NCBI GenBank assembly: GCA_023144005.1
Contig: JAGLGN010000014.1
Location: 29,984-93,983 of the forward strand
Length of the DNA: 64,000 bases
Direction: 5' to 3'
Source of the DNA: a bacterium
Lineage (GTDB): Bacteria > AUK180
Shown here: in pieces, positions 1-64,000 of the stretch
Position numbering within the stretch: position 1 is the first letter of the stretch
Layout of the letters: the number at the start of each line of letters is the position of its first letter
The notes under the pieces: generated by a model
Databases searched by the model: none
What the model saw: the letters and a program-made list of their open reading frames with translations, nothing else
Told to the model about the DNA's origin: nothing
Made by a program: the position numbers and the translations under genes

Positions 1-174
1 AAGGGAATTCAGTACATCAATGTTCTTGCTGTCAATGTCATAAGCTTTCCGAAACTCTTTCAGGGCTTCATCGAGGGAATTGTCCTCTAAATACAGTTCC
101 CCCATTTCGATAAGATCCCTGATGTTACTTTTGTTTTCTTCCATTTCTTTACACCACTTTGCACAAGACTTCTG

Positions 175-726
175 CTATTTCCTTTTCTTGCGCTTAATAT
201 TTGGCCCCACATTCTTCTTTTCGGATTTCACCTCTGTCTTTTCTTCTTTTTTTACTTCTTCTTTCGCAGGTTTCTCTTCTTCCTTTGCTTCGGCTTCTTT
301 TTCCGCTACAGGCTCTTCTTTCACTTCTTCAACGGGTGCAGGTTCTACTTTTTTCTCCTCGGCAGGCGCATCTTTTTTGGGAGAAATTTTAAGATCCCCC
401 ATATCAATTTTCAGCATATCAATATTACCGCGAAATTTAGCTCCATCTTTGATAACAAGCCTTGGTGCCTTGATGTCTCCTATCATTCTCCCGGATTCGG
501 TTATCTCGATCTTATCATTTACTGTAATATTCCCGTTTATCCGACCACTGATCTCGGTGTTTTGAGTCTGAACATCCGCCTCAAGCACCCCGGTCTCCAT
601 TATTGTAAGATTCTTATTTAACTTGATCGACCCCTCAACTCTTCCTTCAATGATCAGATCTTCATCACCTTCAAGTTCACCTTTGATAACAATCGTTTTT
701 CCAATGACAGTATGTTTATCTTCCAT
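175..726 (-). CDS. Bactofilin (polymer-forming cytoskeletal protein) with Glu/Lys-rich C-terminal tail
   Basis: TVIGKTIVIKGELEGDEDLIIEGRVEGSI beta-helix repeats; AGGAG RBS upstream. Confidence 0.92.
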   Translation of the reverse strand: MEDKHTVIGKTIVIKGELEGDEDLIIEGRVEGSIKLNKNLTIMETGVLEADVQTQNTEISGRINGNITVNDKIEITESGRMIGDIKAPRLVIKDGAKFRGNIDMLKIDMGDLKISPKKDAPAEEKKVEPAPVEEVKEEPVAEKEAEAKEEEKPAKEEVKKEEKTEVKSEKKNVGPNIKRKKRK

Positions 727-744
727 GTGCTTCCTCCTTTTGGA

Positions 745-1149
745 TTATTCCTTGTCTTCTGCGCTTTTCTGCATATCGATACTCCCCCGGAATACCGCAC
801 CGTCAGCTAAAACAACTCTGGGAGATTTGATATCTCCAGTCATTTTTCCATGATCCGTTATCTCAACGCGGTTGGTCGCTATGATATTTCCTGTGAGTTT
901 TCCCGAGACCTTGATCTCCGAAGTATCAATATCAGCTTTGACATCTCCCGTCATATCAATAAGAAGATGCTTCTTCAGATTGATATTTCCCTCGATCTTA
1001 CCTTTAATAATAAGATCCTCTTTACCAGATACCTCCCCTCTTATCAGTATAGATTCTCCAATGACGGTAGGTTTGGATTCGCTTGACGCACCGGCGTTTT
1101 TGTATTCCCCGGGCTTACCTTGCTCATTTAATTTTCTGTTATCATCCAT
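745..1149 (-). CDS. Bactofilin (polymer-forming cytoskeletal protein)
   Basis: TVIGESILIRGEVSGKEDLIIKGKIEGNI repeats; start reassigned to ATG 1149 with AGGAGG RBS, because the track's TTG at 1197 is a -35 box. Confidence 0.92.
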   Translation of the reverse strand: MDDNRKLNEQGKPGEYKNAGASSESKPTVIGESILIRGEVSGKEDLIIKGKIEGNINLKKHLLIDMTGDVKADIDTSEIKVSGKLTGNIIATNRVEITDHGKMTGDIKSPRVVLADGAVFRGSIDMQKSAEDKE

Positions 1150-1168
1150 GATTCTATCCTCCTGTAAA

Positions 1169-1197
1169 ATCTTAACACATAACCCGGGATATGTCAA
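1169..1197 (-). promoter_or_regulatory. sigma70-type promoter of the bactofilin pair
   Basis: TTGACA (1197-1192), 17-nt spacer, TGt-TAAGAT (1174-1169). Confidence 0.7.
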
Positions 1198-1438
1198 TTC
1201 TTTGATTGATGCCTGATTTGATTAATGCCATAACATATTGGACTTTTGCTTCCGCTCCATATAGTTCTCCATGTAATACTCTATCGTTGACGTTTTCCTT
1301 TCCTTTTTACCGCTAACGGACATCTATATTTAAATATTTCTGCTTTCCTTGCATAATTCCAGCGGATCATCTTTTCTCTCTTGCACATAATGGCACTCTG
1401 TTCTTTTCATGTGTGTTATCTATTTGTGATAATAACAA

Positions 1439-1467
1439 TTGAATAAGAAAAGCATTTTTGGTATAAT
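1439..1467 (+). promoter_or_regulatory. sigma70-type promoter, probably leaderless, of the coiled-coil gene
   Basis: TTGAAT-17-TATAAT with extended TG; ATG follows 5 nt after the -10; no SD. Confidence 0.65.
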
Positions 1468-1472
1468 TCACC

Positions 1473-3530
1473 ATGATAAACAAGGATCGCTTGCCTAAAC
1501 TAGAGAAACTTCCTTCATATGGCAAATTCGGCTCCCTGATCAAACTTAATGATGTGGAGAAACTTGTTTCAAAATACCTTCTGGCATTCGACGAACTCTT
1601 TAATGAAATTGAAAAATCGAGAGAATTAACATCACAGTTCAAAGAATTGAAAGCTGAACATCAAAAGATCCTGAAGAGAAAAGATAAGAATGAAGAAGAA
1701 TTACAGAGAAAACTTGGACTGGCCAAAGATAGATTCCTGAATATGAAAAGTGAGATCAAGGGCCTTAACAAGCAGATCAGCGACCTGAAAAAACAAACCG
1801 AATCGGTGGGCGCATCCTTTGAAGAAATTGAAAAAGACCGTAATGAAAAAGATAATGAACTCAAGGCCCTTGAAAATAGCAATGACGGGATTAAAAACGA
1901 CCTGAAGGACGCGAAGAAAGAGAATAGACGGCTTTTAAAGGAAAACACAACCGCGGTGGAGGCTTTGGAAAAACTGGAGAATGATCAGAAAGAAAAGACT
2001 TCCGAGATTTCCGGGTTAAGGTTAAAAATCGACGAGATTCAAGCTGAGAAAGAAAGAATTCAAAACGAATTCGATGGTCTGAACAATAATTTGTCCGATT
2101 ATGCTTTTGACAAGGAGAACCTGAACGAGCAGCTTGAAAAGGTCACAACTAAACTATCGGATAATGAAAGCGCTTTGAAGAACAACAACAATATCATCAA
2201 GAATCTGAGTGCGACCATAGATGAACTCAGAGGTGAAATAAAAGACCTTGATAAGGACAAGGAGGATCACAGAATCGGAATGAAGGAATTGCAATCACTT
2301 CAGAAGGCCGCTGACAAAGATAAGGTGAAACGGGAAAATAAAATTGTCAAATTTGAGAATAAAATAGAAAAACTGGAGTCAGAAAAAAGGGCCGTTGCCG
2401 ATGAAAGGGATTCTATTTCAGAAGACTTGAAAAAACAAATAGATAAACTGAATATCGATATATCCGAATTTGAGGAACTGCTTTCCGATTCCGAGGTCGA
2501 CCAGGATCGTTTAAAAAGCGATACTGAAGATAGTAAGGCTCACATTAAAGACCTTGAGGCTACTATAGATAGCCTCAGAAAGAGTCTTGAAGAAAATGAT
2601 GAAAAACTAAAAGAGAACGAAGCAGAAAAAGAAAGGTGCGCCTCTGAGCTGAAGAACAATCTAGAATCGAGGGACAGTGAGATCTCACAAATCAGCAGAG
2701 AACTCGATGCAATCACGCAGGACGATTTATCGGCACAGAATGAGCTCAAGGAAAAAGAACAAAGTATAACCATGCTGAACAGGGAGATAGAAGACAAAGA
2801 TAAGCAGATCGATCGGCTCGGAATAAAGCTTGAGGAATTATCTAAGGACGACCTTGATAGAAAATCGGAGCTAAAAGAAAAGGCGTCGCTTATTGACAAA
2901 CTGAGTAAAAACATTTTTGAAATGACTTCTGAAAATTCCGGGCTTAAGGATGACCTGGAAAAACTGAGCAATGAAAGAGACGAAAAAGTAACTCTTGTCT
3001 CAGAGCTGAGTGAAAAGATCGGGCAGCTTGAAGATCAGGACGGTAATATAAAAAGCAGTATTGCTGAAAAAGAAGGGTTGATCGCAAATCTGGAAAAGGC
3101 TAATGCGGATATCCTGAAAGAAAGGGAGGATCTTAGTAAAGAAATAAAGATTATCCTCGAAGAGATAAAAAAGGAAAAAGAGAATAACAAAGAATTGAGT
3201 AAACAATTGAAATTAAGAGAAAAGGAAATGGAGGGACTTCTTAAAAAGATAGACGAGGTTCTGGGGACTCAACTTAAAGAGGTCGAGGATCCACTTGCGG
3301 AATATCTGAATCTCCAGAAACTGGAACTAGAGGAAATACCCAGCGACAAACAAACAACTGGCGGAGATGAATCAGATATGCAAAGCAAATTGATGAACAC
3401 CATGAAGGAAAACAAGGAATTGAGAGAGCAGATGACAGAACTGCAAGACATTCTGCAATCCAGGGGGAATGAGCTAATCCGTTTCAAAGAGCAAGTGGCG
3501 GCTCTTCAGAAAAGGCTTGACGGATCTTGA
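1473..3530 (+). CDS. Long coiled-coil protein (685 aa) with no recognisable catalytic domain
   Basis: E/K/L-rich heptads along almost the whole length; no signal peptide, TM segment or Walker motif seen. Confidence 0.8.
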   Translation: MINKDRLPKLEKLPSYGKFGSLIKLNDVEKLVSKYLLAFDELFNEIEKSRELTSQFKELKAEHQKILKRKDKNEEELQRKLGLAKDRFLNMKSEIKGLNKQISDLKKQTESVGASFEEIEKDRNEKDNELKALENSNDGIKNDLKDAKKENRRLLKENTTAVEALEKLENDQKEKTSEISGLRLKIDEIQAEKERIQNEFDGLNNNLSDYAFDKENLNEQLEKVTTKLSDNESALKNNNNIIKNLSATIDELRGEIKDLDKDKEDHRIGMKELQSLQKAADKDKVKRENKIVKFENKIEKLESEKRAVADERDSISEDLKKQIDKLNIDISEFEELLSDSEVDQDRLKSDTEDSKAHIKDLEATIDSLRKSLEENDEKLKENEAEKERCASELKNNLESRDSEISQISRELDAITQDDLSAQNELKEKEQSITMLNREIEDKDKQIDRLGIKLEELSKDDLDRKSELKEKASLIDKLSKNIFEMTSENSGLKDDLEKLSNERDEKVTLVSELSEKIGQLEDQDGNIKSSIAEKEGLIANLEKANADILKEREDLSKEIKIILEEIKKEKENNKELSKQLKLREKEMEGLLKKIDEVLGTQLKEVEDPLAEYLNLQKLELEEIPSDKQTTGGDESDMQSKLMNTMKENKELREQMTELQDILQSRGNELIRFKEQVAALQKRLDGS

Positions 3531-3551
3531 TCCGGATATTATCAGGGACGG

Positions 3552-3908
3552 TCAGTCTGAATTTTTATCGATATAATCTGAAATTAATCTGACATCGGTG
3601 TCAGACATATCTTTGAATTCTATACCGAAATCATACAGAGTCCTATTATTTTCGTGCTTTGTAAATACCCTCACCACCTGACCCTGACACTCGATCACCT
3701 TATCTTCAAATTCAAGATCAAAGACAAGCGGTTTAAATACAGAAAGTTCGATCACACTGTCAGTTTCAAGATCTAACTCCAGACAGGTCCCCCCTCCGCT
3801 TATATTAATCAGTTTGGCCGAATATTCCTTTGCATCTCCGCCAAACATGAATTTAATATCAGCGCTATGAGTGTGCAGCCGCTCATGTTTTCTCTTATTC
3901 TCATTCAT
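3552..3908 (-). CDS. PilZ domain protein (c-di-GMP receptor)
   Basis: KRKHER (RxxxR) and NISGGG (D/NxSxxG) motifs; AGGAG RBS. Confidence 0.88.
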   Translation of the reverse strand: MNENKRKHERLHTHSADIKFMFGGDAKEYSAKLINISGGGTCLELDLETDSVIELSVFKPLVFDLEFEDKVIECQGQVVRVFTKHENNRTLYDFGIEFKDMSDTDVRLISDYIDKNSD

Positions 3909-3932
3909 TTAAATTCTCCTTTATATAAAAGC

Positions 3933-3961
3933 AGTATATAATAAAATACCCGGATTATCAA
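3933..3961 (-). promoter_or_regulatory. sigma70-type promoter of the PilZ gene
   Basis: TTGATA-17-TATACT. Confidence 0.55.
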
Positions 3962-4039
3962 GATAGCCTGATCCAAAGTTGGAGTATTGTAATGCAGGAA
4001 TCGTCAATAGCTTCCCTTGATATCGGCTTCGCTTTACCC

Positions 4040-4148
4040 CACACTTCACACTTTCAATGGATGGATTCCTGATATTAAACCTTGTCCCCGGGACACTGGG
4101 TCACTGCTTTCGGCATTGTCCATTGTCAATTATACATTGTCCATTGTG
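4040..4148. repeat. Short tandem heptamer arrays downstream of tRNA-Leu
   Basis: CACACTT x2 (4040-4053); CATTGTC-CATTGTC-AATTATA-CATTGTC-CATTGTG (4114-4148). Confidence 0.7.
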
Positions 4149-4155
4149 TTTATCG

Positions 4156-4244
<89 letters not shown>

Positions 4245-4291
4245 GATTTGAAAAGGATGCCTTTCGGCTACCTTTGAGTTTGTTAACTACT

Positions 4292-4321
4292 TATTGTACT
4301 GTCTCGTAAATAAAGTACACA
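4292..4321. mobile_element. Solo or collapsed copy of the MITE terminal inverted repeat
   Basis: TATTGTACTGTCTCGTAAATA is near-identical to the termini at 45308-45330 and 45543-45565. Confidence 0.6.
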
Positions 4322-4327
4322 GCCTAC

Positions 4328-4720
4328 TTATTTATTGTCTGGCTTTGCTGCCGGAGCAGGTTCTGCGGGCTCAGGTGTTTCTGTGACCGGCATTGCCGCT
4401 GTCTCACCCTGTCCGGGGAGAGGCATTTCACTTTCCTGCTGAACCTCTGTCTGACCGGTTGTCCCCGCCTTTTTCATAAGAGAGGTTTCCGCCCTCTTGG
4501 TACTACCAGCAAGGATCAAAGAGATCACAAAAAAGAGTATGGCCAATATGGTCGTGAGTCTGTTCAGGAACTTGTTCCCTCCGGTAGCACCGAAGAATGA
4601 ATCTCCGCCGCCGCCGCCAAACAAACTTGACATATTTCCACCCTTGCCTGATTGTAAAAGAACAGAAATAATGAGTATTATACAAACAATAATGTAGATT
4701 GTCAATAAAAGTGCAAACAT
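4328..4720 (-). CDS. secG: Preprotein translocase subunit SecG
   Basis: VLLQSGKGG...FGGGGG...FLNRLTTILAILF; located after tpiA. Confidence 0.95.
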   Translation of the reverse strand: MFALLLTIYIIVCIILIISVLLQSGKGGNMSSLFGGGGGDSFFGATGGNKFLNRLTTILAILFFVISLILAGSTKRAETSLMKKAGTTGQTEVQQESEMPLPGQGETAAMPVTETPEPAEPAPAAKPDNK

Positions 4721-4722
4721 TC

Positions 4723-5469
4723 TTAATCCTCCCTTGAAAGTCTAGTGATCTGAGCGAAGGTTTCAGGAGATAAGCTTGCGCCGCCCACCAAAAAACCGTC
4801 TATATCTTTCATATTCATTAATTGTTTTGTGTTATCCGGCTTAACGCTGCCGCCATATAATATGGATGTGGCATCACCGCAGCCTTCACAGAATTTTTCA
4901 ACCGTTTTACGGATGAAGGCATGAGCTTCCTGGGCGATTTCCGGCGTAGCCGTTTCACCTGTTCCGATAGCCCATACTGGTTCATACGCAATTATCAGGT
5001 CTGAGACACACCCGATGGATTTCAAGCCTTCCTTGAGCTGGTGGCCGAGAACATCAAAGGTCTTGCCTGATTTTCTTTCTTCCAGTGTTTCACCAATACA
5101 GAATACCGGAATAAGATTGTTCTTCAAAGCGGAAACGACTTTGCGATTTAATAATTCGTCTTTCTCTCCGAAGACATGCCTTCTTTCAGAATGGCCGACA
5201 AGGATATATTTGCAGCCAAGGTCACGGAGCATTCCGGGAGAGATCTCGCCTGTGAACGCACCCTTTTCCTTATCATACATATTTTCTCCGCCATAAAGCA
5301 TCTTGTCCTGCTCCTGAAAGAGGTGAAGGTAGATCGAAGGAGGAAAAATAATGTTCTTCACACCCTCAATATCCGCCACCAATTGCGGGAAATCTTTAAT
5401 AAAATCGGCAATAGCCAATGAATTCAAATTCATCTTCCAATTGCCTGCAACTATCTTTTCTCTCATCAT
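4723..5469 (-). CDS. tpiA: Triosephosphate isomerase
   Basis: AGNWKMN, GHSERR, AYEPVWAIGTG, YGGSV motifs. Confidence 0.99.
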   Translation of the reverse strand: MMREKIVAGNWKMNLNSLAIADFIKDFPQLVADIEGVKNIIFPPSIYLHLFQEQDKMLYGGENMYDKEKGAFTGEISPGMLRDLGCKYILVGHSERRHVFGEKDELLNRKVVSALKNNLIPVFCIGETLEERKSGKTFDVLGHQLKEGLKSIGCVSDLIIAYEPVWAIGTGETATPEIAQEAHAFIRKTVEKFCEGCGDATSILYGGSVKPDNTKQLMNMKDIDGFLVGGASLSPETFAQITRLSRED

Positions 5470-6650
5470 TCCTCCAATGCCCTGAATCCGGGAAGGTTCA
5501 CTCCCGATAACATCTCCAGCGAAGCTCCGCCGCCGGTTGAGATGTGGGACATTTTATCACTTTTATTAAATTTCTTTACCGACGAGGCGGAATCTCCTCC
5601 ACCCACTACGGTAATACCCTCGCACTCTGCCATCGCGTCAATAACGGCAACGGTGCCCCGGGCGTATTCATCTATTTCAAAGATCCCCATGGGGCCGTTG
5701 AATACAACAGAACCCGATTTAACTATCAGGCCGCTGAATAATTCACAGGTCCGCGGGCCGATATCCACTCCTATATCCGAATCCTGCATGGCGATGACAT
5801 CACGGATCTCCTTGTACTTCGGAGATTCAATGCTGTCAACCGCGAGAGTATCCACGGGAAGCACTAATTTGTCACCCGCCCTTTCCATTATTCTCGATGC
5901 GATGTCAAGAGATTCCTCTTCCAGCAAAGACTTTCCGACATTATAGCCCTTTGCCTTCAGGAAAGTGAACATCATTCCGCCGCCGATAAGTATATGGTCG
6001 GCCTGCACTATCATTGTTTCCAATAGTCCTATCTTGTCTTTTACTTTGGCGCCTCCGCTTATTACCGAATACGGCCTTTCCGGAGTTGTGAGCTTTTCAT
6101 TCAAATACATATACTCTTTTTCCACAAGGAAGCCCATCGCTTTGTTCTCCATGGGAAAAAGCCCGGGCAGGGTGAAGACGGAAGCATGTTCTCTGTGCAT
6201 TGTACCAAAGGCATCATTTACATAGAATTTCGCGCCGAGAGCAGATAATTGTTTCGCAAATTCAGCATCGCCTTTCTTTTCGGCTTTGTGGAACCGGAGA
6301 TTCTCAAGCAAGAGAATTTGGCCCGACTGAAGGTCAGAAACGAGGCTGTTGACATCCTCGCCGATCACTTGCTTAGAATATTTAACATTCGCGCTGCCAA
6401 GATACTCCTGTAATTTCTCAAATACGGGCTTCAGAGAAAATTCCTCTTCATAACCGATACCGGAAGGTCGCCCCAAATGCGAAGCTACTATTACCCTAGC
6501 GTCTTTTTCCAGTAGATATTTGATCGTCGGCAGGGCGGCATCGATCCTTTTAGTATCTTTAATAATACCATCTTTAACCGGGACATTGAAATCCACCCTA
6601 AGAAAAACTACATCGGCTTTCCCGATGGTAAGCCGCTTTATCGAGTTCAT
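5466..6650 (-). CDS. pgk: Phosphoglycerate kinase
   Basis: RVDFNVP, SHLGRP, LLENLRF, STGGGASLE motifs. Confidence 0.99.
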   Translation of the reverse strand: MNSIKRLTIGKADVVFLRVDFNVPVKDGIIKDTKRIDAALPTIKYLLEKDARVIVASHLGRPSGIGYEEEFSLKPVFEKLQEYLGSANVKYSKQVIGEDVNSLVSDLQSGQILLLENLRFHKAEKKGDAEFAKQLSALGAKFYVNDAFGTMHREHASVFTLPGLFPMENKAMGFLVEKEYMYLNEKLTTPERPYSVISGGAKVKDKIGLLETMIVQADHILIGGGMMFTFLKAKGYNVGKSLLEEESLDIASRIMERAGDKLVLPVDTLAVDSIESPKYKEIRDVIAMQDSDIGVDIGPRTCELFSGLIVKSGSVVFNGPMGIFEIDEYARGTVAVIDAMAECEGITVVGGGDSASSVKKFNKSDKMSHISTGGGASLEMLSGVNLPGFRALEE

Positions 6651-7664
6651 TTATTCTTTATCTGCCATGTATTTTATGAGGTCGGCCATTCTACAGGAAT
6701 AACCCCATTCATTGTCATACCATGAGAATATCTTTGCCGTCTTTCCCATCACTCTGGTCATTGCAGGATCAAATATTGAGGAGTGTGAATTACCGATAAA
6801 ATCGGTTGAGACAAGCGGGTCTTCTTCATATTCCAAAATTCCCTTCAATTCTCCATTGGCGTATTCTTTCATCTTACCATTGAGTTCTTCTACCGTAACT
6901 TCTTTGTTAAGCTCTACCGTAAGGTCGACCATGGAAGCGTCCGGGGTAGGAACTCTGACTGCAAGGCCGTCAAGTTTTCCATCCAATTCAGGAATTACAA
7001 GGCCAACGGCTTTTGCGGCACCGGTGGTGGTGGGGATCATGGACATAGCCGCGGCACGGCCTCTTCTGAGGTCGCTATGGGGCAGGTCAAGGATCTTCTG
7101 ATCGTTCGTATAGGCATGTATCGTTGTCATAAACCCGTGGTCCAGCCCGAATTCCTTATTCAGAACATAGGCGACAGGGGCAAGACAATTTGTTGTACAG
7201 GAAGCATTCGAGATAATGAAATGCTTTGCCGGATCATAATTTTTATGGTTAACACCCATTACAAAGGTCGCGTCCGCACCGGGAGAACCTTTTGCGGGAA
7301 CACTCAGAACAACACGCTTGGCTCCTGCCTGAAGATGAAGAGATGCCTTCTCATGTGTTCTGAAGATACCTGTGCATTCCAGCACATAATCTACTCCCAA
7401 TTCCTTCCAGGGAAGTTTTGAGGGGTCTCTTTCTTTGTATATTTTGAACTTTTTACCGCTTATGTTCAGAAATTCACCTTCAACCTTTACCGGATGGGGA
7501 AATTTCCCGTGAACACTATCATATTTCAGAAGATGGGCCAATGTTGCGGGATCGGTCAGATCATTAATAGCAACTACATCAATATCCGAAAAGCAATCAC
7601 AGCTCAATAACCTCTTGAAAACAAGGCGGCCGATTCTACCAAAACCATTAATTGCAACTTTCAT
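6651..7664 (-). CDS. gap: Type I glyceraldehyde-3-phosphate dehydrogenase
   Basis: [30 protein letters not shown] motifs. Confidence 0.99.
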
Positions 7665-7690
7665 AAAATAAATCCTCCAATCAATAAAGT

Positions 7691-8641
7691 CTATTTAAAC
7701 AATAAACTGATTCCCAAGTGATTTGTCTCGCCGATATCACCGAAGGGAACATAGGCATAATCGAACTGCAGAGTAAGGATATCAACCTTTCTGTTGCCCT
7801 GGGTCTTCTGAAAAGTATGATCAAACCCAACTCCGAAGCCTACGCTTCCTGTCTCCACATTGGAATATCCCACACGAAGAGGGATGGCGCCGAACAAGGA
7901 ATACTCAAGGCCCACAGATATTACCGCCGGATTTCCCGAAGGTATGGATGCCTGAAGCGAAAGATCCATTCCTTTGATGAGTTTGTAATTACCGCCGATA
8001 ACAATATTCATGGGTATCTTTTCTGTCGGTACTTCATAATCGCCTATGACATCCCGCTCGTACAAGAGGCCCGAGCCGAGGTTTGAAATAGCAAGGCCGA
8101 CATTTCCATTGCCTATCTTATACTTCATACCGATATCCATAAGAAAGGTCTCCGCGAGAACATTCGCAAGTTCTTCTTTGTAAAATTTACCCGCGATGGC
8201 AAAGGAGAAGTTATCTCCTAATTTTTTCCCGTATGTCAAAAAGAATTGATTGTAACTCACATCGAACTGCTCGACCGACTCTTCCCAGCTTCCCCATGTA
8301 AATGCGTCTATGGGCTCTGTAAAAAACACATTGACCGCAAGGCCGAAGAAATCTGTTTCCGTGAAGGGAATGCAGAACGCGAAATATTCCATGGATGTAT
8401 CCACGAGGTAATTTGTCTGGCCGATTGAAACAGAGGCCGCGGTAAAGGAAGTTACATTCGCAGGGTTGTAGAATATTGCCAAGGGTTCATTGCTTGAGGT
8501 GACCATGGCATTTCCCAGCGCATATGCCTTTGCTCCGATGGGCATTAAAAGGAATGCTCCGGAGGTCTCACCGTTAGAAGCCGCAAATGTGGATACTGCA
8601 AAAAGGATGACCACCAGTGTTATTATTATTTTTTTCATCAT
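7691..8641 (-). CDS. PorV/PorQ-like (FadL-related) outer-membrane beta-barrel
   Basis: Signal peptide; [16 protein letters not shown]...AIFYNPA N-terminal motif; amphipathic strands; C-terminal HLGISLLF. Confidence 0.8.
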
Positions 8642-8648
8642 TGTCTCC

Positions 8649-11600
8649 TTATCTCACTATTACAAGTTTCCCTTTCTTGACATCCTCGTCATCGTCAGGG
8701 TTGGTTATAACATAGAAATACAATCCGGTAGCTATCGCTTTGCCGTCCTCATTCATCAGATCCCACTTCTCACCACCGTCACCATAAGTGGTTTCGCTGG
8801 TGGCGGAATGCTCAATGGCTCTGATAAGACCGCCTTTAATATCGTAAATAGTAATAGTCGCATTTTCAGTCAGCTGCACGAATACCATGTGATTGTTTTC
8901 CTGAAGAGCGTCCGCGGTTCCGTAGATGAAAGGATTGGGAACACAATGCGCCAGTTCAAGATTCTGCTCTTTATCAAAGTCCTTTGAAACAGTGGCGACA
9001 TTAGAAGGCTGGCTTTCAAGATCCGTGGTTCTGTTAAATGAGGTCACAAAATAGTAATATGTGGCATACTCCGTAATATAGGTGTCAACGAATGTATAAG
9101 TGTCAGCGGTCGTTGCATCGGCAGCACCGATCTTCACAACATAATCTTCATCCAACGGCTCTACACTGTCGTATATCGCGGCACTTGAACATCTGTAAAC
9201 ATAGTATCTGAAAATATCTCCTGCTGCTTTGTCCCAAGTGAGTGTAATACTCTTATTGGTATCTTCGGCCGCAAGGTTCGTAGGATAATCAGGAGAGCTT
9301 TCCAGGGTAAACGGGTCAGATGTCGTAATGTCAATGAAGGGTGTCAGAAAGTCAAGCTTCTTCACATAATACTGATAACTGGAATCACCAGCAAGAGGTG
9401 TATCCGAATAATCAATAATCGTTTCCGGATCTCCTTCAAGGTAGATCCCTGCAATTGTAAATGACTGCGTCTCATACATTACGGTCTTGGTCGTTCCTGT
9501 CTCGGAAAGATAATAGGTCGCGCCCCAATCATCGAGCTTCTCCCACCAGAGCATTGCTGTCGGGGTATCCCAATAAACATCCGTGTTGGTCGTTGAACCG
9601 GTCCAGATCATCTTGTACTGGGTAGTATCAACATCGCTGACCGTGAAGGGTGATTCCCCTTCGATGTTCTGGATGAAGAAATTATTTATTATAAGGTCAT
9701 CAGAGTCGTCATTGAATCCGGGAAGAGCGAGAATGACCTCGTTGAGAGGATCGCTTGCATTGAATGTCAGGTCCGCCGCATTAACGATATATTCTTCACC
9801 GTCGATGAACATCAGGATATCAGATGTCGTATCCGAACCGATAAATTCATAAACACCGCCCTGAAGATATATTGACTCCTCCAAATTGCCTGCTCTGTAA
9901 AGCTCGTACCTATCGAGGTCCTTTTCTCTGGATGCCGGGGAGCTCCAGGATAAAAGAAATACATTGGAGTTATCCTCATAGGCAAATTCACCTTCCAGGT
10001 CAATTGCCGCAGGTACAAGATGGAATTCATAATAAGCTGGCATACTTTCATTGAAATAAGCAGATTCTAATTGCGGGACCGAAGTATTGGAATCCCACCA
10101 CGCATCGTCATTCGAAGAAAGCGCAAATGCGTAATTTATAAAATCGGATCCGTTCATTTCTGATTTGAACTGCTCGGCAGGGACAATAAAATTATCATCC
10201 GTATATGGAGTATATGCAGTAGGCGCACCCTTCAAAGTACCGCAAAGCTGAGTAACATCACCCGTTTTCAACCTTCTGTACTTAATTGACGGATTAGTAC
10301 TGCTCAAGCCGTCCCAAGTGGAATAATATAAATTGTATCCGCAACCGGCGGGAACAGAATCATTGCCAGCGCCAAAATCAATATTGTCCCATACAATATG
10401 TATATTGATACCACCATCCGATACATCATATTTCTCGTACATATCAATGATCTCAGGTTTCGGTGATGGTGATTTATCAAGGCTGTTCGCGGGAGAGTAG
10501 AAATTCGTAGCTCCGACAACGCCTGTTTTATAGGCAGTATCGGCATAGCCGAAGGCCGTATCCAAATTGCCCTTCAATGTAACAAGGTCCGCGCTGTCTC
10601 CATAAGCGCCGGCAATAACAAACGGCACTACCGTGGTCTCACCGGCATCGAGCTGAATCGGGCCGACTGTGACCGCGATCGCATAATTACCGGGAACCGT
10701 TGCAGGGGCATCGAAATCACCCGGAGCAACGAAGTCATCGTAAAGATCGCCGCTTGAAAAATAATCCATGGGATTCAGCGGTTTTAGGAAATTATCTAAA
10801 GTATACCACCAGGTTCTTTCAGGATCACCGGTGGCATCGTAATAGAAAGTATAAGGGGCAAGCTCCGGATTCTTAGTCCATAGCGCGGAGGGCATAACAC
10901 CCGGACCGGAGTATCTATACGAGTACCTTATCAATCTGTTGTCAACATCGGTAAGCCCGGCTATCGACGAAGCGGAATTATCGGGTTGATACTGAACGAT
11001 ATTGAATGCGACCGGCGCATGCGTAAGCGCCTTGATACCAACCGCAACGGGGTGATCCGCGCCGAGAGTAAAATCGTACATAAAGCCGAAATCACCATCA
11101 TAAAGACCGCCGATAGGATCCTGCCATGCGGCATAATCGTTGAATTCGCCGTTGTCTTCAGTCTTGTAATAAAAGATATCATACAAGCCGTCACTGGAGC
11201 TGCTTGCTGTAAGTCCGGAAGTGGTCCATTTTGTATTAATGGCAAGGTCGGCACGGTATGTGATATATATCTCCTTGTCTTCAGCGGAGTTGTTGGTTAT
11301 AATATAATCCTTGATCAGAACATCTTCATAATCATCATAAGTCTCGTCCGCAGAAACCCCCCAATCAGACCATGTAAAAATGCTATTGACCTTTGAGGAT
11401 GCATATTGGTAGGTCCTATGAGTAATGGATATCCCAGAAGCGGGTGAATATGCTTCCGATTTTGTCTCTACCGTTCCACAAACAGAATAATGAGGCTCTT
11501 CATAATTTCCCCAGACATATGTATATCCCTCAAAGGAAAGGACAGGGTTTTGAACCAGATATGATTTCAGAAAAGGGGTATTTCTGAAGTCTTTAAAAGT

Positions 11601-11981
11601 CTCGACATTACCGGCATCGTCAGATATGATAATCGTTCCCATGAACATCTGCTCATACTCGGTCTGCTCGAAATACATACCGTCACCACCCTGAGGGTAA
11701 TTGTAAAACTCACCGTACCATGCATGTCCGGGATGAGCATAAGCATCAAAAACAACACCATCCGAGATACCCGTAGCGGTGCCGCTGTAGATAAAACTAT
11801 TGTCGTAAAACGCACCATTGCCCAAGTAGTCCTGTCCGGTAACCATACTGTACAGGAAATTCGAGTAGAATGTATTGATCTCAACATAGGGCGTTCTGTA
11901 CAGCGTTGCCGCACTGGGAAAAAGCCCAACCACAAGAAGGACAGCAACTACAAGTATTGCCTGAAGCTTGAATCTTTTCAT
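8649..11981 (-). CDS. Large secreted acidic protein with FN3-like domains and a FlgD/T9SS-like C-terminal domain
   Basis: Signal peptide MKRFKLQAIL (ATG 11981, GGAGG RBS); C-terminal VPNPF...IYDIKG...WDL.NEDG...GLYFYVI...GKLVIVR. Confidence 0.8.
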   Translation of the reverse strand: MKRFKLQAILVVAVLLVVGLFPSAATLYRTPYVEINTFYSNFLYSMVTGQDYLGNGAFYDNSFIYSGTATGISDGVVFDAYAHPGHAWYGEFYNYPQGGDGMYFEQTEYEQMFMGTIIISDDAGNVETFKDFRNTPFLKSYLVQNPVLSFEGYTYVWGNYEEPHYSVCGTVETKSEAYSPASGISITHRTYQYASSKVNSIFTWSDWGVSADETYDDYEDVLIKDYIITNNSAEDKEIYITYRADLAINTKWTTSGLTASSSSDGLYDIFYYKTEDNGEFNDYAAWQDPIGGLYDGDFGFMYDFTLGADHPVAVGIKALTHAPVAFNIVQYQPDNSASSIAGLTDVDNRLIRYSYRYSGPGVMPSALWTKNPELAPYTFYYDATGDPERTWWYTLDNFLKPLNPMDYFSSGDLYDDFVAPGDFDAPATVPGNYAIAVTVGPIQLDAGETTVVPFVIAGAYGDSADLVTLKGNLDTAFGYADTAYKTGVVGATNFYSPANSLDKSPSPKPEIIDMYEKYDVSDGGINIHIVWDNIDFGAGNDSVPAGCGYNLYYSTWDGLSSTNPSIKYRRLKTGDVTQLCGTLKGAPTAYTPYTDDNFIVPAEQFKSEMNGSDFINYAFALSSNDDAWWDSNTSVPQLESAYFNESMPAYYEFHLVPAAIDLEGEFAYEDNSNVFLLSWSSPASREKDLDRYELYRAGNLEESIYLQGGVYEFIGSDTTSDILMFIDGEEYIVNAADLTFNASDPLNEVILALPGFNDDSDDLIINNFFIQNIEGESPFTVSDVDTTQYKMIWTGSTTNTDVYWDTPTAMLWWEKLDDWGATYYLSETGTTKTVMYETQSFTIAGIYLEGDPETIIDYSDTPLAGDSSYQYYVKKLDFLTPFIDITTSDPFTLESSPDYPTNLAAEDTNKSITLTWDKAAGDIFRYYVYRCSSAAIYDSVEPLDEDYVVKIGAADATTADTYTFVDTYITEYATYYYFVTSFNRTTDLESQPSNVATVSKDFDKEQNLELAHCVPNPFIYGTADALQENNHMVFVQLTENATITIYDIKGGLIRAIEHSATSETTYGDGGEKWDLMNEDGKAIATGLYFYVITNPDDDEDVKKGKLVIVR

Positions 11982-12003
11982 AAGGCCTCCATAATTTTTC
12001 AAT

Positions 12004-12032
12004 ATTATAGCATTTTTCATAATCAATTTCAA
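12004..12032 (-). promoter_or_regulatory. sigma70-type promoter of the CTD protein/PorV (and possibly gap) unit
   Basis: TTGAAA-17-TATAAT with extended TG. Confidence 0.65.
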
Positions 12033-12237
12033 TGAATAAATAAAGGATTCAACGGTGATTATTACGCTCTATTTCAAATGCCCGTACTTGTGATGTCACT
12101 TCACATTTATATCAGACAATATCAACGGACCAAACTGCAGGAATTTCTATAGTCAGTAGTATTTAATGTCTCTGAAAAACCGCTTCAAAATGGAGAAGGG
12201 AATTCCTCTTTCGATTGAGCTTTCTCGGAATCAGCAG

Positions 12238-12954
12238 TTAAGAATAGTCACATCTGATGACCAATTTCCACCAAAGTTTAAATAGCGCATAAAAGACCCG
12301 TATCAGTCGGCGGGTCGTAAAGAACCGAGAGCTACCATGGCGGCGGGAATAATGATGTACCGGTATTTGCTTTATTCTATATCCCGCCCGCTCAATTTTC
12401 TTTACCATTTCAACACAAATCACTCCGGTATCGGAATTTATACTTATTCTGTCGAATACATTTTTTCGGATCAGCCGAAAATTACAATCTACTTCTTTTA
12501 GTTTTATTCTAAATACGATCTTCACAAAAATATTGTACATTCTACCGGCAAGAATTCTATAGAAAGGATCTGAACGATTTGCTCTGATACCGTTTACCAT
12601 ATCAATCTCTTCTCCCAGAAGATCGTACAAAACATGCAATTCTCTTAAGTCATACTGACCGTCGCCGTCAGCATAAAATATCAAATCTTTGGTTGAGTTG
12701 GCAAAGCCGCTTTTCAGAGCAGCTCCATATCCCCGATTGATTCCATGATGAATAACTTTTAGGTTTTCATACTCTCCTAACATTCTGGACAATACTTCCT
12801 TGCTTCCGTCTGTGCTGCCGTCATTTACGACTATTACTTCATAGTCATCCGTGAGTTGGCTCATTGTTTCAATAGCAACTTTGACTACATTTTCTATCGC
12901 GTTGACTTCATTTAAGCAGGGAAAAAAGGCGGAAATAGAGGATCGATCTTTCAT
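12238..12954 (-). CDS. GT2 family glycosyltransferase (DPM-synthase-like)
   Basis: FFPCLNE, VVNDGSTDGS, RGYGAA, DGDGQY; start reassigned to ATG 12954. Confidence 0.9.
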   Translation of the reverse strand: MKDRSSISAFFPCLNEVNAIENVVKVAIETMSQLTDDYEVIVVNDGSTDGSKEVLSRMLGEYENLKVIHHGINRGYGAALKSGFANSTKDLIFYADGDGQYDLRELHVLYDLLGEEIDMVNGIRANRSDPFYRILAGRMYNIFVKIVFRIKLKEVDCNFRLIRKNVFDRISINSDTGVICVEMVKKIERAGYRIKQIPVHHYSRRHGSSRFFTTRRLIRVFYALFKLWWKLVIRCDYS

Positions 12955-12961
12955 TTTTGGT

Positions 12962-12990
12962 ATTATATCTATTATCCAAGGATATGTCAA
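12962..12990 (-). promoter_or_regulatory. Perfect-consensus sigma70 promoter, probably leaderless
   Basis: TTGACA-17-TATAAT, then 7 nt to ATG 12954. Confidence 0.75.
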
Positions 12991-13033
12991 TTGATTCTTG
13001 ACTGAGAATGTATATTTAAATCTGAATGGGAAG

Positions 13034-13975
13034 CTATTCCACTTCCCTTTTTTCGCGAATAACGAATTGGGGAGATCTGTTGGTATTCAGAAAGAGGCGG
13101 CCGATGTACTCCCCTATAACGCCAAGCGATAAGAGTTGGATCCCACCAAGAAAGAGCAGCACAGACGCAATAGACATCCAGTCCGGAGTTGCTAAAGTAT
13201 TAAAATATATTCTTTCCACAAGGGAATATATGAGAAAAACAAAAGCGATAATTGAAACGAATATCCCCATCCATGTAATTGTCCGCAAGGGGATAATTGA
13301 GAAATTTGTAATTGAATTACTCCATACAGACAGCAGCCTTCGCATAGTATAATTGCTTCGGCCCTTTTTGCGTTTGCGGTGGGTGACATCTATCTGCCCA
13401 TAATTATCCGTTGTCCTCATGACCAGACAGTCGATACAAGGAAAGGGGCCCTCATACTTCAGCATTTCTCTCAATACAGACCTTGTGATAATCTTGAATG
13501 ATGAAAGATAGAGCCCTTTTCGTTTTTTAAGCAACAGCGTTGCCATTCGATTATTCACCGCACTACCGAAATTTTTAAATAGAGACTGGCGTTTTCGGCT
13601 AAACCGCCCGAAAACGACATCAAGATCATTCTCTTTCATGTGCGTCAACAGGACGGGGATATCTTCCGGACTTTGCTGCAAGTCGTCATCCATTATTATG
13701 ACCTTGCCTCCACGGCATGATCGAAGGCCGGCAAAGACAGCGTTATCCTGGCCGAAATTCTTTGACAGACGGATAATATTTATTTTGCCGGATTTATCGT
13801 ATAAGCTATTCAGAGTATTCCATGAATCATCTCGGCTTGAGTCGTCCACATATATTATTTCATATGATCCCGAGATATCCTCCATGGCGGAAGTTATCTT
13901 ATCCGTAAGTTCTCTGAGAGTGCCCTCGGAGTTATATACGGGAATGACAACAGAAAATTCTTTCGATTCACTCAT
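13034..13975 (-). CDS. GT2 polyprenol-phosphate glycosyltransferase (ArnC/GtrB-like)
   Basis: VVIPVYNSE, VDDSSRD, NFGQDNA, MDDDLQ; two C-terminal TM helices followed by GVIGEYIGR. Confidence 0.9.
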   Translation of the reverse strand: MSESKEFSVVIPVYNSEGTLRELTDKITSAMEDISGSYEIIYVDDSSRDDSWNTLNSLYDKSGKINIIRLSKNFGQDNAVFAGLRSCRGGKVIIMDDDLQQSPEDIPVLLTHMKENDLDVVFGRFSRKRQSLFKNFGSAVNNRMATLLLKKRKGLYLSSFKIITRSVLREMLKYEGPFPCIDCLVMRTTDNYGQIDVTHRKRKKGRSNYTMRRLLSVWSNSITNFSIIPLRTITWMGIFVSIIAFVFLIYSLVERIYFNTLATPDWMSIASVLLFLGGIQLLSLGVIGEYIGRLFLNTNRSPQFVIREKREVE

Positions 13976-13980
13976 GAGAG

Positions 13981-14009
13981 ATTATAACCTAAATCACTTG
14001 AAGAATCAA
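13981..14009 (-). promoter_or_regulatory. sigma70-type promoter, probably leaderless
   Basis: TTGATT-17-TATAAT, then 5 nt to ATG 13975. Confidence 0.65.
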
Positions 14010-14078
14010 TTTCACAATTGATACTATAACAATCCGGATTTTTGCATCCGATCCACTTTCGTACTCTACATTCAAATA

Positions 14079-15755
14079 TCACTTTGACTCCTTTTCTGTA
14101 TTTAACCTTTCAGATATAGGGTTCAATTTGAGGATACTGAACAATTCTCCGCTATAAACGACATCATAAGCCCCGGAGTAATCCCTGTAATTATCAAGAA
14201 GATAATTATTGAAGTGATCTAATAATGTTTTTCCTATAGCATCGTTCGTAGCGGCTATCAGGATTTTTCCTTGAACAGCTTGCTCCATAAGTTCCTCTGA
14301 TGAATCGATGCTGTAGCACTTAAGAGAGCGGTAATAATAAGGAGAATAAGTGTTCCACCCTCCTGGAATTGTTTCGTATTCCGGATAATCTTTAAACTCC
14401 TTCATCGGCGATGCACATTCATAATTCTGCCATGCGGGATGGATAGGAAGAATAGGCGCAATAGGTCCGTTTAGTTTTTTTGTCATCTTTCTCATTTCTA
14501 TTAAATGCCTTCGGAAATGATCGGCTTTGACAATATTTGATCTTCCAATATCGAAATAATTCAGAAGAAAAAAGACCGAGAGAAGCATTATCACCGTAAC
14601 TCCAAGGGCTTTACGCACCGGCACGGCATCCATACAGAGCACTCCGTGAAATACGAAATAGAAAATAAGAGGTGCCCAAATTCGCTCAGGAAGGCGGATA
14701 AATGAAAAGACAAATATTCCGAGCAAGACCCACACCACTGAGATCACAAGGGGGTCGAACCGTCGGTCCATACGAAAAAGGAAGAGAAAGATTGATAATA
14801 AAACATATAATGCGACAGTAAAGTGAATAGATATCGGAGTCGTCTCTATGTATTCCTTAAGCACTTTGATCTGTGCGTATTTAAATATTCCCGTTTTATT
14901 TTCACGGTTGAAACTTTCGAAGGCAACGGCATTGAATGTCTTTTCACCTTGGAAAAAAAAGTGTTTTGCGAGTTCGTACTCAGCTTTGCTCCAATTTGCT
15001 TTCTTTAGAGCTCCTTCGGTATTCTCATTCTCTTCATGAATATATGTCCCGTTTAAATAACCTCGAGCTTTTTGAAATTTCTGAAATTCCAATGACAGAG
15101 TTCTTTTATAATAGATCCCATTTCCCGCGATCAGGAAAAATGACAGCGCTATACTGGAAATAAGAAGTACTGTTTTTTTCTTTCCGCCTTTGACTAATAT
15201 CCAGATAATCACGGGTAGAAAGAACAATAAAAAGAATGGAAGGAATTCAGATCTTATCAAAAAAGATAGCGGCAGTAAAAGATAGGGTATGATCCCTGTC
15301 CATTTTAAAGAGGTGCTATGCTTGATATCGATCATAAGATATAAAAAGAATGCACTCTGCATAAACAATGCCGTCTTCGTGAAGGTCAGCAAGAAGAAAA
15401 TTCGATAGAAGAAAATTCCAGTAGTAAGAAGCCCGGCAAGAACAGCCTTGGTGTTTTTCAGTTTTGTCAAAGACGAAATAATCACAAACAGTGAAAATAT
15501 GGTCAAGATATTCAGGATTAACCCGTACCATGGAATACCGGGGGCGGCTTTATAAAGCACGCCTAGAGATGAGCTGAAAAGAATATTCGGGAACAATGCC
15601 TTCGCAGAAGCGACTGGACCAAGCCGACCGCTAACCATACGGATGATCAACATATCGTCATTGGTCTCAAATGTCTGGGGGGAAAATATGGTGCCGGCAA
15701 GAATGATCAGGGTGCCGACAAAGATAAAAACCGTATTTCTGCTATATTTAGTCAC
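14079..15755 (-). CDS. Multi-pass membrane protein, possible GT-C glycosyltransferase
   Basis: Many TM segments; acidic ETNDD motif in the first external loop; adjacent to a GtrB-like gene. Confidence 0.55.
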   Translation of the reverse strand: MTKYSRNTVFIFVGTLIILAGTIFSPQTFETNDDMLIIRMVSGRLGPVASAKALFPNILFSSSLGVLYKAAPGIPWYGLILNILTIFSLFVIISSLTKLKNTKAVLAGLLTTGIFFYRIFFLLTFTKTALFMQSAFFLYLMIDIKHSTSLKWTGIIPYLLLPLSFLIRSEFLPFFLLFFLPVIIWILVKGGKKKTVLLISSIALSFFLIAGNGIYYKRTLSLEFQKFQKARGYLNGTYIHEENENTEGALKKANWSKAEYELAKHFFFQGEKTFNAVAFESFNRENKTGIFKYAQIKVLKEYIETTPISIHFTVALYVLLSIFLFLFRMDRRFDPLVISVVWVLLGIFVFSFIRLPERIWAPLIFYFVFHGVLCMDAVPVRKALGVTVIMLLSVFFLLNYFDIGRSNIVKADHFRRHLIEMRKMTKKLNGPIAPILPIHPAWQNYECASPMKEFKDYPEYETIPGGWNTYSPYYYRSLKCYSIDSSEELMEQAVQGKILIAATNDAIGKTLLDHFNNYLLDNYRDYSGAYDVVYSGELFSILKLNPISERLNTEKESK

Positions 15756-17859
15756 TTGACCCGTCCGGTGTTATCTTTGCAGTAAATTCCCCGAAATCCA
15801 GAGAATTCCATGAGAAAACATCAAAATATATTGGATATACAATGCGCTTGCGGTTGTAGTAAGGCCATGAGTCCAAAAAGAATTTTGTAATATTTCTTAC
15901 TCCTTTATCTGTTTGCAGATGAACATAGAATTTCATTTCCGGTTGGATCTTCTTTTTGATCAATATTTCAAACTCAAACACGGTATATCCATGTATTGGC
16001 GAAACAGTATATGACTCGACATCAAAATGTTCAAATTGCTTTTTTTCCGGAAAATAGATCTCCTCGTGCTGAGGGACCTGACCGGCTCTGAAAAGATAAA
16101 TACCCTTCTCTTGAAAGACAAGCTCTCTGGAAACAAGCATCTTTGCTAAAGCGCTCCGTGGCATATCATAGATATCATAAAGGATGTAATCTATGCGGTA
16201 CTTCTTCTCGATAGAGGCCATGTAATCTATTCCATAAAGCGGGGAAAAATATCTGTACATCTCTACAAGCCGCAATTCTCGACCGGTGGACTGGGCAGGG
16301 AAATAATCCCATGGGAGAACATGGACATCATTTGAAGTAAAAGACGATATCAGATAGCTTGATTGAGGAAACGCCAGATATTTTCCCGTAGGAAGATTGG
16401 AATATACCTCAGAGAACATCCTATTTTTTGCAAAATACTTTACCGGAAACAATTTATAATCATTTCGAGTAAGCCACGGCGGAATGTAGCTGATCAATAA
16501 AAATATAGCTGCGACCCAAATAAGCTTGTCTCCGGATACTTTTTTCTGATACTTGTGAATAAGGAGCAGTAATATAAATGAAACGACGACCGGAATAAGG
16601 ATGATGACCCGGTATTTATTCATATATACCACAGGGAGTACTTTATATGCCGAAGATGGAATAAGAACCATAAATATCCATGGTAAAATAGTGAAAAAGA
16701 GCAAGATCGATATGCGCAAATATCCCGTTAACAGCCATAAAACAACAACAATTGTAGCGAGAATGACGGGGAAATACCATTGTTGTTTCACATGATCAAC
16801 TTTCTTTGATATTTCGATCTGTTCACATACCTGTACATTATCCATTGAATGGGGGTTCTCATTTCTAATAACCATTCTATTTCGATAATAATCCTCCGAG
16901 GGCGGCATTAGAGGTCCCTTTAGCACCAGAAGAAAGGAAATCGCCAAAAACACCAGTAAAGCCTTTTCTAGAAATTTGCCCTTATCGGTAAGCAGCAGGT
17001 ACAGCAGAAACACTGACAATATCGCGAAGCCGCTGATCATGTGAACCAGGAACAGGCATAGAAATATCGGTACAAGAAGATACTTCTTTTCTTGCAGCAG
17101 GAGTATGCCCGGAATAAAAAACAGCTGAGCAAAGACCCAGGGCTTGAAATATGAGTTACCGTAATCATCATGTCTGTACATAAGAAAATTCACCGCAAGC
17201 AGCAAAAGAACAAAGATCAGGCCGTGAGAAGGTGAGAATTTTTCAACCAACTCATAGAATCCTATCAAGGCGAAGAGGAGAAATAATAGAGATGAGATAT
17301 GCCAGACCAATTCGATGGATACGGCGCTGAATGAATGGGAAAAGGCGAGGAAGGCGAATTGGCCGGAAAAAGCATATTTAGAATCAGGCCATTTCGAGAA
17401 GAATGGATCAAGAACTGTCATTGTATCATTCTGTATAATGTTGATCGCTCGGGCGGCATAATACGGCGTGTCGGGGTGAACATCACCGATAAACAGTATA
17501 AGCGGCAGTACAAAGAGCCCGATCAAAAAATATTCCTTTTTCACTATCGGCATCAGGGAAGGCCTGTAGAAAAGTATGGCGACCGCTGTGAGTGCAATAC
17601 AGGAATACTGATAATACACAAACGGAAGATTGAATATATAAAATGGAAGAGATAGCATAAACAATGTGTTAATTCCCAGAAAGAAAGTGGTGAAAAGGTC
17701 TTTTCGGCGAAATATCACAGTTCCGATGATCAACGGCATAAGAAAGACAAAGATCAATGAAGGAAGGCCCGTTTTCAGAAAAGCGCTTACCGTAAGCAAG
17801 GTGAGGAGTAGGATTTTTACTGGAAGGCCTTCTTTTAACTGCATCTTAACCGCTGACAT
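15748..17859 (-). CDS. Multi-pass membrane protein, possible GT-C glycosyltransferase
   Basis: Many TM segments; HPDTPYY loop motif; soluble C-terminal region. Confidence 0.5.
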   Translation of the reverse strand: MSAVKMQLKEGLPVKILLLTLLTVSAFLKTGLPSLIFVFLMPLIIGTVIFRRKDLFTTFFLGINTLFMLSLPFYIFNLPFVYYQYSCIALTAVAILFYRPSLMPIVKKEYFLIGLFVLPLILFIGDVHPDTPYYAARAINIIQNDTMTVLDPFFSKWPDSKYAFSGQFAFLAFSHSFSAVSIELVWHISSLLFLLFALIGFYELVEKFSPSHGLIFVLLLLAVNFLMYRHDDYGNSYFKPWVFAQLFFIPGILLLQEKKYLLVPIFLCLFLVHMISGFAILSVFLLYLLLTDKGKFLEKALLVFLAISFLLVLKGPLMPPSEDYYRNRMVIRNENPHSMDNVQVCEQIEISKKVDHVKQQWYFPVILATIVVVLWLLTGYLRISILLFFTILPWIFMVLIPSSAYKVLPVVYMNKYRVIILIPVVVSFILLLLIHKYQKKVSGDKLIWVAAIFLLISYIPPWLTRNDYKLFPVKYFAKNRMFSEVYSNLPTGKYLAFPQSSYLISSFTSNDVHVLPWDYFPAQSTGRELRLVEMYRYFSPLYGIDYMASIEKKYRIDYILYDIYDMPRSALAKMLVSRELVFQEKGIYLFRAGQVPQHEEIYFPEKKQFEHFDVESYTVSPIHGYTVFEFEILIKKKIQPEMKFYVHLQTDKGVRNITKFFLDSWPYYNRKRIVYPIYFDVFSWNSLDFGEFTAKITPDGSSD

Positions 17860-17865
17860 GGCAAT

Positions 17866-17894
17866 AATATATCAAATTATTTGCCATTATCCAA
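17866..17894 (-). promoter_or_regulatory. Extended -10 promoter, probably leaderless
   Basis: TGa-TATATT, then 6 nt to ATG 17859; weak -35 TTGGAT. Confidence 0.5.
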
Positions 17895-18896
17895 GTCATT
17901 AATATGTTCAGCCATCGCATTTCCAATGATCTTATGTACCAATATCGAGGGGTGAGCATCCATGCGGGAAACAACGAGTTTTTTTTCGGGGATCTGAGAA
18001 ATACTGTCGGTAATGTCGGTATATCCTATTTCTGCGATATCCAGAAATTCGGCAAGCCGGGTCATAAGCGAACGGCTGGCCGCGAGGCCGGCAAGGTCCG
18101 GCACAAGGATCACGTGAAAACCGGTTGAATACTGAGAAAGGTATTCCCGTATCGACTCGATATTTTCGACATGTTCGATAAGCATATTATCCGATCTATA
18201 GATTTCTAATAGATATTCCCAATATTGCTCACCCAATTCACTATTTGCACCTTTGTAAATATTCCAAAACAATGAATTAAAGATAAGTGTATTATTGACG
18301 AGAAGGCTTATGAACGGAATTGAAGGGACATCCGGATATGCAGCTCTTTCTACATGATACTTTCTTCCAAGATAATCTACGTCATTTATATAGTGTACAA
18401 GAAAGACAAAAGCAGGCGTATCGGATCTGGTTTTCAGAGCTGCAACCTGGTCGGGAGTATCCCAACCGCACTTTGCGATGGTGTTAACCGTTAAGTCCGG
18501 CCCTACCTCTGAAGCAAGATAAGCCGCCATTCTATTTTTGATATTCTTGATGCCATGCCCTGCAGCCACTGAATCGCCTAAAACGACTATCTTTGCTTTA
18601 GCTGTATCAGTACTTATTTCATTGTCTCGATATCCTTGTTCATTGATCGGTTTCCAATAACGCTGCAACCATATTTTAGACGAAAGAGTGAAGCCAAAGC
18701 TATCCGAATTAATGAAAAAGGCGTTGAATGATATCTCCAATAAACTGAATATTAAAGTAATGATCGACAATAATCTTACTGCTGCATGTATTATTCTGAA
18801 TACCCGACCTTTATTTCTGAATTTACTCAAATACCTGAATAATGCGATAAATATGGTGGGGATCAGGATTAAGGACAGCCAATAAAATGCGCCCAT
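17877..18896 (-). CDS. Membrane-anchored SGNH/GDSL hydrolase family protein
   Basis: VLGDSV, HYIND and DAHP catalytic motifs; two N-terminal TM helices. Confidence 0.85.
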   Translation of the reverse strand: MGAFYWLSLILIPTIFIALFRYLSKFRNKGRVFRIIHAAVRLLSIITLIFSLLEISFNAFFINSDSFGFTLSSKIWLQRYWKPINEQGYRDNEISTDTAKAKIVVLGDSVAAGHGIKNIKNRMAAYLASEVGPDLTVNTIAKCGWDTPDQVAALKTRSDTPAFVFLVHYINDVDYLGRKYHVERAAYPDVPSIPFISLLVNNTLIFNSLFWNIYKGANSELGEQYWEYLLEIYRSDNMLIEHVENIESIREYLSQYSTGFHVILVPDLAGLAASRSLMTRLAEFLDIAEIGYTDITDSISQIPEKKLVVSRMDAHPSILVHKIIGNAMAEHINDLDNGK

Positions 18897-21421
18897 TAAT
18901 ACGACAAGAATATTATTTTAAAGTATGGATACTTCTCCACATCAATTATATCCTTATCGATCTCAATCGTAGGATCAAATCCGTTAATCGTTTCAAGAGA
19001 TGTTTTATACAAAAAATATTCCTCCGCTGTCAACTGCGATCTTTTTTCAAATTTCTCAAGTATTTCCCTTGCTTCGCTCTTCCCCCAGGTTTTATCTTCC
19101 AGTTTCTGTCTGAGAATTGATTTAGCAAATCTCAAGGCCTTTTTCTCATAAGAATTCATCAAAGAATCCTCTCTCAAACAGTATTCTATCAGATGCTCCC
19201 ATTTTCCCGAGACCACCATATCATATGCCAGCCTTTCCCATCCTATCTCAGATACCGAATTGCCAAATAATTCATCATGACGGATCGCGATCTCCACTGC
19301 ATTTTCAAGCGATATACCCCGCAACTTGAAATAATAATTTCTTAAATTACTTTTTTTGGATGGATTAAAAAGATAGGAGGTCAATACTTGTTTTTCCTTA
19401 GGGGTATTTTTCGGAATATTAAAATGGAATTTTTTCACATTACTCCCACTTAGATCCCTCGCTTCAACATTAAAAAATATATGCAGATGCTCCTTCAAGA
19501 ATTCTAATCCAGGGAAAATATCATATAATATCTGCATACTCCTTTGATCCGGAATATCCCCTTGTATCATCATTAAATAGTGATAAGTAGGATTAATAAT
19601 ACTGATGGGATTATCATTTATAACCGGAGGAAGAGGGGAGAGGGCATCTTCCAATGTGTAAACACTCCGGGAAAGTTCGCTGATCGCGGCGTTATCCCAG
19701 ATACTTGAATTAGATCTACTCATTTCATCCCTGATATATTTTGCTTTATCTGCCTGAGACTGCTCTACATCGGTGTGGACAAGTGACGATAATTCCTCCG
19801 AAAGCCCGGTTACCGCATATGCGAACAGCGCGTCTTTGCGTCTGAGCTTATGTATCCTTAAAAATTCAATACCTTCCTTGAATCTTCCTGAATTAAACAG
19901 GCTTACAAAGAGCACAAAATTAATATTCTCATCATTTTTAACATAACGGCGCATCTTGAACAATTCTTGATTTAGCTCCTCCCATCTTTCCTGCTGCCAT
20001 AGTATGTCGGTAAGAAGTTTTCTTGATATAAGCTCCTCAGGAACCATTGAAATGGATGTTCTCAGATCCTTTTCGGCTCCCTTAAGATCGCCTGCAGCCA
20101 AACGGAGAGATGCGAGGTATTTCAGATGAGCCGGATAAACATCTTCCTTAAAATAATCATTAAGATATGCTTCGGCAAAAGAGAAGGGGAGAAATTTATC
20201 CATTTGCTTTGCCCGGGATAGTACATATTCCTGTCTATCGCAGAAATGCGTTATGGGAGAAAATTTACTTAATACTTCGTAACTGTTTACCAATAACACA
20301 AAGATCAATACTGCCGATACCGCGATTTCCTTTGCTTTTGAGTTTCTGCTTTTTACCGTTTTGGTAAAGAGGACGCCATTCAGCGTGGTAATAATGAAAA
20401 ATGCAGCAAGGGGTTGATGCAGCGGGTATTCAAATGCGAAGGACAGCAGATATGCGTAGATCGGCCAATATTGTCTCCAATTATCCCTTCGCAAAAGTTT
20501 GCTCACTATAAAAATATAGAGAAAAATGAAAAGAGCAAAGCCCAACACCCCGCTTTCAACAGCGATGTGGAGAAATTCATTATGCGCACGCTTTACAAAT
20601 ATCTTACGGCTGTTCAGCAAGGAATCATCTTTATTCTCTTTTGCTAATTGAAATTTGTATGCGGAAGGAAATCGCCCCAGACCCGCGCCGAGCGGGTTAC
20701 TCTTGATACGAGCCAAGGTAATTTTAAATATCTTACCCCGGGTATTCCAGGGAAGATCAATACTCAATATAAGGATCAGAAATACCACGGGAAGCAATAA
20801 AAGCATCACTTTCATAATCTTTCTGGATGTGATCGCGCGCAGAAGAACCATTAAAAAAAGCAGGCCTATAGCGCCTTTTGAATATGTTGCAATTAAGGCA
20901 ACGGAATATATCAAAGGAAAGATCCATTTTCTCTTTTGCGCTGAAAAGAGTTCAAATAGAGTCCCAAGCAGAAGAAGAAGGCCTAATTCATTCGGATTTC
21001 CAACGGTGGCGAATACTTTTTTACTTCCCCAGTCAAAGTCCCAGATGGCAAGATCTACAGAAAAATATTGAAGCAAGGCATAGATAGATATCAAGATCAA
21101 TGATATCCTGATGCCGGGAAGAAGATCGCGGTCTCGTCTAAAAGAAAGAAGGGCCGCAAAAAGGATCACCTGGCAGAATTGATATATCCCGGGGCGGCTT
21201 GGCAATATTAACAATAAGATCGCCAGAGGAAAGATGACCAAGAACGGAATATAGGAGATATTCTTCTGCTTACGGGAAAAAAAGCTCCACAAAACAAATA
21301 TTGATATCAAAAGAAGTTTGACTGCCGTGAACGGATTCGACCCCACGGGGATAAATGCTAAAAATATCGCGATGATCAAAAAATTATCGATTATCTTCTT
21401 TATCCCAAATGATCGTTCCAT
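18896..21421 (-). CDS. O-antigen ligase-like (Wzy_C) membrane protein with TPR-like C-terminal region
   Basis: ATVGNPNELG, TYSKGA, PLGAGLGRF, RAHNEFLHIAVESGVLG motifs, followed by helical repeats. Confidence 0.85.
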   Translation of the reverse strand: MERSFGIKKIIDNFLIIAIFLAFIPVGSNPFTAVKLLLISIFVLWSFFSRKQKNISYIPFLVIFPLAILLLILPSRPGIYQFCQVILFAALLSFRRDRDLLPGIRISLILISIYALLQYFSVDLAIWDFDWGSKKVFATVGNPNELGLLLLLGTLFELFSAQKRKWIFPLIYSVALIATYSKGAIGLLFLMVLLRAITSRKIMKVMLLLLPVVFLILILSIDLPWNTRGKIFKITLARIKSNPLGAGLGRFPSAYKFQLAKENKDDSLLNSRKIFVKRAHNEFLHIAVESGVLGFALFIFLYIFIVSKLLRRDNWRQYWPIYAYLLSFAFEYPLHQPLAAFFIITTLNGVLFTKTVKSRNSKAKEIAVSAVLIFVLLVNSYEVLSKFSPITHFCDRQEYVLSRAKQMDKFLPFSFAEAYLNDYFKEDVYPAHLKYLASLRLAAGDLKGAEKDLRTSISMVPEELISRKLLTDILWQQERWEELNQELFKMRRYVKNDENINFVLFVSLFNSGRFKEGIEFLRIHKLRRKDALFAYAVTGLSEELSSLVHTDVEQSQADKAKYIRDEMSRSNSSIWDNAAISELSRSVYTLEDALSPLPPVINDNPISIINPTYHYLMMIQGDIPDQRSMQILYDIFPGLEFLKEHLHIFFNVEARDLSGSNVKKFHFNIPKNTPKEKQVLTSYLFNPSKKSNLRNYYFKLRGISLENAVEIAIRHDELFGNSVSEIGWERLAYDMVVSGKWEHLIEYCLREDSLMNSYEKKALRFAKSILRQKLEDKTWGKSEAREILEKFEKRSQLTAEEYFLYKTSLETINGFDPTIEIDKDIIDVEKYPYFKIIFLSY

Positions 21422-21426
21422 GGTGA

Positions 21427-21455
21427 AATATATCAGAATTCCCCTATTTTTTCAA
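21427..21455 (-). promoter_or_regulatory. sigma70-type promoter, probably leaderless
   Basis: TTGAAA-17-TATATT with extended TG, then 5 nt to ATG 21421. Confidence 0.6.
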
Positions 21456-23657
21456 ACCGAGACGGCGATGAAGGCGAGTGATCCGGTGGGTATATCCGGT
21501 ATAATACTCACATTTAGGGGCCAGATCCCTGTTTAACAGACCCGGGTCTTTAACGATCAGCACAGGTATTGATCTTATAGCGGTGCGCATATGTCCAATC
21601 TCTGTAAAGATAGATGCCAGCGAATTGAATCTCTCTTCATCAAAATCTATTGCTATATCCGAAGCTACGCCAAAGAATCCCAATTGCGGGGTGGTGAAGA
21701 AGCGGATATGTTCAAATACATGATCGATCGTTGCGGGAACAATATATTGTTCATCTGACCAAAAAAGAAGAACGCCATTATCGGACAGGGCAGTTCGGAG
21801 CAATTGGAAAAACTCCAAAGAGTACAGATTGTTTGAATATGCGGTCGTGGTTCTCAATGGGTCCATCATTATCAGATCGTATTTTTTTGTATTTTCATAT
21901 AAGAATCTTCTGCCGTCACCGACAATATAATTGATCTTATTTTGATCGAATAAGAATTCAGTCGATTTTGTATTTCGAAGATTCTCCAACAGTGAAGGGT
22001 TTAATTCCACGACATCTATTTTTTTTGTATCATCACAAAATACGGCAACTTCAACAAAAGTGCCCGTGCCCATGCCGATAATTAATACATTTTCAGGAAC
22101 AGGCGTAGAGGAAAGGCCATAAGCGGCCTCCAGTTGAAATTCCACTCCGGGACGAAAGCCATGCCCCAAACCGTTTAGCACATTTTTCACTTTTTCCCCG
22201 TTGCTTCCCGTCACCACAACCCCTTCTGTGCTCTCCGAGATCAGAATGGTTGCCATCCCGCTCAACGATCCTTTGTGAATACTTTTATATAGCTGTGTTT
22301 TATTCGGAAATATTATGAATACCATGATCAAAAAAGCAACCCATAAGAAGGTCATGCGAAGAGATCTTTTTCTGAGCAGCAGCGGGATTAAAAATAACAC
22401 CGCACCGATTCCGAGGATTAAAAATGTAATAGAGGTCCCGAAAACATTCAATAAGACAAAACCCGTAATAAGCGCGCCAAGAATATTACCAAGCGTAGAA
22501 AAGGAATATACAATACCGGATGAGTATCCCCTTGAGACACCCTTTTCGTGAAACAGTGTGGTGATCAATGGGAATGAGGCCCCCATGAGAAAGGCGGGTG
22601 GAAATACGAAAATGATCGGCCAGAGAAAAAGATCAATAGCATACCAGATATTTGACCATTTCAGATATAACGGTGGATGCAATAAGTATTGAAAGGAATT
22701 CTGTGTAAATGCGGTGATTACTCCCCATTTATTCAAATAGTAAAATCCCGTTATAGAAAAGATTACATAGATTCCAATTAGGCCCTGTAAAAGAAAATAT
22801 GTATTGCGATCAGACCGAAGACGGGACGATCTAAGGGTGTAATACCCGCCTATACCCAGAGCTGATATAAAAACAAAGAGAACTGTAGAGAATACATACG
22901 GAGAGCCCTTCAATATTACCGAGAGAAATCTGATATATACCATTTCCAGCCCTAAGGAAATAAATCCGGAAAGAGTTACCAGAAGCAGGATGGAAACAGA
23001 GTGAGATGCTTTTTGTTTATATACTGAATTTGATCGAATGCCCGTTTGCCGTGGTAGATACCGTAGCGCCAGAAGCGCGGAAATGACGTTAATTGATGAT
23101 GCGCTTATAAGACCAAAATTCATATCCATATAGGAGAGTATCCAGTATGATGAAAGGAGGATGCCGAATCCGCTTCCGATCGTATTGAGAAAGTAAAATC
23201 TTGAGATCGAATTTTGAAATGAACTCTCTTTTATCGCACTCACCCCAAAGGGAAATGCTGCGCCAATAAGTATCGTTGGGATTGACAAAAACAAGAAGAT
23301 AAATACACCACCGTAAAGGGGGGTTGAAGATGATATAAGAGCTCCAAGTGATGGCAAAAAAGAAAGCGTCACAAGAACAAAGACAGAAAGAAATAGCTGG
23401 GCCAAGATAAATCCCCGCTTACCTGAAACCCCTTTTTTAGAAAAATACGCTCCGAGCAGTGAGCCAGCGCCTAATCCGAACATATAAGAAGCAAGTACAA
23501 TTGAAGTAGAGCCGAATGAGACTCCATAATAGGCAGAGAAGATCCGCTGCCAGACGATCTGATAAATGAGTGCTGCCGTACCATAGAGCAAAATCGAAAG
23601 GTGAGAGAGAAACACGGTTTTTTTTTTCGGTTTCTGGTGCTTATTCACTTCAGTCAC
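21444..23657 (-). CDS. Fused MFS-like membrane domain / spermidine-synthase-like protein
   Basis: YQIVW.R and NTIGS..G membrane repeats; IIGMGTG, VELNP, GDGR, DLIMMDP SAM-fold motifs. Confidence 0.85.
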   Translation of the reverse strand: MTEVNKHQKPKKKTVFLSHLSILLYGTAALIYQIVWQRIFSAYYGVSFGSTSIVLASYMFGLGAGSLLGAYFSKKGVSGKRGFILAQLFLSVFVLVTLSFLPSLGALISSSTPLYGGVFIFLFLSIPTILIGAAFPFGVSAIKESSFQNSISRFYFLNTIGSGFGILLSSYWILSYMDMNFGLISASSINVISALLALRYLPRQTGIRSNSVYKQKASHSVSILLLVTLSGFISLGLEMVYIRFLSVILKGSPYVFSTVLFVFISALGIGGYYTLRSSRLRSDRNTYFLLQGLIGIYVIFSITGFYYLNKWGVITAFTQNSFQYLLHPPLYLKWSNIWYAIDLFLWPIIFVFPPAFLMGASFPLITTLFHEKGVSRGYSSGIVYSFSTLGNILGALITGFVLLNVFGTSITFLILGIGAVLFLIPLLLRKRSLRMTFLWVAFLIMVFIIFPNKTQLYKSIHKGSLSGMATILISESTEGVVVTGSNGEKVKNVLNGLGHGFRPGVEFQLEAAYGLSSTPVPENVLIIGMGTGTFVEVAVFCDDTKKIDVVELNPSLLENLRNTKSTEFLFDQNKINYIVGDGRRFLYENTKKYDLIMMDPLRTTTAYSNNLYSLEFFQLLRTALSDNGVLLFWSDEQYIVPATIDHVFEHIRFFTTPQLGFFGVASDIAIDFDEERFNSLASIFTEIGHMRTAIRSIPVLIVKDPGLLNRDLAPKCEYYTGYTHRITRLHRRLGLKK

Positions 23658-24345
23658 TAGATAAAATATATCTTAATGTATCTTCGCCACAGTTAAATAA
23701 TGTATCAAGAATTGAAACTCCGTGAACAAAGGGACCGAATAACTGTGGATATTTCCGATAATTCGCATAATCCTTGTAGATTATTTCAATGCCGGTTTTA
23801 TCAAGAAGATCCTTCTCCACATATGCTTGAGCACGAGGCCCCGAAATGTAAATCTCTGAATTGAAATGATCGCACATAGACATGATTAATTGAGTTTTTC
23901 TATCATCAATACCGATATCGCTTGCGTAATGGAACTCTGTATTCAAATCCAAAATCTGTGCGAGCTTTTTTATAATGAACGTATCAAGTTCAGATAGATG
24001 CTCCCATTTGTTATTTACATATATTTCTTCCACTAGAAAAAAATACTTTTTGAAATACGGAGCGTGGGAATAACTGTGTATCAGGGATTCACGATGCTTG
24101 TACTGCCAATGCCAGAAATTATCGATACGGGCGTCTCTTATCAGCTGATCACGTCCACCTTTCACGGGAACTATAAGTGGAATAAGGCCGTTGGGGCCTT
24201 TTATGAAATTCTTATTTCTCCAATCCCGGACAGTGTATTGGACATTATCCAGAAAGACGAAAATATCCGAATCCTTGATAATCTCAAAATAGCCCTTCCA
24301 CGGAATATATGAGGGCTGTATTATTGCTAACTTTAGACGGTCCAT
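23650..24345 (-). CDS. WbqC family protein
   Basis: IIQPSYIPWKGYF, DNVQY...WRNKN, YISGP, VSILDTLFNCG; start reassigned to ATG 24345. Confidence 0.92.
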   Translation of the reverse strand: MDRLKLAIIQPSYIPWKGYFEIIKDSDIFVFLDNVQYTVRDWRNKNFIKGPNGLIPLIVPVKGGRDQLIRDARIDNFWHWQYKHRESLIHSYSHAPYFKKYFFLVEEIYVNNKWEHLSELDTFIIKKLAQILDLNTEFHYASDIGIDDRKTQLIMSMCDHFNSEIYISGPRAQAYVEKDLLDKTGIEIIYKDYANYRKYPQLFGPFVHGVSILDTLFNCGEDTLRYILSSD

Positions 24346-24350
24346 TAGCA

Positions 24351-24379
24351 ATTATACTGCATTTGCCCTATATTTTCAA
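24351..24379 (-). promoter_or_regulatory. sigma70-type promoter, probably leaderless, of the WbqC gene
   Basis: TTGAAA-17-TATAAT, then 5 nt to ATG 24345. Confidence 0.65.
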
Positions 24380-24386
24380 ACTTGTT

Positions 24387-24414
24387 TTGAGGCGAAGAAA
24401 GAATATGTTATAAT
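24387..24414 (+). promoter_or_regulatory. Extended -10 promoter, probably leaderless, of the methyltransferase gene
   Basis: TGt-TATAAT (24406-24414), then 7 nt to ATG 24422. Confidence 0.6.
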
Positions 24415-24421
24415 CATTCTA

Positions 24422-25120
24422 ATGAATATCATTACAATATTTTGGAAATCCATTTGGGAGCTAAGAGCAAAGATCCACAAAGATCCCTTGAGGGCAACAG
24501 GAAGAGATCTAAACCCGGAAGTTTATCCCCATCTTGCACAGGAGATCTCTGAGAAACTCCATTTGGTCGAGGGTGATTACCTTATTGATATCGGTTGTGC
24601 CAAGGGAGCATTAGACCTTTTGCTTTCTACAAAGGTTTCTTCGATTATGGCAACGGATTATTCTCAAAGCATGATAGATTGCGCAATAATGAGAAATTCT
24701 GCCAATAATATTGAGTTCCGGCAAGACAATGGCGAGAAGCTGAATCTCTTTTCACAGAAGTTTAATAAAATACTTATATATTCCGTATTTCATTATTTTT
24801 CCTCATTAACAAAGGTTAAAAACCTTCTAATTAAAATATTCGAGAAATTGCCAAGAGGTGGAGAGGTTCTCATCGGGGACCTACCGGATAAAAATAGAAG
24901 GCAATTGTTTCCAAGGAGATATTACTGCGAGCAGAAAGGTATTAAAAGAATAGTCGAATATATTGTCTTTTTTTTATCCTATCATCTCTGGCAATGGTTC
25001 ACTAAGGATTCCCTTTCTGAAATATGTAAACAGATCGGTTTTGAATACAGCTTTCTCCCGCAGGAGACCGAACAACCCACGAGCAGAGACAGGTTTGATC
25101 TATGGCTGAAAAAGAACTAA
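24422..25120 (+). CDS. Class I SAM-dependent methyltransferase
   Basis: LIDIGCAKG, TDYSQSMI, YSVFHYF, GGEVLIGD motifs. Confidence 0.85.
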   Translation: MNIITIFWKSIWELRAKIHKDPLRATGRDLNPEVYPHLAQEISEKLHLVEGDYLIDIGCAKGALDLLLSTKVSSIMATDYSQSMIDCAIMRNSANNIEFRQDNGEKLNLFSQKFNKILIYSVFHYFSSLTKVKNLLIKIFEKLPRGGEVLIGDLPDKNRRQLFPRRYYCEQKGIKRIVEYIVFFLSYHLWQWFTKDSLSEICKQIGFEYSFLPQETEQPTSRDRFDLWLKKN

Positions 25121-26154
25121 AACCTCTGGATCCGGCCGGCGAGGATCTATGGAATGACTTCCTGAAGGAAAGAGAGCACACTTATTTTCATACACTTAAG
25201 TATATGAAATTTATTTGCCAAGTCTACCCTGACTTGAAAAGCGCTTATTCTATCCTGATGAGTGAAGGGGAGGCTCGGGGAATAATCCCCCTTTTCTACA
25301 GTCCCTCTATCTTCTGGGGGAAGAAGATCTCACCGGTTCAATTCAATATGTATGGCGGACCTTTGCTTGACGACCCCGGAGATATTGATATCGTCGCCAA
25401 GGAATTATTCACGCTTTTTCCAAAGAGCACCTATATTGCATTCAGGGATTATTATGGGCGGTTTCCTTCCTCAAGGCACAACAGGACGATCAATGCAGAC
25501 GCTTATTTCACAATCGTTAAATTGAGCAAAAAAGAAAATTTAGCCAAACTGATCTATCGAGAGAGGTTTATTGAAAAGATCCGCTCACTTAAGAAAAATA
25601 ATGCTCTATCATTTCGCAAGATCGGAAAAGATGAACTACATGATCTTTATTGTTTATCCGTAAAATTCTTTAAAAAACGATTTGGCGTTTCATCTTATCC
25701 TGAGAAGTACTTTGAGATCATTTTAGATACTATCGTGAAAGGTGGAAATGGGGAATTGATCGGTTGCTTCTTAGACAAGAGATTAATAGCAGGAACATTT
25801 TTTATCAAATACAGAAACTCCGCCATCTATATGTGGGGCTGTTACGATCTGGCATTGTCACATTTATCACCGATCGCACTCTTATTAGACCATCAGATAA
25901 TTAAATTAGCCTCGGAGGGGTACAAAGAATTAGATCTGGGACAAACCCAAATTGGAAATCAAGGACTTCTTTTTTTCAAAGAGAACTTAGGCGGTGTACA
26001 TAGAAAGTTAAATAAAGTGTACATCCCTAAGGCAAAAAGTTTTAGGATACCTGCGGGAGACAACTCGTTTTCTATTGCTAAAAATGTTTTCCGCGTCTTG
26101 CCAGACTGGTTAGTGAAAACCCTAACCCCCCTTATATTCAGACTCTATAGATAG
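25102..26154 (+). CDS. FemAB-like GNAT family acyltransferase
   Basis: YGGPL, LIAGTFF, LSPIALL, ELDLG...GLLFFKENLGG motifs. Confidence 0.8.
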   Translation: MAEKELKPLDPAGEDLWNDFLKEREHTYFHTLKYMKFICQVYPDLKSAYSILMSEGEARGIIPLFYSPSIFWGKKISPVQFNMYGGPLLDDPGDIDIVAKELFTLFPKSTYIAFRDYYGRFPSSRHNRTINADAYFTIVKLSKKENLAKLIYRERFIEKIRSLKKNNALSFRKIGKDELHDLYCLSVKFFKKRFGVSSYPEKYFEIILDTIVKGGNGELIGCFLDKRLIAGTFFIKYRNSAIYMWGCYDLALSHLSPIALLLDHQIIKLASEGYKELDLGQTQIGNQGLLFFKENLGGVHRKLNKVYIPKAKSFRIPAGDNSFSIAKNVFRVLPDWLVKTLTPLIFRLYR

Positions 26155-26254
26155 ATATGAAGTCCCCTGAATGAATATAGGGACGTTTTCCTACGGTACT
26201 ATTATTATGCGGAGATGATCATATTTCGCTTCTTGCTCTTCCATCAGATAACAC

Positions 26255-27406
26255 TCAGTTCTTATCGGCATTGATCGGTTCCGCCAGGATCTCTTTTGCC
26301 AATATCTCACCTACCTTATGTTGACCGGCTAAATTCAGATGATAATCTACTGGATCGTAAAGGTCTTCCCCTGTACTTTCATAAGAGCTCCTCAAAACAG
26401 GAACGAAATTAAGGAAGTCGATTTGCTTATGCTGCAATACCTTAATGAATTCTGCTACGATAAGATCATCGATCTTAAGATCCTGCGGCTCCAGGTCCGG
26501 AACGGATTTACAAAAAGAAATATAATCCTGATTTGCCCCTTGAACCTGCATCATCGTGGGCAATATCAGGACTTTCAGTAAAATATTTTTTTGTCTGCAT
26601 AGAGAAATGAGGTCATCTAATACCGCGGCATATTTATCAAACCATCTCGCCTGTTCAAGAGTTCTAAGCCATCTCACCTGCCCGATGTCCTGCCCAAGCA
26701 TGGGGTTTGAAGAAAAAGTATTTTTCGGAACAAGGCGAAAATATATCATGGCAACCAGATTTGAATGCTCAACAAGCCACGGAAACGCTCTCCTTTTGGC
26801 CGGTAATATTATGGCTTTGCCATCTATAACTTCCACGCTCGGATAGTGATCATGAAATCCGATAAGATCAACAAGATCATTGCCCGTATAAAAAGTAAGC
26901 AGCGCCATATCCGGCTTTATAATATCACTGTTCTCTTTCAGAAAAAGGTACATCTGTTGGATAGACCAGCTCAATGTGCCGGAATTGATGACATTGTACG
27001 GGGAATCATCATGCTGGCGATTCAAAATACTTTCGGAAACATTAGGGAAAGTGTCATTTACTTTGCAATTGCCGTCCACGTGTGAATCGCCCAATACCAG
27101 GATGCGATATTCATTTTCCGCCTTTTCTCTAATTACATTTTCCTCTCTCAAGCCCTGGGCATTCGTCCGGTATATATAAAACCCTTCATCATATCGTGCG
27201 GTCTTTACATGAAGACGCGCGAATTTACTGTGCTTCATCCCATACTCTTTATCTGAAACGACACCCAGTTGATTCACATGGAAGAATTTACCATCATATT
27301 TCATTATATATGATGTGCGGAATAATGTTTCAAGTACAAGAAATAGTAATATCAGGAAACTCAGGATCCGAATGGTAATAAAAAGGTTTCTTATAAATTT
27401 TTCCAC
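26255..27406 (-). CDS. SGNH hydrolase / AlgX-AlgJ-like O-acetyltransferase family protein
   Basis: VLGDSH, FYTGND, DYHLN motifs; N-terminal TM; GTG start abuts the comEC stop. Confidence 0.8.
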   Translation of the reverse strand: MEKFIRNLFITIRILSFLILLFLVLETLFRTSYIMKYDGKFFHVNQLGVVSDKEYGMKHSKFARLHVKTARYDEGFYIYRTNAQGLREENVIREKAENEYRILVLGDSHVDGNCKVNDTFPNVSESILNRQHDDSPYNVINSGTLSWSIQQMYLFLKENSDIIKPDMALLTFYTGNDLVDLIGFHDHYPSVEVIDGKAIILPAKRRAFPWLVEHSNLVAMIYFRLVPKNTFSSNPMLGQDIGQVRWLRTLEQARWFDKYAAVLDDLISLCRQKNILLKVLILPTMMQVQGANQDYISFCKSVPDLEPQDLKIDDLIVAEFIKVLQHKQIDFLNFVPVLRSSYESTGEDLYDPVDYHLNLAGQHKVGEILAKEILAEPINADKN

Positions 27407-30307
27407 TCAGAATTCATGTTGAAGATCCGCGATCTCCATATCGCCAGAGGAATTGCCGGAGGTAAATCTCAGTAATTTGCCGTCACATATCTTATATCTT
27501 ACATAACCCACTGAGAGATCATAGAAGTTGGTGCCGGCCTTATCCTTCAGATAACTAAAATCCTTCTGGAATTGAGCTAACTCCTTGCCCTTGTTGAAAT
27601 AATCTATATGAAAAAGCATGTCCATGGGCAATGCGAGATTCAGCATATCCTTGAGTTTGTAGTTATACAGGAAGCGTGTGGGCATAAGGACCACATCGAC
27701 CTTATCGAAATACTGCTTGTATGACATCAGTTTATCCACTTCCCCCCTGTCCAGATCAGCGGCTAATAAAAACTGTTTTCTTGAGATCTCAATACCCTTT
27801 TTCTTCAAGATATAGTCCGCTTTGAGTACCATATTATCCTGAAAATAGTCCTCTTTGTCGCTGCTTTCCGGGTAGATAGCATATATCTCAAACACATATT
27901 CACTATTCCCCACCTTCTTACTCTCTCTTAGAATATAATCACCCGCCTTTACCACGACATGGGGTATTTTGCTGGACATTAGGGTGTTGCTTACCTTCTG
28001 ACACGTTTCATATCTGCTTTTTACCCAATAAGCCTGGCCTCTTTCCAGTAAATACTCATTATCAGTAGATTTCAAGAAATCTTCATAGCTAGATGCGGAT
28101 GCTTTTTGCACATCTGTGGGAATATAGACCTTCCCCACGGGGTATTCCCTCAGTATTGTGGTAACCGCCGAGTTATTATCCTGAGAATAATCCGTCAGGA
28201 TCAGATCGTCTATACGGTTGATACCGTAAGACATCAAAATGCTCATGACCACACGGTCGGCCTCGTCCCACTCCCTTCTGTTATAGAGAGAATGCTTACC
28301 TGCATTTATCAGCACATTTCTTCCCGAAGGCGTTTTGATGAAAACGACATTGCCCTTTGAAAGGGAAAAGAAGGTTATATCAACTTCATTATCCCTTTTT
28401 GTGGGTATCAGCAGAAGTATGGAGCCCAGCAGGACAATAGCGATTATGATCGCGGGCAGAAACTTAAATATACGCGCCCTCTTATCATGTTTCTGTTTGA
28501 ATACCGTCAATTTATATTTATAGTCAAGCCACTTACTTTTGATATACGGAAGATTGATAATGATAAGCAGCGCCACAAAATAGAATATCAGCCCGCCGAA
28601 GGTGAACTTCTTCACATACGGATATGGGAAAGTGGTCGAAAAGAAATGCGCGGACTGTATAAAGAGCTTCAACAGCAGATAATTAGCGGCATTGATGAAC
28701 AGTCCCATATATATCCCTACAACGGGTATCAGAGACAGAATTGCCGCGATCATCCCCAATTGGACATTGATGCCGATGAGGGGTATGGCGATGTAATTGG
28801 CGTACATACCCGCAATTGGATATCTGCCAAAATAATATGCGGAAAGCGGGATCATCATTCCCAGCTGTATCGCAAATTGTGCCGATATGAAGGATATCAG
28901 CCAAGGCGGCATCTTTCTGTAGGATGGAGCGGCAAGCTGCTTTTTTTCCTCAAATTTATTGGATAAATACAAAAACACCCCGGAAGCGGCAAAAAATCCC
29001 CACAGAAACAGTGAATTAAAGAAATAGCTCTTGAAGATGATGATAAGCGCGGTGAAGGAGGCGAAAACAAAGCAAGCCGCCCAAAAGGTATATCCGATCA
29101 GATACTTCTTGAAAATATCATCCAGAAACGGCGTGATAAGGACAAGTGATAGCACCGCCCCAAACGATAGAGTAAAGGATGCTTCTCTCAATAGAAGCGG
29201 GTTCACAAATAATATCATAAGAGCGGCAACGGAAATACCCACCTCGATCGAGGTTCGCAGCCCCTTGCCGGAAAGAACCCATGCCATCAGCACGGCGCTA
29301 TTCATTATTACGGCCCGCAAAGTGGATGGCCGTCCGCCGGTGATTATCGCGAATATCACTAAAAAGAGTATCGTAATAATTGCATAAACTCTTCTGGGAA
29401 CCCCTATCAGTGAGAATATCCCGACAAAGAATATCATAAGGATCGTAACATGAAGCCCCGACACGGCCAGTACATGATTCACACCCGCCCTTTTGAACTC
29501 ATCCTTTATCTGATATCGGGCATCAGGCAGGAAGATCCCGTCCATGCCGTATCTCAACCCCAGGGTAATACCGCCTAAAAATGCCGACTCCGGGTATTTC
29601 ACCGTTCTTCGAATGGTTTTCAGGAATTTCTGTTTGATACCCAATGAGAAGGCGACAAAAGGATTCTTCTTCGTCAGCTCATCGGGGGTGATGCGCGACG
29701 CATCCTTGAAATACGCAGTATAATATACTCCGGTGCTTTCCAGAAATTTTCTATAATCAAAGCCGCCCGGATTCGTTGCTTTCTGCGGCCTCTTCAAGTC
29801 CGTTTCAAAAGTGATATAGTGCCCGTATGAGAGAAATTCCGGGAATTTCCCCTTCTTGAATGAATAATTAAGAAGTATCTTGCCCTTTTTCACTTCTTTC
29901 GAACGGGCGCCGTTAACTGAGATCTTCAGGGGCTTGACATATACCCGCATCCGATTTTCAAAATACTCGGGTTCTCTGTACACATAACCTTCGACCGTTG
30001 CGGATATTTTGTCTTCTCCTCCGGTAACGGTCAGTATATGCCCTTTTCTATCGATATTCAGAGCATTGTGTGTAAAAGCCAATCCCAACACAAAGGGCAA
30101 AAGGTAAAAGGCCATCAGCATAGGTATCTTCTTGATATACCCCCAGCGCTTATAAGAATAAAACCCCACTGCGATAGCCGCGAGAAGAACGACGGCAGAA
30201 AGGATGAAAAGAAAAAACGGAGAGGCCAGAGGGAAGACACCGAAACTGATGAGTATGCCGAGGACAAAGAACAATGTAAAGAGGTAGAGTTTATTTTCCC
30301 AATACAT
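27407..30307 (-). CDS. comEC: ComEC/Rec2 DNA uptake channel (DUF4131/OB + Competence + degenerate MBL domain)
   Basis: NPGGFDYRKFL, HVLAVSGLHV, GGRPSTLRAVIM, SFTLSF motifs; the C-terminal MBL-like region lacks HxHxDH. Confidence 0.95.
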   Translation of the reverse strand: MYWENKLYLFTLFFVLGILISFGVFPLASPFFLFILSAVVLLAAIAVGFYSYKRWGYIKKIPMLMAFYLLPFVLGLAFTHNALNIDRKGHILTVTGGEDKISATVEGYVYREPEYFENRMRVYVKPLKISVNGARSKEVKKGKILLNYSFKKGKFPEFLSYGHYITFETDLKRPQKATNPGGFDYRKFLESTGVYYTAYFKDASRITPDELTKKNPFVAFSLGIKQKFLKTIRRTVKYPESAFLGGITLGLRYGMDGIFLPDARYQIKDEFKRAGVNHVLAVSGLHVTILMIFFVGIFSLIGVPRRVYAIITILFLVIFAIITGGRPSTLRAVIMNSAVLMAWVLSGKGLRTSIEVGISVAALMILFVNPLLLREASFTLSFGAVLSLVLITPFLDDIFKKYLIGYTFWAACFVFASFTALIIIFKSYFFNSLFLWGFFAASGVFLYLSNKFEEKKQLAAPSYRKMPPWLISFISAQFAIQLGMMIPLSAYYFGRYPIAGMYANYIAIPLIGINVQLGMIAAILSLIPVVGIYMGLFINAANYLLLKLFIQSAHFFSTTFPYPYVKKFTFGGLIFYFVALLIIINLPYIKSKWLDYKYKLTVFKQKHDKRARIFKFLPAIIIAIVLLGSILLLIPTKRDNEVDITFFSLSKGNVVFIKTPSGRNVLINAGKHSLYNRREWDEADRVVMSILMSYGINRIDDLILTDYSQDNNSAVTTILREYPVGKVYIPTDVQKASASSYEDFLKSTDNEYLLERGQAYWVKSRYETCQKVSNTLMSSKIPHVVVKAGDYILRESKKVGNSEYVFEIYAIYPESSDKEDYFQDNMVLKADYILKKKGIEISRKQFLLAADLDRGEVDKLMSYKQYFDKVDVVLMPTRFLYNYKLKDMLNLALPMDMLFHIDYFNKGKELAQFQKDFSYLKDKAGTNFYDLSVGYVRYKICDGKLLRFTSGNSSGDMEIADLQHEF

Positions 30308-30456
30308 TATTTTTCTTCCAAAAACCCGTAATACGATTCATTGGACCTGAGATTTCCCTCGATCGTATAATTCTTATCAAAGGCCAGAACCAGGATCGCG
30401 GCAATCGCAATGATAATTATTCCTATTAAAATAAAGGTCTTCTTTCCTTTTTTCAT
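30307..30456 (-). CDS. Unannotated 49-aa single-pass membrane protein
   Basis: Hand translation MKKGKKTFILIGIIIIAIAAILVLAFDKNYTIEGNLRSNESYYGFLEEK*; TAATG overlaps at both ends. Confidence 0.75.
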   Translation of the reverse strand: MKKGKKTFILIGIIIIAIAAILVLAFDKNYTIEGNLRSNESYYGFLEEK

Positions 30457-32447
30457 TAACTTCTCCAGTCAAGATAGAATTTGAAAGCCCTCTGCGGAAC
30501 CGTATTATCAGCCCTTGCCGAATTGTCCTGAATATAATACCTTCTTTTGTACCCTATTTTCAGCTTCAGATTCTTTCTCCAGAGGTTTTTGCTGTAATCA
30601 ACAGACCACTCCCGGTATTCCTCTGAGGTGGATGAGTCCGACTTCCTGTAAATATTATTGTCCGTGGATTTAAATGAGAACAGGAATGTACCCAGAGCGG
30701 GTTTCCAGTTCGCCTTCAGCTGATAGGATGCGTTGGCCTTTCTCTGAGGCAGTGAATGTTCCATATAGGTATTGAAGCGGTAAACGCCTGTCAGGCGTAA
30801 TTTCTCGGATAGATTGTAATTAAAAGTCACATAAGTCCTGGTGCTTTTGTCCGATTCGGAATAATCCGTAATATATGAATCATTCAAGTCCCTTGCCAGA
30901 TCGTTATCTTTGTACCGCTGCGTCACCGCCATATCAACGAGCGGTGTTATAGGATATTGAAATTTTACCGAGCCGTCGAAATTGGTCTGAAGGGTTGAAT
31001 AATATCTCCAGATATCCGCTTTGGGAGTGATCTCTAATTTCCCCAATTTTAAAAGCGCATCGAATTTAATGCCCCTTTCGTTCTGGGCGGAAAGCTCCGC
31101 AGGAGATTCATATGTAGCGAATGTATATGAGTAGGGATTTTCAAATTCCCTGTGGAAATCCCTGTAAATAAAATTGATCCGCGCGGTTTTCTTTTTCATG
31201 GTCATCTTCAATAAGAAGCCGTGAGCGCCGGATTCCAATTGCCCGAATTCCGCCTGAATAGCCGATTTTTTAAAAGGAGTCCACCGCATATTCAATCCCC
31301 ATACCCATGCATCGAACATGTCTTCAGAGTAATTATTCGGCTTGTAGAGATCAGAGGCATAGATCTCCTTATTATGATAAACGGTCATTCCGATAAAATT
31401 GTCCTCTCCGCCGATTCGCATATGTCCGCCGAAAATGGTCTTGTTGACATAATTCGGAATGGAAAGAGCGATCGTGTCTTCGTCGAAATCGGTCTCTGAA
31501 TACGCCGATTCATCCGCGCTGAAATCAGCCGAACTGACCAGAAGATGCGAATACTGATAGAGCTTGTCCTGTATCTGTGACGCGAAGATGAAAATCTCCG
31601 CCGGTCCCAGCACCGTTCGCATGCCGGCACCCAGGAGATTCAGATTAAAATCGGAAGTAACATCACTTGAACGGTCTCCTTTGAAGCCGTAGAGATTTTT
31701 GTTATCGGATTCATTAAAGACCACGCCAAGGCCGAAGCCCGCCATGTAATTTCCCGTGATCAATTGGAAGTTCTTTGTATTCCAATTTATAAATACCTTA
31801 GGCAGGGGCCATATTGTTTTCTTCGGGTCAACTATCACTTCGCCGGGCTGAAGGAAGATCTCGCCGTTTTCATCATAGGTAACAGGCCCGTCATATTCCT
31901 CAAAGCTGTATGTAGCGTATCTGCGTTCCTGAAGAATTCCTATATCCAATACCTTTCCGAGGCGGAAGCGGTACTTGAACTGTACATAGGGCGTTTCTTC
32001 CGATTTGGTCGTGGAAGAGACCTCGTCCCGGAATTTAAAGTTGAGGTCCGTTTTCCTTTTCAATACCTTCTTACCCTTGACCTTCTTTATCTTGACTGGA
32101 GGAATGATACGCATAAATCCCTCAACAAAACTGAAGTCGGTACGCCCAAGGATCTTTTTGAGCGGCTTGTCATCTTTAAATGGCCGGTTCTTGATGATCT
32201 CATTAGCGATCTCAAGGTTTACCTTGGGAAGCCGTAACAGCTCGCTCTTGGGAGCGCTATTGACCTCTATCGGATTTGAGAAGAGTTCCCAAAGCATAAT
32301 ATACTGCTCTTGATCGATATCTCCGGACTCGTAGAGATCCGCGATCTCGTCTTCCGTAGATATGGGTATCGAAAGATCATAATCCTGAGCAAATGCAAAA
32401 GAGGCCAAAAACAAAACGATCAGAAATAGTATTCTACCTTTCATCAT
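30456..32447 (-). CDS. Helix-hairpin-helix domain + predicted outer-membrane beta-barrel protein
   Basis: Signal peptide; IEVNSAPKSELLRLPKV...IIKNRPF (ComEA-like HhH); long amphipathic-strand region ending FYLDWRS. Confidence 0.75.
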   Translation of the reverse strand: MMKGRILFLIVLFLASFAFAQDYDLSIPISTEDEIADLYESGDIDQEQYIMLWELFSNPIEVNSAPKSELLRLPKVNLEIANEIIKNRPFKDDKPLKKILGRTDFSFVEGFMRIIPPVKIKKVKGKKVLKRKTDLNFKFRDEVSSTTKSEETPYVQFKYRFRLGKVLDIGILQERRYATYSFEEYDGPVTYDENGEIFLQPGEVIVDPKKTIWPLPKVFINWNTKNFQLITGNYMAGFGLGVVFNESDNKNLYGFKGDRSSDVTSDFNLNLLGAGMRTVLGPAEIFIFASQIQDKLYQYSHLLVSSADFSADESAYSETDFDEDTIALSIPNYVNKTIFGGHMRIGGEDNFIGMTVYHNKEIYASDLYKPNNYSEDMFDAWVWGLNMRWTPFKKSAIQAEFGQLESGAHGFLLKMTMKKKTARINFIYRDFHREFENPYSYTFATYESPAELSAQNERGIKFDALLKLGKLEITPKADIWRYYSTLQTNFDGSVKFQYPITPLVDMAVTQRYKDNDLARDLNDSYITDYSESDKSTRTYVTFNYNLSEKLRLTGVYRFNTYMEHSLPQRKANASYQLKANWKPALGTFLFSFKSTDNNIYRKSDSSTSEEYREWSVDYSKNLWRKNLKLKIGYKRRYYIQDNSARADNTVPQRAFKFYLDWRS

Positions 32448-33922
32448 TCACCTCCCTGTCCATTGTCAACAGCTGGATCGTATTCTCCCGTTTTTATCAT
32501 ATTTCTCATATTCTCAAAGGTCTTGGGGCCTATTCTGGGAACATTCATAATATCCTCTATGTTCTTAAATCCGCCGTTTTGCTTCCTGTAGGAAAGAATG
32601 TTCGCCGCTGTCTTCACTCCTACGCGCGGAAGTTTCTGCAGCTCCGCACTGTCCGCGGAGTTGATATCTATTAGCGGTCCGCTGTAAGAGGTCTTCGAGG
32701 CGGTGGAAGTGGACGAGGAACTGCGTGACGGTACAATTTGAGACGATGACTCATATTTACTGCCAACGGTAATATAGGACCGTATTTTTTCAACGGTCTT
32801 AGCGCCGATCCTGGAGACATTCTGCAGGTCTTCCACTCTTCTGAACGGCCCGTTCACCTTCCGGTATTCCACTATACGCTCTGCCGTCTTACTGCCGATA
32901 CCCGGGATCGCGGATAGCTCCTCCGCATTTGCGAGGTTAATATTTATCCTGCCGTTGATCACCGAGAGTTCGGGTTTGGATTCTTTGTTTCCGAGTCCAA
33001 AGGCAAAGGTATGTGTGGCGCCCAGCTCCGGATGTACCTTCAAGGCGTATGAAACCGCCATACCGCCACCGTAAATACCGAGACCGGCAGAATAGGAAAG
33101 ACGCTCCGAGTGAAGATATTCAATGCCGCCGAATAGAGCAAAGTTATCCGTCATATCATACTTGATGCCAAAATGATATTCGGAATAGAGGTCCCGTTTA
33201 GCCGCGAAATTTTCCAGATATGCGTCATAGTCGGCAAAATCACCGACCGCCTCTTCTATCTCCGCTTCCTCGGCGTCGGTATAGCTCCCGAGTCCGTAAG
33301 TATGTTTCAGAAACGATGCGGGAATATTTGCGATCAAATTGAAATAAATATTCAATTGTACAAATGGCGTATATGATACCCCTATGCCGACATCCCTCGC
33401 CATGTATTCCTGGCCGATATACGGCGCCGAAACATTTCTGAATCTTGCTCCGAAATAAAGTTCCTGATTTACAAAAAGCACCATTCCCATATCCAGGGCA
33501 AGTGTGGATGCCGAACCGATCTCATCGATAACGACACTCATATATTTCCCTTTGAAGCCAAGTGCGAAATTAGAGCCCACATTAAAGGCGCCGGCGAATT
33601 GTATCTGCTGCTCCGCATACAGCCATGAGCCGAATTTTATAAGGTTCAGGCCCATTGTCATGGAACCGAAGCGCTTAATATAATTTGCTGAGGTATTTGC
33701 GAGCTCATCCATGCCGTAGAGCCGGGATGTGGTAAAATTCAAATGGACATTCTCCAGATAGGCCAGCATGGCGGGATTATTGTATATCGCCTCCGGGCCC
33801 ATAAGGACCAGATTTGCTCCGCCGGTAGCGAGGTTCAGGGGCATATTCCCCTCAAATTCAAAGGCAGTCCATCCATTGGCGGCCAGAATGATCGCGCAAA
33901 CTACTATTATTATTTTTTTCAT
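32444..33922 (-). CDS. PorV/PorQ-like beta-barrel fused to two ComEA-type HhH DNA-binding domains
   Basis: ATGGA...AIYNNPA barrel start; ININLANAEELSAIPGIGSKTAERIVEYR and IDINSADSAELQKLPRVGVKTAANILSYR, joined by a Ser/Thr linker. Confidence 0.88.
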   Translation of the reverse strand: MKKIIIVVCAIILAANGWTAFEFEGNMPLNLATGGANLVLMGPEAIYNNPAMLAYLENVHLNFTTSRLYGMDELANTSANYIKRFGSMTMGLNLIKFGSWLYAEQQIQFAGAFNVGSNFALGFKGKYMSVVIDEIGSASTLALDMGMVLFVNQELYFGARFRNVSAPYIGQEYMARDVGIGVSYTPFVQLNIYFNLIANIPASFLKHTYGLGSYTDAEEAEIEEAVGDFADYDAYLENFAAKRDLYSEYHFGIKYDMTDNFALFGGIEYLHSERLSYSAGLGIYGGGMAVSYALKVHPELGATHTFAFGLGNKESKPELSVINGRININLANAEELSAIPGIGSKTAERIVEYRKVNGPFRRVEDLQNVSRIGAKTVEKIRSYITVGSKYESSSQIVPSRSSSSTSTASKTSYSGPLIDINSADSAELQKLPRVGVKTAANILSYRKQNGGFKNIEDIMNVPRIGPKTFENMRNMIKTGEYDPAVDNGQGGE

Positions 33923-33931
33923 GGCAGCCCC

Positions 33932-36900
33932 CTACATCCTTTTCCCAATGGCAACGACTTCTTTCTTATAAATAGATTTCGTTTCATTTCTCAATTCGAT
34001 GTATAGAATATATACACCCATGGGCAGCGGTCGGTTACGGTTATCGTCGCCGATCCATTTCACAGAGAAAGGCCCCGGCGGAAGAACTGTCTTTTCCGAT
34101 AATGTTTTTACTTCTCTTCCGGCAACATCATATACGCGCACTGTAAGCACTCCCTCGGAAACAACATGCAGGGAGATCTCGGTATATAATCTGTTCGGAT
34201 CGCTGCCGTCATTAACAAAGCTCCTCGGGGAGATCTCGATCTGCGTAATATTGCCTGCGGGGATCTCCGTTTCATCGCAAGGTCTTCCCATCGTGGGTTC
34301 TTCCGTGATCGTCCAATCGGCAAGCGTGTTCGTATCTGTAAATTCCGCATCACGCGTTATAGATGATTCTTCATCCACATTATTTGATCTGATGGCATTG
34401 GTGGCGGCATAGATCCAATCGTAAATATATCCGCTGTCCGGCTGCTCGCCAAGAGGATAATCGGGGTATTTCGCCATATTGGGGAAGAATTTGTATATCT
34501 CTCCGTCCCAATGATATGCTCCTAATTTGGGATCGGATGAAAAATATACCTCATAGAAATCGCTGTATTCAATATAAGAGATATCTATCAATTCTGAAAC
34601 GACCCATGTCGACGCGGCGGGAACCACCTGTCCGTCAGCTATAAGATCACCGTTCTCGTCAAAGGGGAATATCTGTTCTTCTGAGTTTCTTTCAGCCCAT
34701 ACAACGGCATCTTTGATATTTCCGGAAAAATCCCGAAGCTCAAGATTTTCATCCGTGCTGGAAAGTGAAAGTTTTGAAAGATAGACCGTTAATATGCCGT
34801 CACTTCCCGCGGTAAGTTCGCTGTCGCTTTCATTTCCTACGGTGATAATGACAAATTCTCCTGTTTTCAAGGTCGTTCCAGGCTGAATTATCGCGACTAC
34901 ACTGTCCGTCAGCATGAAACAGCCCCCGACATCTACGCCTGCCCCGGAATTGCCGTCATCCTTGCAATAAAGCTCTATCCAATCCGGAAATCCAGAAGGT
35001 GAGTAAAAGTAAACCTCTGATATCACGATATCCGTTTCGGCGGGCAAGGTATCGATCGGATGGCCGTAACCCGGCGTAACGACCAGTGTATTCTTCCAGT
35101 CAACTTTATCATTGGTATCCGTATTGAAGTAATCCCTGACAATGGAGCCCTTTGAAAAATCAGAAGAGACACAGTCGATCTCTTCGCCGTCAACGGGAGA
35201 GCCGTAGCCTATATTCCATTGGCCGACAGCAAAGGCTTCTTCAAAATCATCGTCGGACAGTGAACCGCCCTGATCCGCCCAGCAGACAAGGTCTATCAAT
35301 TCGCCGTTCGGCGTAAATATACCCATTTGTTCGTCCGAATCGGTTATTCCTGTATCGGCGGTCGTCACAAAATATGATGCCTTGGTTAGAGGAAGCTCCC
35401 AGTCATCAGCATTATCATATATTAACAATCCGTAATCGCCGGTACGGAAAATACCGGTTGAAAGCTTTTTATCGGCACTTGCATCCAGGTCCGTAATGGA
35501 GGCGCGGGTGCCGTAGGTGGATATCGAATCAAGGTCATCTATATAAAAACCCCCAAGATCGATACCGTTTCCATTATTACCGTCATCTATCATATAAAAT
35601 TCAACAAAATCCTCGCCGTATGTCCCGATAGAATCTACTTCGGTAATGAGTATCACCGGGTCTTTTACCGTTATTGACTCGAAATAATCCGAAACGGAAT
35701 TACCGGTATCCGAGATCGCATTTGCCTTTTGATCAGCGCCCGTGACCCAGAAACCTATGACCGAAAGATTGGGAATATCCACGGTGGAGCCTTTGGTAAG
35801 GTCAGCTCCGCCTTTATAGACTAAGGAATTTCCCCATATAATGCCGTCTTCGCTGCCGTCCGCGCCGGAGCTGTAGACAAGTGTTACCGTACCGGTATCA
35901 ACAAATACTCCCGTGGAGGTCTTGATCTCATACCATAAACTCAAAGTAGATGTATCTTCAATACCACCCTCTTCTGAAAGCATCAACTCAAATGATGTTG
36001 CTGAAAGAGAAACACGGGGGAAATCGCCCGAAGGGGACATAGAAAGAGGAGCAGGGCCGGTAATATCGATCGGCAAGACCGTTAGGTCCGCGGAAACAAT
36101 GCCGTCCACTCCTGTATTTTCCGGTGTTATTTCAATAACTCCCGGAGATAGGCATCCGCCGAAATCAACCGTGCCCTCGCCATTGATCAGGGTCAGCGCG
36201 ATCGTGTCGGTGCCTCCCGAAAATTGGCCGGTTCCGGTGGGAGAAGCAGATAGCGTAATATCCAATGTCGGAGACGAGGTATAAACAGAGTAATTCTCAT
36301 CAAGAAGCTTAACCGTGACCGTCGTGGTCTCCGGCGCACCTCCGAAAACTTCTATTCTGGTGGGATATACGAAAGCACGGAGATTGATAGAGGCCTCGGT
36401 AGGCCCGACCGAATTTGGGTGACGGGGCGTACCGTAGATCGGATTACCCAGATAATCAGTGCCGTATATGGTAATTAGGTCATTATCCGCCCAATTTGAA
36501 GAATCGTTGCCGTCCTTTCCGAGAATGATCTTTTCCATGGAAACACCGCCCGATTGGCCGGCGAACCATCCATCAGAACAGTCCACTTGATCAATGAGAT
36601 TAGCGGAGCTATCATACAAACGGAGGTTTTCTCCGTCATTTGAAAGTTTACTGTAGCCAAGATCTTCCGAATCACTTCCGATATCGGCGATCGCCTGTTT
36701 TACCGGCTCAGTAGTGCTTCTGTATTCTATCAGATAATATGCTCCTGATCCGATAGTGGTCGTATTGGCAGTGGTAAGGTCAACAATTATTCCCCCGCTA
36801 TCCCAAATATACCATCCGGTAAGATCGATATCGGAACCCGTGGGATTGTAAAGCTCGATCCATTCATACCCGCTCTGGGCAATGGTACCGCTCCATGAAA

Positions 36901-36994
36901 GTTCTGAAATAACAACATCGCCGCTTGAAGCGGAATGTATAGCAAGGGGCAGTATTAAAAGGACTATCAAGAATGTTAGTATTTTTTTCATCAT
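33932..36994 (-). CDS. Secreted protein with three lamin-tail domains and a FlgD/CHU-like C-terminal domain
   Basis: VVISE...EWIELYN, LITEV...DFVEFY, IVISEV...DWIELY; C-terminal VYDVAGREVK...W.G...LPMGVYI. Confidence 0.85.
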   Translation of the reverse strand: MMKKILTFLIVLLILPLAIHSASSGDVVISELSWSGTIAQSGYEWIELYNPTGSDIDLTGWYIWDSGGIIVDLTTANTTTIGSGAYYLIEYRSTTEPVKQAIADIGSDSEDLGYSKLSNDGENLRLYDSSANLIDQVDCSDGWFAGQSGGVSMEKIILGKDGNDSSNWADNDLITIYGTDYLGNPIYGTPRHPNSVGPTEASINLRAFVYPTRIEVFGGAPETTTVTVKLLDENYSVYTSSPTLDITLSASPTGTGQFSGGTDTIALTLINGEGTVDFGGCLSPGVIEITPENTGVDGIVSADLTVLPIDITGPAPLSMSPSGDFPRVSLSATSFELMLSEEGGIEDTSTLSLWYEIKTSTGVFVDTGTVTLVYSSGADGSEDGIIWGNSLVYKGGADLTKGSTVDIPNLSVIGFWVTGADQKANAISDTGNSVSDYFESITVKDPVILITEVDSIGTYGEDFVEFYMIDDGNNGNGIDLGGFYIDDLDSISTYGTRASITDLDASADKKLSTGIFRTGDYGLLIYDNADDWELPLTKASYFVTTADTGITDSDEQMGIFTPNGELIDLVCWADQGGSLSDDDFEEAFAVGQWNIGYGSPVDGEEIDCVSSDFSKGSIVRDYFNTDTNDKVDWKNTLVVTPGYGHPIDTLPAETDIVISEVYFYSPSGFPDWIELYCKDDGNSGAGVDVGGCFMLTDSVVAIIQPGTTLKTGEFVIITVGNESDSELTAGSDGILTVYLSKLSLSSTDENLELRDFSGNIKDAVVWAERNSEEQIFPFDENGDLIADGQVVPAASTWVVSELIDISYIEYSDFYEVYFSSDPKLGAYHWDGEIYKFFPNMAKYPDYPLGEQPDSGYIYDWIYAATNAIRSNNVDEESSITRDAEFTDTNTLADWTITEEPTMGRPCDETEIPAGNITQIEISPRSFVNDGSDPNRLYTEISLHVVSEGVLTVRVYDVAGREVKTLSEKTVLPPGPFSVKWIGDDNRNRPLPMGVYILYIELRNETKSIYKKEVVAIGKRM

Positions 36995-37000
36995 ATACTC

Positions 37001-37885
37001 CTACCACCGATACCCAAGACCGGCAGATACCGTACCCGGCAATAGCGAGCCGAACCCGTATGAGACATCAAGCTCCAACTTGTTCAATCCGATCTGAGTG
37101 CCGAAAAGAATATTTCTTGTGGTGTCATTCAATATGTCGCTGGCGCCGAATCTCAATCTTATCCCTTTGTTGATATTAAAAGCTAAGCCCGAATTCAATA
37201 TCATTGAAGATTCTCTGATGACCGCCTGCGTTAAAAGCGTCATCGCCGCGCCCGCATCACCCATTGTCCATTTATACCGGAAACCGAGGCCGCCGGATAT
37301 AGCAGGGAACGCACCTTCTTGTTCAAATTCCAGCTTCGTGCCCCAATTATTTACAAAAAGCCCTATTAGAAGCTTTTTCATCTTAAAAGCGAGGCCGAGG
37401 TCAACTAAAAATGAATCCGCGGTATATGTATCGATGCGGCTGAAAAGGTATTTTATATTTACACCGGCATAAGTGTTCTGACCGATGGCATCTCCGAAAG
37501 AAAGCACAAGGCCAAGATCGGAAGAGTGAAATTGTCCGGTAACCGTGCCTATCTCGTCCCGGGAATCCTGATATCCCCAATTGCCGTAAATGGTGGAAAT
37601 GCCGACATTGCCGAAATTCTCAAGATATACGGCAGTCGATATCAGAGAGACATCCATCTCCTCATAATATTTTCTATAGCTTGTTTTAAAATAATTCCAG
37701 CCCGAGATCGGCATCAATGCCGGATTGACCAGCATAGAACCGAAATCATCAATATCAACGCCTAGGACGGAACCGCTGCCGCGTGCTCCCGAAGTCGGGT
37801 CAATATTAAAGACATTGGAAGAGCCCATTGCGGCAATGCAAACCGAGATCAAGAGAGCCATTATGAATATTACAGATCTCTTCAT
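37001..37885 (-). CDS. PorV/PorQ-like outer-membrane beta-barrel
   Basis: Signal peptide; SGARGSG...MLVNPA; C-terminal SAGLGYRW. Confidence 0.8.
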   Translation of the reverse strand: MKRSVIFIMALLISVCIAAMGSSNVFNIDPTSGARGSGSVLGVDIDDFGSMLVNPALMPISGWNYFKTSYRKYYEEMDVSLISTAVYLENFGNVGISTIYGNWGYQDSRDEIGTVTGQFHSSDLGLVLSFGDAIGQNTYAGVNIKYLFSRIDTYTADSFLVDLGLAFKMKKLLIGLFVNNWGTKLEFEQEGAFPAISGGLGFRYKWTMGDAGAAMTLLTQAVIRESSMILNSGLAFNINKGIRLRFGASDILNDTTRNILFGTQIGLNKLELDVSYGFGSLLPGTVSAGLGYRW

Positions 37886-37888
37886 GAT

Positions 37889-40800
37889 CTACCTCACCAC
37901 CGAAAACTTGACCATCGCGGTAAAACTATCCGCCTTTACCAGGCCGAAATATATACCCGCGGGGATCTTTCTCCCATATCTGTCCTTCAGGTCCCAAGTT
38001 ATCTGATGGAATCCCGCGGATAGCACGGCATCGTGTATCTCTACCACCTTTCTCGCATCCAATGTCAAAATGGTCAGCGTTACATTGGATTCTTCCAGTA
38101 TGTTTATCTCGAATGTTATCGTGTCAACATCCGGAGTTGCCGGATTCGGATATGGGGTATATATATTATTCCCGTCAAATGAAGTGTCAATGAAATACTC
38201 CAGCAGATCAACGCAGGTGAATTCCACTATATGCTTTCCCGCCTCGGTGGACAGGGTCAATGTAAATGATGCCGAACCATCTGTGCCGGTAAGGGCGGAA
38301 GAAGGAGCGATAGATGCACCCAGGGGAGTGTCAATAAGCGAGGTCGCGACATCCGCTCCATACAATCCCAAGCCGGTATCAGAAGTGATATATACCAAGA
38401 TTTCTCGATCCTTCCCAGGGGCGGTGTGCGGGTCTTCCGCGGGGTCAAATGTCATTACAGCGGGAGAAAGGACATCAAATTCAGGCGAATTCAGCTCAAC
38501 AAGATCAGTACCATTCTCTAAAATACTTATCCCGAATTCATATACACCTTCCGCATCAGGGAAATTATAACTATTGAAATCTATGCTCACCGAGCTTGCC
38601 GCGGTAATGCCGGCAATGGTTATGGTAGAGCCGGAAACCGTATAGGCAACCGTATTGGAAGCATCAACGGTTACTGTCAGATTTGCTAATGTTGGTTGAG
38701 TAAAGCTTGAATGAACAACGATATACAGATCATCGTCCCCATCCAGCTTGGGATATCCTACCGTATAATCAATACCAAGATCTCCATTGCCGCCCTGGCA
38801 AAGTGGGACATTTGGGGTTTTTGAAATACCATAAGAGCCGGAAACCGCAGAGTCCACATTACCGAAAGGCGAGGAATTTCCCGACTCATCAAGGGCTTTC
38901 ACTGAAATATAATATGTCGTGCCGGCAGGCAGCATTGTCAGTATATGCTCCTCAGCCTGAGCCGGCAGAAGCGGTGTTATACCTGAAGTATCGTACTTAT
39001 CCGAGGCGATGAAGTCCGCGTCATCAGTGATCGGGGCGGTGGAATAAGCGATCTCATAGCTATCGCATTGAGATACGCCCAGCCCGTTCTCGCCCACCGC
39101 GGTAAAGTTAATTCTGATCCCGCCGATAGTGGGATGGGAATATGCGGCAAAATCATTGATCACCGAGGGCGGGCGATTATCGATGGTGTTGAAAGAAAAG
39201 AGGTAGTCGCCGCCGGGAGCGCCGTCATCGTCTCCGTCAAGGCCGTTGCCTGAAATATCCATAGCTCCGGAGTAAACGGTAATATCATATGAAGTATCTT
39301 CCGAAAGCGGAGCCGTAAGGGTCATCGTCAATGTCTCATTTCCGGCATCCCAGGAAAGCGTATATGCTACAGCCGGGATTATCTCAAGCGATAAATCCAC
39401 CGATACGGTATTCATTTCCTCTGAGAATGTGATAACAATATCGGTCGCTGTATCTATATTCACTCCCGAATCGATCGGAGATGTGTATAGAACGGTCGGT
39501 GAGGCATAATCTCCACAGCTTGTACTGTAATTTGAGTTTTCAGCACCGGGTGTGGCATTAAGAGGATTATTGTCGGCATCAAGGCCGTTTATTGTAATTC
39601 CGTCATTGGAGCCCCAGTTACCGGCGACCGAGCCGCCGACACATGGGTCAATTCTCTCCATTGAATAATAAGCGGGTGAGCCGGTACCGCCGAACCATCC
39701 GGCGCCACAATCGACCAGATCAACTGTCACATCGGATGAATTCTTTAAAGTTATCGTCGCGCCGGTGTTACTCAAGCTGAGAGATGTATCCACAAATCCG
39801 CCCGCAACATCATTCACGGTATCCTCGGAATTTTCAATAAGATAATATCCGAAAGCGGGAATAGTTCCCGAAAGTGTTTCTAAAATAAACCCGACTCCCT
39901 GAACATACCATCCCGTAAGGTCGATCCCCTCACCGGTCGGGTTGTATAACTCTATCCACTCATCGGAAGAAGAATGAAGTGTGCCACCGAAGGCAACTTC
40001 ATTTACAACAACCTTTCCGGTCATTGACTCATATACTTCGATCGATGGAGAAGCTCCGATCGCTGAAAGCGTACCCGTACCTTTCGATCTTACGGTAAAG
40101 GCATATGTTCCAAGTGTGTCGCACATAGCGCCGGGCGAACCCAATGACATATCTCCATAAATAAATATCAGCGTATTTCCGGTATCAAGCGTAGTAATAT
40201 CCGCTATTATCTCCCAACCGGTGGTCTCATTTCCTGTAATAGACGCGATCGAGGCCACGGCATCACCGGAAAGGGAAAGATACCCTTCTGATGCCGGAGC
40301 GCCGTCCTGCGGCTGTGACCAGTTCGCGGGAATATATAGCGAGACCTGCCCGCCCGCCATATCAAGCGATGCGGTATAGATCACATTTACACTCTGATGA
40401 TTATCCTTGAGAATATTAGAGGGATATGCGACCGCTGTACCGGTGCCGTCACCATATTGCGATGTCTGAAAATTGAAGGTATATGTATCTCCGCCCGAAT
40501 CATCCACTGAGGCGGAATCAGCCAGCGTATTGCCCGCTACATCCGCAACTACGGTCTTATCGATCTCAATATAATATGTCGTTCCGAATGACAGCGTATT
40601 ATGTGTGATCGTAAGTGTCTGTGTAGTATTTGACCATGTATATCCTTCTCCTCCGGGGGAGGGTGATATAATTATCCCCAAAGTGGAGGTATCCGCCATT
40701 TCCTCATCAAAATCAATCGTAATATCCTGAATCGGATTGACCGCGGAAGCGCCGTTGACCGGGGCCGTCGCGGTTATAGTCGGGGGTGTGGTATCCGCCG

Positions 40801-41413
40801 CTGCGCCGCCGCAGGTTGAGACTTCAACTGAATTGGGCTGTCCTGGAGTTCCATTGATAGAGGGCTCGCCGTTTATAGTGATCCCGTCATTTGTCGCCCA
40901 GTTAGAGCAAACATCGCCGGGCGAACACGGATCGATCCTCTCCATCGAATAAAAACCCGCGGCTACACCTGCGCACCAGACCCCTGAATTGTCATCAGCC
41001 GTATCTATCACATTACCGGTACCGTCCTGACCGTCGTATAAGATGATACTGTCTCCACCTACATTCATTCCAATTGTAGCGTCCCAGATCTCAATGGTAG
41101 CTCCCGAAGTGAATACTACAGCATCATTTGCATATATCAGATAGCCCTTGGCGGGAATAATAGTGGTATTATTTCCATCGGCAGCAGAAATATTCAGGAC
41201 AACCCCGGTATCGGCACCATAAATTGACCAGGCGGCTATATCGATCGGAGCATCTGTGGTATTATAGAGCTCTATCCACTCATCACTTGTCGAGCCGGAT
41301 GTACCCGCCCATGCGATCTCATTGATAACAACATCACCGGGAGTCGCAGCTTCCACGATCTGCATAGATGTCAAAAGCAAGGCAGCAATAAATATGATCG
41401 TTAATTTCTTCAT
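37889..41413 (-). CDS. Secreted protein with 2 lamin-tail, 2 SbsA Ig-like (Big_5), FN3 and FlgD/T9SS-like C-terminal domains
   Basis: VVINEI...DEWIELYN x2; DTTPPT...ITIDFDEEM and SPTVLYTSP...ITFSEEM; TTYYISVKALDESGN; PYPNP...WDLKD..G...GIYF...KFSVVR. Confidence 0.85.
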   Translation of the reverse strand: MKKLTIIFIAALLLTSMQIVEAATPGDVVINEIAWAGTSGSTSDEWIELYNTTDAPIDIAAWSIYGADTGVVLNISAADGNNTTIIPAKGYLIYANDAVVFTSGATIEIWDATIGMNVGGDSIILYDGQDGTGNVIDTADDNSGVWCAGVAAGFYSMERIDPCSPGDVCSNWATNDGITINGEPSINGTPGQPNSVEVSTCGGAAADTTPPTITATAPVNGASAVNPIQDITIDFDEEMADTSTLGIIISPSPGGEGYTWSNTTQTLTITHNTLSFGTTYYIEIDKTVVADVAGNTLADSASVDDSGGDTYTFNFQTSQYGDGTGTAVAYPSNILKDNHQSVNVIYTASLDMAGGQVSLYIPANWSQPQDGAPASEGYLSLSGDAVASIASITGNETTGWEIIADITTLDTGNTLIFIYGDMSLGSPGAMCDTLGTYAFTVRSKGTGTLSAIGASPSIEVYESMTGKVVVNEVAFGGTLHSSSDEWIELYNPTGEGIDLTGWYVQGVGFILETLSGTIPAFGYYLIENSEDTVNDVAGGFVDTSLSLSNTGATITLKNSSDVTVDLVDCGAGWFGGTGSPAYYSMERIDPCVGGSVAGNWGSNDGITINGLDADNNPLNATPGAENSNYSTSCGDYASPTVLYTSPIDSGVNIDTATDIVITFSEEMNTVSVDLSLEIIPAVAYTLSWDAGNETLTMTLTAPLSEDTSYDITVYSGAMDISGNGLDGDDDGAPGGDYLFSFNTIDNRPPSVINDFAAYSHPTIGGIRINFTAVGENGLGVSQCDSYEIAYSTAPITDDADFIASDKYDTSGITPLLPAQAEEHILTMLPAGTTYYISVKALDESGNSSPFGNVDSAVSGSYGISKTPNVPLCQGGNGDLGIDYTVGYPKLDGDDDLYIVVHSSFTQPTLANLTVTVDASNTVAYTVSGSTITIAGITAASSVSIDFNSYNFPDAEGVYEFGISILENGTDLVELNSPEFDVLSPAVMTFDPAEDPHTAPGKDREILVYITSDTGLGLYGADVATSLIDTPLGASIAPSSALTGTDGSASFTLTLSTEAGKHIVEFTCVDLLEYFIDTSFDGNNIYTPYPNPATPDVDTITFEINILEESNVTLTILTLDARKVVEIHDAVLSAGFHQITWDLKDRYGRKIPAGIYFGLVKADSFTAMVKFSVVR

Positions 41414-41637
41414 ATATTTCCTCTCGAACCCTCATTGAGTTCATCTTTTATTTTTTTCATTTTCTCCAGACGGGCCTTCGTCTCGTCCGCGTCAATGGAA
41501 ATGTCAACATTCAGAACATCTCCTTCCTTCACCCCTTGCGGAAGATGCGCGATGGGGATGAGCATTTCTCCGCCGCGGTCAAGGACCACAACGGCAAGCT
41601 CTTCTTCAAATCTGTCTATAACTGCTGTGAGAATCAT
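41410..41637 (-). CDS. DUF3006 family protein
   Basis: AVIDRFEEELAVV...LPQGVKEGDVL...DETKARL; GGAGG RBS. Confidence 0.85.
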   Translation of the reverse strand: MILTAVIDRFEEELAVVVLDRGGEMLIPIAHLPQGVKEGDVLNVDISIDADETKARLEKMKKIKDELNEGSRGNI

Positions 41638-41756
41638 AGGTCTCCTCCATGTTTATTTATTATTTTGCGTAGTCTGAGATTGCGCACCTGCGGCGCAGGC
41701 AGTGAACTCAAGAGAAACATCGAAAATGTTGTCTTTCTCATATCTTTTTCAGTTAA

Positions 41757-41785
41757 ATTCTAACCTTTTTGAGAATGAAATGCAA
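41757..41785 (-). promoter_or_regulatory. sigma70-type promoter of the DUF3006-LTD-comEC operon
   Basis: TTGCAT-17-TAGAAT. Confidence 0.6.
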
Positions 41786-41894
41786 ACTCACAATGGTCTT
41801 TTATTATCTATATATACAAAATATACTAAATAAGGGACACGGACAAAAAATAATACTAAATATACCTTAACTATTTCGCTTACAGCAGAAATAT

Positions 41895-41903
41895 TGGTAG
41901 AAT
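41895..41903 (+). promoter_or_regulatory. Extended -10 promoter, probably leaderless
   Basis: TGg-TAGAAT, then 5 nt to ATG 41909; no SD. Confidence 0.55.
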
Positions 41904-41908
41904 GAATT

Positions 41909-42865
41909 ATGAAATGCGGAATATGCGGAAACAGCAAGGGGAATTCCTCTTACTATGTGAAAGAAATGAAGATAGGAAGCGGTGATAATTTCAAATATAT
42001 GCTCTGTAATGAATGCGGAACACTGCAATTATCCGCTCCACCCGATGATATGCACAAATACTATCCCGCAAATTTTGACAGCTTCTATTCGATAGAGCAT
42101 GGCAAGCCGTCTCTTTTGAAAAAGATTATATTTCGTATCCGCAATGAGCATTCTTTCGGAAAGAAAGTTTTTCTGGGAGAAACGATCGCAAAATTATTTC
42201 CTAATTATATCAATTCCTATCTTTTTGATCTCAATATCCGCAAGGAGTCCAAAATACTCGATGTCGGGAGCGGAAACGGAAAGCTGCTTAGCTCTCTTTT
42301 CAAAGAAGGGCTTCACAATACTCTTGGGATAGACCCCCATATCGAGCAGGACATCACCCACGCCGGAGGCCTGAAGATACTCAAAGGGGGGCTGGAAAGA
42401 GTGAGCGGAATGTGGGATATCATCCTTTTGAATCATTCATTTGAGCATGAGTCGTCGCCTAAAGAGCTGCTGTCCGGGATCAGAACGATCCTGGCACCGA
42501 AAGGAATATGCCTGATAAGAACACCGGTTACGGACTCCTGGGCATTTGAGCATTATCGGCATCACTGGGTTCAGATCGACGCACCGAGACATTATTATAT
42601 TTATTCAACGGATTCGCTGACACTTCTGGCGGAAAGATGCGGATTTAAGGTGAAGAAGGTCATCCGCGATTCAACCGCATTCCAATTCTGGGGAAGCGAG
42701 CAGTATATGAAAGATATCACCTTGCTTAGCGAGCGCTCCTTGTCCATGGGACCGGCGGGATCGATCTTTTCAAGAAAGGAGATCCGGGCATTCGAAAAAA
42801 GAGCAAAAAAGATGAATACAATGGGTATCGGCGACCAGGCCGCATTCTACCTTGTCAAGGAATAA
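41909..42865 (+). CDS. Class I SAM methyltransferase with N-terminal Zn-ribbon
   Basis: CGICG...CNECG; LDVGSGNG; NHSFEH; QIDAPRH motifs. Confidence 0.88.
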   Translation: MKCGICGNSKGNSSYYVKEMKIGSGDNFKYMLCNECGTLQLSAPPDDMHKYYPANFDSFYSIEHGKPSLLKKIIFRIRNEHSFGKKVFLGETIAKLFPNYINSYLFDLNIRKESKILDVGSGNGKLLSSLFKEGLHNTLGIDPHIEQDITHAGGLKILKGGLERVSGMWDIILLNHSFEHESSPKELLSGIRTILAPKGICLIRTPVTDSWAFEHYRHHWVQIDAPRHYYIYSTDSLTLLAERCGFKVKKVIRDSTAFQFWGSEQYMKDITLLSERSLSMGPAGSIFSRKEIRAFEKRAKKMNTMGIGDQAAFYLVKE

Positions 42866-42867
42866 TA

Positions 42868-44409
42868 TTAAATTCCTCTTTTTCTGAATATTCTGATGAA
42901 TTTGGAAGGCCCGACAAAGAGCATATACGGAAGCATATTGATCATAAGCAACACGATGGATATCAATGTATTAGCAAAAAATGCGGGCATTATTGGAGTA
43001 AAGAACGCATTCAAATGGCCTCCGAAATATTTCAAAAGGAAATACGAGACAGCAAATGCGGGGATCAATTTGATCATCTTGGAAATATTCAATGTCAGTC
43101 CGAACATTTTCTTCAAATAGATCCATAGAAACACTACATTTACAGCAGCCGAAAGCGCGGAAGCCAATGCGAGTCCGGACGCGCCCAGATATCGTATGAA
43201 TATCATATTCAATTCAATATTGATCAGCATCGCCACAGAGGTGAATATCACCGGATATTTCACCTGCTTATAGGCATAAAATACCTGGCCGAATAATTTA
43301 GACAGCGAGTAAAATATGATCCCCGCGGCATAAAAGGTGAGCAGAGAAGCGGTTATAGTCGAGGAGGCAAGGTCGAACTCCCCTCTTTGAAAAAGTGCCT
43401 TGACCGGGTAAATTCCCGCAGCCATAAGATAACTGGATACAGGCAGTATCACATACATAAGGGAATTAAAACTCGTTTGCAATTCCTTTTGAGGGCTTTC
43501 GCCCTTGGAGACCTTTCTGGAAAAGATCGTCAGGGATACGGTGGCTATGCTGACCGCGAATATTCCCATCGGAAGCTGCATAAGACGGGTTGAATAATAC
43601 ATCGCGGAAATGACTCCTGAGGATAACATTACCGCAAAGAGATTATCCGCGATCAAATTTATCTCGATGATGGCCTGGCCGAATATGGCGGGTGTTATTA
43701 TCTTCACCAGGCGTTTGATCGCTGGCTTTTCTTCTTTCAGATTAAACTTGAACGGCCGTTTTAAGCGGGAAGAAAAATACCATTGAGAAAGCATTTGAAC
43801 TCCGCCGGCGCCGATCACGCCCCACGCGGCTATATATATCTGCCGTATCTGATCCTTCTCCTTGAAGAGCATCAGCAGGATCAGAATAAAAGTTATATTA
43901 TAAAAAATCTGTCCCGCAGCCGGGCGGGCAAAGGAATTGTGTGATTGCTGAACGCCCATGAAAAAAGCAGAGATGCCGACCAGGATAAGGTACCAGAAAG
44001 TTATGCGCAGCAATCCCGTTGCATTGTCCCTGAATATGTGATTATCCGGAGCGAATACCGTTATCGCCTTGATAATGTACGGCGACAGCAACGCACCCGC
44101 CAGAGATACCAGAAAAAGTACAAATGAAAAGCGTAGAAAGAGATTACCGAGAAAGAGGCCCTCGCGCGTCTTGTCATCCTTGCTTACATATCCGGAATAT
44201 ACCGGAATGAACGCGGAATTGAAAGCGCCCTCTCCCAGAAGGCTTCTTAGCGTATTGGGTATTCGATATGCCAGAAAATATGCATCCGCAAGTGTTGAAG
44301 TACCAAAGAAAGCGGCCAGAATGACATCCCTGAGAAAGCCGAATATCCGGGAAATAAAGACCATTATACTCATCAAAAGCGAGCTACGGTAAAAATTCTT
44401 TTCCCGCAT
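42868..44409 (-). CDS. murJ: Lipid II flippase MurJ (MviN)
   Basis: SRIFGFLRD, YRIPNTLRSLLGEGAFNSAFIP, RLMQLPMG, LFQRGEF motifs. Confidence 0.95.
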   Translation of the reverse strand: MREKNFYRSSLLMSIMVFISRIFGFLRDVILAAFFGTSTLADAYFLAYRIPNTLRSLLGEGAFNSAFIPVYSGYVSKDDKTREGLFLGNLFLRFSFVLFLVSLAGALLSPYIIKAITVFAPDNHIFRDNATGLLRITFWYLILVGISAFFMGVQQSHNSFARPAAGQIFYNITFILILLMLFKEKDQIRQIYIAAWGVIGAGGVQMLSQWYFSSRLKRPFKFNLKEEKPAIKRLVKIITPAIFGQAIIEINLIADNLFAVMLSSGVISAMYYSTRLMQLPMGIFAVSIATVSLTIFSRKVSKGESPQKELQTSFNSLMYVILPVSSYLMAAGIYPVKALFQRGEFDLASSTITASLLTFYAAGIIFYSLSKLFGQVFYAYKQVKYPVIFTSVAMLINIELNMIFIRYLGASGLALASALSAAVNVVFLWIYLKKMFGLTLNISKMIKLIPAFAVSYFLLKYFGGHLNAFFTPIMPAFFANTLISIVLLMINMLPYMLFVGPSKFIRIFRKRGI

Positions 44410-45244
44410 CGGGATTCTCCATAAAAACTATTCTTTTCTCCGCGTTAATATTCGCGGACATCTCTTTTAATTTTTTATAGGCCTTTTGTCTTTCGGCAAA
44501 TACATATCTGTATTTCCCGTCTTCTCCAAGAAATAATTCCCCCTTCAGGCGGCCGCGCATCTGGGTTTGCGATACCCTCTGCAAAAATATATCCTTCATC
44601 CCTTTAGTGAGGCGGAGAAGTCCTATTCCCAATCTGTCGATATGATCAAAAGCGCTTTCAATTGATCTGAATATCTGAATATATTCTTTTTCCCAGTCAT
44701 CATACAGGATCACAGGGTCTAAAATAACGCCGATCCTATAACCCTTATGCTGAAATTCCTTCAATGCGGAAATCCGCTGATCGACCGATGATGTGCCTTT
44801 CTCGAGATAATGTGAGATGGAGTATCCTGAAATCGTAGAGGTAAAGACAATATTTTCCGGGGGGCTGAATTTCAATAATTCAAGAACGCCCAAGCTTTTA
44901 AAACGGATCTCAAAGTTCTTCTGCGGGAAGCGGGAAAGTATCTTGAATACTGCGGAGATATCGTCCTTCAAAAGAGGCAACATGCTTCCGTCGCATGTAA
45001 CCGTGAGATTGAATTCGTCGCCGCTGCTTTCTTGAAGCTCTTTTTCCAGATCCATAGGGTTTGAAAATATGACAATCGGATCCGTATTGAGATAGTCATC
45101 CAGAAAGCAGTAAGCACAATGCGAGGAGCATCCCTCAATCAGGTCGATCTGATATCTGCAGCCAGGAGGATATTCCGGATGAGAAGTGAAATCCTTTATG
45201 AATCTCCCTTTATTTTCTCTTGTGTTCTGCTCCCTAATTGTCAA
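44384..45244 (-). CDS. Spore-photoproduct-lyase-like radical SAM protein
   Basis: GCSSHCAYCFL (CxxxCxYC); LEKGTSSVDQRI; GYRIGVILDPVI; DGKYRY motifs typical of the SplB family. Confidence 0.8.
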   Translation of the reverse strand: MTIREQNTRENKGRFIKDFTSHPEYPPGCRYQIDLIEGCSSHCAYCFLDDYLNTDPIVIFSNPMDLEKELQESSGDEFNLTVTCDGSMLPLLKDDISAVFKILSRFPQKNFEIRFKSLGVLELLKFSPPENIVFTSTISGYSISHYLEKGTSSVDQRISALKEFQHKGYRIGVILDPVILYDDWEKEYIQIFRSIESAFDHIDRLGIGLLRLTKGMKDIFLQRVSQTQMRGRLKGELFLGEDGKYRYVFAERQKAYKKLKEMSANINAEKRIVFMENPDAGKEFLP

Positions 45245-45265
45245 TTTCTCTTATTCCCCTCTGCG

Positions 45266-45286
45266 CTAACCTCCAACCTCCAACCT
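45266..45286. repeat. Heptamer tandem repeat
   Basis: CTAACCT-CCAACCT-CCAACCT. Confidence 0.6.
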
Positions 45287-45307
45287 CATATTTATGGAGC
45301 TGCTCGC

Positions 45308-45565
45308 TAGTGTCCTGTCTCGTAAATACAATGGCAATGGAATGTTTAGATTTGAGGCAATTCCAACGAACAATGAGCGTTGCGTACCCTTTGTGGTCCG
45401 TAAGCGAAGAGAGAGGAAGAAATTGACCAAAGATGATATGCCCTTCGGGCTGAAACTCTTTTTCGGTCTTTTCATACCGCAGTGGGTATTCGGAGTTCAC
45501 TGCGCCTCTCATGCTGAATATAATAGCTTCAGCCATTGTAAATGTATTTACGAGACAGTACACTA
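45308..45565. mobile_element. MITE-like element (254 bp plus TA on each side) with 21-bp terminal inverted repeats
   Basis: TA-GTGTCCTGTCTCGTAAATACA ... TGTATTTACGAGACAGTACAC-TA (1 mismatch); no transposase. Confidence 0.75.
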
Positions 45566-48193
45566 TTGAATACTCTCAAGATTCTCTTCGATCCTCTTTA
45601 GAAGTTCCTGATTTGACTTTAATGTCTCGCGAACACCTTCTACAACCGATTTCGGAGCTTTGCTAACAAAGTTCTTATTGGATAATTTATTTTCACTCAT
45701 AGAGATGAACTTATCCACCTCAGCCCTCTGGTCTTTCAGCCGGGATCTTTCCTTTTCAATATCTATGAGCCCTTGGGCCGGAATATACGATGTAATACCT
45801 TTTATGATCACATTTATACTGCTCCCGGGTTTCTCTGTCATTGTAAAATCCAAAGCGGACGCTTTAACGAATGTGGTCAGCTCCTCTTTCATCAGGAACA
45901 TCAATCCCTCTGTCTTTTTATCTGTTTGTAAAATAACCTTTAATTCCGATGACGGCTTGATATTGAACTCCTTTCTGGATCTTCTTACCGCGGTGATCCA
46001 TTCAAGGATTGAAGCCATCAGCTCCTCTCCGGAGATATCGATATCGTCCTTTTTAGGCATAAAGACGGGTTCGTCCATTATTCCGGTATCCGATCGGAAA
46101 CTCTTCGGAAGATAGTCATATAGAACTTCACTGAGAACGGGCATTGCCGGATTAAGATATATCAGAAATCGCTTTGCGATGTACAGTAGATTCTGCAGAG
46201 TTTCCTTTTTATCCAGATTCTTTTTGCTGGCCTCTATATACCAGTCGCAGAACTCATCCCAGAAAAAGTGATAAAGCGTATCCGCATATTCAGAAAAATT
46301 GTATTCGTCGAGAGCGGCCTTCATCTTCTTAGCAGCTTGGGAGAATCGTGAATATATCCACTTGTCAAATGGAGTTCTTTGATCGAACTCATCGACATAC
46401 TCAACGCTTTCATCGATATTCATCAAGATAAATCGCATGGCGTTCCATATCTTATTGGAAAAATTTCTGCCCATTTGAAATTTATTCTCTGACAGTGAAA
46501 TATCCTGGCCGAATGTTGTGAGCGATATTAATGAAAAACGAACCGCGTCGGCTCCGTATTTATCCGCCATCTCGATCGGATCGATCCCATTGCCTAATGA
46601 CTTAGACATCTTTCTTCCTATCTCATCAAGTATGGTGCCGTGAATATAAACATCAAAAAATGGTTTCTTGTCCATGAATTTCAGACCCATCATTATCATT
46701 CTCGCGACCCAGTTAAAAATGATGCCCCGATCCGTTATCAATACCGAGGTAGGATAATATTCGCTGAGGAGTTCTGTTTTCTCCGGCCAGCCCATTGTTG
46801 AGAACGGCCACAATGCGGATGAGAACCATGTGTCAAGAACATCTTCGTCCTGACGGATATCGGAGGAACCGCATTTCGGGCATTCTTGCGGAACTTCCTT
46901 GGAAACCCATTTTTCATCGCATTCATCGCAGTAGAAAACCGGGATCCTGTGTCCCCACCAGAGTTGCCTTGATATACACCAGTCCCTGATATTCCGCATC
47001 CAATTCAAGTAATATTTTTTCCATTTCTCTGGATAGAAGGTTATCGAGCCATCCTCCACAGCCTTGATCGCGGGCTGCGCCAGACTTCTCATGGACACGA
47101 ACCATTGATTTGACACCAGGGGCTCTAAAATAGTATCACAGCGGTAACATGTCGAAACAGAATGTACATGCTCTTCTGTTCTTACAAGATAGCCCTTTTC
47201 CTTCAGGAGCTTAACGATGACCGTCCTCGCGTTATCGCGGTCAAGATTCTCAAAATCCGGTGGGATATCTCCGGTCATCATACCTTCTTCATCAATGACC
47301 TTGACAAATTCAAGCGCATGTCTTTTTCCCATTTCATAATCATTGGGGTCGTGATAAGGCGTGACCTTGACAGCACCTGTGCCGAATTCCATCTCAACTG
47401 CCGAATCGCCTATTATCGGTATCTCCTTATCCTGTATCGGCAGGATCAGTGTTTCGCCGATCAGGAATTTATATCTTTCATCTTCGGGGTTCACGGCTAC
47501 CGCGGTGTCGCCAAGCATTGTTTCCGGGCGAGTGGTGGCAACCGTCAGATGTGTCAGGCCTTTGATCTCCTTTTTTAATGGATATTGAATATACCAGAGA
47601 TTGCCATTGCGTTCCATATGCTCCACTTCCGTATCCGCCAATGCCGTTTGACATCTTGGGCACCAATTGATTATATAATTCCCTTTATAAATGAGGCCTT
47701 CTTCAAAAAGCGTTTCAAAGACCTTATATACAGCATGGGACAAACCCTCATCAAGAGTGAATCTTTCCTTTGACCAGTCGGGGAGAACGAGTATTCTTCT
47801 CAATTGCTTCATTATAATATCGCCTGAATCCTCTTTCCATTTCCAGATCTCTTTGACGAAATCTTCCCTTCCAATATCCCATCTTGTCTTTCCCTCTTCT
47901 TTTGCCAATTTCTTCTCGACAACCGTATGAGTGGCAATGCCGGCATGATCCATGCCCGGGATCCAGAGCGAGTTCTCTGACAGATGGCGATGATATCTGA
48001 TGAGTATATCCTGAAGCGTATTATTCAGCGCATGCCCGATGTGCAGCATACCGGTGACATTCGGCGGCGGCATTACGATAGAATAATTCCCATTCTTCGC
48101 TGTGCCTTTGACCTTGAAGGCCTCTGTTTTTTGCCAGTTCTCATAAATTCTCCGCTCATGCTCTTTTGGTATATAGTGTTTCTCTAATTCCAT
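45563..48193 (-). CDS. valS: Valyl-tRNA synthetase
   Basis: PPPNVTG.LHIGHA, WCISRQLWWGHRIP, KMSKS; start reassigned to ATG 48193. Confidence 0.99.
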   Translation of the reverse strand: MELEKHYIPKEHERRIYENWQKTEAFKVKGTAKNGNYSIVMPPPNVTGMLHIGHALNNTLQDILIRYHRHLSENSLWIPGMDHAGIATHTVVEKKLAKEEGKTRWDIGREDFVKEIWKWKEDSGDIIMKQLRRILVLPDWSKERFTLDEGLSHAVYKVFETLFEEGLIYKGNYIINWCPRCQTALADTEVEHMERNGNLWYIQYPLKKEIKGLTHLTVATTRPETMLGDTAVAVNPEDERYKFLIGETLILPIQDKEIPIIGDSAVEMEFGTGAVKVTPYHDPNDYEMGKRHALEFVKVIDEEGMMTGDIPPDFENLDRDNARTVIVKLLKEKGYLVRTEEHVHSVSTCYRCDTILEPLVSNQWFVSMRSLAQPAIKAVEDGSITFYPEKWKKYYLNWMRNIRDWCISRQLWWGHRIPVFYCDECDEKWVSKEVPQECPKCGSSDIRQDEDVLDTWFSSALWPFSTMGWPEKTELLSEYYPTSVLITDRGIIFNWVARMIMMGLKFMDKKPFFDVYIHGTILDEIGRKMSKSLGNGIDPIEMADKYGADAVRFSLISLTTFGQDISLSENKFQMGRNFSNKIWNAMRFILMNIDESVEYVDEFDQRTPFDKWIYSRFSQAAKKMKAALDEYNFSEYADTLYHFFWDEFCDWYIEASKKNLDKKETLQNLLYIAKRFLIYLNPAMPVLSEVLYDYLPKSFRSDTGIMDEPVFMPKKDDIDISGEELMASILEWITAVRRSRKEFNIKPSSELKVILQTDKKTEGLMFLMKEELTTFVKASALDFTMTEKPGSSINVIIKGITSYIPAQGLIDIEKERSRLKDQRAEVDKFISMSENKLSNKNFVSKAPKSVVEGVRETLKSNQELLKRIEENLESIQ

Positions 48194-48200
48194 AACTACC

Positions 48201-49787
48201 TCACATCTTTTCCGGGGCATTGAACCCAATCATATTAAGAATATCTTTGACCATCGTACCCAGAGCGGAGACGAATTTTAAATATTCTGCCTCTTCATCC
48301 GAACCGATGATCTTGCTTTCGTGATAAAAACGGTGAAACTCCGTGGCAAGGGCATTCAGATAAGTGATCACCATCGCGGGCTCCCTTTTTAAGAGCGCTT
48401 CTTTCATCGCGTTTTCAAAAAGGAATATCGAATACAGGAGTTTTTTCTCGGCATCAAGCACTTTACTGATCCCGTCTTTGTCCGGACGGCCCGCCTTTTC
48501 CAAGATGCTGTTGATACGGGCAAACATATATTGAACATAGAATACCGGTGATTTTTCCCCTTCTTTCTCAAAACGGTCCAATGAAAAATCCACATGCTGA
48601 TTAGCGCCCTTGGAAAGGAAGAAATACTTGGCGGCATCCGCGCCGACGCTATCTACTATGTCATTTAACTGAATATAATTGCCGCTTCTTTTGGACATCA
48701 CAAGTTTTTCTCCATCCTTGATAAGATTGACCTGCTGAAGAATAATGATCTCCAGAAAATCCTCGGGAATATCGAAGGCGGTGAGGGCGAGTTGAAGCCG
48801 GCGAACACCGCCGTGATGGTCCGGGCCCCAGATATTTATCGCCTTATCGAATCCCCTCTCGAATTTATTGATATGATACATAATGTCTCCGAAAAGGTAG
48901 GTGTATTCGCCGTTGGATTTTTTCAACACCCAGTCCTGAGAATCTCCCAAGGCGGTATTTTTGATAAAAAGCGCGCCGTCCTTTTCATATGAAAGGGATT
49001 TTTTCTTCAATGTCGATAATACGCGATCAGATAATTGGGCATTCTCATATAAAGAAGATTCGGAGAACCATACATCGAAAGAGAGGTCTATTCTCTCCAG
49101 TATCTTCTTGTTCAATGCTACCGTATGGCCGATGGCGGCATCTTTTAAAAAGGTCTTGGGGTCGGACGCAGACCGTATCTCTTTGCTGAAATGCTCCGCA
49201 AGCTCGCGGACATAGGCATTATTGTATTCATTTTCTTCGAAGCTCACCGTTTGTTTCTCGAATTTCTCCAGATACGCCTTATAAATAGAATTTGTGAAGA
49301 TATTTATCTGATTGCCGGCATCGTTGATATAGTATTCTTTTGTAACTTCCCAACCCGCATATTCAAAAAGGTAAGACAATGCCCTGCCGAAAGCGGCGGC
49401 ACGGCCGGATACCACATTCAACGGCCCGGTGGGATTGGCGGAGATGAATTCGATATTGACTTTTTTACCGTTCTTACTGCGGCAAATGGAGGAAAAATCA
49501 TTGAAATGTTGAAGATAGACATTTTCTGAAAGGGTAATATTCAGAAATCCGGGCTTTACGGCTTCCAGGCAGATAATTCCCTCCGCCTCTATGGCTTCAA
49601 GCTCTTTCGCGATCTCCAACGGAGATCTTTTCAATTCGCGTGAGAGCTGCAGGGGAAGTGATGTGTAGAATTCAACGCCCTCGATCGTTCCCTTTTGTAT
49701 TACGGGATCGACCGTGAGAGAGTATTTATCTTTGAAATGATCTTTTATCCGCATGGAAAGACCCTTCAGGATAATTCTATCTGACAT
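48201..49787 (-). CDS. argS: Arginyl-tRNA synthetase
   Basis: NIEFISANPTGP, WGPDHHG, MSKRSG, FYVQYMFARI, DALR-type C-terminus. Confidence 0.95.
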   Translation of the reverse strand: MSDRIILKGLSMRIKDHFKDKYSLTVDPVIQKGTIEGVEFYTSLPLQLSRELKRSPLEIAKELEAIEAEGIICLEAVKPGFLNITLSENVYLQHFNDFSSICRSKNGKKVNIEFISANPTGPLNVVSGRAAAFGRALSYLFEYAGWEVTKEYYINDAGNQINIFTNSIYKAYLEKFEKQTVSFEENEYNNAYVRELAEHFSKEIRSASDPKTFLKDAAIGHTVALNKKILERIDLSFDVWFSESSLYENAQLSDRVLSTLKKKSLSYEKDGALFIKNTALGDSQDWVLKKSNGEYTYLFGDIMYHINKFERGFDKAINIWGPDHHGGVRRLQLALTAFDIPEDFLEIIILQQVNLIKDGEKLVMSKRSGNYIQLNDIVDSVGADAAKYFFLSKGANQHVDFSLDRFEKEGEKSPVFYVQYMFARINSILEKAGRPDKDGISKVLDAEKKLLYSIFLFENAMKEALLKREPAMVITYLNALATEFHRFYHESKIIGSDEEAEYLKFVSALGTMVKDILNMIGFNAPEKM

Positions 49788-50166
49788 AGATCTTTCCTTT
49801 TGATGTGCAGTAAAATCTGTAAAGTTGTTCCATGAACATCAGCACCGTCAGCTCGGATGTCATTGTCAACGGCGACAGTGAGATCATTTTCTTTGACGGA
49901 ATATCTTCTTTAAAACCGGAAGGCGGGCCGATAAGAAAACCGACGGGCGCGCCCTTGCCGCCTTTTACAAATAATGAAAAGAGTTCGTCCAGACCGATAA
50001 CCCTTCCCCTTTCGGAAAGTATGTAGTCGGTATCACCGATGGTTTTGTGATTTTCGCGGAGATTCACCTGCCAGCCCTTGGTATTGATCCTTTTCAGGTA
50101 TTCATTGACGCCCTGACGGATAAAATCATTCTTTATTTTACCCATATAACGGATATCAATCCTCAA
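49777..50166 (-). CDS. rlmH: 23S rRNA (pseudouridine-1915) methyltransferase RlmH, short and divergent
   Basis: MGKIK...GVNEYLKRI, FLIG...ISLSPLTM...EQLYR; adjacent to rsfS. Confidence 0.8.
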   Translation of the reverse strand: MRIDIRYMGKIKNDFIRQGVNEYLKRINTKGWQVNLRENHKTIGDTDYILSERGRVIGLDELFSLFVKGGKGAPVGFLIGPPSGFKEDIPSKKMISLSPLTMTSELTVLMFMEQLYRFYCTSKGKIYVR

Positions 50167-50494
50167 AACTTATCCTTTTTCCACTCCCCCAGATGCGCTC
50201 CAGGTCATAATACTCCCTTTTTTCGGCAGAAAAACAGTGAACGATTATGTCGTTATAATCTATGATTATCCAGCCGGATGCGGGGTCACCCTCCATGCTG
50301 AGGGGAAGCTCATCCTCTTCATGTTTCATATCATACTTCACCTCTTCCTTCAATTGTTTAAGATGAGGAGTGGACATTGCTCCGGTAATGATGAAGTAAT
50401 TTGCAAATGTAGCCATTTCGCTGATGTCAATGATTACAGTATTCTGGCCGTTCTTGGCCTCGAGCAAACGATAAAGTTTTTCAAGTCTTTCCAT
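50156..50494 (-). CDS. rsfS: Ribosome silencing factor
   Basis: ANYFIITG, WIIIDYNDIIVHCF...REYYDLERIWG. Confidence 0.96.
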   Translation of the reverse strand: MERLEKLYRLLEAKNGQNTVIIDISEMATFANYFIITGAMSTPHLKQLKEEVKYDMKHEEDELPLSMEGDPASGWIIIDYNDIIVHCFSAEKREYYDLERIWGSGKRISFED

Positions 50495-51563
50495 GTTTTA
50501 GTATTTCTTCTCCGGCGATCGAGATCTTTTCAAGCATGCTGTAAAGTATTCCCGTCCCCAATGTAACAGTAGGCAGGATGATCTCTTCTTCAACTATACT
50601 GCCGCAGGAAAATGTAAAAAGGCCCATATCGAAAGCGGGCGTGCCGGAGGCATTTATCAATGAGCCGTCCAGAGGAAGCCCTGTTTCAATAGGCAATAAT
50701 GTGATCTTCTCCATTTTCGCAATATCATTTACGGTACTCTCAAAGAATTCTCTCAATATTCCACCCATTGGATTGGCTCTCGGGCCGATCCGCTGTACTA
50801 TATTAAAATCCGCACCAGTGGATTTCAGGTAATTTTTTAACTTTTTAATAAGAAATGAAGGTTCTAATTTCGGGGAGGAAAATAGAAGATCGCCAAAGGC
50901 CATTTTCGGAATAATACCCTTGCGGCCCTGATGAATGAGCTTTTTTATCATTACATGCCAGTCCGTTGTACTTTTTTCTATTTCATAAAGCATTTTACAC
51001 AACTCGAAATACGGGTCCTTTCTTCCCGAGTTCTTATGCACGCGCAAATGCACATATGACAAGGGTTTGATGCCCATTCTGTTAACCGAGTGCTGATTCA
51101 TGGTAAGGCATATGTCGAAGGTCCTGTTCTTCAGGAAATAATGCAGCCCTTCATTGTTGGAATTCTGTCCCCGGTGAAATAGAAAAGTGATCTTCAGGCC
51201 TTTTAAAAGTTTTTCTTTTTCTATCACCGAAAGAAATTTGATCAGTATAACAAGGCGAATATCATCAATAATACCGATACCGAATAAATTCTTTTTATAT
51301 ATCTTGATCCTTCTGTCGATTGATGCGAAAATGCCGTCATCGAGTCCGGCGGCAATGCATATATGCAGCGAGCCCGAGCCCAATGTACATGTAATGTTGC
51401 CTACCTCATCTTTTTTAGCGGAAGCGGGAAGACGATGAATAATAAAATTCTCTCTTTGTTCGGTGTCCATCATCGAGCCGTTAAACGAGGTCAACTTATA
51501 AAAATCATCGATTATCTCGCTATTTCTTTCTTTAAATAAGGCGCGGAAATTTATTTTCTTCAC
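50481..51563 (-). CDS. M20/M42 metallopeptidase-fold protein with degenerate metal ligands
   Basis: GNITCTLG...AAGLDD, IGIIDD and a dimerisation-domain-like segment; HxD and EE motifs absent. Confidence 0.5.
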   Translation of the reverse strand: MKKINFRALFKERNSEIIDDFYKLTSFNGSMMDTEQRENFIIHRLPASAKKDEVGNITCTLGSGSLHICIAAGLDDGIFASIDRRIKIYKKNLFGIGIIDDIRLVILIKFLSVIEKEKLLKGLKITFLFHRGQNSNNEGLHYFLKNRTFDICLTMNQHSVNRMGIKPLSYVHLRVHKNSGRKDPYFELCKMLYEIEKSTTDWHVMIKKLIHQGRKGIIPKMAFGDLLFSSPKLEPSFLIKKLKNYLKSTGADFNIVQRIGPRANPMGGILREFFESTVNDIAKMEKITLLPIETGLPLDGSLINASGTPAFDMGLFTFSCGSIVEEEIILPTVTLGTGILYSMLEKISIAGEEILKHGKT

Positions 51564-51581
51564 TTTTTCACTTAATTGGTG

Positions 51582-51642
51582 ATTATATCTTATTTTCCCC
51601 TTTTTTTCAAAGGTTGACTTTTCTCGGGGTTTTTGCTAAAAT
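51582..51642. promoter_or_regulatory. Back-to-back divergent sigma70 promoters
   Basis: Minus: TTGAAA(51610-51605)-17-TATAAT(51587-51582); plus: TTGACT(51614)-17-TGc-TAAAAT(51637-51642). Confidence 0.65.
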
Positions 51643-51671
51643 GCCCATTTAACGCATATTTGGAGGCAACT

Positions 51672-51938
51672 ATGGCAAATCATAAATCTGCTATTAAACG
51701 TATTAAGCAGAACGAAAAGAGAAGGGCCAGAAACTATTATTATAAATCCACTCTCAAGACCTTTGAAAAGAAGTTCGCTGAAGCCCTGGAAAACAAACAG
51801 GCAAAGGCGGAGATCGAGCCGCTTTACAAAAAATTAGTGGCACTTTATGATAAGGTCGCCGGCAAGGGCATAGTACATGCCAATAGGGCGGCAAGAAGGG
51901 TTTCTAAACTGACTCTTGTCTTTAACGGCTTGAAGTAA
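51672..51938 (+). CDS. rpsT: 30S ribosomal protein S20
   Basis: MANHKSAIKRIKQNEKRR...GIVHAN.AARRVSKL; GGAGG RBS. Confidence 0.97.
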   Translation: MANHKSAIKRIKQNEKRRARNYYYKSTLKTFEKKFAEALENKQAKAEIEPLYKKLVALYDKVAGKGIVHANRAARRVSKLTLVFNGLK

Positions 51939-51959
51939 TTCCCGTGCTTTCGCACGAAC

Positions 51960-53015
51960 TCAATCTATAAGTATTCTCGGAAGAGAGCTTATGAACTGCT
52001 CAAAATAATTTCTTTTGAAAAGGGCGCTGGGTGCAGCGCCTTTTATCTTATATTCAAGTTCAAAAAGAAGCTGCAATTGTTTTTTAAAGGCCTTTGATGA
52101 AAGCTTTTTTACATTGCTGATGATCTCTCTTTTCTTTTTATAGGGTGCGTTGAAGGTATTTGAAACCGCATATTCGTCAGCGCCGCTGCTGAGCTTTCCC
52201 TTGATGGAGAGATTCCTTTTATAGGACCACCACAGCCTGCTGATCAGCATAACTTCCCAGCCGGACGCGGATTCTTCCACTATGCGACTGAGATATGTAT
52301 GAGCAGCTGTCTTATTACAAAACAGAGCTGCATCACAAAAATCAAAAACGGAAATGATCCTAAAATCTCCCACGCATTCATTTACATCAGATAGCTCTAT
52401 CTGATCTTTCTCCCCTACGAATAAGGATAGTTTCTCCGCTTCTTTCTTGATCGAGTCCAATGTTCCGTCGGTAGAATTAATAAGCATCGAGCAAACGGAT
52501 TGTGATATTTTTTTATCCTTCTCGCCAAAGAATTTCTCGATCCATTTCTCGATATCTCTGGCATCCAGGGCGTATGCCATGAAATGCGCCGCGGTTTTGG
52601 AAGAGGTGAGCTTTCGATAATTTTTCGTCCAGGCCGCTCCGCCCGAAAGGTCAACTCTTCCCTGAGAAATAATCACGGCAATCGTTTCATTATTGCCTGT
52701 GATCCATCCGGAAGAAGAGAGCACATCCAGTATTTCGCCCTTTATCTTGCCGGAGAACTCCGAAAAATAGCTGACTACCACCATCCTTCTGGAAAAAAGG
52801 CTTGCTTGGCAGAGATGTGTCTCAAATGTCTTACCGTCTTCCCAATTGGCCGGAGTGATCTCCTGATACGAGAACGGATCTTTGTTCTCGCCCAATACCT
52901 GCTTTCTTATTTCCTCGAGCGCCAATTTTTTTATGTAATATTCTTCACCGTCCAGGATATACAGGGCAGTGTTTTTGTTAAATACGGAACCCGGGTTTTT
53001 TAATGTTGTGCTCAT
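51960..53015 (-). CDS. holA: DNA polymerase III delta subunit
   Basis: LYILDGEE, SLFSRRMVVV, EAEKLSLF; convergent with rpsT as in many bacteria. Confidence 0.88.
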   Translation of the reverse strand: MSTTLKNPGSVFNKNTALYILDGEEYYIKKLALEEIRKQVLGENKDPFSYQEITPANWEDGKTFETHLCQASLFSRRMVVVSYFSEFSGKIKGEILDVLSSSGWITGNNETIAVIISQGRVDLSGGAAWTKNYRKLTSSKTAAHFMAYALDARDIEKWIEKFFGEKDKKISQSVCSMLINSTDGTLDSIKKEAEKLSLFVGEKDQIELSDVNECVGDFRIISVFDFCDAALFCNKTAAHTYLSRIVEESASGWEVMLISRLWWSYKRNLSIKGKLSSGADEYAVSNTFNAPYKKKREIISNVKKLSSKAFKKQLQLLFELEYKIKGAAPSALFKRNYFEQFISSLPRILID

Positions 53016-53776
53016 CTTCTAAATGTGAACTCCGTGTCAGAATACTTTCCGAATGCCAGCTCTTGTGCCTGTGCTAATTCCTCTTTCGACAGATCTGATG
53101 ACTCCGCTTCAAATGCTGGGGAAAGGGCCGAGATCACAGAGTTCTGAATAACTTCCGCGGTAAGCTCCCTGCCGGTCAATTCATTTATCCCCTTCACTGA
53201 TGCCCGCATCGATTCTTCGGGCAGACCGTATATATCGCTCCATAGGGGATAATCAACATCCAGGATCACCGAGCCGTGCTGAAGGAATTTGCCCTTTGAC
53301 CTATACTGGGCGCTGCCGATGACCTTATGGCCTTTTATCGTTATTTCATAGAGGGACGGGGAATCAAAACAATTCTCAGAAGAAGAGCGCTGTTCTCCGC
53401 CGGAGATCTCCATGTCAATGCCCAGGGACGAAAAAGCGGACTGGAAGATCCTGGAGATAGCGCCGTATGTATCTTGAAGGTCAAGTGACGCAAATACATC
53501 GTCATAGCCTCCGACAAGAGAATAAGTAAGTTCTAAATGATGAATGACCCCTCTACCGCCGGTCATCCTGCGGACGATCGCGACATCATCCCTCTCCTTG
53601 AGTGAATGAAATCTCTTTGAGCTTTGAAAATAGCCCATAGACAGGGTGGGGATCTCCCAGGTATAGAACCGCATTACGGGAAGCTTTTCCTCATTATATG
53701 AGAGAAAAAGCATTTCATCGATCCCCATGTTCAGGATCCCGGAGTATTCTCTACTCTTCAGTATCCTGATCTTCAT
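53012..53776 (-). CDS. Lipoate-protein ligase / octanoyltransferase (LplA/LipM-like, catalytic domain only)
   Basis: [44 protein letters not shown]; start reassigned to 53776. Confidence 0.9.
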
Positions 53777-55460
53777 CCTTCTTAATATTGAACTGGTCAA
53801 CCTGTTTTTTAAGGTTTTTCGATATATTTGCCAATTCAATGGCGGCAGCGGACAATTCCTGCATCGAGGCGGCCTGTTCTTCCGTAGAAGATGAGGCCTG
53901 TTCGGTAGATGCCGCTCCTTCTTCTGATATAGCGGCGATCTCAAGTATGGAATCATTTATCTTCTGAGTACCGTCAACCTGTTCAACTATCTGGGCATTG
54001 ATGCGCTCCAGATTTGAATTTGCCTGCTGTATGCCGTTAACGATCTCATTGAAAGCATTTTCAGTGCTGGCTGACATATGGGACAGCCCTTTGATAACCT
54101 CCGCACCATTAGCGATGGTATTTGCCAGAGCCGTTACCTGCTTCTGTACTTGTGAAATGGTTATTTCCACCTTCTCCGATTCAGATGAGGATTGCTCAGA
54201 TAACTTTTTCACCTGCTCGGCGACAACGGTAAACCCCTTGCCGGCTTCTCCGGCACGGGCGGCTTCAATAGCCGCATTAAGAGCGAGGAGATTTGTCTGA
54301 TTCGCGATATTTTTAATGGAGGAAACGAATTCTCCGACCTGCGTGGAGAGATTGGTAAGCTCACCGATCAATTGCTCTATTTCCGTGAAGAGGTCCCTGA
54401 CCTCGTCAAGATTGGTCAATGAATCGCCAACCTCGTTTTTGCTGTTTCCGGCAAGCGACACAAGTCCATCGAAGCTACCCAGTGTCTGTTGAGAACTCTC
54501 TTTTATGGAAACGGCGAATTCAGAAACCTGTTTTACGAAATTCTTCACATTCTCCACTTTCTCCGATTGATGCATCATGCCGTCCGAAAGCTCTTCTATG
54601 GTCGAAGAGATCTCCTGTGTCGAAGCTGACATCTCTTCCGCGGCCGATGAAAGGTTTTCTGAATAATCAAGTATGTGACCGGATATCTGTGTTATTCTGC
54701 CGACCAGATTCTCTAAAACTCCCAGAAAGCGGTTCAAATATCCGACCAGCTCGCCAAGTTCATCTGAATCGGGATAATGTAACCTGAAGGTCAGATCGCC
54801 GGACCCCTCGGAAAGTTCCATGATCGCATTCCTTATCGTTTTCAGGCCTCTCAAGACTTTACTGATGGCAAAATAATATACGAACCCGAAAAGACTCAGG
54901 ATAAGGAACACTATGATAAGCACAACATTGATATTCTTTGCGGCTGCTTTGTTCGCCTTGCTGCGGTCCATAATGAGCTTGACATATCCGATCTTCTCAC
55001 TTGCACCATTACCCTGAGTATATACGCCCGTATAGAAATATTTGCTGCGCTTCTCTTTCTGGGAATGTATGATATCCTTCTTAAGATCTGCGGTGAGCTT
55101 CTTTGCTAATGTCGCTTCTGCCTTGTGTATCTTGACAAAGCCGGGTTTTCCCAAACTGGAGATAAGGTCACCGGAGGAGTTATAAGCGCCTACCCAGAGT
55201 ATATTCTGCTCTTTGATAAGGGCTTCCATCGGCTGGCGCAAAAATCCCTCATCCTCCGTAATTATTCCGGTCTGCAGCGAATATATAGAATTCTTTATCA
55301 AGGCCTCGCCGACACCGTCTATCTCATTTTCCGCATTCTGCAGCCCTACATTGATCAGAATGATCATTATAAATGTCAAAAATACCAGCAAAACGACCGC
55401 TGCAAGCATTATCCTCAATTTTATACTGTGTCTCAGTTGAACTTTGATCCTCTCTTCCAT
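53751..55460 (-). CDS. Methyl-accepting chemotaxis protein
   Basis: Two TMs, HAMP (GDLT...DELG), [36 protein letters not shown]. Confidence 0.97.
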
Positions 55461-55471
55461 ATATACCTCTT

Positions 55472-56743
55472 TTATTTATTTAACTCTACATCGATCTTCT
55501 TAGCCGCATCGGAAAGCGCCTTCTCCGAATTCATCAGATCAAGCATTATCATCTCTATCGCTTCCGAAAGTATATTTCTTGAATTATACCATCCAGAACC
55601 CTTGGGTTCAAAATACGCATAGTCCAATGTTTTCAAAGGAATGAGGAATGTCGGATCGTCCGCAATGGCCTGCTTGACGATATCCGTATCCATAGCTGAC
55701 CTTCTTACCGGAAGATAATTGGTCTTTACCGCCCATTTTGCCGTGATCTCCGGGGTCGTAAGCCAATGCAGAAAAGCCCATGCCGCCCGCTCCCTTTCCG
55801 GATCGCTCTTTATTACAACAATATTTGTCCCGCTTAAAATAACCGCCTTCTTTACCCTGTACGGAGGTTCGGCTATACCAAGATTAAAGGTCAATTTATT
55901 CCGCAGAAAGAATTTGGATACCGAAGATGTCATGATCATTCCGACATCGCCGGCGGCAAAATTATTCTGAAAGTCATACCCTCGAGTTCTGAAGGCGTAT
56001 TTTTTCTTTTCAAGGGAATGCCACCAGTCGATGGATTCCCGCCCTTCCTTTGAATCAAAGAGGGCCTTTGTTTCCGCTTCATCCGCCAGAAGGCCGCCAC
56101 TTTGGAGTAATAGGCATTCAAAGGTCCATACACTGAGATTGAATGCATACCCCCATTGATTCGGAATGCCGTCACCATCATCGTCGCGGGTCAAGGCCTT
56201 ACACACGCGATCGAATTCCGACAGCTTCGGATCGGGGTCCCACTTTTCCGGCGGATTAAGGCCGTTCGCTTCGAACATATCCTTATTATAATAAAGGATG
56301 GGTACGCTCTTATTGAAGGGGATCGACCACAACTTGCCATTAAAAGTATTGTTCTCAATAAACGCGGGATAGAAATCGTTCTTTTCCGCATCGGGTAAAA
56401 GGTCGTAATATTGCTGAAGAGGGATAATTATTTCATTATCTATCAGTTTTGATGTCCAGGACTCATATGCCTGCGACATATCGGGCAGATCTTTGGCGGG
56501 AATCCCGGCCAATAATGACTGTATCAACGCGGAATAACTTCCCTTATTGATGGGCCGTATGCGGAATTTCGGATTGGTCGAATTATATTCTTCTATGAGC
56601 CCATTTAAAACCTTCTGCATCGGGCCGCCCATCGCATGCCAAAACACAAGCTCCTCTCCCCGGGAATATTTCAACGGATTCTTTGAAGAACAGCCGAAGA
56701 GCAGCAGTAAAGCAATTGAAAATACCAGTATTTTTATTTTCAT
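55472..56743 (-). CDS. CUT1 ABC transporter substrate-binding lipoprotein (UgpB-like)
   Basis: Lipobox LLFGC; FWHAMGG; [16 protein letters not shown]. Confidence 0.88.
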
Positions 56744-56752
56744 GATTTCACC

Positions 56753-64000: not shown

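Follow-up and report, generated by a model that had tools for sequence, protein, structure and literature searches.

Genes in which a −10 promoter box lies a few bases before an ATG, with no Shine-Dalgarno (SD) site, form a real class in the genome studied here, one that goes beyond chance. Eight such sites lie in the window (the whole 64-kb stretch of DNA that was analysed), and on sequence evidence they are probably sigma-70-type promoters giving leaderless or near-leaderless mRNAs, as members of a minority class found throughout the family. A sigma-70-type promoter (−35 TTGnnn, spacer of 16–17 nt, TAnnnT, often an extended TG) would abut the ATG, and RNA polymerase would start at the A of the ATG or within 1–2 nt of it. 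The mRNA would thus have neither a 5′ leader nor an SD site, and the ribosome would presumably recognise the 5′-terminal AUG directly, that is, by leaderless initiation. This class exists alongside SD-led initiation, which about half of all genes use, and it is common to the seven genomes of the family. We infer a start at the A of the ATG, which fits the −35 spacing, the pyrimidine at −1, the restriction to ATG, the lack of an SD, the position at the heads of transcription units and the conservation.

Layout of the eight sites and their SD-led neighbours

The window comes from an uncultured sediment bacterium, and the seven-genome family is placed in the candidate phylum Mcinerneyibacteriota. 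With d as the number of nucleotides that separate the −10 hexamer from the ATG, five of the sites have d=5, one has d=6 and two have d=7:

1439–1475, + strand: TTGAAT-17-TGgTATAAT-TCACC-ATG, d=5 (−35 1439–1444, −10 1462–1467, ATG 1473); 685-aa coiled-coil gene 1473–3530
12952–12990, − strand: TTGACA-17-TATAAT-ACCAAAA-ATG, perfect −35, d=7 (−35 12985–12990, −10 12962–12967, ATG 12954); GT2 glycosyltransferase gene 12238–12954
13973–14009, − strand: TTGATT-17-TATAAT-CTCTC-ATG, d=5 (−35 14004–14009, −10 13981–13986, ATG 13975); GT2 gene 13034–13975
17857–17894, − strand: TTGGAT-17-TGaTATATT-ATTGCC-ATG, d=6 (−35 17889–17894, −10 17866–17871, ATG 17859); 703-aa membrane protein gene 15748–17859
21419–21455, − strand: TTGAAA-17-TGaTATATT-TCACC-ATG, d=5 (−35 21450–21455, −10 21427–21432, ATG 21421); 841-aa Wzy_C (O-antigen-ligase-like) gene 18896–21421
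24343–24379, − strand: TTGAAA-17-TATAAT-TGCTA-ATG, d=5 (−35 24374–24379, −10 24351–24356, ATG 24345); WbqC-like gene 23650–24345
24387–24424, + strand: TTGAGG-16-TGtTATAAT-CATTCTA-ATG, d=7 (−35 24387–24392, −10 24409–24414, ATG 24422); methyltransferase gene 24422–25120
41895–41911, + strand: TGgTAGAAT-GAATT-ATG, extended −10 without a −35, d=5 (−10 41898–41903, ATG 41909); methyltransferase gene 41909–42865

An earlier note on this DNA had claimed eight −10 boxes 5–7 nt before an ATG lacking an SD, most of them with a −35 at 17 nt and/or an extended TG. All eight are where it had placed them, with an SD core at 0/8, a TTG at 16–17 nt in 7/8 and an extended TG in 5/8. The promoters of 24345 and 24422 stand back to back in one intergenic region of 76 bp. 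At 17859 the −35 box lies inside the upstream same-strand gene, whose stop codon is only 17 nt before the ATG, so that read-through transcripts must exist there too. An Rfam scan of the 64-kb window gave a tRNA-Leu as its sole match, and none at the eight sites.

The genes set against these sites as SD-led (gap, rpsT, the bactofilins and the outer-membrane protein genes) had been credited with GGAGG, and GGAGG or AGGAG is found before gap (7664), the bactofilins (726, 1149), the outer-membrane barrels (8641, 32447, 36994) and rpsT (51673), as well as before secG and tpiA. Two of these genes read as follows:

1149–1197, − strand: bactofilin, TTGACA-17-TAAGAT, 19-nt leader with GGAGG, ATG 1149
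51614–51675, + strand: rpsT, TTGACT-17-TAAAAT, 30-nt leader with GGAGG, ATG 51673

The suspicion that TTG starts in the ORF track are promoter boxes is borne out by five examples: at 12990, 1197 and 12032 the supposed start is the first half of a −35 box (TTGACA, TTGACA and TTGAAA, respectively), and at 24351 and 51633 it overlaps a −10 box. For annotation, this means that longest-frame ORF tracks run into promoters in a lineage where about 6% of starts are without an SD, and which needs gene callers that model leaderless starts.

Genome-wide enrichment of −10 boxes before ATG

Genes were called with a purpose-written program based on ORFs and codon usage, with the first ATG only (1994 first ATGs), so that the counts are approximate. 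Boxes matching the −10 hexamer at 5/6 positions or more number 85 at d=5, whereas distances of d=9–40 average 21 (Poisson 9e-26); there is a small shoulder at d=6 (30 boxes, p=0.04), no excess at d=7 (16 boxes among the 1994 first ATGs), and a depletion at spacings of 2–4 nt. Of the TAnnnT peak that had been predicted 5–7 nt before starts, the part at 5 nt is clearly present, that at 6 nt weakly so, and that at 7 nt is absent. The peak is specific to ATG, GTG, TTG and CTG starts showing none genome-wide. A count of TTG-N20-TAWAAT-Nn-ATG across the whole genome, made independently of any gene caller, gives 47 matches at n=5, 22 at n=6, 11 at n=7 and 16 at n=8, and 3–9 at most of the remaining spacings as far as n=14. 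The same motif at n=5 is found in 7/7 family genomes, with 26–55 matches each against 0–5 for the reversed pattern.

In a genome of 43% GC with AT-rich intergenic DNA, matches to a −10 hexamer might be expected to arise by chance, but other ATGs within the same upstream regions show no −10 peak, and we consider a chance origin of the class extremely improbable. It was rejected on the d=5 enrichment, the reversed-pattern control and the gene-caller-free count.

Of the 85 boxes at d=5, 49 have a TTG at spacer 17 and 15 have one at spacer 16 (64 in total), with 0–4 at each other spacer, in a count made without any −35 filter. These numbers bear on the idea that the boxes are AU-rich, unstructured ribosome-loading sites (S1-type enhancers) on polycistronic RNA and no promoters at all, which the short gaps in the same-strand cluster that holds several sites (17 nt before 17859, 79 nt before 12954) would accommodate. 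Such an RNA element has no need of a TTG 17 nt upstream, of an extended TG or of a fixed distance of 5 nt, and there would be no upstream transcript to carry it at half of the class, because there the neighbouring gene is divergent; we regard this explanation as very unlikely. The upstream neighbour is divergent in 50% of the class, as opposed to 13%, and is either divergent or 60 nt or more away in 79% of the class.

A pyrimidine at −1 with a purine at +1 is a known start-site preference. Immediately before the ATG, C or T is found in 82% of genes with d=5 and in 83% of those with d=6, compared with 47% of other genes (C in 43%, compared with 10%); the selection filter did not call for this pyrimidine. 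No pyrimidine bias at −1 is seen among d=7 genes. Given that d=7 has neither enrichment nor this bias, the RNAs from 12954 and 24422 may carry a leader of 1–2 nt; that of 12954 may equally be leaderless. A more general form of this idea, that the promoters are real but that transcription starts a few bases off the A, giving leaders of 1–4 nt, or unproductive transcripts that begin with the G of the ATG, draws on the same d=7 genes, on the good −35 boxes of the 11 and 16 sites at spacings of 7 and 8 nt, and on the preference of E. coli RNA polymerase for the seventh base beyond the −10 in the figures quoted by Yu et al. 2017 (PMC5730371). At d=5 and d=6, however, the single sharp mode, the restriction to ATG and the Y(−1)A(+1) step are difficult to account for if transcription starts anywhere but at the A, and we judge a displaced start to be unlikely as a general account.

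The leaderless-type class amounts to approximately 125 of the 1994 genes (6.3%, about one in sixteen) and to roughly 12% of transcription-unit heads. An SD core (GGAG/GAGG/AGGA) precedes 3/125 of its genes, as against 954/1994 first ATGs overall (48%); a 16S gene for an anti-SD check was not found in the MAG, and SD use is shown by motif profiles. The suggestion of ‘widespread’ leaderless translation therefore stands as to a genuine genome-wide class, and not as to its extent, which is that of a minority of about 6% of genes in a genome where half are SD-led. A leaderless-rich genome, with leaderless starts at no less than a fifth of genes, is not what these figures describe, the share being 6.3% here and about 11% in samples of three other genomes (G005, G003 and G006). 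Genomes of the leaderless type are said to make up ‘group C’ of GeneMarkS-2, reportedly in Lomsadze et al. 2018.

Start-codon assignment and conservation in the family

The start of each gene is its first ATG by assignment, and it might be argued that starts have been mis-called, with the true starts further downstream, preceded by an SD, and with boxes that serve leadered genes. Gene 1473, with a weak AGGA before a TTG at codon 7, is the one case that would suit this argument; in the other seven genes no SD-led start was found within 50 codons downstream. Pfam domains begin at residues 8–10 in 3/8 of the flagged genes, namely a GT2 domain from residue 8 in both 12238–12954 and 13034–13975, and a WbqC domain at residues 10–225 (profile positions 1–217 of 218) in 23650–24345; gene 41909–42865 has a CxxC motif at its N-terminus, and gene 1473 has weak, coiled-coil Pfam matches only. 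Alignments of orthologues begin at residue 1. The class further includes genes which, from reading the sequences, we take to be Era, Der, NrdR, GlyQ, Def, DnaG, LigA, RadA, Dxr and GpsA; their N-termini look typical of their families, and those of Era, Der, NrdR and GlyQ speak against mis-calling. The scarcity of SD-led alternatives downstream, gene 1473 and its weak AGGA apart, led us to reject mis-called starts, a reading to which we give hardly any credence.

Of 186 orthologue pairs between G005 and G000, both members are leaderless-type in 5, where 0.95 would be expected. At glyQ, TGaTATAAT-N5-ATG is kept in three genera at 67–72% protein identity, while the discriminator has diverged. The arrangement is thus retained at housekeeping genes (glyQ, nrdR, der), which argues that leaderless expression probably works, and such genes can evidently keep it across genera. 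Within the window, the promoter of gene 1473 is identical in the congeners G001 and G002, where the first codons differ synonymously, and the box and spacing at 41909 are kept in G002 despite a diverged distal upstream sequence; the box is absent from the G005 orthologue of that gene (51% identity). Since gene 1473 is genus-specific and the polysaccharide locus at 12.2–25.2 kb has no DNA match in congeners, conservation at family level is shown on housekeeping genes.

Start-site register and comparison with known systems

The leaderless mechanism is already known, and what is unusual here is the tight modal spacing of 5 nt. The class has much in common with the TA-led leaderless genes of the bacteria surveyed by Zheng et al. 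2011 (PMC3160421): a TAnnnT or TATAAT box few bases before the start, no SD, and a position at the heads of transcription units. In those genes the first T of the box lies about 12 bp upstream of the start, leaving 6 bases between as opposed to our modal 5 nt. The share of 6% falls within the 4–7% listed there for Firmicutes and Proteobacteria with a detectable signal, and is far below the averages of 19–39% for Actinobacteria and Deinococcus-Thermus, so that the genome is not leaderless-dominated. A barely studied candidate phylum thereby joins the bacteria that mix SD-led with leaderless initiation.

In Deinococcus radiodurans and D. deserti, the box adjacent to ORFs has been found experimentally to be a classical −10 that yields leaderless mRNA, must lie at a particular distance from the start codon and gains strength from a −35 spaced at 17 bp (PMC12340547; de Groot et al. 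2014, PMC4007540). There it lies approximately 6–7 bp upstream, roughly one gene in three has it, and its usual form is a TAnnnT lacking a −35, whereas here it lies at 5 bp at 6% of genes, as a near-consensus TATAAT with a TTGAnn −35.

For E. coli, the values of Vvedenskaya et al. 2015 as given in Yu et al. 2017 (PMC5730371) place 8%, 55%, 29% and 7% of starts at positions 6, 7, 8 and 9 after the −10 element. The rules set out there are a pyrimidine at −1, a purine at +1 and a start 6–9 bases after the −10, and the base composition of our class agrees with the first two. With d=5, the sixth base downstream of the −10 element is the A of the ATG, and in all seven family genomes the A of the leaderless ATG is mostly at this position, which accounts for only the 8% of E. 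coli starts quoted above. The seventh base is the commonest in the sister family, where spacings of 5, 6 and 7 nt are represented 12/33/24 and 9/24/18 times, in contrast to 47/22/11 here. Among 301 independent leadered promoters in the genome of the window, the Y-R maximum falls at bases 5–6 after the box (35% vs about 23%, p=3e-6); the leadered promoters of the sister family (G007, n=71) are too few to place this step. RNA polymerase in this family may prefer a start one base closer to the −10 than that of E. coli, Deinococcus or the sister family, a suggestion that we put forward tentatively. The one-base shift in promoter-to-ATG distance between sister families is a ready-made comparison for asking what sets the register in which RNA polymerase starts.

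The window also holds the densest leaderless-type cluster of the genome, with 6 in 15 kb where the next best has 4, and this cluster is a low-GC polysaccharide island absent from congeners. In a post hoc comparison, sugar and glycosyltransferase families, each closed from one seed, are leaderless-type in 10 of 41 cases against 6% overall (p=1e-4).

Start codons and promoter boxes in the window

The window forms positions 29984-93983 of contig C6 of a metagenome-assembled genome of 2.67 Mb and 43% GC (G000:C6:29984-93983). An earlier note had drawn attention to eight ATG codons that lack a Shine–Dalgarno (SD) sequence and have a -10 box 5-7 nt upstream, taking them as a sign of probable widespread leaderless translation. 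Its positions for start codons and boxes are correct in all eight cases, with the following spacings (d counts the bases that separate the -10 hexamer from the ATG):

ATG at 1473, d = 5
ATG at 12954, d = 7
ATG at 13975, d = 5
ATG at 17859, d = 6
ATG at 21421, d = 5
ATG at 24345, d = 5
ATG at 24422, d = 7
ATG at 41909, d = 5

An SD core is found at 0/8 of these sites, in agreement with the note. TTGnnn lies at a 16- or 17-nt spacer in 7/8, including a perfect TTGACA-17-TATAAT at 12954, and an extended TG is present in 5/8. Within 50 codons downstream of the ATG, seven of the eight genes have no SD-led alternative start, and in gene 1473 a weak AGGA stands before a TTG at codon 7. Among their domain matches, GT2 begins at residue 8 and WbqC at residue 10. 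The d = 5 group, with five sites, provides the best leaderless candidates, and site 17859 is likely of the leaderless type; its ATG lies 17 nt past the stop codon of the upstream gene, so read-through RNA must carry this gene too. Sites 12954 and 24422 have strong predicted promoters, whose RNAs may bear a leader of 1-2 nt. The 76-bp intergenic region 24346-24421 holds two promoters back to back, their -35 boxes 7 bp apart, which lead into divergent leaderless-type genes (WbqC-like and methyltransferase).

The SD-led contrast genes (gap, secG, tpiA, both bactofilins, the outer-membrane barrels and rpsT) do have GGAGG or AGGAG, spaced as usual from the start. The proposal that some TTG "starts" of the ORF track are really promoter boxes was borne out at 12990, 1197, 12032, 24351 and 51633: the TTG forms the first bases of a TTGACA -35 box at 12990 and 1197 and of a TTGAAA -35 box at 12032, and overlaps a -10 box at 24351 and 51633. 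The longest-ORF TTG codons at 1197, 12032 and 51633 sit inside promoter boxes of SD-led genes with leaders of 19-30 nt, the true starts of which are:

ATG at 1149 (region 1149-1197), bactofilin
ATG at 11981 (region 11981-12032), signal-peptide protein
ATG at 51673 (region 51614-51675), rpsT

A leaderless-type gene class across the genome

A simple ORF and codon-usage procedure called 2068 genes, which cover 92% of the genome, and -10 boxes (at least 5/6 positions of TATAAT) were profiled by their distance from 1994 first ATGs. Boxes number 85 at d = 5, compared with an average of 21 over d = 9-40 (Poisson 9e-26); d = 6 has 30 (p = 0.04), and d = 7, with 16, shows no excess. Boxes are rarer than background at spacings of 2-4 nt. 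No such peak occurs at other ATGs of the same upstream regions or at internal in-frame ATGs. When the pattern TTG-N20-TAWAAT-Nn-ATG was counted in G000 independently of gene calls, we obtained 47, 22 and 11 matches at n = 5, 6 and 7 and 3-9 at most other spacings, and no peak arose with GTG, TTG or CTG in place of ATG. The genome-wide 5-7 nt peak that the note had named as a check on its claim is therefore clear at 5 nt, weak at 6 nt and absent at 7 nt.

These boxes have the character of promoters. With no -35 filter applied, TTG precedes 64/85 of the d = 5 boxes at a 16/17-nt spacer, compared with 0-4 at any other spacer, and 23/85 have an extended TG. Position -1 holds a pyrimidine (C or T) in 82% and 83% of the d = 5 and d = 6 genes, respectively, but in 47% of other genes (C alone, 43% vs 10%), a bias that is not imposed by gene selection; pyrimidine at -1 with purine at +1 is a known preference in bacterial start-site selection (PMC5730371).

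Under a "full promoter" criterion, for which background is about 10 per position, 79, 29 and 17 genes qualify at d = 5, 6 and 7, so that 125/1994 genes (6.3%) are leaderless-type. Only 3/125 have an SD core, compared with 954/1994 overall. Half of the class has a divergent upstream neighbour (13% of other genes), and such a neighbour or a gap of 60 nt or more is present for 79%; members of the class therefore head transcription units, of whose heads they make up roughly 12%. As read from sequence, the class includes Era, Der, NrdR, GlyQ, Def, DnaG, LigA, RadA, Dxr and GpsA, whose first residues look like the typical N-termini of their families. Low-GC genes are somewhat more often leaderless-type (8% vs 4%).

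Since roughly half of the genes have a correctly spaced SD core, SD-led initiation is the main mode in G000 and predicted leaderless starts are a sizeable minority. The predicted leaderless class is thus not "widespread"; it takes in 6% of genes and is dense locally, in the window. The window is itself unrepresentative, because it contains the densest cluster of the genome (6 in 15 kb; the next best has 4).

Conservation, spacing and start-site register

A phylum-level genome search yielded nine genomes, seven from the family of the window (f1) and two from a sister family (f2). Contig C42 of one f2 genome (G007) is DAOVMD010000010.1, labelled Candidatus Mcinerneyibacteriota at NCBI, which assigns the lineage to this candidate phylum. 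TTG-N20-TAWAAT-N5-ATG has 26-55 matches in 7/7 f1 genomes, which range from 33% to 46% GC, and the reversed pattern has 0-5; the same peak appears in gene-based profiles of samples of G005, G003 and G006, at about 11% of genes. At glyQ, three genera whose proteins are 67-72% identical keep TGaTATAAT-N5-ATG, and the five bases between box and ATG differ among them. Gene 1473 has an identical promoter in the congeners, where the coding sequence has synonymous changes. G005 and G000 share 186 reciprocal-best pairs, of which 5 are of the leaderless type in both genomes (0.95 expected). Turnover is common, several G000 orthologues having their promoter 8-10 nt from the ATG. Sequence statistics and conservation together make the predicted leaderless reading well supported.

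The trait itself, leaderless genes with a -10 box adjoining the start, is already well described: Zheng et al. 2011 (PMC3160421) reported such genes in 207/953 bacterial genomes, averaging 19% in Actinobacteria, 39% in Deinococcus-Thermus and 4-7% in Firmicutes and Proteobacteria with a detected signal, and in D. radiodurans the box has been shown by experiment to be a classical -10 region (PMC12340547). The Mcinerneyibacteriota lineage is probably new for it. The one unusual feature here is the modal spacing of 5 nt, found in all seven f1 genomes, compared with 6 nt in both f2 genomes.

Matches to TTG-N20-TAWAAT-Nn-ATG at n = 5/6/7
G000 (f1, genome of the window): 47/22/11
G001 (f1, congener): 55/25/10
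G002 (f1, congener): 26/14/3
G003 (f1): 45/33/38
G004 (f1): 34/25/12
G005 (f1): 45/34/20
G006 (f1): 43/34/21
G007 (f2): 12/33/24
G008 (f2): 9/24/18

In the sample taken of G011, an unrelated genome, the peak is also at 6 nt (9 vs 0 at 5 nt). The f1 mode likewise differs from the genomes of Zheng et al. 2011, in which the first T of the box lies about 12 bp upstream, a spacing of 6 nt, and from D. radiodurans, with its box 6-7 bp upstream. For E. coli polymerase, 55% of starts fall on the seventh base past the -10 element and 8% on the sixth (PMC5730371). In an independent set of G000 leadered promoters (n = 301), the pyrimidine-purine maximum falls at bases 5-6 past the box (35% vs ~23%, p = 3e-6); this register was placed in G000 only, the f2 sample (n = 71) being too small. 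Taken with the f1 spacing mode, these promoters make a start-site register shifted by one base in f1 a reasonable reading, which we hold tentatively, as possible rather than probable.

A polysaccharide-type locus

The dense cluster lies at 12200-26200 of the window and comprises two GT2 genes together with a Wzy_C-like, a WbqC-like, a methyltransferase and a GNAT gene, nearly every gene or gene pair having its own promoter abutting the ATG. The locus has 39-40% GC between flanks of 44-47%. Neither congeneric genome has a DNA match to it, which makes it an accessory island that varies between strains. Sugar-metabolism genes (GT2, GT4, SDR-epimerase) are leaderless-type in 10/41 cases vs 6% overall (p = 1e-4, post hoc), and a second small cluster of them lies at C24:1272-4926 of G000. 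Heptamer-type repeats (ggttgga / ctaacct units) occur just 5' of promoters at ~45250-45290 of the window and upstream of glyQ on G000:C34.

Follow-up and report, generated by a model that had tools for sequence, protein, structure and literature searches.

When a large secreted protein ending in a type IX-like C-terminal domain (CTD) is encoded directly before an outer-membrane barrel, is that barrel a private partner of the protein or one of several interchangeable carriers? The question is raised by three gene pairs in a stretch of 64,000 nucleotides (the window) from an uncultured bacterium, represented by a metagenome-assembled genome (MAG) that is 96% complete. The current view is that type A signals have one PorV in common, and the only cognate carriers established in type IX secretion (T9SS), to our knowledge, are the PorP/SprF barrels of Bacteroidota that serve type B signals. 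Type B CTDs require cognate PorP/SprF shuttles, some of which are tied to the peptidoglycan anchor PorE; examples are SprB/SprF and Fjoh_3952/3951/3950 of F. johnsoniae, and PG1035-PorP-PorE of P. gingivalis (PMC12618676, PMC9143113). Two PorV-family barrels, PorV and PorQ, form the PorU-PorV and PorZ-PorQ sub-complexes of the P. gingivalis attachment complex (PMC5562754, PMC10947112, PMC10202324), and in Porphyromonas the uncleaved CTDs of PorU and PorZ stay bound to their barrels (PMC10202324). Literature searches on PorV-like paralogues, and on T9SS in Mcinerneyibacteriota and other FCB phyla, returned no description of the arrangement reported here, and we found no paper on such pairs for PorV-family barrels outside Bacteroidota.

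Three cargo genes and the barrels that follow them

All three pairs lie on the minus strand, with gaps of 3-9 bases between cargo and barrel. Cargo 1 (8649..11981, ~1,110 aa) is a secreted protein with a signal peptide (N-terminus MKRFKLQAILVVAVLL); its open reading frame (ORF) reaches a TTG at 12032, the likely start being the ATG at 11981. Searches of its passenger against Pfam and NCBIfam gave zero matches to a known domain, and its T9SS-like CTD occupies the last ~90 aa (8652..8921; TIGR04183 20.4 bits). Barrel 1 (7691..8641, 316 aa), an outer-membrane barrel of the PorV/PorQ family, begins 7 nt past it. The second cargo (37889..41413, 1,174 aa) has a signal peptide, two LTD, two Big_5 and one fn3 domain by Pfam, and a CTD (37892..38161) detected by both TIGR04183 and an HMM built from this genome's own CTDs. 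Barrel 2 (37001..37885, 294 aa), also of the PorV/PorQ family, starts 3 nt after this cargo and ends 6 nt before the third; since it lies between two cargoes, its partner is assigned by majority gene order alone. The third cargo (33932..36994, 1,020 aa) carries a signal peptide, two LTD domains (Pfam LTD 85 bits) and a CTD (33935..34204; FlgD_ig E 1e-4), and is followed after 9 nt by the gene for barrel 3 (32444..33922).

Coordinates and HMMs thus agree with the first-pass annotation, which had described three proteins ending in a FlgD/T9SS-like CTD, each directly followed by the gene for a PorV/PorQ-like barrel; the CTD of all three is an Ig-like domain. For the third gene the description was right about the PorV-like part and incomplete about the rest: the PorV-like 14-strand barrel (32993..33922) makes up aa 1-310 of a 492-aa protein that is not a plain barrel, being fused to two ComEA domains (HHH_3).

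To which family do the barrels belong?

The PorV/PorQ family is represented by the NCBIfam model NF033709, with a curated cut-off of 90 bits. Barrel 1 scores 115 bits and matches F. johnsoniae PorV (6h3i_F) by phmmer at E 5e-7. Barrel 2 scores 77.8 bits (E 1e-21), significant yet under the curated cut-off, and reaches 81.5 bits against a PorQ model. Barrel 3 has no match to a public HMM, NF033709 at E<0.01 included; its residues 1-310 nevertheless align to positions 1-294 of an HMM made non-circularly from 13 other barrels of the genome, barrel 3 being left out (E 2.9e-16), and its homologue P0010 has the classic start motif RARGMGNAF...NPAGLA. Barrel 3 was modelled with AlphaFold2 at modest quality (pLDDT 69, TM 0.4-0.5); the model has 14 strands, and its best Foldseek matches in the PDB are the F. 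johnsoniae PorV structures 8gl6_F and 6h3i_F. Thus the HMMs for barrels 1-3 and the fold for barrel 3 place these proteins with PorV/PorQ, the relationship on which the first-pass annotation had made its reading depend. A PorP/SprF identity, the other barrel type that it had mentioned, falls away: genome-wide, TIGR03519 gives one weak match (23.6 bits; cut-off 90.6).

Is there a general PorV elsewhere in the genome? Seven of its barrels pass the NF033709 cut-off, and the three best scorers, on contigs C37, C20 and C1, likewise have cargo neighbours, and none of the genome's barrels qualifies as an unpaired general PorV.

The CTDs of the cargoes

Public CTD models are weak on the window cargoes, with FlgD_ig, Por_Secre_tail and CHU_C matching at E 1e-2 to 3e-5. 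The type A model TIGR04183, which has 27 matches genome-wide (25 above its cut-off of 23 bits), gives 23.8 bits for the 1,174-aa cargo and stays under the cut-off for the other two. The genome-own HMM, in whose construction the three window cargoes were included, matches cargo 1 at E 1.1e-22, the 1,174-aa cargo at E 4e-16 and the 1,020-aa cargo at E 1.1e-15; it describes a sequence family common to about 40 proteins of the genome. The CTD of the 1,020-aa cargo is modelled by AlphaFold2 as a 7-strand beta-sandwich (pLDDT 83), for which Foldseek returns the FlgD Ig domain at E 3e-4, PorU (6za2) at rank 23 and PorZ (5m11) at rank 35. The predicted fold is that of a generic Ig sandwich, with FlgD ranking above the CTDs of PorU and PorZ. 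Flagellar FlgD was considered and rejected: the FlgD_ig matches are the C-termini of secreted proteins of 300-2,800 aa with signal peptides.

Could these be type B signals? The type B model TIGR04131 gives sub-threshold matches only, inside repeats of giant proteins and in none of the paired cargoes, and for cargo 1 a weak CHU_C match (E 1e-3) is no better than the FlgD_ig match. On sequence grounds, then, the cargo CTDs appear to be type-A/FlgD-Ig-like and not type B. Within this family the paired CTDs are the less canonical ones, TIGR04183 detecting 8 of 17, against 18 of 23 in proteins lacking a neighbouring barrel (p 0.011).

Pairing across the genome and its relatives

Every one of the 17 PorV-family barrels in the genome directly adjoins, on the same strand, one of ~40 CTD ORFs; with ~40 such ORFs among ~2,640, the chance expectation is ~0.03 (3%) per barrel. 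Gaps range from -4 to 66 nt, and the cargo precedes the barrel in 15 pairs. These units are retained in related genomes. Among 21 clear barrel orthologues from five relatives, 20 keep the orthologous cargo, judged by both CTD and passenger, over comparisons spanning family- to class-level divergence, and in 16 of the 21 orthologous pairs the conservation of the CTD equals or exceeds that of the passenger. Barrel 1 has orthologues in eight relatives, preceded by a CTD ORF in every case where the sequence before the barrel is available, and the orthologues of barrel 2 keep the same cargo. The identity matrices of barrels and CTDs correlate (Mantel r 0.54, p 1e-4), a signal that co-duplication alone would yield. 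Adjacency and synteny together are evidence of functional linkage, short of physical contact. The dedicated one-to-one logic that the first-pass annotation proposed for the window therefore extends to the whole genome, with 17 of 17 barrels paired, orthologous units kept across the phylum and divergence correlated, the binding itself being our inference. We consider it probable that the units are cargo/carrier pairs of the type IX kind with PorV/PorQ barrels as the carriers, in which each barrel binds and holds the uncleaved CTD of its neighbour.

The same data bear on a simpler account, in which all barrels are equivalent PorV copies that lack partner specificity and each large cargo gene comes with a shuttle so that supply meets demand. 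In its favour, a single PorV serves every type A CTD in Bacteroidota, the contacts being plastic and mostly hydrophobic (PMC12618676), the Mantel correlation can be produced by co-duplication, and 23 of the 40 CTD proteins lack a barrel of their own, which means that some barrel must be shared. Interchangeable copies are nevertheless hard to reconcile with paralogues that are just 13-35% identical and yet keep their cargo in 20 of 21 orthologues, with the greater divergence of the paired CTDs, or with the distinct periplasmic fusions described below, which imply distinct roles. We regard this account as unlikely.

Alternatively, the barrels might be FadL-like channels that import whatever the surface protein has bound or set free, with no binding of the CTD. 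FadL, TodX and TbuX rank below PorV among the fold matches of barrel 3, one cargo/barrel pair lies behind a TonB-dependent receptor and another next to a FadL-like barrel, and pairs of the window sit in an uptake-type operon. An import function tied to the passenger is difficult to square with paired passengers that are unrelated to each other (LTD, S8 subtilase, fn3, repeats), the CTD being the sole element common to all. PorV/PorQ barrels, with which HMMs and fold group the proteins, have CTD binding as their known role, and in two Ignavibacteria genomes the PorU gene lies directly upstream of PorV, the same order of CTD protein and barrel. Import channels are accordingly improbable, and private pairing through the CTD remains the preferred reading.

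Multiple PorV copies are not unique to this phylum: 10 matches were obtained in a Cloacimonadota MAG and 6-8 in Ignavibacteria genomes, and some of these adjoin CTD ORFs.

A probable sortase-less type IX-like system

Which parts of the secretion machinery accompany the pairs? The first-pass annotation had called for a genome search for SprA, and an SprA-like translocon was found outside the window, as a 1,794-aa ORF on contig C1 (TIGR04189 211 bits, cut-off 200). It is the only one in the genome, is shorter and more divergent than Ignavibacteria SprA (~2,200 aa, 889 bits), and is also present in relatives. No PorU sortase was found genome-wide, NF033707 matching only the CTD part of cargo proteins, although the same model detects PorU at 903-913 bits in the two Ignavibacteria genomes; nor did the genome contain a recognisable PorZ. 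The presence of an SprA-like protein and the absence of PorU fit a "T9SS-like" system, as had been suspected from the window, and one that lacks the sortase. The GldK model gave only a 31.6-bit match, to its FGE-sulfatase-like part, while models of GldL, GldM and GldN had zero matches here and likewise zero in Ignavibacteria that have SprA, PorU and PorV. Since no GldKLMN motor or ring is recognised, SprA-dependent transport of the cargoes is assumed.

The lack of a recognisable motor, ring or PorU, together with the strict one-to-one gene linkage, might suggest that each barrel translocates its own neighbour independently of SprA, in the style of two-partner secretion. We give this very little credence, as the SprA-like translocon is conserved in the phylum and 23 CTD proteins come without a barrel of their own. 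Moreover, judging from the usual pore sizes of barrels, 14 strands leave too narrow an opening for folded cargo with several domains, here up to 2,845 aa long.

Periplasmic fusions and the ComEA operon

Seven barrels in the genome carry C-terminal fusions (ComEA x2, OmpA+SPOR, or CsgG/LpoB-like). Both termini of a 14-strand barrel are on the periplasmic side, and these extensions are therefore periplasmic. In barrel 3 the fused part (32444..32953) comprises two ComEA-type HhH domains (aa ~324-386 and ~420-480) and a tail; residues 324-490 match HHH_3 at 156 bits in two stretches and TIGR00426 at 124 bits (cut-off 53), and the fusion is kept in six homologues of 37-52% identity. Overlapping this gene by 4 nt on the same strand is the gene for a 663-aa protein (30456..32447) with an N-terminal HhH domain (HHH_3 E 1e-5) and a large barrel-like body. 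The last large gene of the operon, also on the minus strand, encodes ComEC (27407..30307; DUF4131 and Competence domains). The gene order matches that of a 51%-identical relative, and the operon that contains the barrel 3 fusion is of the DNA-uptake type.

In its usual form ComEA is either a soluble periplasmic protein or one held in the inner membrane. As in competent bacteria, two complete HHH_3/ComEA DNA-binding units are encoded here beside ComEC, but they are appended to the C-terminus of a PorV-like barrel of the outer membrane whose paired cargo is a surface LTD protein. It is conceivable, and we offer it tentatively, that surface lamin-tail protein, PorV-like barrel, fused ComEA, HhH large barrel and ComEC form a pilus-independent machine for DNA capture and uptake made from type IX parts. 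On the same tentative reading, PorV-family barrels would be general, modular connectors of the outer membrane, each holding one CTD protein on the outside and many of them bearing a periplasmic module on the inside. The 663-aa protein is a weak paralogue of C13_157164, a protein with HHH_3 and a large barrel-like body encoded on contig C13 after an LTD/OB-fold cargo and a barrel. This paralogous module supports a recurring design of LTD cargo, barrel and HhH large barrel.

How might the pairs work?

Each cargo, as its visible signal peptide indicates, would be exported by Sec and would then cross the outer membrane through the single SprA-like translocon, after which its C-terminal Ig-like domain would be captured by the PorV-family barrel encoded alongside. 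The absence of PorU makes it most likely that the CTD is not cleaved and that the barrel acts as a durable, non-covalent anchor. A barrel with a periplasmic extension would then link one particular surface protein to one particular module in the periplasm. Pair 1 would be a stand-alone unit, whereas pairs 2 and 3 would place two lamin-tail-domain proteins on the surface side of the ComEA/HhH-barrel/ComEC operon.

This scheme shares with PorU-PorV and PorZ-PorQ the barrel family and, presumably, the holding of a protein through its uncleaved CTD. It differs in that there are 17 pairs rather than two, that the partners are diverse surface proteins and not parts of the secretion machinery, and that the genome, without PorU or a recognisable PorZ, has seven barrels with periplasmic fusions. 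With type B signals and PorP/SprF it shares the one-to-one genetic linkage of cargo and barrel and, probably, a barrel that decides the destination of its cargo; the barrels are of another family and the CTDs are not of type B. The logic of cargo, barrel and peptidoglycan anchor finds its counterpart here in a barrel fused to OmpA+SPOR, although the wall- or DNA-binding module is part of the barrel protein instead of a separate PorE.

In this sortase-less candidate phylum the PorV family has branched into 17 private partners, each for one type-A-like tail, which suggests an ancient and general role of the family in holding one particular CTD protein. The 17 natural, deeply diverged CTD/barrel pairs provide material for asking how recognition is encoded. 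We know of no outer-membrane DNA route in these bacteria. The fused periplasmic domains are a way of wiring a surface protein to the cell wall, and those of the window may also wire surface proteins to a route of DNA uptake.

Cargo and barrel gene pairs

Three large ORFs with signal peptides lie on the minus strand (8649-11981/12032, 37889-41413 and 33932-36994), each followed on the same strand by a smaller ORF (7691-8641, 37001-37885 and 32444-33922, respectively) after a gap of only 3-9 nt. The first-pass annotation had described these as three proteins with a C-terminal T9SS-like domain (CTD), each directly preceding its own PorV/PorQ-like barrel gene, and this arrangement holds in 3/3 pairs.

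Are the smaller ORFs really PorV-like? The first (barrel 1, 7691-8641) passes the PorV/PorQ family model NF033709 at 115 bits (cut-off 90). The second (barrel 2, 37001-37885) has a significant match to the same model that falls short of the cut-off (77.8 bits, E 1e-21), and scores 81.5 bits with PorQ. Public models give no barrel match to the third protein (barrel 3, 32444-33922), in which residues about 324-490 comprise two ComEA HHH_3 domains. However, residues 1-310 match end to end an HMM built from 13 other barrels of the genome, with barrel 3 excluded (E 2.9e-16). An AlphaFold2 model made with seven homologues (pLDDT 69) has 14 strands and, after them, two HhH bundles; its best PDB fold matches, 8gl6_F and 6h3i_F, are F. 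johnsoniae PorV, with FadL, TodX and TbuX next. Thus, the family-model scores, the left-out HMM and the 14-strand fold identify all three as PorV-family barrels, in agreement with the first reading, and barrel 3 is a PorV-family barrel-ComEA fusion. The fusion is kept in six homologues, at 37-52% identity.

The source genome is a 2.67-Mb MAG, 96% complete, of which the window is contig C6:29984-93983; the phylum is represented in GTDB by nine species genomes. Calling ORFs over the whole genome gave about 2,640, of which 40 are CTD ORFs and 17 encode PorV-family barrels. The pairing of one barrel with one cargo extends to the entire set: 17/17 barrels have a CTD ORF as their direct same-strand neighbour (gaps of -4 to 66 nt), where chance alone would put a CTD gene beside a barrel in about 3% of cases (40 of about 2,640 ORFs). 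The order is cargo to barrel in 15/17 pairs and barrel to cargo in 2/17. One of the latter two loci, C30:16040-22433, encodes a TonB-dependent receptor (CarboxypepD_reg, Plug and barrel), then a PorV-like barrel and an LTD cargo.

The C-terminal tail is the only element common to the paired cargoes. Their passengers, the remainder of the proteins, include LTD domains (at least six), an S8 subtilase, fn3 domains, repeat proteins and others without assignment. The remaining 23 CTD proteins have no private barrel, that is, none encoded beside them, and their tails are more canonical: the type A CTD model TIGR04183 detects 18/23 unpaired but only 8/17 paired tails (p 0.011).

The nature of the tails

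Public models (FlgD_ig, Por_Secre_tail and CHU_C) match the C-termini of the window cargoes weakly, with E 1e-2 to 3e-5. TIGR04183 matches 27 tails genome-wide; among the three window cargoes, only 37889-41413 reaches its cut-off. A CTD HMM built from barrel-adjacent tails finds a C-terminal copy in 40 ORFs and gives E 1e-15 to 1e-22 for the window cargoes, which are themselves among its sequences. A model of the cargo 33932-36994 tail, made with 36 paralogous tails, shows a 7-strand sandwich (pLDDT 83). In Foldseek, FlgD Ig domains are its top matches (E 3e-4), with the CTD-bearing proteins PorU (6za2) at rank 23 and PorZ (5m11) at rank 35. The predicted fold therefore agrees with that of a T9SS CTD, though it is not specific to it. 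No type B tails were found in the genome.

Conservation and co-divergence

Barrel paralogues within the genome share 13-35% identity and tails 9-40%, with a correlation between the barrel and tail identity matrices (Mantel r 0.54, p 1e-4). Regions around barrels were compared in five relatives at family- to class-level distance, using the 21 barrels at least 35% identical to one of this genome. In 20/21 the barrel retains a cargo that has the partner of the corresponding barrel as its best match, by tail and by passenger alike; the sole exception is a barrel type with its own cargo downstream. Wherever a relative's sequence extends upstream of its barrel 1 orthologue, a CTD ORF is found there. 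The tail is conserved at least as well as the passenger in 16/21 orthologous pairs, which fits a retained, working domain. Conservation and co-divergence show a lasting functional linkage of barrel and cargo, as distinct from physical contact.

Rates differ among pairs. Barrel 2 diverges much faster than the tail of cargo 37889-41413 (34-38% versus 65-67% identity at family level), while most other pairs show the opposite or parity.

Periplasmic extensions of the barrels

C-terminal extensions are found on 7/17 PorV-family barrels. Besides the two ComEA units of barrel 3, there are six extended barrels outside the window (C17:74417-76501, C27:4591-5988, C13:47806-49167, C17:66519-67967, C36:32711-34144 and C17:32328-33653): one has a coiled coil with OmpA_C and SPOR, and five have a Lys-rich linker and a CsgG/LpoB/TolB_N-like domain. 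Barrels in the length classes of the OmpA+SPOR and CsgG-like fusions reappear in relatives. A barrel with an even number of strands has both termini in the periplasm; all of the extensions are periplasmic domain types, in accord with this rule. The OmpA+SPOR-fused barrel looks like a fused form of the type B CTD/PorP-SprF plus PorE arrangement.

Pairs in a DNA-uptake-type operon

In their operon, pairs 2 and 3 come immediately after DUF3006, and the gene order is LTD cargo, barrel, LTD cargo, barrel-ComEA, HhH large barrel, 48-49-aa ORF and ComEC. This order is kept in a relative at 51% identity. The small ORF (30307-30456, about 48-49 aa), between the HhH barrel and comEC, is called as a 48-aa gene at the same position in relatives; a 383-aa ORF after comEC (26255-27406) has no Pfam match. 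Among the proteins with an LTD domain are extracellular nucleases, ExeM for example (PMC6085458), and therefore a candidate role of the LTD cargoes in DNA capture is plausible by analogy.

A second module resembling this operon lies outside the window at C13:155879-162804. It encodes a single cargo with two LTDs and an OB-fold, followed by a PorV-like barrel, a protein of 872 aa and a FadL-like one of 424 aa. The 872-aa protein combines an HHH_3 at its N-terminus with a large barrel-like body and is weakly related to window 30456-32447 (22% identity over 429 aa). Between the operon and pair 1 is a glycan cluster (12238-26154) with two GT2 genes, an 841-aa Wzy_C/O-antigen-ligase-like protein, a spermine-synthase-like/MFS fusion, WbqC, a methyltransferase, GNAT and three ORFs (339-703 aa) without significant Pfam match.

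Secretion machinery and a proposed pathway

Which secretion components accompany the pairs? The first-pass annotation had suggested searching the genome by HMM for SprA and PorU, among others. An SprA-like protein of 1,794 aa is encoded at C1:24395-29779 (211 bits, cut-off 200) and is kept in relatives. In Ignavibacteria, by comparison, SprA has about 2,200 aa and scores 889 bits; the translocon of this phylum is reduced or divergent. PorU is absent from the genome, where its model matches cargo tails only, while two Ignavibacteria genomes reach 903-913 bits with it. In both of these, the best PorV directly follows PorU, an order shared with the pairs. The GldK model reaches 31.6 bits at most, through its FGE-sulfatase-like part. 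The GldL, GldM and GldN models have no match here, which is uninformative because they fail in Ignavibacteria too.

The best-supported reading is a pathway of capture and retention by private barrels. In it, cargo is exported by Sec and may then pass through the SprA-like pore; the private barrel would capture its tail and the cargo would be retained on the surface, retention being proposed because there is no sortase. There is precedent: the uncleaved CTDs of PorU and PorZ stay bound to PorV and PorQ, and CTD protection by 'cognate PorV-like barrels' has been speculated upon in the same review (PMC10202324). Type B CTDs require cognate PorP/SprF shuttles, some linked to the peptidoglycan-binding PorE (PMC12618676, PMC9143113). 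No description of private PorV-family barrels for type-A-like cargo was found in the literature searched.

SprA has been reported across FCB phyla (PMC12611786), and the T9SS 'may be present' outside Bacteroidota (PMC11285876). PorV-family genes number 6-10 in a Cloacimonadota MAG and in two Ignavibacteria genomes, and some of them lie behind CTD ORFs. The cargo/barrel unit is not limited to this phylum.

What the first reader, a model, noticed from the sequence alone, without database searches (positions are those of the whole stretch)
27450..28390. ComEC metallo-beta-lactamase domain has lost all metal ligands
Seen: family motifs DVGQGD, IDxG, THxHxDH, TGD and HHG appear here as SLSKGN, INAG, TDYSQDN (28166-28195), AAD and PTR. 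Known: the ComEC MBL domain is a metal-dependent nuclease thought to degrade the non-transported strand. Inference: a pseudo-nuclease kept for structure or DNA binding, so strand degradation needs another nuclease or the transported substrate differs.
Basis: partly seen in the sequence, partly recalled or inferred. Interest (0 to 1): 0.68.

Follow-up and report, generated by a model that had tools for sequence, protein, structure and literature searches.

The report
ComEC with a dead nuclease domain
The DNA-import channel protein ComEC of this uncultured cold-seep bacterium keeps the fold of its built-in nuclease but has lost most of the catalytic residues, and this is a conserved trait of a large multi-phylum ComEC family that also always carries a tiny upstream membrane protein.

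Summary
The gene at 27407-30307 (-) encodes a 966-aa ComEC with an OB fold, a channel and a 330-aa C-terminal domain (CTD).

"All ligands lost" is overstated. Two of the seven ligand positions keep the canonical residue (D710, D851), and one His became Asp. No HxHxDH exists elsewhere in the protein.

The domain is not decaying. Its dN/dS is 0.047, the same as the rest of the protein.

The loss is neither specific to this gene nor tied to its operon. It marks a whole "long-form" ComEC clade (915-1250 aa; PVC phyla, Riflebacteria, unclassified lineages). Canonical ComECs of about 800 aa keep every motif.

This clade has two further hallmarks:
- an acidic C-terminal tail ending in F/L/W;
- a roughly 50-aa single-pass membrane protein encoded immediately upstream (40 of 43 long-form loci, 0 of 35 canonical loci).

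The most likely role is a catalytically dead scaffold at the channel entrance, with strand removal done elsewhere. S. pneumoniae ComEC plus EndA is a direct precedent, so this is a new variant of a known kind.

The parts
27407..30307 (-). comEC, 966 aa, long-form ComEC/Rec2 family protein
   Evidence: Pfam DUF4131 (E=2.9e-24) and Competence (E=2e-38). NCBIfam ComEC_Rec2 scores 159.7 bits, below its cutoff of 190. AlphaFold2 model: pLDDT 89.4, pTM 0.86.
29693..30220 (-). OB fold (DUF4131), aa 30-205; keeps the NPGGFDYRKFL segment that aligns with the conserved aromatic helix at the channel entrance
   Evidence: PMC13539106 for the role of that helix.
28412..29635 (-). Transmembrane competence (channel) domain, aa 225-632; keeps GVNHVLAVSGLHV (H278) and RPSTLRAV (R331)
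   Evidence: R331 is invariant and H278 nearly invariant in the 118-sequence alignment. They align with channel residues H254 and the essential Arg of solved ComEC (PMC13539106).
27450..28390 (-). C-terminal pseudo-metallo-beta-lactamase domain, aa 640-952
   Evidence: phmmer E=2.4e-14 to PDB ComEC. Domain model pLDDT 89.5, pTM 0.90. Foldseek top hit 9ic4, E=3e-16, TM 0.63/0.78, followed by Pce and other MBLs. dN/dS 0.047.
28349..28366 (-). SLSKGN in place of the ComEC motif DVGQGD
28298..28309 (-). INAG in place of MBL motif I (IDxG); Asp changed to Asn
28175..28195 (-). TDYSQDN in place of motif II T-H-x-[HD]-x-D-H. H to D706, H/D to S708, D kept (D710), H to N711
27968..28111 (-). Helical segment aa 733-780, holding a roughly 20-25 residue insertion absent from canonical ComEC domains
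   Evidence: Alignment gaps in canonical sequences; helices 734-779 in the model.
27827..27844 (-). FQDNMV in place of motif III (NNNS-hydrophobic)
   Evidence: The register is ambiguous by one residue.
27755..27763 (-). AAD in place of motif IV (T/A)GD; the bridging Asp D851 is retained
27671..27682 (-). PTRF in place of motif V PHHG; the His pair became Thr-Arg
27410..27445 (-). Acidic C-terminal tail GDMEIADLQHEF ending in Phe; low model confidence
   Evidence: 100 of 127 long-form ComECs end in F/L/W, against no preference in canonical ones. pLDDT is below 50. No nonsynonymous change against the 98% relative.
30307..30456 (-). 49-aa single-pass membrane microprotein (MKKGKK-TM-...DKNYT...RSNESYY...), joined to both neighbours by TAATG stop/start overlaps
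   Evidence: A family HMM hits 40 ORFs, all directly upstream of long-form ComECs and none at canonical ComEC loci. No Pfam or NCBIfam family.
30456..32447 (-). 663-aa secreted protein with an N-terminal ComEA-type helix-hairpin-helix motif; the remainder is possibly an outer-membrane barrel (not tested)
   Evidence: Pfam HHH_3 E=1e-5, below cutoff. Only 5 homologue clusters, all in the narrow clade. Syntenic in L001, L002, L006 and L089.
32444..33922 (-). 492-aa ComEA-like protein with two HHH_3 repeats
   Evidence: Pfam HHH_3 E=1.9e-46. NCBIfam ComEA HhH repeat region 124 bits, above its cutoff of 53.
33932..41413 (-). Two large lamin-tail-domain proteins (1020 and 1174 aa) with T9SS-type C-terminal sorting domains, flanking a PorV/PorQ-like 294-aa protein
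   Evidence: Syntenic in L001, L006 and L089.

Best explanation
The C-terminal domain of this ComEC is a catalytically dead metallo-beta-lactamase-fold module, a pseudo-nuclease. It is kept under strong selection as a structural part of the periplasmic entrance of the DNA channel.

It is not a private degeneration. It is the most stripped-down version of a trait that defines a monophyletic 'long-form' ComEC family (about 915-1250 aa) found in PVC-group phyla, Riflebacteria, Schekmanbacteria and unclassified lineages. In that family:
- motif II is typically S-x-E-R, and D-x-S-x-D-N in this gene;
- the domain carries insertions;
- the protein ends in an acidic tail with a terminal F/L/W;
- a roughly 50-aa single-pass membrane protein is encoded immediately upstream and is translationally coupled here.

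The OB fold and the channel residues are intact, and ComEA-like genes are adjacent. The protein most likely still imports DNA.

Inferred, not shown: the dead domain, its tail and the microprotein form a docking or guide module at the channel mouth. The non-imported strand is removed or displaced by something other than ComEC, as with EndA in S. pneumoniae.
For: Homology and fold:
- phmmer E=2.4e-14 to solved ComEC.
- AlphaFold2 pLDDT 89-90 for the domain.
- Foldseek best hit is the ComEC beta-lactamase-like domain 9ic4 (TM 0.78-0.81), followed by Pce and other MBLs.

Ligand loss:
- Motif II is D/S/D/N, motif V is T-R and the 'GHP' His is K, whereas 119 canonical ComECs have H-[HD]-D-H, GD, HHG and H.
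- No alternative HxHxDH exists.
- Single substitutions of these ligands abolish activity in active ComECs (PMC8579336, PMC12455585).

Selection:
- Against a 98% relative, the domain has 54 synonymous and 12 nonsynonymous differences, dN/dS 0.047. The rest of the protein gives 0.046.
- The domain is conserved down to 27% identity in P0006/P0007.

Family trait:
- 0 of the 120 best full-length homologues has the motif.
- Genome loci split cleanly into ComECs of at least 915 aa with degenerate motifs and ComECs of about 800 aa with canonical motifs.
- 44 of 47 motif-lacking ComECs in the sample fall in one neighbour-joining clade on the channel domain; two of the three outliers are short forms with no C-terminal domain.

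Family hallmarks:
- Terminal F/L/W in 100 of 127 long-form sequences.
- Upstream microprotein in 40 of 43 long-form loci with upstream sequence, against 0 of 35 canonical loci.

Still a DNA importer:
- H278, R331 and the OB-fold helix are retained.
- ComEA-like genes sit next to long-form ComECs in at least 14 other loci, with a secretin-HhH fusion in L005.
Against: - No biochemistry exists. The retained D706, D710, D851 and N711, plus D824/N825, could in principle hold a hard metal such as Mg2+ or Ca2+.
- The structure is a prediction, and I could not inspect coordinates to see what fills the old metal site.
- The scaffold or docking role, and any contact with the tail or the microprotein, are inference only.
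- I could not search the rest of the genome for a substitute nuclease, pilus genes, ComFA/ComFC/DprA or a second ComEC.
- No member of the long-form family is known to me to be naturally transformable.
- The neighbour-joining tree has no support values, and the sequence sample is biased by how it was collected.
Confidence: 0.75

Rival explanations
1. The domain is still a hydrolase that uses a remodelled, oxygen-rich metal site for Mg2+ or Ca2+ instead of the His-rich Mn2+ site. The site would be built from D706, S708, D710, N711, D824/N825 and D851. ComEC would then still degrade the second strand itself.
For: Several acidic or amide side chains sit at the old ligand positions. The domain is under strong purifying selection. 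N711 and an acidic residue at motif II position 5 are conserved across the narrow clade.
Against: - The candidate ligands are not invariant even among close relatives. D706 is N in P0006/P0007, D851 is A in P0003/P0004, and S708 is N in P0006.
- The motif V His is replaced by a conserved Arg or Lys, which would repel a cation.
- Motif I Asp is Asn.
- The His and Ser proposed to bind DNA are also gone (PMC12455585).
- The wider family has S-x-E-R at motif II.
Confidence: 0.1
2. The domain is an evolutionary remnant without function, decaying after the nuclease role was lost.
For: Most catalytic and substrate-binding residues are gone. Pfam no longer recognises the domain.
Against: - dN/dS is 0.047, identical to the channel.
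- There are no frameshifts or stops.
- The domain persists across a clade that spans several phyla.
- The predicted fold is confident.
- There are 51 invariant residues in the narrow clade.
Confidence: 0.03
3. Long-form 'ComEC' proteins are not DNA importers. The channel was recruited for another polymer or for envelope biogenesis, so a nuclease is simply irrelevant. Here the gene abuts a glycan-synthesis region and T9SS-type cargo genes.
For: - The gene abuts a strain-variable polysaccharide gene region.
- There are no pilus, ComF or DprA genes in the 64-kb window.
- NCBIfam ComEC_Rec2 scores below its cutoff.
- No member of the family has been tested experimentally.
Against: - ComEA-type HhH DNA-binding genes are adjacent here and in at least 14 other long-form loci, and a secretin-HhH fusion sits in L005.
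- The OB fold and the essential channel Arg and His are conserved.
- The downstream glycan genes are not syntenic even in a strain whose ComEC is 98% identical (92.7% nucleotide identity across the shared region), so they are not part of the unit.
Confidence: 0.1

Closest known systems
Streptococcus pneumoniae ComEC (CelB) C-terminal domain, working with the separate nuclease EndA
   Same: It has a full-length MBL-like domain with non-conservative changes at most metal positions. Only 2 of 7 are kept (PMC5031224), the same count as here. It is thought to be inactive and possibly retained as a guide for DNA (PMC8579336, PMC12455585). Strand degradation is delegated to another enzyme.
   Different: [quoted passage not shown]
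- The pneumococcal protein is an ordinary-length ComEC from Firmicutes.
- Not examined here: whether it has the insertions, the acidic F/L/W tail or the upstream microprotein.
- No EndA homologue has been identified for the present organism; the window has none and the genome was not searchable.
Canonical three-domain ComEC (B. subtilis, Moorella/Neomoorella; PDB 9ic4, 30bt)
   Same: The domain order is the same: OB fold, competence channel, MBL-fold domain. The channel hallmark residues are conserved, and the domain fold matches at TM 0.78-0.81.
   Different: Canonical proteins have D..D, H-x-[HD]-x-D-H, N, GD, HHG and a GHP His, and are Mn2+-dependent 5'-3' exo/endonucleases. Here five of seven ligand positions and the proposed DNA-contact residues are replaced. 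The protein is about 170 aa longer.
ComEC proteins scored as 'DUF4131 + Competence' (no Lactamase_B) in Pfam-based surveys, e.g. H. pylori ComEC and Chlamydia CT339
   Same: Pfam sees no Lactamase_B domain here either, so this protein would be counted among the roughly half of ComECs that 'lack' the nuclease domain (PMC6299819, PMC8579336). CT339 shows that a PVC-group ComEC without a recognisable MBL domain supports DNA uptake (PMC6686042).
   Different: H. pylori ComEC truly ends before the domain (PMC5031224). Here a 330-aa MBL-fold domain is present but cryptic. Whether CT339 belongs to the long-form family was not tested.
Pseudo-enzymes of the MBL / beta-CASP nucleases (CPSF100, INTS9)
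   Same: These are MBL-fold subunits that have lost metal ligands and serve as scaffolds next to an active partner. INTS9/11 structures appear among the fold matches. That they are inactive scaffolds is my own background knowledge.
   Different: Those are eukaryotic and soluble, carry a beta-CASP insert and pair with an active paralogue. Here no active paralogue is known and the domain is fused to a membrane channel.

Membership tests
ComEC/Rec2 family | Competence domain (PF03772) forming the multi-helix channel | tested here: met
   E=2e-38, 132.7 bits against a cutoff of 23. The GVNHVLAVSGLHV and PSTLRA motifs are conserved.
ComEC/Rec2 family | N-terminal OB fold (DUF4131, PF13567) | tested here: met
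   E=2.9e-24, 86.1 bits against a cutoff of 31.6.
ComEC/Rec2 family | Passes the NCBIfam equivalog TIGR00361 ComEC_Rec2 | tested here: not met
   159.7 bits against a cutoff of 190.05. The best-scoring stretch covers only residues 152-393.
ComEC/Rec2 family | Required for DNA uptake across the inner membrane | not testable with these tools
   Only context is available: ComEA-like genes are adjacent.
Metallo-beta-lactamase superfamily (fold) | Alpha-beta/beta-alpha sandwich fold | tested here: met
   Model pLDDT 89.5, pTM 0.90. Foldseek hits to 9ic4, Pce, PNGM-1, L1, RNase J and others at probability 1.00.
Metallo-beta-lactamase superfamily (active enzymes) | Motif I Asp (IDxG) | tested here: not met
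   INAG, Asp changed to Asn.
Metallo-beta-lactamase superfamily (active enzymes) | Motif II H-x-[HD]-x-D-H | tested here: not met
   D-Y-S-Q-D-N; only the fifth position is kept. There is no such motif elsewhere in the protein.
Metallo-beta-lactamase superfamily (active enzymes) | Motif III His (Asn in ComEC) | tested here: inconclusive
   Asp824 or Asn825, depending on a one-residue shift in the alignment.
Metallo-beta-lactamase superfamily (active enzymes) | Motif IV bridging Asp | tested here: met
   AAD, D851 retained. It is Ala in relatives P0003 and P0004.
Metallo-beta-lactamase superfamily (active enzymes) | Motif V His (HHG) | tested here: not met
   T877-R878-F879. R or K is conserved at the second position across the narrow clade.
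Active ComEC nuclease domain | Mn2+-dependent nuclease / phosphodiesterase activity | not testable with these tools
   This needs a purified domain. The prediction from the sequence is that it is inactive.
Long-form ComEC family (defined here) | Length of at least about 915 aa with a degenerate motif II | tested here: met
   966 aa with D-S-D-N. It groups with 44 of the 47 motif-lacking sequences in the sample in one clade.
Long-form ComEC family (defined here) | Acidic C-terminal tail ending in F/L/W | tested here: met
   ...EIADLQHEF.
Long-form ComEC family (defined here) | Small TM protein with a Y..SNxxYY tail encoded immediately upstream | tested here: met
   Window 30307-30456 (-), HMM E=3e-16. 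Its stop overlaps the comEC ATG.

The most novel reading that the evidence does not exclude
Long-form ComECs are a distinct, undescribed type of DNA importer. In them the built-in nuclease has been replaced by a three-part periplasmic module: a pseudo-MBL domain, an acidic F/L/W-ended tail, and an obligately co-encoded microprotein of about 50 aa. This module handles the incoming duplex without cutting it, for example as a strand-separation wedge or as a docking site for a separate nuclease.

In this cold-seep lineage the module is wired into a pilus-independent capture system made of T9SS-displayed lamin-tail-domain proteins, a ComEA-like protein and an HhH-capped outer-membrane protein.
Probability: 0.3. 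Interest if true: 0.75.

Novelty: new variant of a known kind. Interest (0 to 1): 0.5.

Why it matters
How the non-imported DNA strand is handled in the many bacteria whose ComEC 'lacks' a nuclease domain is an acknowledged open question (PMC8579336).

This case shows that part of that 'lacking' class, as counted by Pfam, actually carries a cryptic MBL-fold domain. The domain is strongly conserved but catalytically stripped. The class is a coherent family with its own accessory microprotein and tail motif.

That gives concrete handles for experiments:
- domain, tail and microprotein deletions;
- co-folding of the parts;
- nuclease assays.

The aim would be to ask what the ComEC periplasmic domain does besides cutting DNA. 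It also cautions against inferring presence or absence of the nuclease from Pfam calls alone.

The organisms are uncultured or little studied, and inactive ComEC nuclease domains have a precedent in S. pneumoniae. The advance is therefore incremental rather than a new principle.

Tried and rejected
- **Domain-only homologue search.** The word-indexed search with the C-terminal domain alone found nothing, although the full-length search found a 98% identical protein. I treat this as a limit of the tool, not as evidence of uniqueness. The exhaustive representative search found two strong clusters plus about 590 hits that match only the N-terminal half.
- **Intact motif elsewhere.** I looked for an intact HxHxDH anywhere in the protein and found none.
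- **Basic DNA-binding surface.** I tested whether the domain is unusually basic. The pI is 6.2 for this protein and 6.2-9.4 across the clade, which is uninformative.
- **Nuclease in the window.** Pfam and NCBIfam scans of about 45 window ORFs found no nuclease or stand-alone MBL. PDB sequence searches of the two LTD proteins found nothing, and the HhH protein gave only weak chance-level matches.
- **Link to the operon.** I tested whether the inactivation tracks the LTD / HhH-barrel operon. It does not.
- **Downstream SGNH-like gene.** I considered it as part of the unit and rejected it. Similarity to the 98%-protein-identity relative's locus (92.7% nucleotide identity) stops exactly at the comEC stop codon.
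- **RNA features.** Rfam found only one tRNA.
- **Expression.** No RNA runs contain the locus, so expression could not be checked.
- **Microprotein families.** Pfam and NCBIfam have no family for it.
Full report
**What is there**

The finding lies in a 966-aa ORF on the minus strand, 27407-30307. Pfam finds DUF4131 (the ComEC OB fold, aa 30-205) and the Competence channel domain, but no Lactamase_B. NCBIfam's ComEC_Rec2 equivalog scores 159.7 bits, below its cutoff of 190, and its best stretch matches only the N-terminal part. The finding's range 27450-28390 corresponds to residues 640-952, which is the whole region after the last transmembrane helix.

**Is that region a ComEC MBL domain?**

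Yes, on three lines of evidence.
- phmmer against PDB sequences hits full-length ComEC 30bt (E=2.4e-14) and the isolated ComEC beta-lactamase-like domain 9ic4 (E=2.9e-10) over the first ~125 residues. It aligns FIDVGQGD with FFSLSKGN and STHPDADHIGG with LTDYSQDNNSA.
- A profile of the family aligns both halves of the domain with these structures, including motifs III-V.
- AlphaFold2 gives a confident full-length model from a 118-sequence alignment (pLDDT 89.4, pTM 0.86) and a confident domain model (pLDDT 89.5, pTM 0.90). Foldseek's best PDB match for both is 9ic4 (E=1e-11 and 3e-16; TM 0.81 and 0.78 on the target). Next come the phosphorylcholine esterase Pce, the known closest relative of the ComEC domain, and many other MBLs.

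**The motifs**

In L-INS-i and hmmalign alignments with 119 canonical ComECs (median length 778 aa), the canonical pattern is D..D / H-x-[HD]-x-D-H / N-x-S / GD / HHG / GHP. This protein compares as follows (coordinates).

| Motif | Here | Residues |
|---|---|---|
| DVGQGD | SLSKGN | 648-653 |
| I (IDxG) | INAG | 667-670 |
| II | T-D-Y-S-Q-D-N | 705-711 |
| III | FQDNMV | 822-827 |
| IV | AAD | 849-851 |
| V | PTRF | 876-879 |
| GHP | NKGK | 905-908 |
| RTD | FYDLS | 928-932 |

Published work defines seven metal positions: four in motif II and one each in motifs III, IV and V (PMC5031224, PMC8579336). Mutating H598, D602, H603 or D700 abolishes nuclease activity, and H725 and S728 are proposed DNA contacts (PMC12455585).

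Here two of the seven positions keep the canonical residue (D710, D851). One His is Asp (D706). Motif III is Asp or Asn depending on register. The motif V His is Arg. The protein contains no H-x-[HD]-x-D-H anywhere, and the domain has only four His, none at a motif position.

The residues thought to hold DNA are also gone, which weakens 'kept for DNA binding'.

**Remnant or functional?**

Functional. Against a relative whose protein is 98% identical (L006), the domain has 54 synonymous and 12 nonsynonymous differences, giving dN/dS 0.047. The OB fold plus channel gives 0.046. The domain is alignable down to 27% identity in the P0006/P0007 clusters. It has 51 invariant residues across the narrow clade, including N653, D700, T705, N711 and P876.

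In that clade motif II reads [DN]-x-[SN]-x-[DE]-N, and the second motif V position is always R or K. This would fit a charged pair replacing the metal centre. That is an inference, because I could not read the model coordinates.

**How widespread is it?**

- None of the 120 best full-length homologues (30-98% identity, 930-1250 aa) has the motif. Their motif II is mostly S-x-E-R. Many keep GD and HHG or xHG.
- In 80 loci from species-representative genomes the split is clean. ComECs of at least 915 aa are degenerate; they come from Kiritimatiellia, Verrucomicrobiota, Lentisphaeria/Victivallales, Riflebacteria/Ozemobacter, Schekmanbacteria, CSSED10-310 and unclassified MAGs. ComECs of about 780-865 aa have every motif; they come from KSB1, Latescibacterota, Poribacteria, Ignavibacteria, Fidelibacterota, Gemmatimonadota, Zixibacteria and Bacteroidota.
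- On a neighbour-joining tree of 292 channel-domain columns, 44 of 47 motif-lacking sequences form one pure clade. Two of the three outliers are short Pontibacter ComECs with no C-terminal domain at all. This fits one ancient loss, but the tree has no support values.
- The present gene sits at the most degenerate end of this family.

**Two further hallmarks of the family**

*C-terminal tail.* 100 of 127 long-form proteins end in F, L or W after an acidic stretch (here ...EIADLQHEF). Canonical ComECs show no such preference. The tail is modelled with low confidence, as expected for a peptide that binds a partner.

*Upstream microprotein.* A small ORF lies directly upstream: window 30307-30456 (-), 49 aa. 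It has a basic N-terminus, one TM helix and a tail with D/N-Y...S-N-x-x-Y-Y.
- An HMM built from 23 such ORFs hits 40 ORFs. All are on the ComEC strand, and in most loci they end within about 26 nt of the ComEC start. All are in long-form loci.
- That is 40 of 43 long-form loci with upstream sequence, against 0 of 35 canonical loci.
- In Lentisphaeria/Victivallales the match is the end of a longer reading frame.
- Pfam and NCBIfam have no model for it.
- In the window, the HhH protein, the microprotein and ComEC are joined by TAATG stop/start overlaps.

**Context**

Upstream, on the same strand, lie these genes:
- two lamin-tail-domain proteins (1174 and 1020 aa); the first passes the T9SS type A sorting-domain model;
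- a PorV/PorQ-like protein between them;
- a 492-aa ComEA-like protein with two HhH repeats;
- a 663-aa secreted protein with one ComEA-type HhH motif.

This operon is syntenic in the 98% relative and in the 57% relative, and partly in P0006. The 663-aa protein has only five homologue clusters in 5.8 billion proteins.

Other long-form ComECs sit in different contexts:
- many have a ComEA-like gene directly downstream;
- L005 also has a secretin-HhH fusion upstream;
- a Kiritimatiellia locus has none of these.

So the inactivation is a family trait, not a feature of this operon. The channel hallmarks are kept: H278 in GVNHVLAVSG, invariant R331 in PSTLRA, and the aromatic OB-fold helix (PMC13539106). 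Together with the HhH neighbours, this argues that the protein still moves DNA.

No nuclease or stand-alone MBL is detectable in the 64-kb window. The rest of the genome could not be searched. The sequence comes from cold-seep sediment metagenomes, and no RNA data hold it.

**Mechanism, with status of each step**

- Shown: ComEC family membership, MBL fold, loss of five of seven ligand residues and of the proposed DNA-contact residues, strong purifying selection, clade-wide distribution, and linkage to the microprotein and the tail motif.
- Inferred: the domain cannot run two-metal hydrolysis. It is retained because it builds the periplasmic vestibule with the OB fold, as in the cryo-EM structure, where the two domains form the channel entrance (PMC13539106). 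The tail and the microprotein may dock there.
- Also inferred: the second strand is degraded by another enzyme or merely displaced. This is the same logic as for S. pneumoniae ComEC, which keeps 2 of 7 ligands and relies on EndA (PMC5031224, PMC8579336, PMC12455585).

**Comparison and novelty**

An inactive ComEC MBL domain is not new in principle, given S. pneumoniae. Pfam-based surveys already count about half of ComECs as lacking the domain (PMC6299819). I found no paper describing any of the following:
- that a multi-phylum family hides a conserved pseudo-MBL domain behind that 'absence';
- that this family has a characteristic tail;
- that this family has an obligately linked microprotein.

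I therefore rate this a new variant of a known kind, of moderate interest. It would become more interesting if the microprotein, tail and pseudo-domain prove to be a functional unit.

Noticed in passing
window 30307-30456 (-); also L001 9848-9994, L002 1546-1704, L005 9813-9974 and about 35 other loci: A conserved single-pass membrane microprotein of about 50-75 aa (tail motif D/N-Y...S-N-x-x-Y-Y-P) is encoded immediately upstream of long-form ComEC genes in several phyla. It is absent from canonical ComEC loci. No Pfam or NCBIfam family covers it.
   Followed up: yes
window 27410-27445 (-), ComEC aa 955-966: The long-form ComECs share an acidic C-terminal tail ending in F/L/W (100 of 127). 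The model gives it low confidence, so it may be a partner-binding peptide.
   Followed up: partly
window 30456-32447 (-): A 663-aa protein with a signal-peptide-like N-terminus and one ComEA-type HhH motif. The remaining roughly 550 aa match no family or structure, and only five homologue clusters exist, all next to this ComEC clade.
   Followed up: partly
window 33932-41413 (-): Two very large lamin-tail-domain proteins with T9SS-type C-terminal sorting domains flank a PorV/PorQ-like gene, in the same operon as the ComEA-like and ComEC genes. This suggests surface display of DNA-related proteins by a type IX system. A second PorV-family gene (7691-8641) and another T9SS-tail protein (8649-12032) lie elsewhere in the window.
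   Followed up: partly
window 27407 (comEC stop) and downstream to about 14000: Nucleotide similarity (92.7%) to the locus of the 98%-protein-identity relative (L089) runs from 40307 exactly to the comEC stop codon, then ends. The downstream polysaccharide genes (SGNH-like, GNAT, methyltransferase, WbqC, Wzy-like, GT2) have no detectable nucleotide similarity to what follows comEC there, so this looks like a strain-variable glycan island boundary.
   Followed up: partly
window 26255-27406 (-): The ORF lister gives a 383-aa GTG-start ORF abutting comEC, whereas public gene calls start it about 100 nt further downstream (349 aa). It contains a GDSH motif typical of SGNH hydrolases but has no Pfam hit. 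A 31% identical copy lies about 7 kb downstream of comEC in L001.
   Followed up: no
window 4159-4244 (-): A single tRNA gene is the only Rfam match in the window.
   Followed up: no
tool behaviour: The word-indexed protein search with the 347-aa C-terminal fragment returned no hit, although a 98% identical full-length protein is in the database. Negative results from that tool with sub-fragments should not be read as absence.
   Followed up: yes
L005 2948-7903: In one long-form ComEC locus, a 1651-aa secretin (AMIN, Secretin_N, Secretin) is fused to a ComEA-type HHH_3 domain.
   Followed up: no

What the first reader, a model, noticed from the sequence alone, without database searches (positions are those of the whole stretch)
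32444..33922. PorV-like barrel fused to two tandem ComEA DNA-binding domains
Seen: a barrel domain, then two complete ComEA HhH units (about 32485-32950) with intact GIGxKTA/GVKTA motifs and a Ser/Thr linker, plus an acidic helical insertion in the barrel. Known: ComEA is normally free in the periplasm or anchored in the inner membrane. Inference: an OM-tethered ComEA that links a T9SS-type cargo receptor to a DNA ratchet. I know of no described example.
Basis: partly seen in the sequence, partly recalled or inferred. Interest (0 to 1): 0.82.

Follow-up and report, generated by a model that had tools for sequence, protein, structure and literature searches.

The report
Outer-membrane-anchored ComEA in DNA-uptake operon
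An uncultured bacterium fuses a PorV-type outer-membrane barrel to two ComEA DNA-binding domains, in a conserved operon with surface lamin-tail proteins, a second DNA-binding barrel and the ComEC DNA channel, which suggests an undescribed way of pulling DNA across the outer membrane.

Summary

The barrel itself misses the PorV/PorQ model. A 37%-identical orthologue passes the model's cut-off.

The fusion is not an assembly artefact. It recurs in at least 23 clusters at 50% identity, including Elusimicrobiota. Databases name it only generically, and I found no paper describing it.

The gene sits in a tightly packed, conserved operon: DUF3006; a lamin-tail protein with a T9SS-type C-terminal domain; a PorQ-like barrel; a second such lamin-tail protein; this fusion; an HhH-plus-large-barrel protein; a 49-aa membrane protein; and ComEC. 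In distant relatives the trio of CTD protein, fusion and HhH-barrel persists.

Best reading: an outer-membrane DNA-capture and uptake module. The barrel would hold a surface protein by its C-terminal domain, and its periplasmic ComEA tail would ratchet incoming DNA towards ComEC. All functional steps are inferred.

Verdict: new variant of a known kind, possibly part of a new uptake machine. Interest 0.72.

The parts
32444..33922 (-). The finding: 492-aa fusion protein, a PorV/PorQ-family outer-membrane barrel followed by two ComEA HhH units
   Evidence: Intact ORF. Pfam and NCBIfam hits. AlphaFold2 model. Foldseek best matches to the PorV-sized F chains of 8gl6 and 6h3i. Orthologues P0002-P0007.
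33863..33922 (-). Signal peptide (residues 1-20, MKKIIIVVCAIILAANGWTA). The mature N-terminus begins FE, which is invariant or nearly so across the wider family.
   Evidence: Sequence. F21 invariant and E22 nearly invariant in alignment A3. The cleavage site is inferred, not predicted with a tool.
32987..33862 (-). Barrel domain (residues 21-312): an N-terminal segment with a degenerate PorV motif (ATGGANLVL...YNNPAML) and 14 beta-strands (residues 60-310)
   Evidence: DSSP on the AlphaFold2 model. Foldseek. Orthologue P0007 scores 94 bits on NF033709 against a cut-off of 90.
33182..33322 (-). Acidic helical insertion (residues 201-247) between strands 9 and 10, so inferred to be extracellular loop 5. 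Present only in the narrow clade.
   Evidence: 11 Asp/Glu of 47, pI 4.1. Helices 216-225 and 229-240 at low pLDDT. Distant family members match the barrel profile in two pieces that skip profile positions about 200-245. Conserved Y232, Y235, L236, N238, F239.
32753..32968 (-). ComEA unit 1 (residues 319-390), pI 10.0
   Evidence: PF12836 best stretch 324-385. TIGR00426 stretch 325-386. Match to ComEA structure 8dss at E 1e-14.
32675..32752 (-). Ser/Thr-rich flexible linker (residues 391-416)
   Evidence: 15 Ser/Thr of 26. pLDDT 29-33.
32483..32674 (-). ComEA unit 2 (residues 417-480), pI 9.6, 50% identical to unit 1
   Evidence: Second HHH_3 / TIGR00426 stretch. BLASTP of unit 1 against unit 2, E 3e-21.
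33932..36994 (-). Upstream partner: 1020-aa secreted lamin-tail-domain (LTD) protein with a T9SS-type C-terminal domain. Proposed surface DNA receptor held by the barrel.
   Evidence: LTD 85 bits. The C-terminal 102 aa hit the PorU C-terminus (E 3e-5) and TIGR04183 at 20.1 bits, just under its cut-off of 23. This C-terminal domain is conserved in upstream genes of distant loci L085 and L086.
37001..37885 (-). 294-aa PorQ/PorV-family barrel without ComEA domains
   Evidence: T9SS_PorQ E 6e-23. PorV_fam 77.8 bits, below its cut-off of 90. Orthologues in L001 and L004 behave the same way.
37889..41413 (-). 1174-aa LTD / Big_5 surface protein with a T9SS type A C-terminal domain
   Evidence: LTD 100 bits and Big_5 94.6 bits. 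The C-terminal 103 aa score 25.2 bits on TIGR04183, above its cut-off of 23, and also hit the PorU and PorZ C-termini.
41410..41637 (-). First gene of the operon: 75-aa DUF3006 protein with weak S1/OB-like similarity
   Evidence: PF11213 at 74 bits; S1_2 at E 7e-4. Conserved at the same position in L001, L005 and L008.
30456..32447 (-). Downstream partner: 663-aa protein with a signal peptide, an acidic helix, one ComEA-like HhH, a basic linker and a large beta-barrel. Proposed outer-membrane DNA conduit.
   Evidence: HHH_3 at 29.1 bits on the isolated N-terminus, above the cut-off of 27. AlphaFold2 model of about 22-26 strands at low confidence, pLDDT 52.7. Foldseek gives only generic large barrels with low TM-scores. 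An HHH_3-containing large-protein gene follows the fusion gene in all loci where contig sequence continues. Its start overlaps the fusion's stop by 4 nt.
30307..30456 (-). 49-aa ORF with one hydrophobic helix, between the barrel gene and comEC
   Evidence: ORF. Orthologues of 48-50 aa at the same position in L001, L002, L003 and L004, 48-58% identical in L001, L002, L004 and L007.
27407..30307 (-). ComEC/Rec2 inner-membrane DNA channel (966 aa) with a divergent C-terminal domain
   Evidence: Competence 132.7 bits and DUF4131 86 bits. TIGR00361 E 8e-47. Adjacent in all narrow-clade loci long enough to show it.

Best explanation
The protein is an outer-membrane (OM) anchored ComEA.

What the sequence and models show:
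- A Sec signal peptide directs it to the periplasm.
- A 14-strand PorV/PorQ-family barrel inserts in the OM.
- Two basic ComEA HhH domains follow the last strand. They hang into the periplasm on a short tether and a flexible Ser/Thr linker, in the way OmpA carries its periplasmic C-terminal domain.

The protein is one part of a conserved OM module whose genes are translationally coupled. The proposed steps are all inferred:
1. The upstream lamin-tail protein carries a T9SS-type C-terminal domain. It is displayed on the cell surface, held by the extracellular face of the PorV-like barrel in the way PorU is held by PorV and PorZ by PorQ, and it captures extracellular DNA.
2. The downstream protein, one HhH plus a large barrel, provides the route for DNA through the OM.
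3. The three ComEA-type HhH modules hung under the OM bind DNA as it emerges and prevent back-sliding, acting as a Brownian ratchet like the one proposed for soluble ComEA in Vibrio cholerae.
4. DNA is handed to ComEC, encoded two genes downstream, for import into the cytoplasm.

The domain architecture, family relationships, gene order and their conservation are shown. DNA binding, orientation in the membrane, the barrel-CTD contact, the conduit role of the large barrel and the fate of the DNA (transformation or food) are inferred.
For: Tandem ComEA domains:
- They score well above family cut-offs and match solved ComEA structures.
- Both are basic.

Barrel:
- 14-strand model with PorV-sized chains of the SprA-PorV complex as best structural match.
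- Orthologue P0007 passes the PorV/PorQ family cut-off.
- The barrel profile retrieves PF19572 PorV proteins.

Orientation:
- The strand number is even.
- The only long loops (13, 47 and 5 residues) are at odd-to-even strand junctions, and even-to-odd turns are 2-4 residues.
- This is the usual OM-protein pattern with both termini in the periplasm (established knowledge of OM barrels and of the FadL/PorV fold).

Operon:
- Stop and start codons overlap or are within 10 nt from LTD2 through ComEC.
- The order is identical in L001/L006, L002, L004, L005, L007, L008, L009 and L003/L010, down to 32-37% identity.
- In distant relatives (24-29% barrel identity; Elusimicrobiota by the NCBI names) the trio persists: CTD protein (LTD or NTTRR-F1), fusion, HHH_3 large protein.

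C-terminal domains and published precedents:
- The C-terminal domains of both LTD proteins hit the T9SS CTD, PorU and PorZ C-terminal models.
- PorU:PorV and PorZ:PorQ anchoring is shown experimentally (PMC5562754).
- So is binding of type B CTD proteins to cognate PorP-like barrels (PMC9143113).
- Riemerella and the Bacteroides Ddb loci give a precedent for OM DNA uptake by a barrel plus a surface DNA binder without a described pilus (PMC8459023; bioRxiv 10.1101/2025.03.18.642099).
Against: - There is no experiment on any member.
- The window's own barrel does not reach any PorV/PorQ model, and its N-terminal motif is degenerate.
- The model of the large barrel is of low confidence (pLDDT 52.7), and it matches only generic barrels.
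- A DNA-binding role for LTD domains is not established (PMC6085458).
- ComEC is adjacent only in the narrow clade. In L084 a pilin and a prepilin peptidase follow the pair, so a pilus may still be needed.
- Whether the genome has T9SS core genes to export the CTD proteins could not be checked. None is evident among the window ORFs I scanned.
- No nuclease is encoded in the operon, and ComEC's C-terminal domain lacks the metal-binding histidines.
Confidence: 0.55

Rival explanations
1. The machine is the same but its purpose differs. The module scavenges extracellular DNA as a nutrient (phosphorus, nitrogen, carbon) rather than for genetic transformation, as proposed for the Bacteroides Ddb loci that derive from a transformation system.
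For: Ddb loci related to the Riemerella transformation genes serve DNA catabolism. LTD domains recur in extracellular nucleases and in DNA-degradation loci of sediment bacteria. The relatives come from environmental metagenome assemblies.
Against: No nuclease, nucleotidase or nucleoside transporter is encoded in the operon. The adjacent importer is ComEC, the transformation channel. The window cannot show whether DprA, ComF or RecA partners exist.
Confidence: 0.2
2. The ComEA domains face outwards. The protein would then be a surface adhesin that binds extracellular DNA, for example for biofilm matrix attachment, and its linkage to ComEC would be indirect.
For: The orientation has not been measured. 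The neighbouring LTD proteins are surface-type proteins.
Against: The 14-strand even topology and the loop/turn length pattern put the C-terminus on the same side as the N-terminus, which is periplasmic in the known OM barrels of this fold. The next protein carries its HhH at the N-terminus of its barrel, again the periplasmic end. Exporting a folded C-terminal domain through its own 14-strand barrel has no precedent in this fold (own knowledge).
Confidence: 0.08
3. The locus is a small T9SS-like secretion and attachment system for the two LTD proteins. The large barrel would be the translocon and the PorV/PorQ-like barrels the shuttles or anchors. The HhH domains would serve a structural or regulatory role, as in the T2SS pseudopilin GspK, rather than ratcheting DNA.
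For: There are two pairs of a CTD protein and a PorV/PorQ-like barrel in a row. PorV docks on the SprA translocon barrel in the structures that best match the model. HHH_3-type folds also occur in GspK (weak T2SSK hits).
Against: The HhH units match ComEA far better than GspK: 124 bits against 29.9 bits. They keep the Gly-Ile-Gly-x-Lys hairpins and a basic charge in both units across the family. ComEC and DUF3006 are embedded in the same operon. The large barrel shows no specific similarity to SprA; that hit is rank 47 with TMq 0.22 and TMt 0.09.
Confidence: 0.12
4. The fusion is an artefact: a mis-assembly or a lost stop codon joining two genes.
For: None found.
Against: The same uninterrupted architecture occurs in orthologues from independent assemblies and in at least 22 further clusters at 50% identity.
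Confidence: 0.01

Closest known systems
ComEA (competence DNA receptor; V. cholerae ComEA, Bacillus/Geobacillus ComEA structures 8dss and 8dfk, Thermus 2duy)
   Same: It has the same HhH DNA-binding domain with scores well above family cut-offs. It is genetically linked to ComEC. It presumably sits between the cell surface and the inner-membrane channel.
   Different: Known ComEA proteins are soluble in the periplasm or anchored in the cytoplasmic membrane by an N-terminal helix (PMC8459023 introduction; own knowledge). Here two units are fused to the C-terminus of an OM barrel. The full-length comE model TIGR01259 is not reached: 127 bits against a cut-off of 152.
[quoted passage not shown]
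   Same: It has the same 14-strand FadL-like fold, and the PorV-sized chains of the SprA-PorV complex are its best structural match. An orthologue passes the family model. It is encoded next to a protein with a T9SS-type C-terminal domain, like PorU:PorV and PorZ:PorQ (PMC5562754).
   Different: It is not an orthologue of PorV or PorQ proper: the equivalog models are missed by a wide margin. It carries a C-terminal periplasmic DNA-binding tail and, in this clade, an acidic helical loop. The lineage is not Bacteroidota, and the presence of T9SS core components is unknown.
PorP/SprF-like barrels that anchor type B CTD proteins (PorP-PG1035, SprF-SprB)
   Same: The gene-pair logic is the same: a CTD-bearing surface protein is encoded next to its own small OM barrel, which holds it on the surface (PMC9143113). 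One related contig even carries a PorP_SprF + HHH_3 fusion (L086 966-2426).
   Different: It belongs to a different barrel sub-family. No DNA-related domains are known in PorP or SprF.
Riemerella anatipestifer RA0C_RS04915/04920 and Bacteroides DdbC/DdbD outer-membrane DNA uptake
   Same: The proposed logic is the same: a surface DNA binder, an OM barrel and a periplasmic HhH protein feeding ComEC, with no pilus genes identified.
   Different: The proteins are unrelated. Those systems use a TonB-dependent-transporter-like barrel with a carboxypeptidase-regulatory domain and a DUF5689 binder. None of these families is found in this operon.
OmpA architecture (N-terminal barrel plus C-terminal periplasmic domain)
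   Same: An OM barrel is followed by a folded periplasmic domain on a flexible linker, so the barrel's closing strand is internal to the chain (own knowledge; topology).
   Different: OmpA has 8 strands and a peptidoglycan-binding domain. Here there are 14 strands and DNA-binding domains.

Membership tests
ComEA HhH domain family (PF12836 HHH_3 / TIGR00426) | Match to the family model above the curated cut-off | tested here: met
   PF12836 at 156.4 bits (cut-off 27), two stretches. TIGR00426 at 124.3 bits (cut-off 53.1), two stretches.
ComEA HhH domain family (PF12836 HHH_3 / TIGR00426) | Sequence similarity to ComEA proteins of solved structure | tested here: met
   8dss E 1e-14, 8dfk E 3e-13, 2duy E 1e-8.
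ComEA HhH domain family (PF12836 HHH_3 / TIGR00426) | Sequence-independent binding of double-stranded DNA | not testable with these tools
   Only indirect evidence: both units are basic (pI 10.0 and 9.6) with conserved Gly-x-Gly-x-Lys-Thr hairpins.
ComEA HhH domain family (PF12836 HHH_3 / TIGR00426) | Genetic association with ComEC | tested here: met
   comEC lies two genes downstream in the same strand run. The arrangement is conserved in the narrow clade but not in the distant loci L084 and L087.
Full-length comEA protein (TIGR01259 subfamily) | Whole-protein score above the cut-off of 152.35 | tested here: not met
   127.1 bits. Only the C-terminal HhH part of the model (positions 59-120) is matched.
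PorV/PorQ family (NF033709; Pfam PF19572) | Match to the family model above the cut-off (90 bits) | tested here: inconclusive
   The window barrel gets no hit even at E <= 10. Orthologue P0007 (37% identical, E 3e-78 to the window protein) scores 94 bits over profile positions 6-324 of 326. NCBI names a relative 'PorV/PorQ family protein'. The family barrel profile retrieves PF19572 proteins.
PorV/PorQ family (NF033709; Pfam PF19572) | 14-strand FadL-like outer-membrane barrel | tested here: met
   AlphaFold2 model with 14 strands, barrel pLDDT about 70-83. The best Foldseek hits are the 345-367-residue F chains of the SprA-PorV entries 8gl6 and 6h3i, then FadL and TodX.
PorV/PorQ family (NF033709; Pfam PF19572) | N-terminal G-x-G-G-A ... 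D-D ... N-P-A-G-L motif | tested here: inconclusive
   Degenerate in the window protein (ATGGANLVLMGPEAIYNNPAML). Canonical in P0007, P0025 and the wider family.
PorV/PorQ family (NF033709; Pfam PF19572) | Binds the C-terminal domain of a T9SS-type protein | not testable with these tools
   Only context: the upstream gene ends in a domain that hits the PorU C-terminus (E 3e-5) and TIGR04183 (20.1 bits, cut-off 23). No multimer prediction was available.
T9SS PorV proper (NF033710 equivalog) / PorQ proper (NF033711) | Equivalog score (250 / 220 bits) and membership of a genome with T9SS core genes | tested here: not met
   There is no hit for the window protein. P0007 scores only 21.9 and 36.7 bits. 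T9SS core genes were not seen among the window ORFs scanned. The rest of the genome was not searched.
Riemerella / Ddb-type outer-membrane DNA uptake (DdbC-DdbD) | TonB-dependent-transporter-like barrel with a carboxypeptidase-regulatory domain, plus a DUF5689 surface binder | tested here: not met
   No such Pfam or NCBIfam families occur in any gene of the operon.
Type IV pilus / secretin DNA uptake | PilQ secretin and pilus genes associated with the uptake genes | tested here: inconclusive
   None is present in this operon or among the window ORFs scanned. A pilin and a prepilin peptidase follow the gene pair in the distant locus L084. Genome-wide presence was not tested.

The most novel reading that the evidence does not exclude
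The operon encodes a previously undescribed outer-membrane DNA-uptake machine assembled from type IX secretion parts. Surface lamin-tail receptors would be held through their CTDs by PorV/PorQ-like barrels. A dedicated HhH-bearing large barrel would act as the DNA conduit. OM-tethered ComEA ratchets would feed ComEC. This would be a third solution to crossing the outer membrane, besides type IV pilus/secretin systems and the TonB-dependent-like Riemerella/Ddb system. It is present in candidate phyla such as Mcinerneyibacteriota-like lineages and Elusimicrobiota.
Probability: 0.35. Interest if true: 0.88.

Novelty: new variant of a known kind. Interest (0 to 1): 0.72.

Why it matters
How transforming DNA crosses the outer membrane is understood only for type IV pilus/secretin systems and the Helicobacter ComB system. 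For Bacteroidota a different barrel-based route has only recently been proposed.

A ComEA that is physically built into an outer-membrane barrel, next to a second HhH-bearing barrel and ComEC, would place the ratchet exactly where DNA enters. It also gives a compact set of genes (four to eight) that can be tested by heterologous expression.

It would further show that the T9SS cargo-anchoring logic, a CTD protein plus a PorV/PorQ-like barrel, has been reused outside protein secretion.

Finally, the lineages that carry it are uncultured. The module is therefore a marker for predicting competence or DNA foraging from metagenomes.

Tried and rejected
- **Direct family scans of the window barrel (residues 1-318).** These gave nothing in NCBIfam and only a sub-threshold FadL/TodX hit in Pfam. 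The assignment had to go through an orthologue, the fold search and a profile.
- **Word-indexed homology search with the whole protein.** This found only seven full-length relatives and undercounts the family. The exhaustive profile search was needed.
- **Word-indexed search with a barrel-only profile.** This returned plain PorV/PorQ proteins and did not recover most known fusions, so it is no use as a census.
- **Other outer-membrane barrels fused to ComEA.** I scanned ten long ComEA-containing hits. All were poly-ComEA proteins or ComEC-type metallo-beta-lactamase + ComEA fusions, not barrels.
- **Fold search of the 663-aa neighbour.** This gave only generic large barrels (TonB-dependent transporters, MtrB, SlpA, ushers, LptD) at TM-scores of about 0.2-0.35. 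No family is assigned.
- **Promoter and terminator scan of the operon.** Matches were no more frequent than in shuffled sequence.
- **tRNA and Rfam scans.** These found one tRNA-Leu and gave no taxonomic help.
- **Fusion artefact.** Considered and rejected because of conservation across independent assemblies.
- **Membership of the Riemerella/Ddb system.** Considered and rejected because none of its defining families is present.

Full report
**The observation.** The minus-strand ORF 32444-33922 is intact and encodes 492 aa. Its C-terminal third holds two complete ComEA-type helix-hairpin-helix (HhH) units. Pfam HHH_3 scores 156.4 bits against a cut-off of 27, and NCBIfam TIGR00426 scores 124.3 bits against 53.1, each in two stretches. 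They are 50% identical to each other and basic, with pI 10.0 and 9.6. They align to solved ComEA structures 8dss, 8dfk and 2duy. A 26-residue linker with 15 Ser/Thr separates them.

**The barrel.** The N-terminal two thirds gave no family hit when scanned directly; the only match was FadL/TodX at E 0.012. An AlphaFold2 model built on seven orthologues shows 14 strands between residues 60 and 310, with barrel pLDDT about 70-83. Its best matches in the PDB are the 345-367-residue F chains of the Flavobacterium SprA-PorV translocon entries (8gl6_F at E 7e-11, 6h3i_F at E 6e-10), which I take to be PorV by size and complex composition. FadL, TodX and OmpG follow. The most divergent orthologue, P0007, is 37% identical (E 3e-78 to the window protein). 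It keeps the canonical ARGMGNAF...DD...NPAGL motif and scores 94 bits on the NCBIfam PorV/PorQ family model over its whole length, above the cut-off of 90. A profile of barrels from the wider family retrieves proteins annotated PF19572 and named 'PorV/PorQ family protein'.

**The acidic insertion.** It is real: residues 201-247 hold 11 Asp/Glu of 47, with pI 4.1 and two predicted helices. The segment is modelled with low confidence.

**Topology.** The model has an even number of strands. The only long connections lie at the odd-to-even junctions: 13 residues between strands 7 and 8, 47 between 9 and 10, and 5 between 11 and 12. All even-to-odd connections are 2-4 residues. This is the standard outer-membrane pattern of long external loops and tight periplasmic turns, with both chain ends in the periplasm, and it is the known arrangement of the FadL/PorV fold (established knowledge). 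It follows, by inference, that the ComEA tandem is periplasmic and starts only about 10 residues after the last strand. The acidic insertion would then be extracellular loop 5. The design resembles OmpA, a barrel followed by a periplasmic domain.

**How widespread it is.** The word-indexed search found only seven full-length relatives. A scan of one genome per GTDB species found full-length matches in six species only. All are unclassified MAGs except one labelled Candidatus Mcinerneyibacteriota; L005 is 97% identical to the window. The exhaustive profile search of 1.84 billion representatives, split afterwards into barrel and ComEA profiles, gave a wider picture. Among the best 150 hits, 22 further clusters at 50% identity carry the barrel followed by ComEA units. 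[quoted passage not shown] These distant members match the barrel profile in two pieces that skip positions about 200-245. The acidic helical loop is therefore a speciality of the narrow clade to which the window belongs. The fusion is a real, recurrent and generically annotated architecture.

**Context.** The gene lies in a run of eight minus-strand genes, and from the second lamin-tail gene through comEC the stops and starts overlap or lie within 10 nt. In order of transcription they are:
- 41410-41637: a 75-aa DUF3006 protein.
- 37889-41413: a 1174-aa lamin-tail (LTD) / Big_5 protein.
- 37001-37885: a 294-aa protein with no Pfam hit, which NCBIfam places in the PorQ/PorV family (PorQ E 6e-23).
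- 33932-36994: a 1020-aa LTD protein.
- 32444-33922: the fusion.
- 30456-32447: a 663-aa protein with one HHH_3 unit near its N-terminus (29.1 bits when scanned alone).
- 30307-30456: a 49-aa protein with one hydrophobic helix.
- 27407-30307: ComEC, with DUF4131 and Competence domains.

**C-terminal domains of the LTD proteins.** Both LTD proteins end in about 100 residues that hit T9SS C-terminal-domain models. The first scores 25.2 bits on TIGR04183, above its cut-off of 23, and also hits the C-termini of PorU and PorZ. The second scores 20.1 bits on TIGR04183 and hits the PorU C-terminus at E 3e-5. The locus therefore contains two consecutive pairs of a CTD-bearing surface protein followed by a PorV/PorQ-like barrel, and the second barrel carries the ComEA tail.

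**The 663-aa neighbour.** It is modelled with low confidence (pLDDT 52.7) as N-terminal helices plus a barrel of roughly 22-26 strands. Fold search gives only generic large barrels.

**Conservation of the context.** tblastn of the eight window proteins against all fetched loci shows the same order in every narrow-clade contig long enough to show it. That includes L009, where the barrel is 32% and ComEC 37% identical. In four contexts from the wider family the core is kept:
- L087/L088 have an LTD + FlgD_ig protein, a small protease-like gene, the fusion, then an 801-aa HHH_3 protein.
- L085 has an NTTRR-F1 protein with a PorU-like C-terminus, the fusion, then a 693-aa HHH_3 protein.
- L084 has a PorV-family barrel, an NTTRR-F1 CTD protein, the fusion, then a 775-aa HHH_3 protein whose barrel part still matches the window neighbour's profile.
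- L086 has an LTD + FlgD_ig protein, an Avd-like gene and the fusion, then a transposase-like gene before a large protein with the same acidic-HhH N-terminus.

ComEC is adjacent only in the narrow clade.

**Mechanism.** The best-supported reading is an outer-membrane DNA-capture and uptake module.
- *Shown:* the architecture, the family relationships, the operon and its conservation.
- *From published work:* PorU and PorZ are held on the cell surface by PorV and PorQ (PMC5562754). Type B CTD proteins bind their cognate PorP-like barrels, which are encoded next to them (PMC9143113). ComEA is the periplasmic DNA binder that pulls DNA inwards and hands it to ComEC (introduction of PMC8459023). 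Some Bacteroidota take up DNA through a dedicated barrel plus a surface DNA binder, with no pilus identified (PMC8459023; bioRxiv 10.1101/2025.03.18.642099).
- *Inferred:* the LTD protein is displayed on the surface and held through its C-terminal domain by the barrel. It binds DNA. The HhH-bearing large barrel is the conduit. Three ComEA-type modules, tethered directly under the outer membrane, act as the ratchet. ComEC imports the DNA.

**Weak points.**
- The role of LTD domains is unresolved (PMC6085458).
- The model of the large barrel is poor.
- A pilin and a prepilin peptidase follow the pair in L084, so independence from a pilus is not established.
- Whether the genome has the T9SS core needed to export the CTD proteins is unknown.
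- No nuclease is encoded, and ComEC's C-terminal domain lacks the HxHxDH histidines in all five orthologues examined.

**Rivals.**
- *Same machine, used for DNA foraging rather than transformation (0.2).* This fits the environmental sources and the Ddb precedent, but the operon has no nuclease or nucleoside-handling genes.
- *Outward-facing eDNA adhesin (0.08).* This conflicts with the topology.
- *T9SS-like secretion and attachment system in which the HhH units are structural (0.12).* This fits the two CTD/barrel pairs. It does not explain why the HhH units are ComEA-like (124 bits against 30 bits for GspK) or why ComEC is embedded in the operon.
- *Fusion artefact.* This is excluded by conservation.

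**Comparison with known systems.** The C-terminal part is a member of the ComEA HhH family; it is not the full-length comE subfamily, since TIGR01259 gives 127 bits against a cut-off of 152. The N-terminal part belongs to the PorV/PorQ family by fold and through its orthologues. It is not an orthologue of PorV or PorQ proper, and the window sequence itself does not reach the family model. The system works like the Riemerella/Ddb route but shares none of its defining proteins. No paper in the held library mentions ComEA together with PorV, or describes a barrel-fused ComEA.

**Verdict.** The gene context adds considerably to it. I rate it a new variant of a known kind: an outer-membrane-anchored ComEA. 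There is a substantial chance (about 0.35) that the whole module is a new type of outer-membrane DNA-uptake machine built from T9SS-type parts. Interest 0.72.

Noticed in passing
window 27407-28390 (ComEC residues about 640-966): The C-terminal domain of ComEC gives no Lactamase_B hit even at E <= 10. Where the metallo-beta-lactamase HxHxDH motif is expected (from memory of the canonical motif), all five orthologues read TD(Y/L)S(Q/D/R)(D/E)N. The nuclease domain therefore looks catalytically dead.
   Followed up: partly
window 37001-37885 and 37889-41413: A second pair of the same kind lies upstream. A 294-aa PorQ/PorV-family barrel (no Pfam hit; PorQ E 6e-23) follows a 1174-aa LTD/Big_5 protein whose C-terminus passes the T9SS type A CTD model (25.2 bits against a cut-off of 23).
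   Followed up: partly
window 30307-30456: A 49-aa ORF with a single hydrophobic helix lies between the HhH-barrel gene and comEC. ORFs of 48-50 aa hold the same position in L001, L002, L003 and L004, and those in L001, L002, L004 and L007 are 48-58% identical to it. Its function is unknown.
   Followed up: partly
L086 966-2426: A different outer-membrane barrel is fused to ComEA on a related contig: PorP_SprF (42 bits) plus a TPR plus one HHH_3 unit, 486 aa, with a PorV-like N-terminal motif.
   Followed up: no
L084 8430-9806: In a distant member's locus, a type IV pilin-like gene (N_methyl) and a prepilin peptidase directly follow the fusion / HhH-barrel pair. This hints that a pilus or pseudopilus may cooperate with the module in some lineages.
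   Followed up: no
L086 5488-5808 and L084 1721-1966: Small genes with 23S_rRNA_IVP / Avd-like domains, the accessory protein type of diversity-generating retroelements, sit just upstream of the fusion gene in two unrelated contigs. In L086 the gene lies between the LTD protein and the fusion.
   Followed up: no
L084 3235-4173 and L085 6217-7200: In the wider family the upstream CTD partner can carry an NTTRR-F1 domain instead of lamin-tail domains, while keeping the PorU-like C-terminal domain.
   Followed up: no
window 41410-41637: The DUF3006 protein that opens the operon has a weak S1/OB-fold-like match (S1_2, E 7e-4), which would fit a nucleic-acid-binding role.
   Followed up: no
window 8649-18896: A run of large minus-strand ORFs (1127, 558, 703 and 339 aa), and a 685-aa ORF at 1473-3530, have no Pfam family at E <= 1e-5. 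They lie next to a Wzy_C-type (O-antigen ligase-like) 841-aa protein and a spermine-synthase-like membrane protein.
   Followed up: no
proteins P0113 and P0049: Another ComEA fusion type appeared among the top hits: a ComEC-type metallo-beta-lactamase domain followed by three ComEA units (538 and 568 aa).
   Followed up: no
cluster members P0014 and P0177: Fragments or copies of family members are deposited under 'Hyphomicrobiaceae bacterium' and 'Thermoplasmata archaeon'. These are probably binning errors on contigs of 1-4 kb.
   Followed up: no
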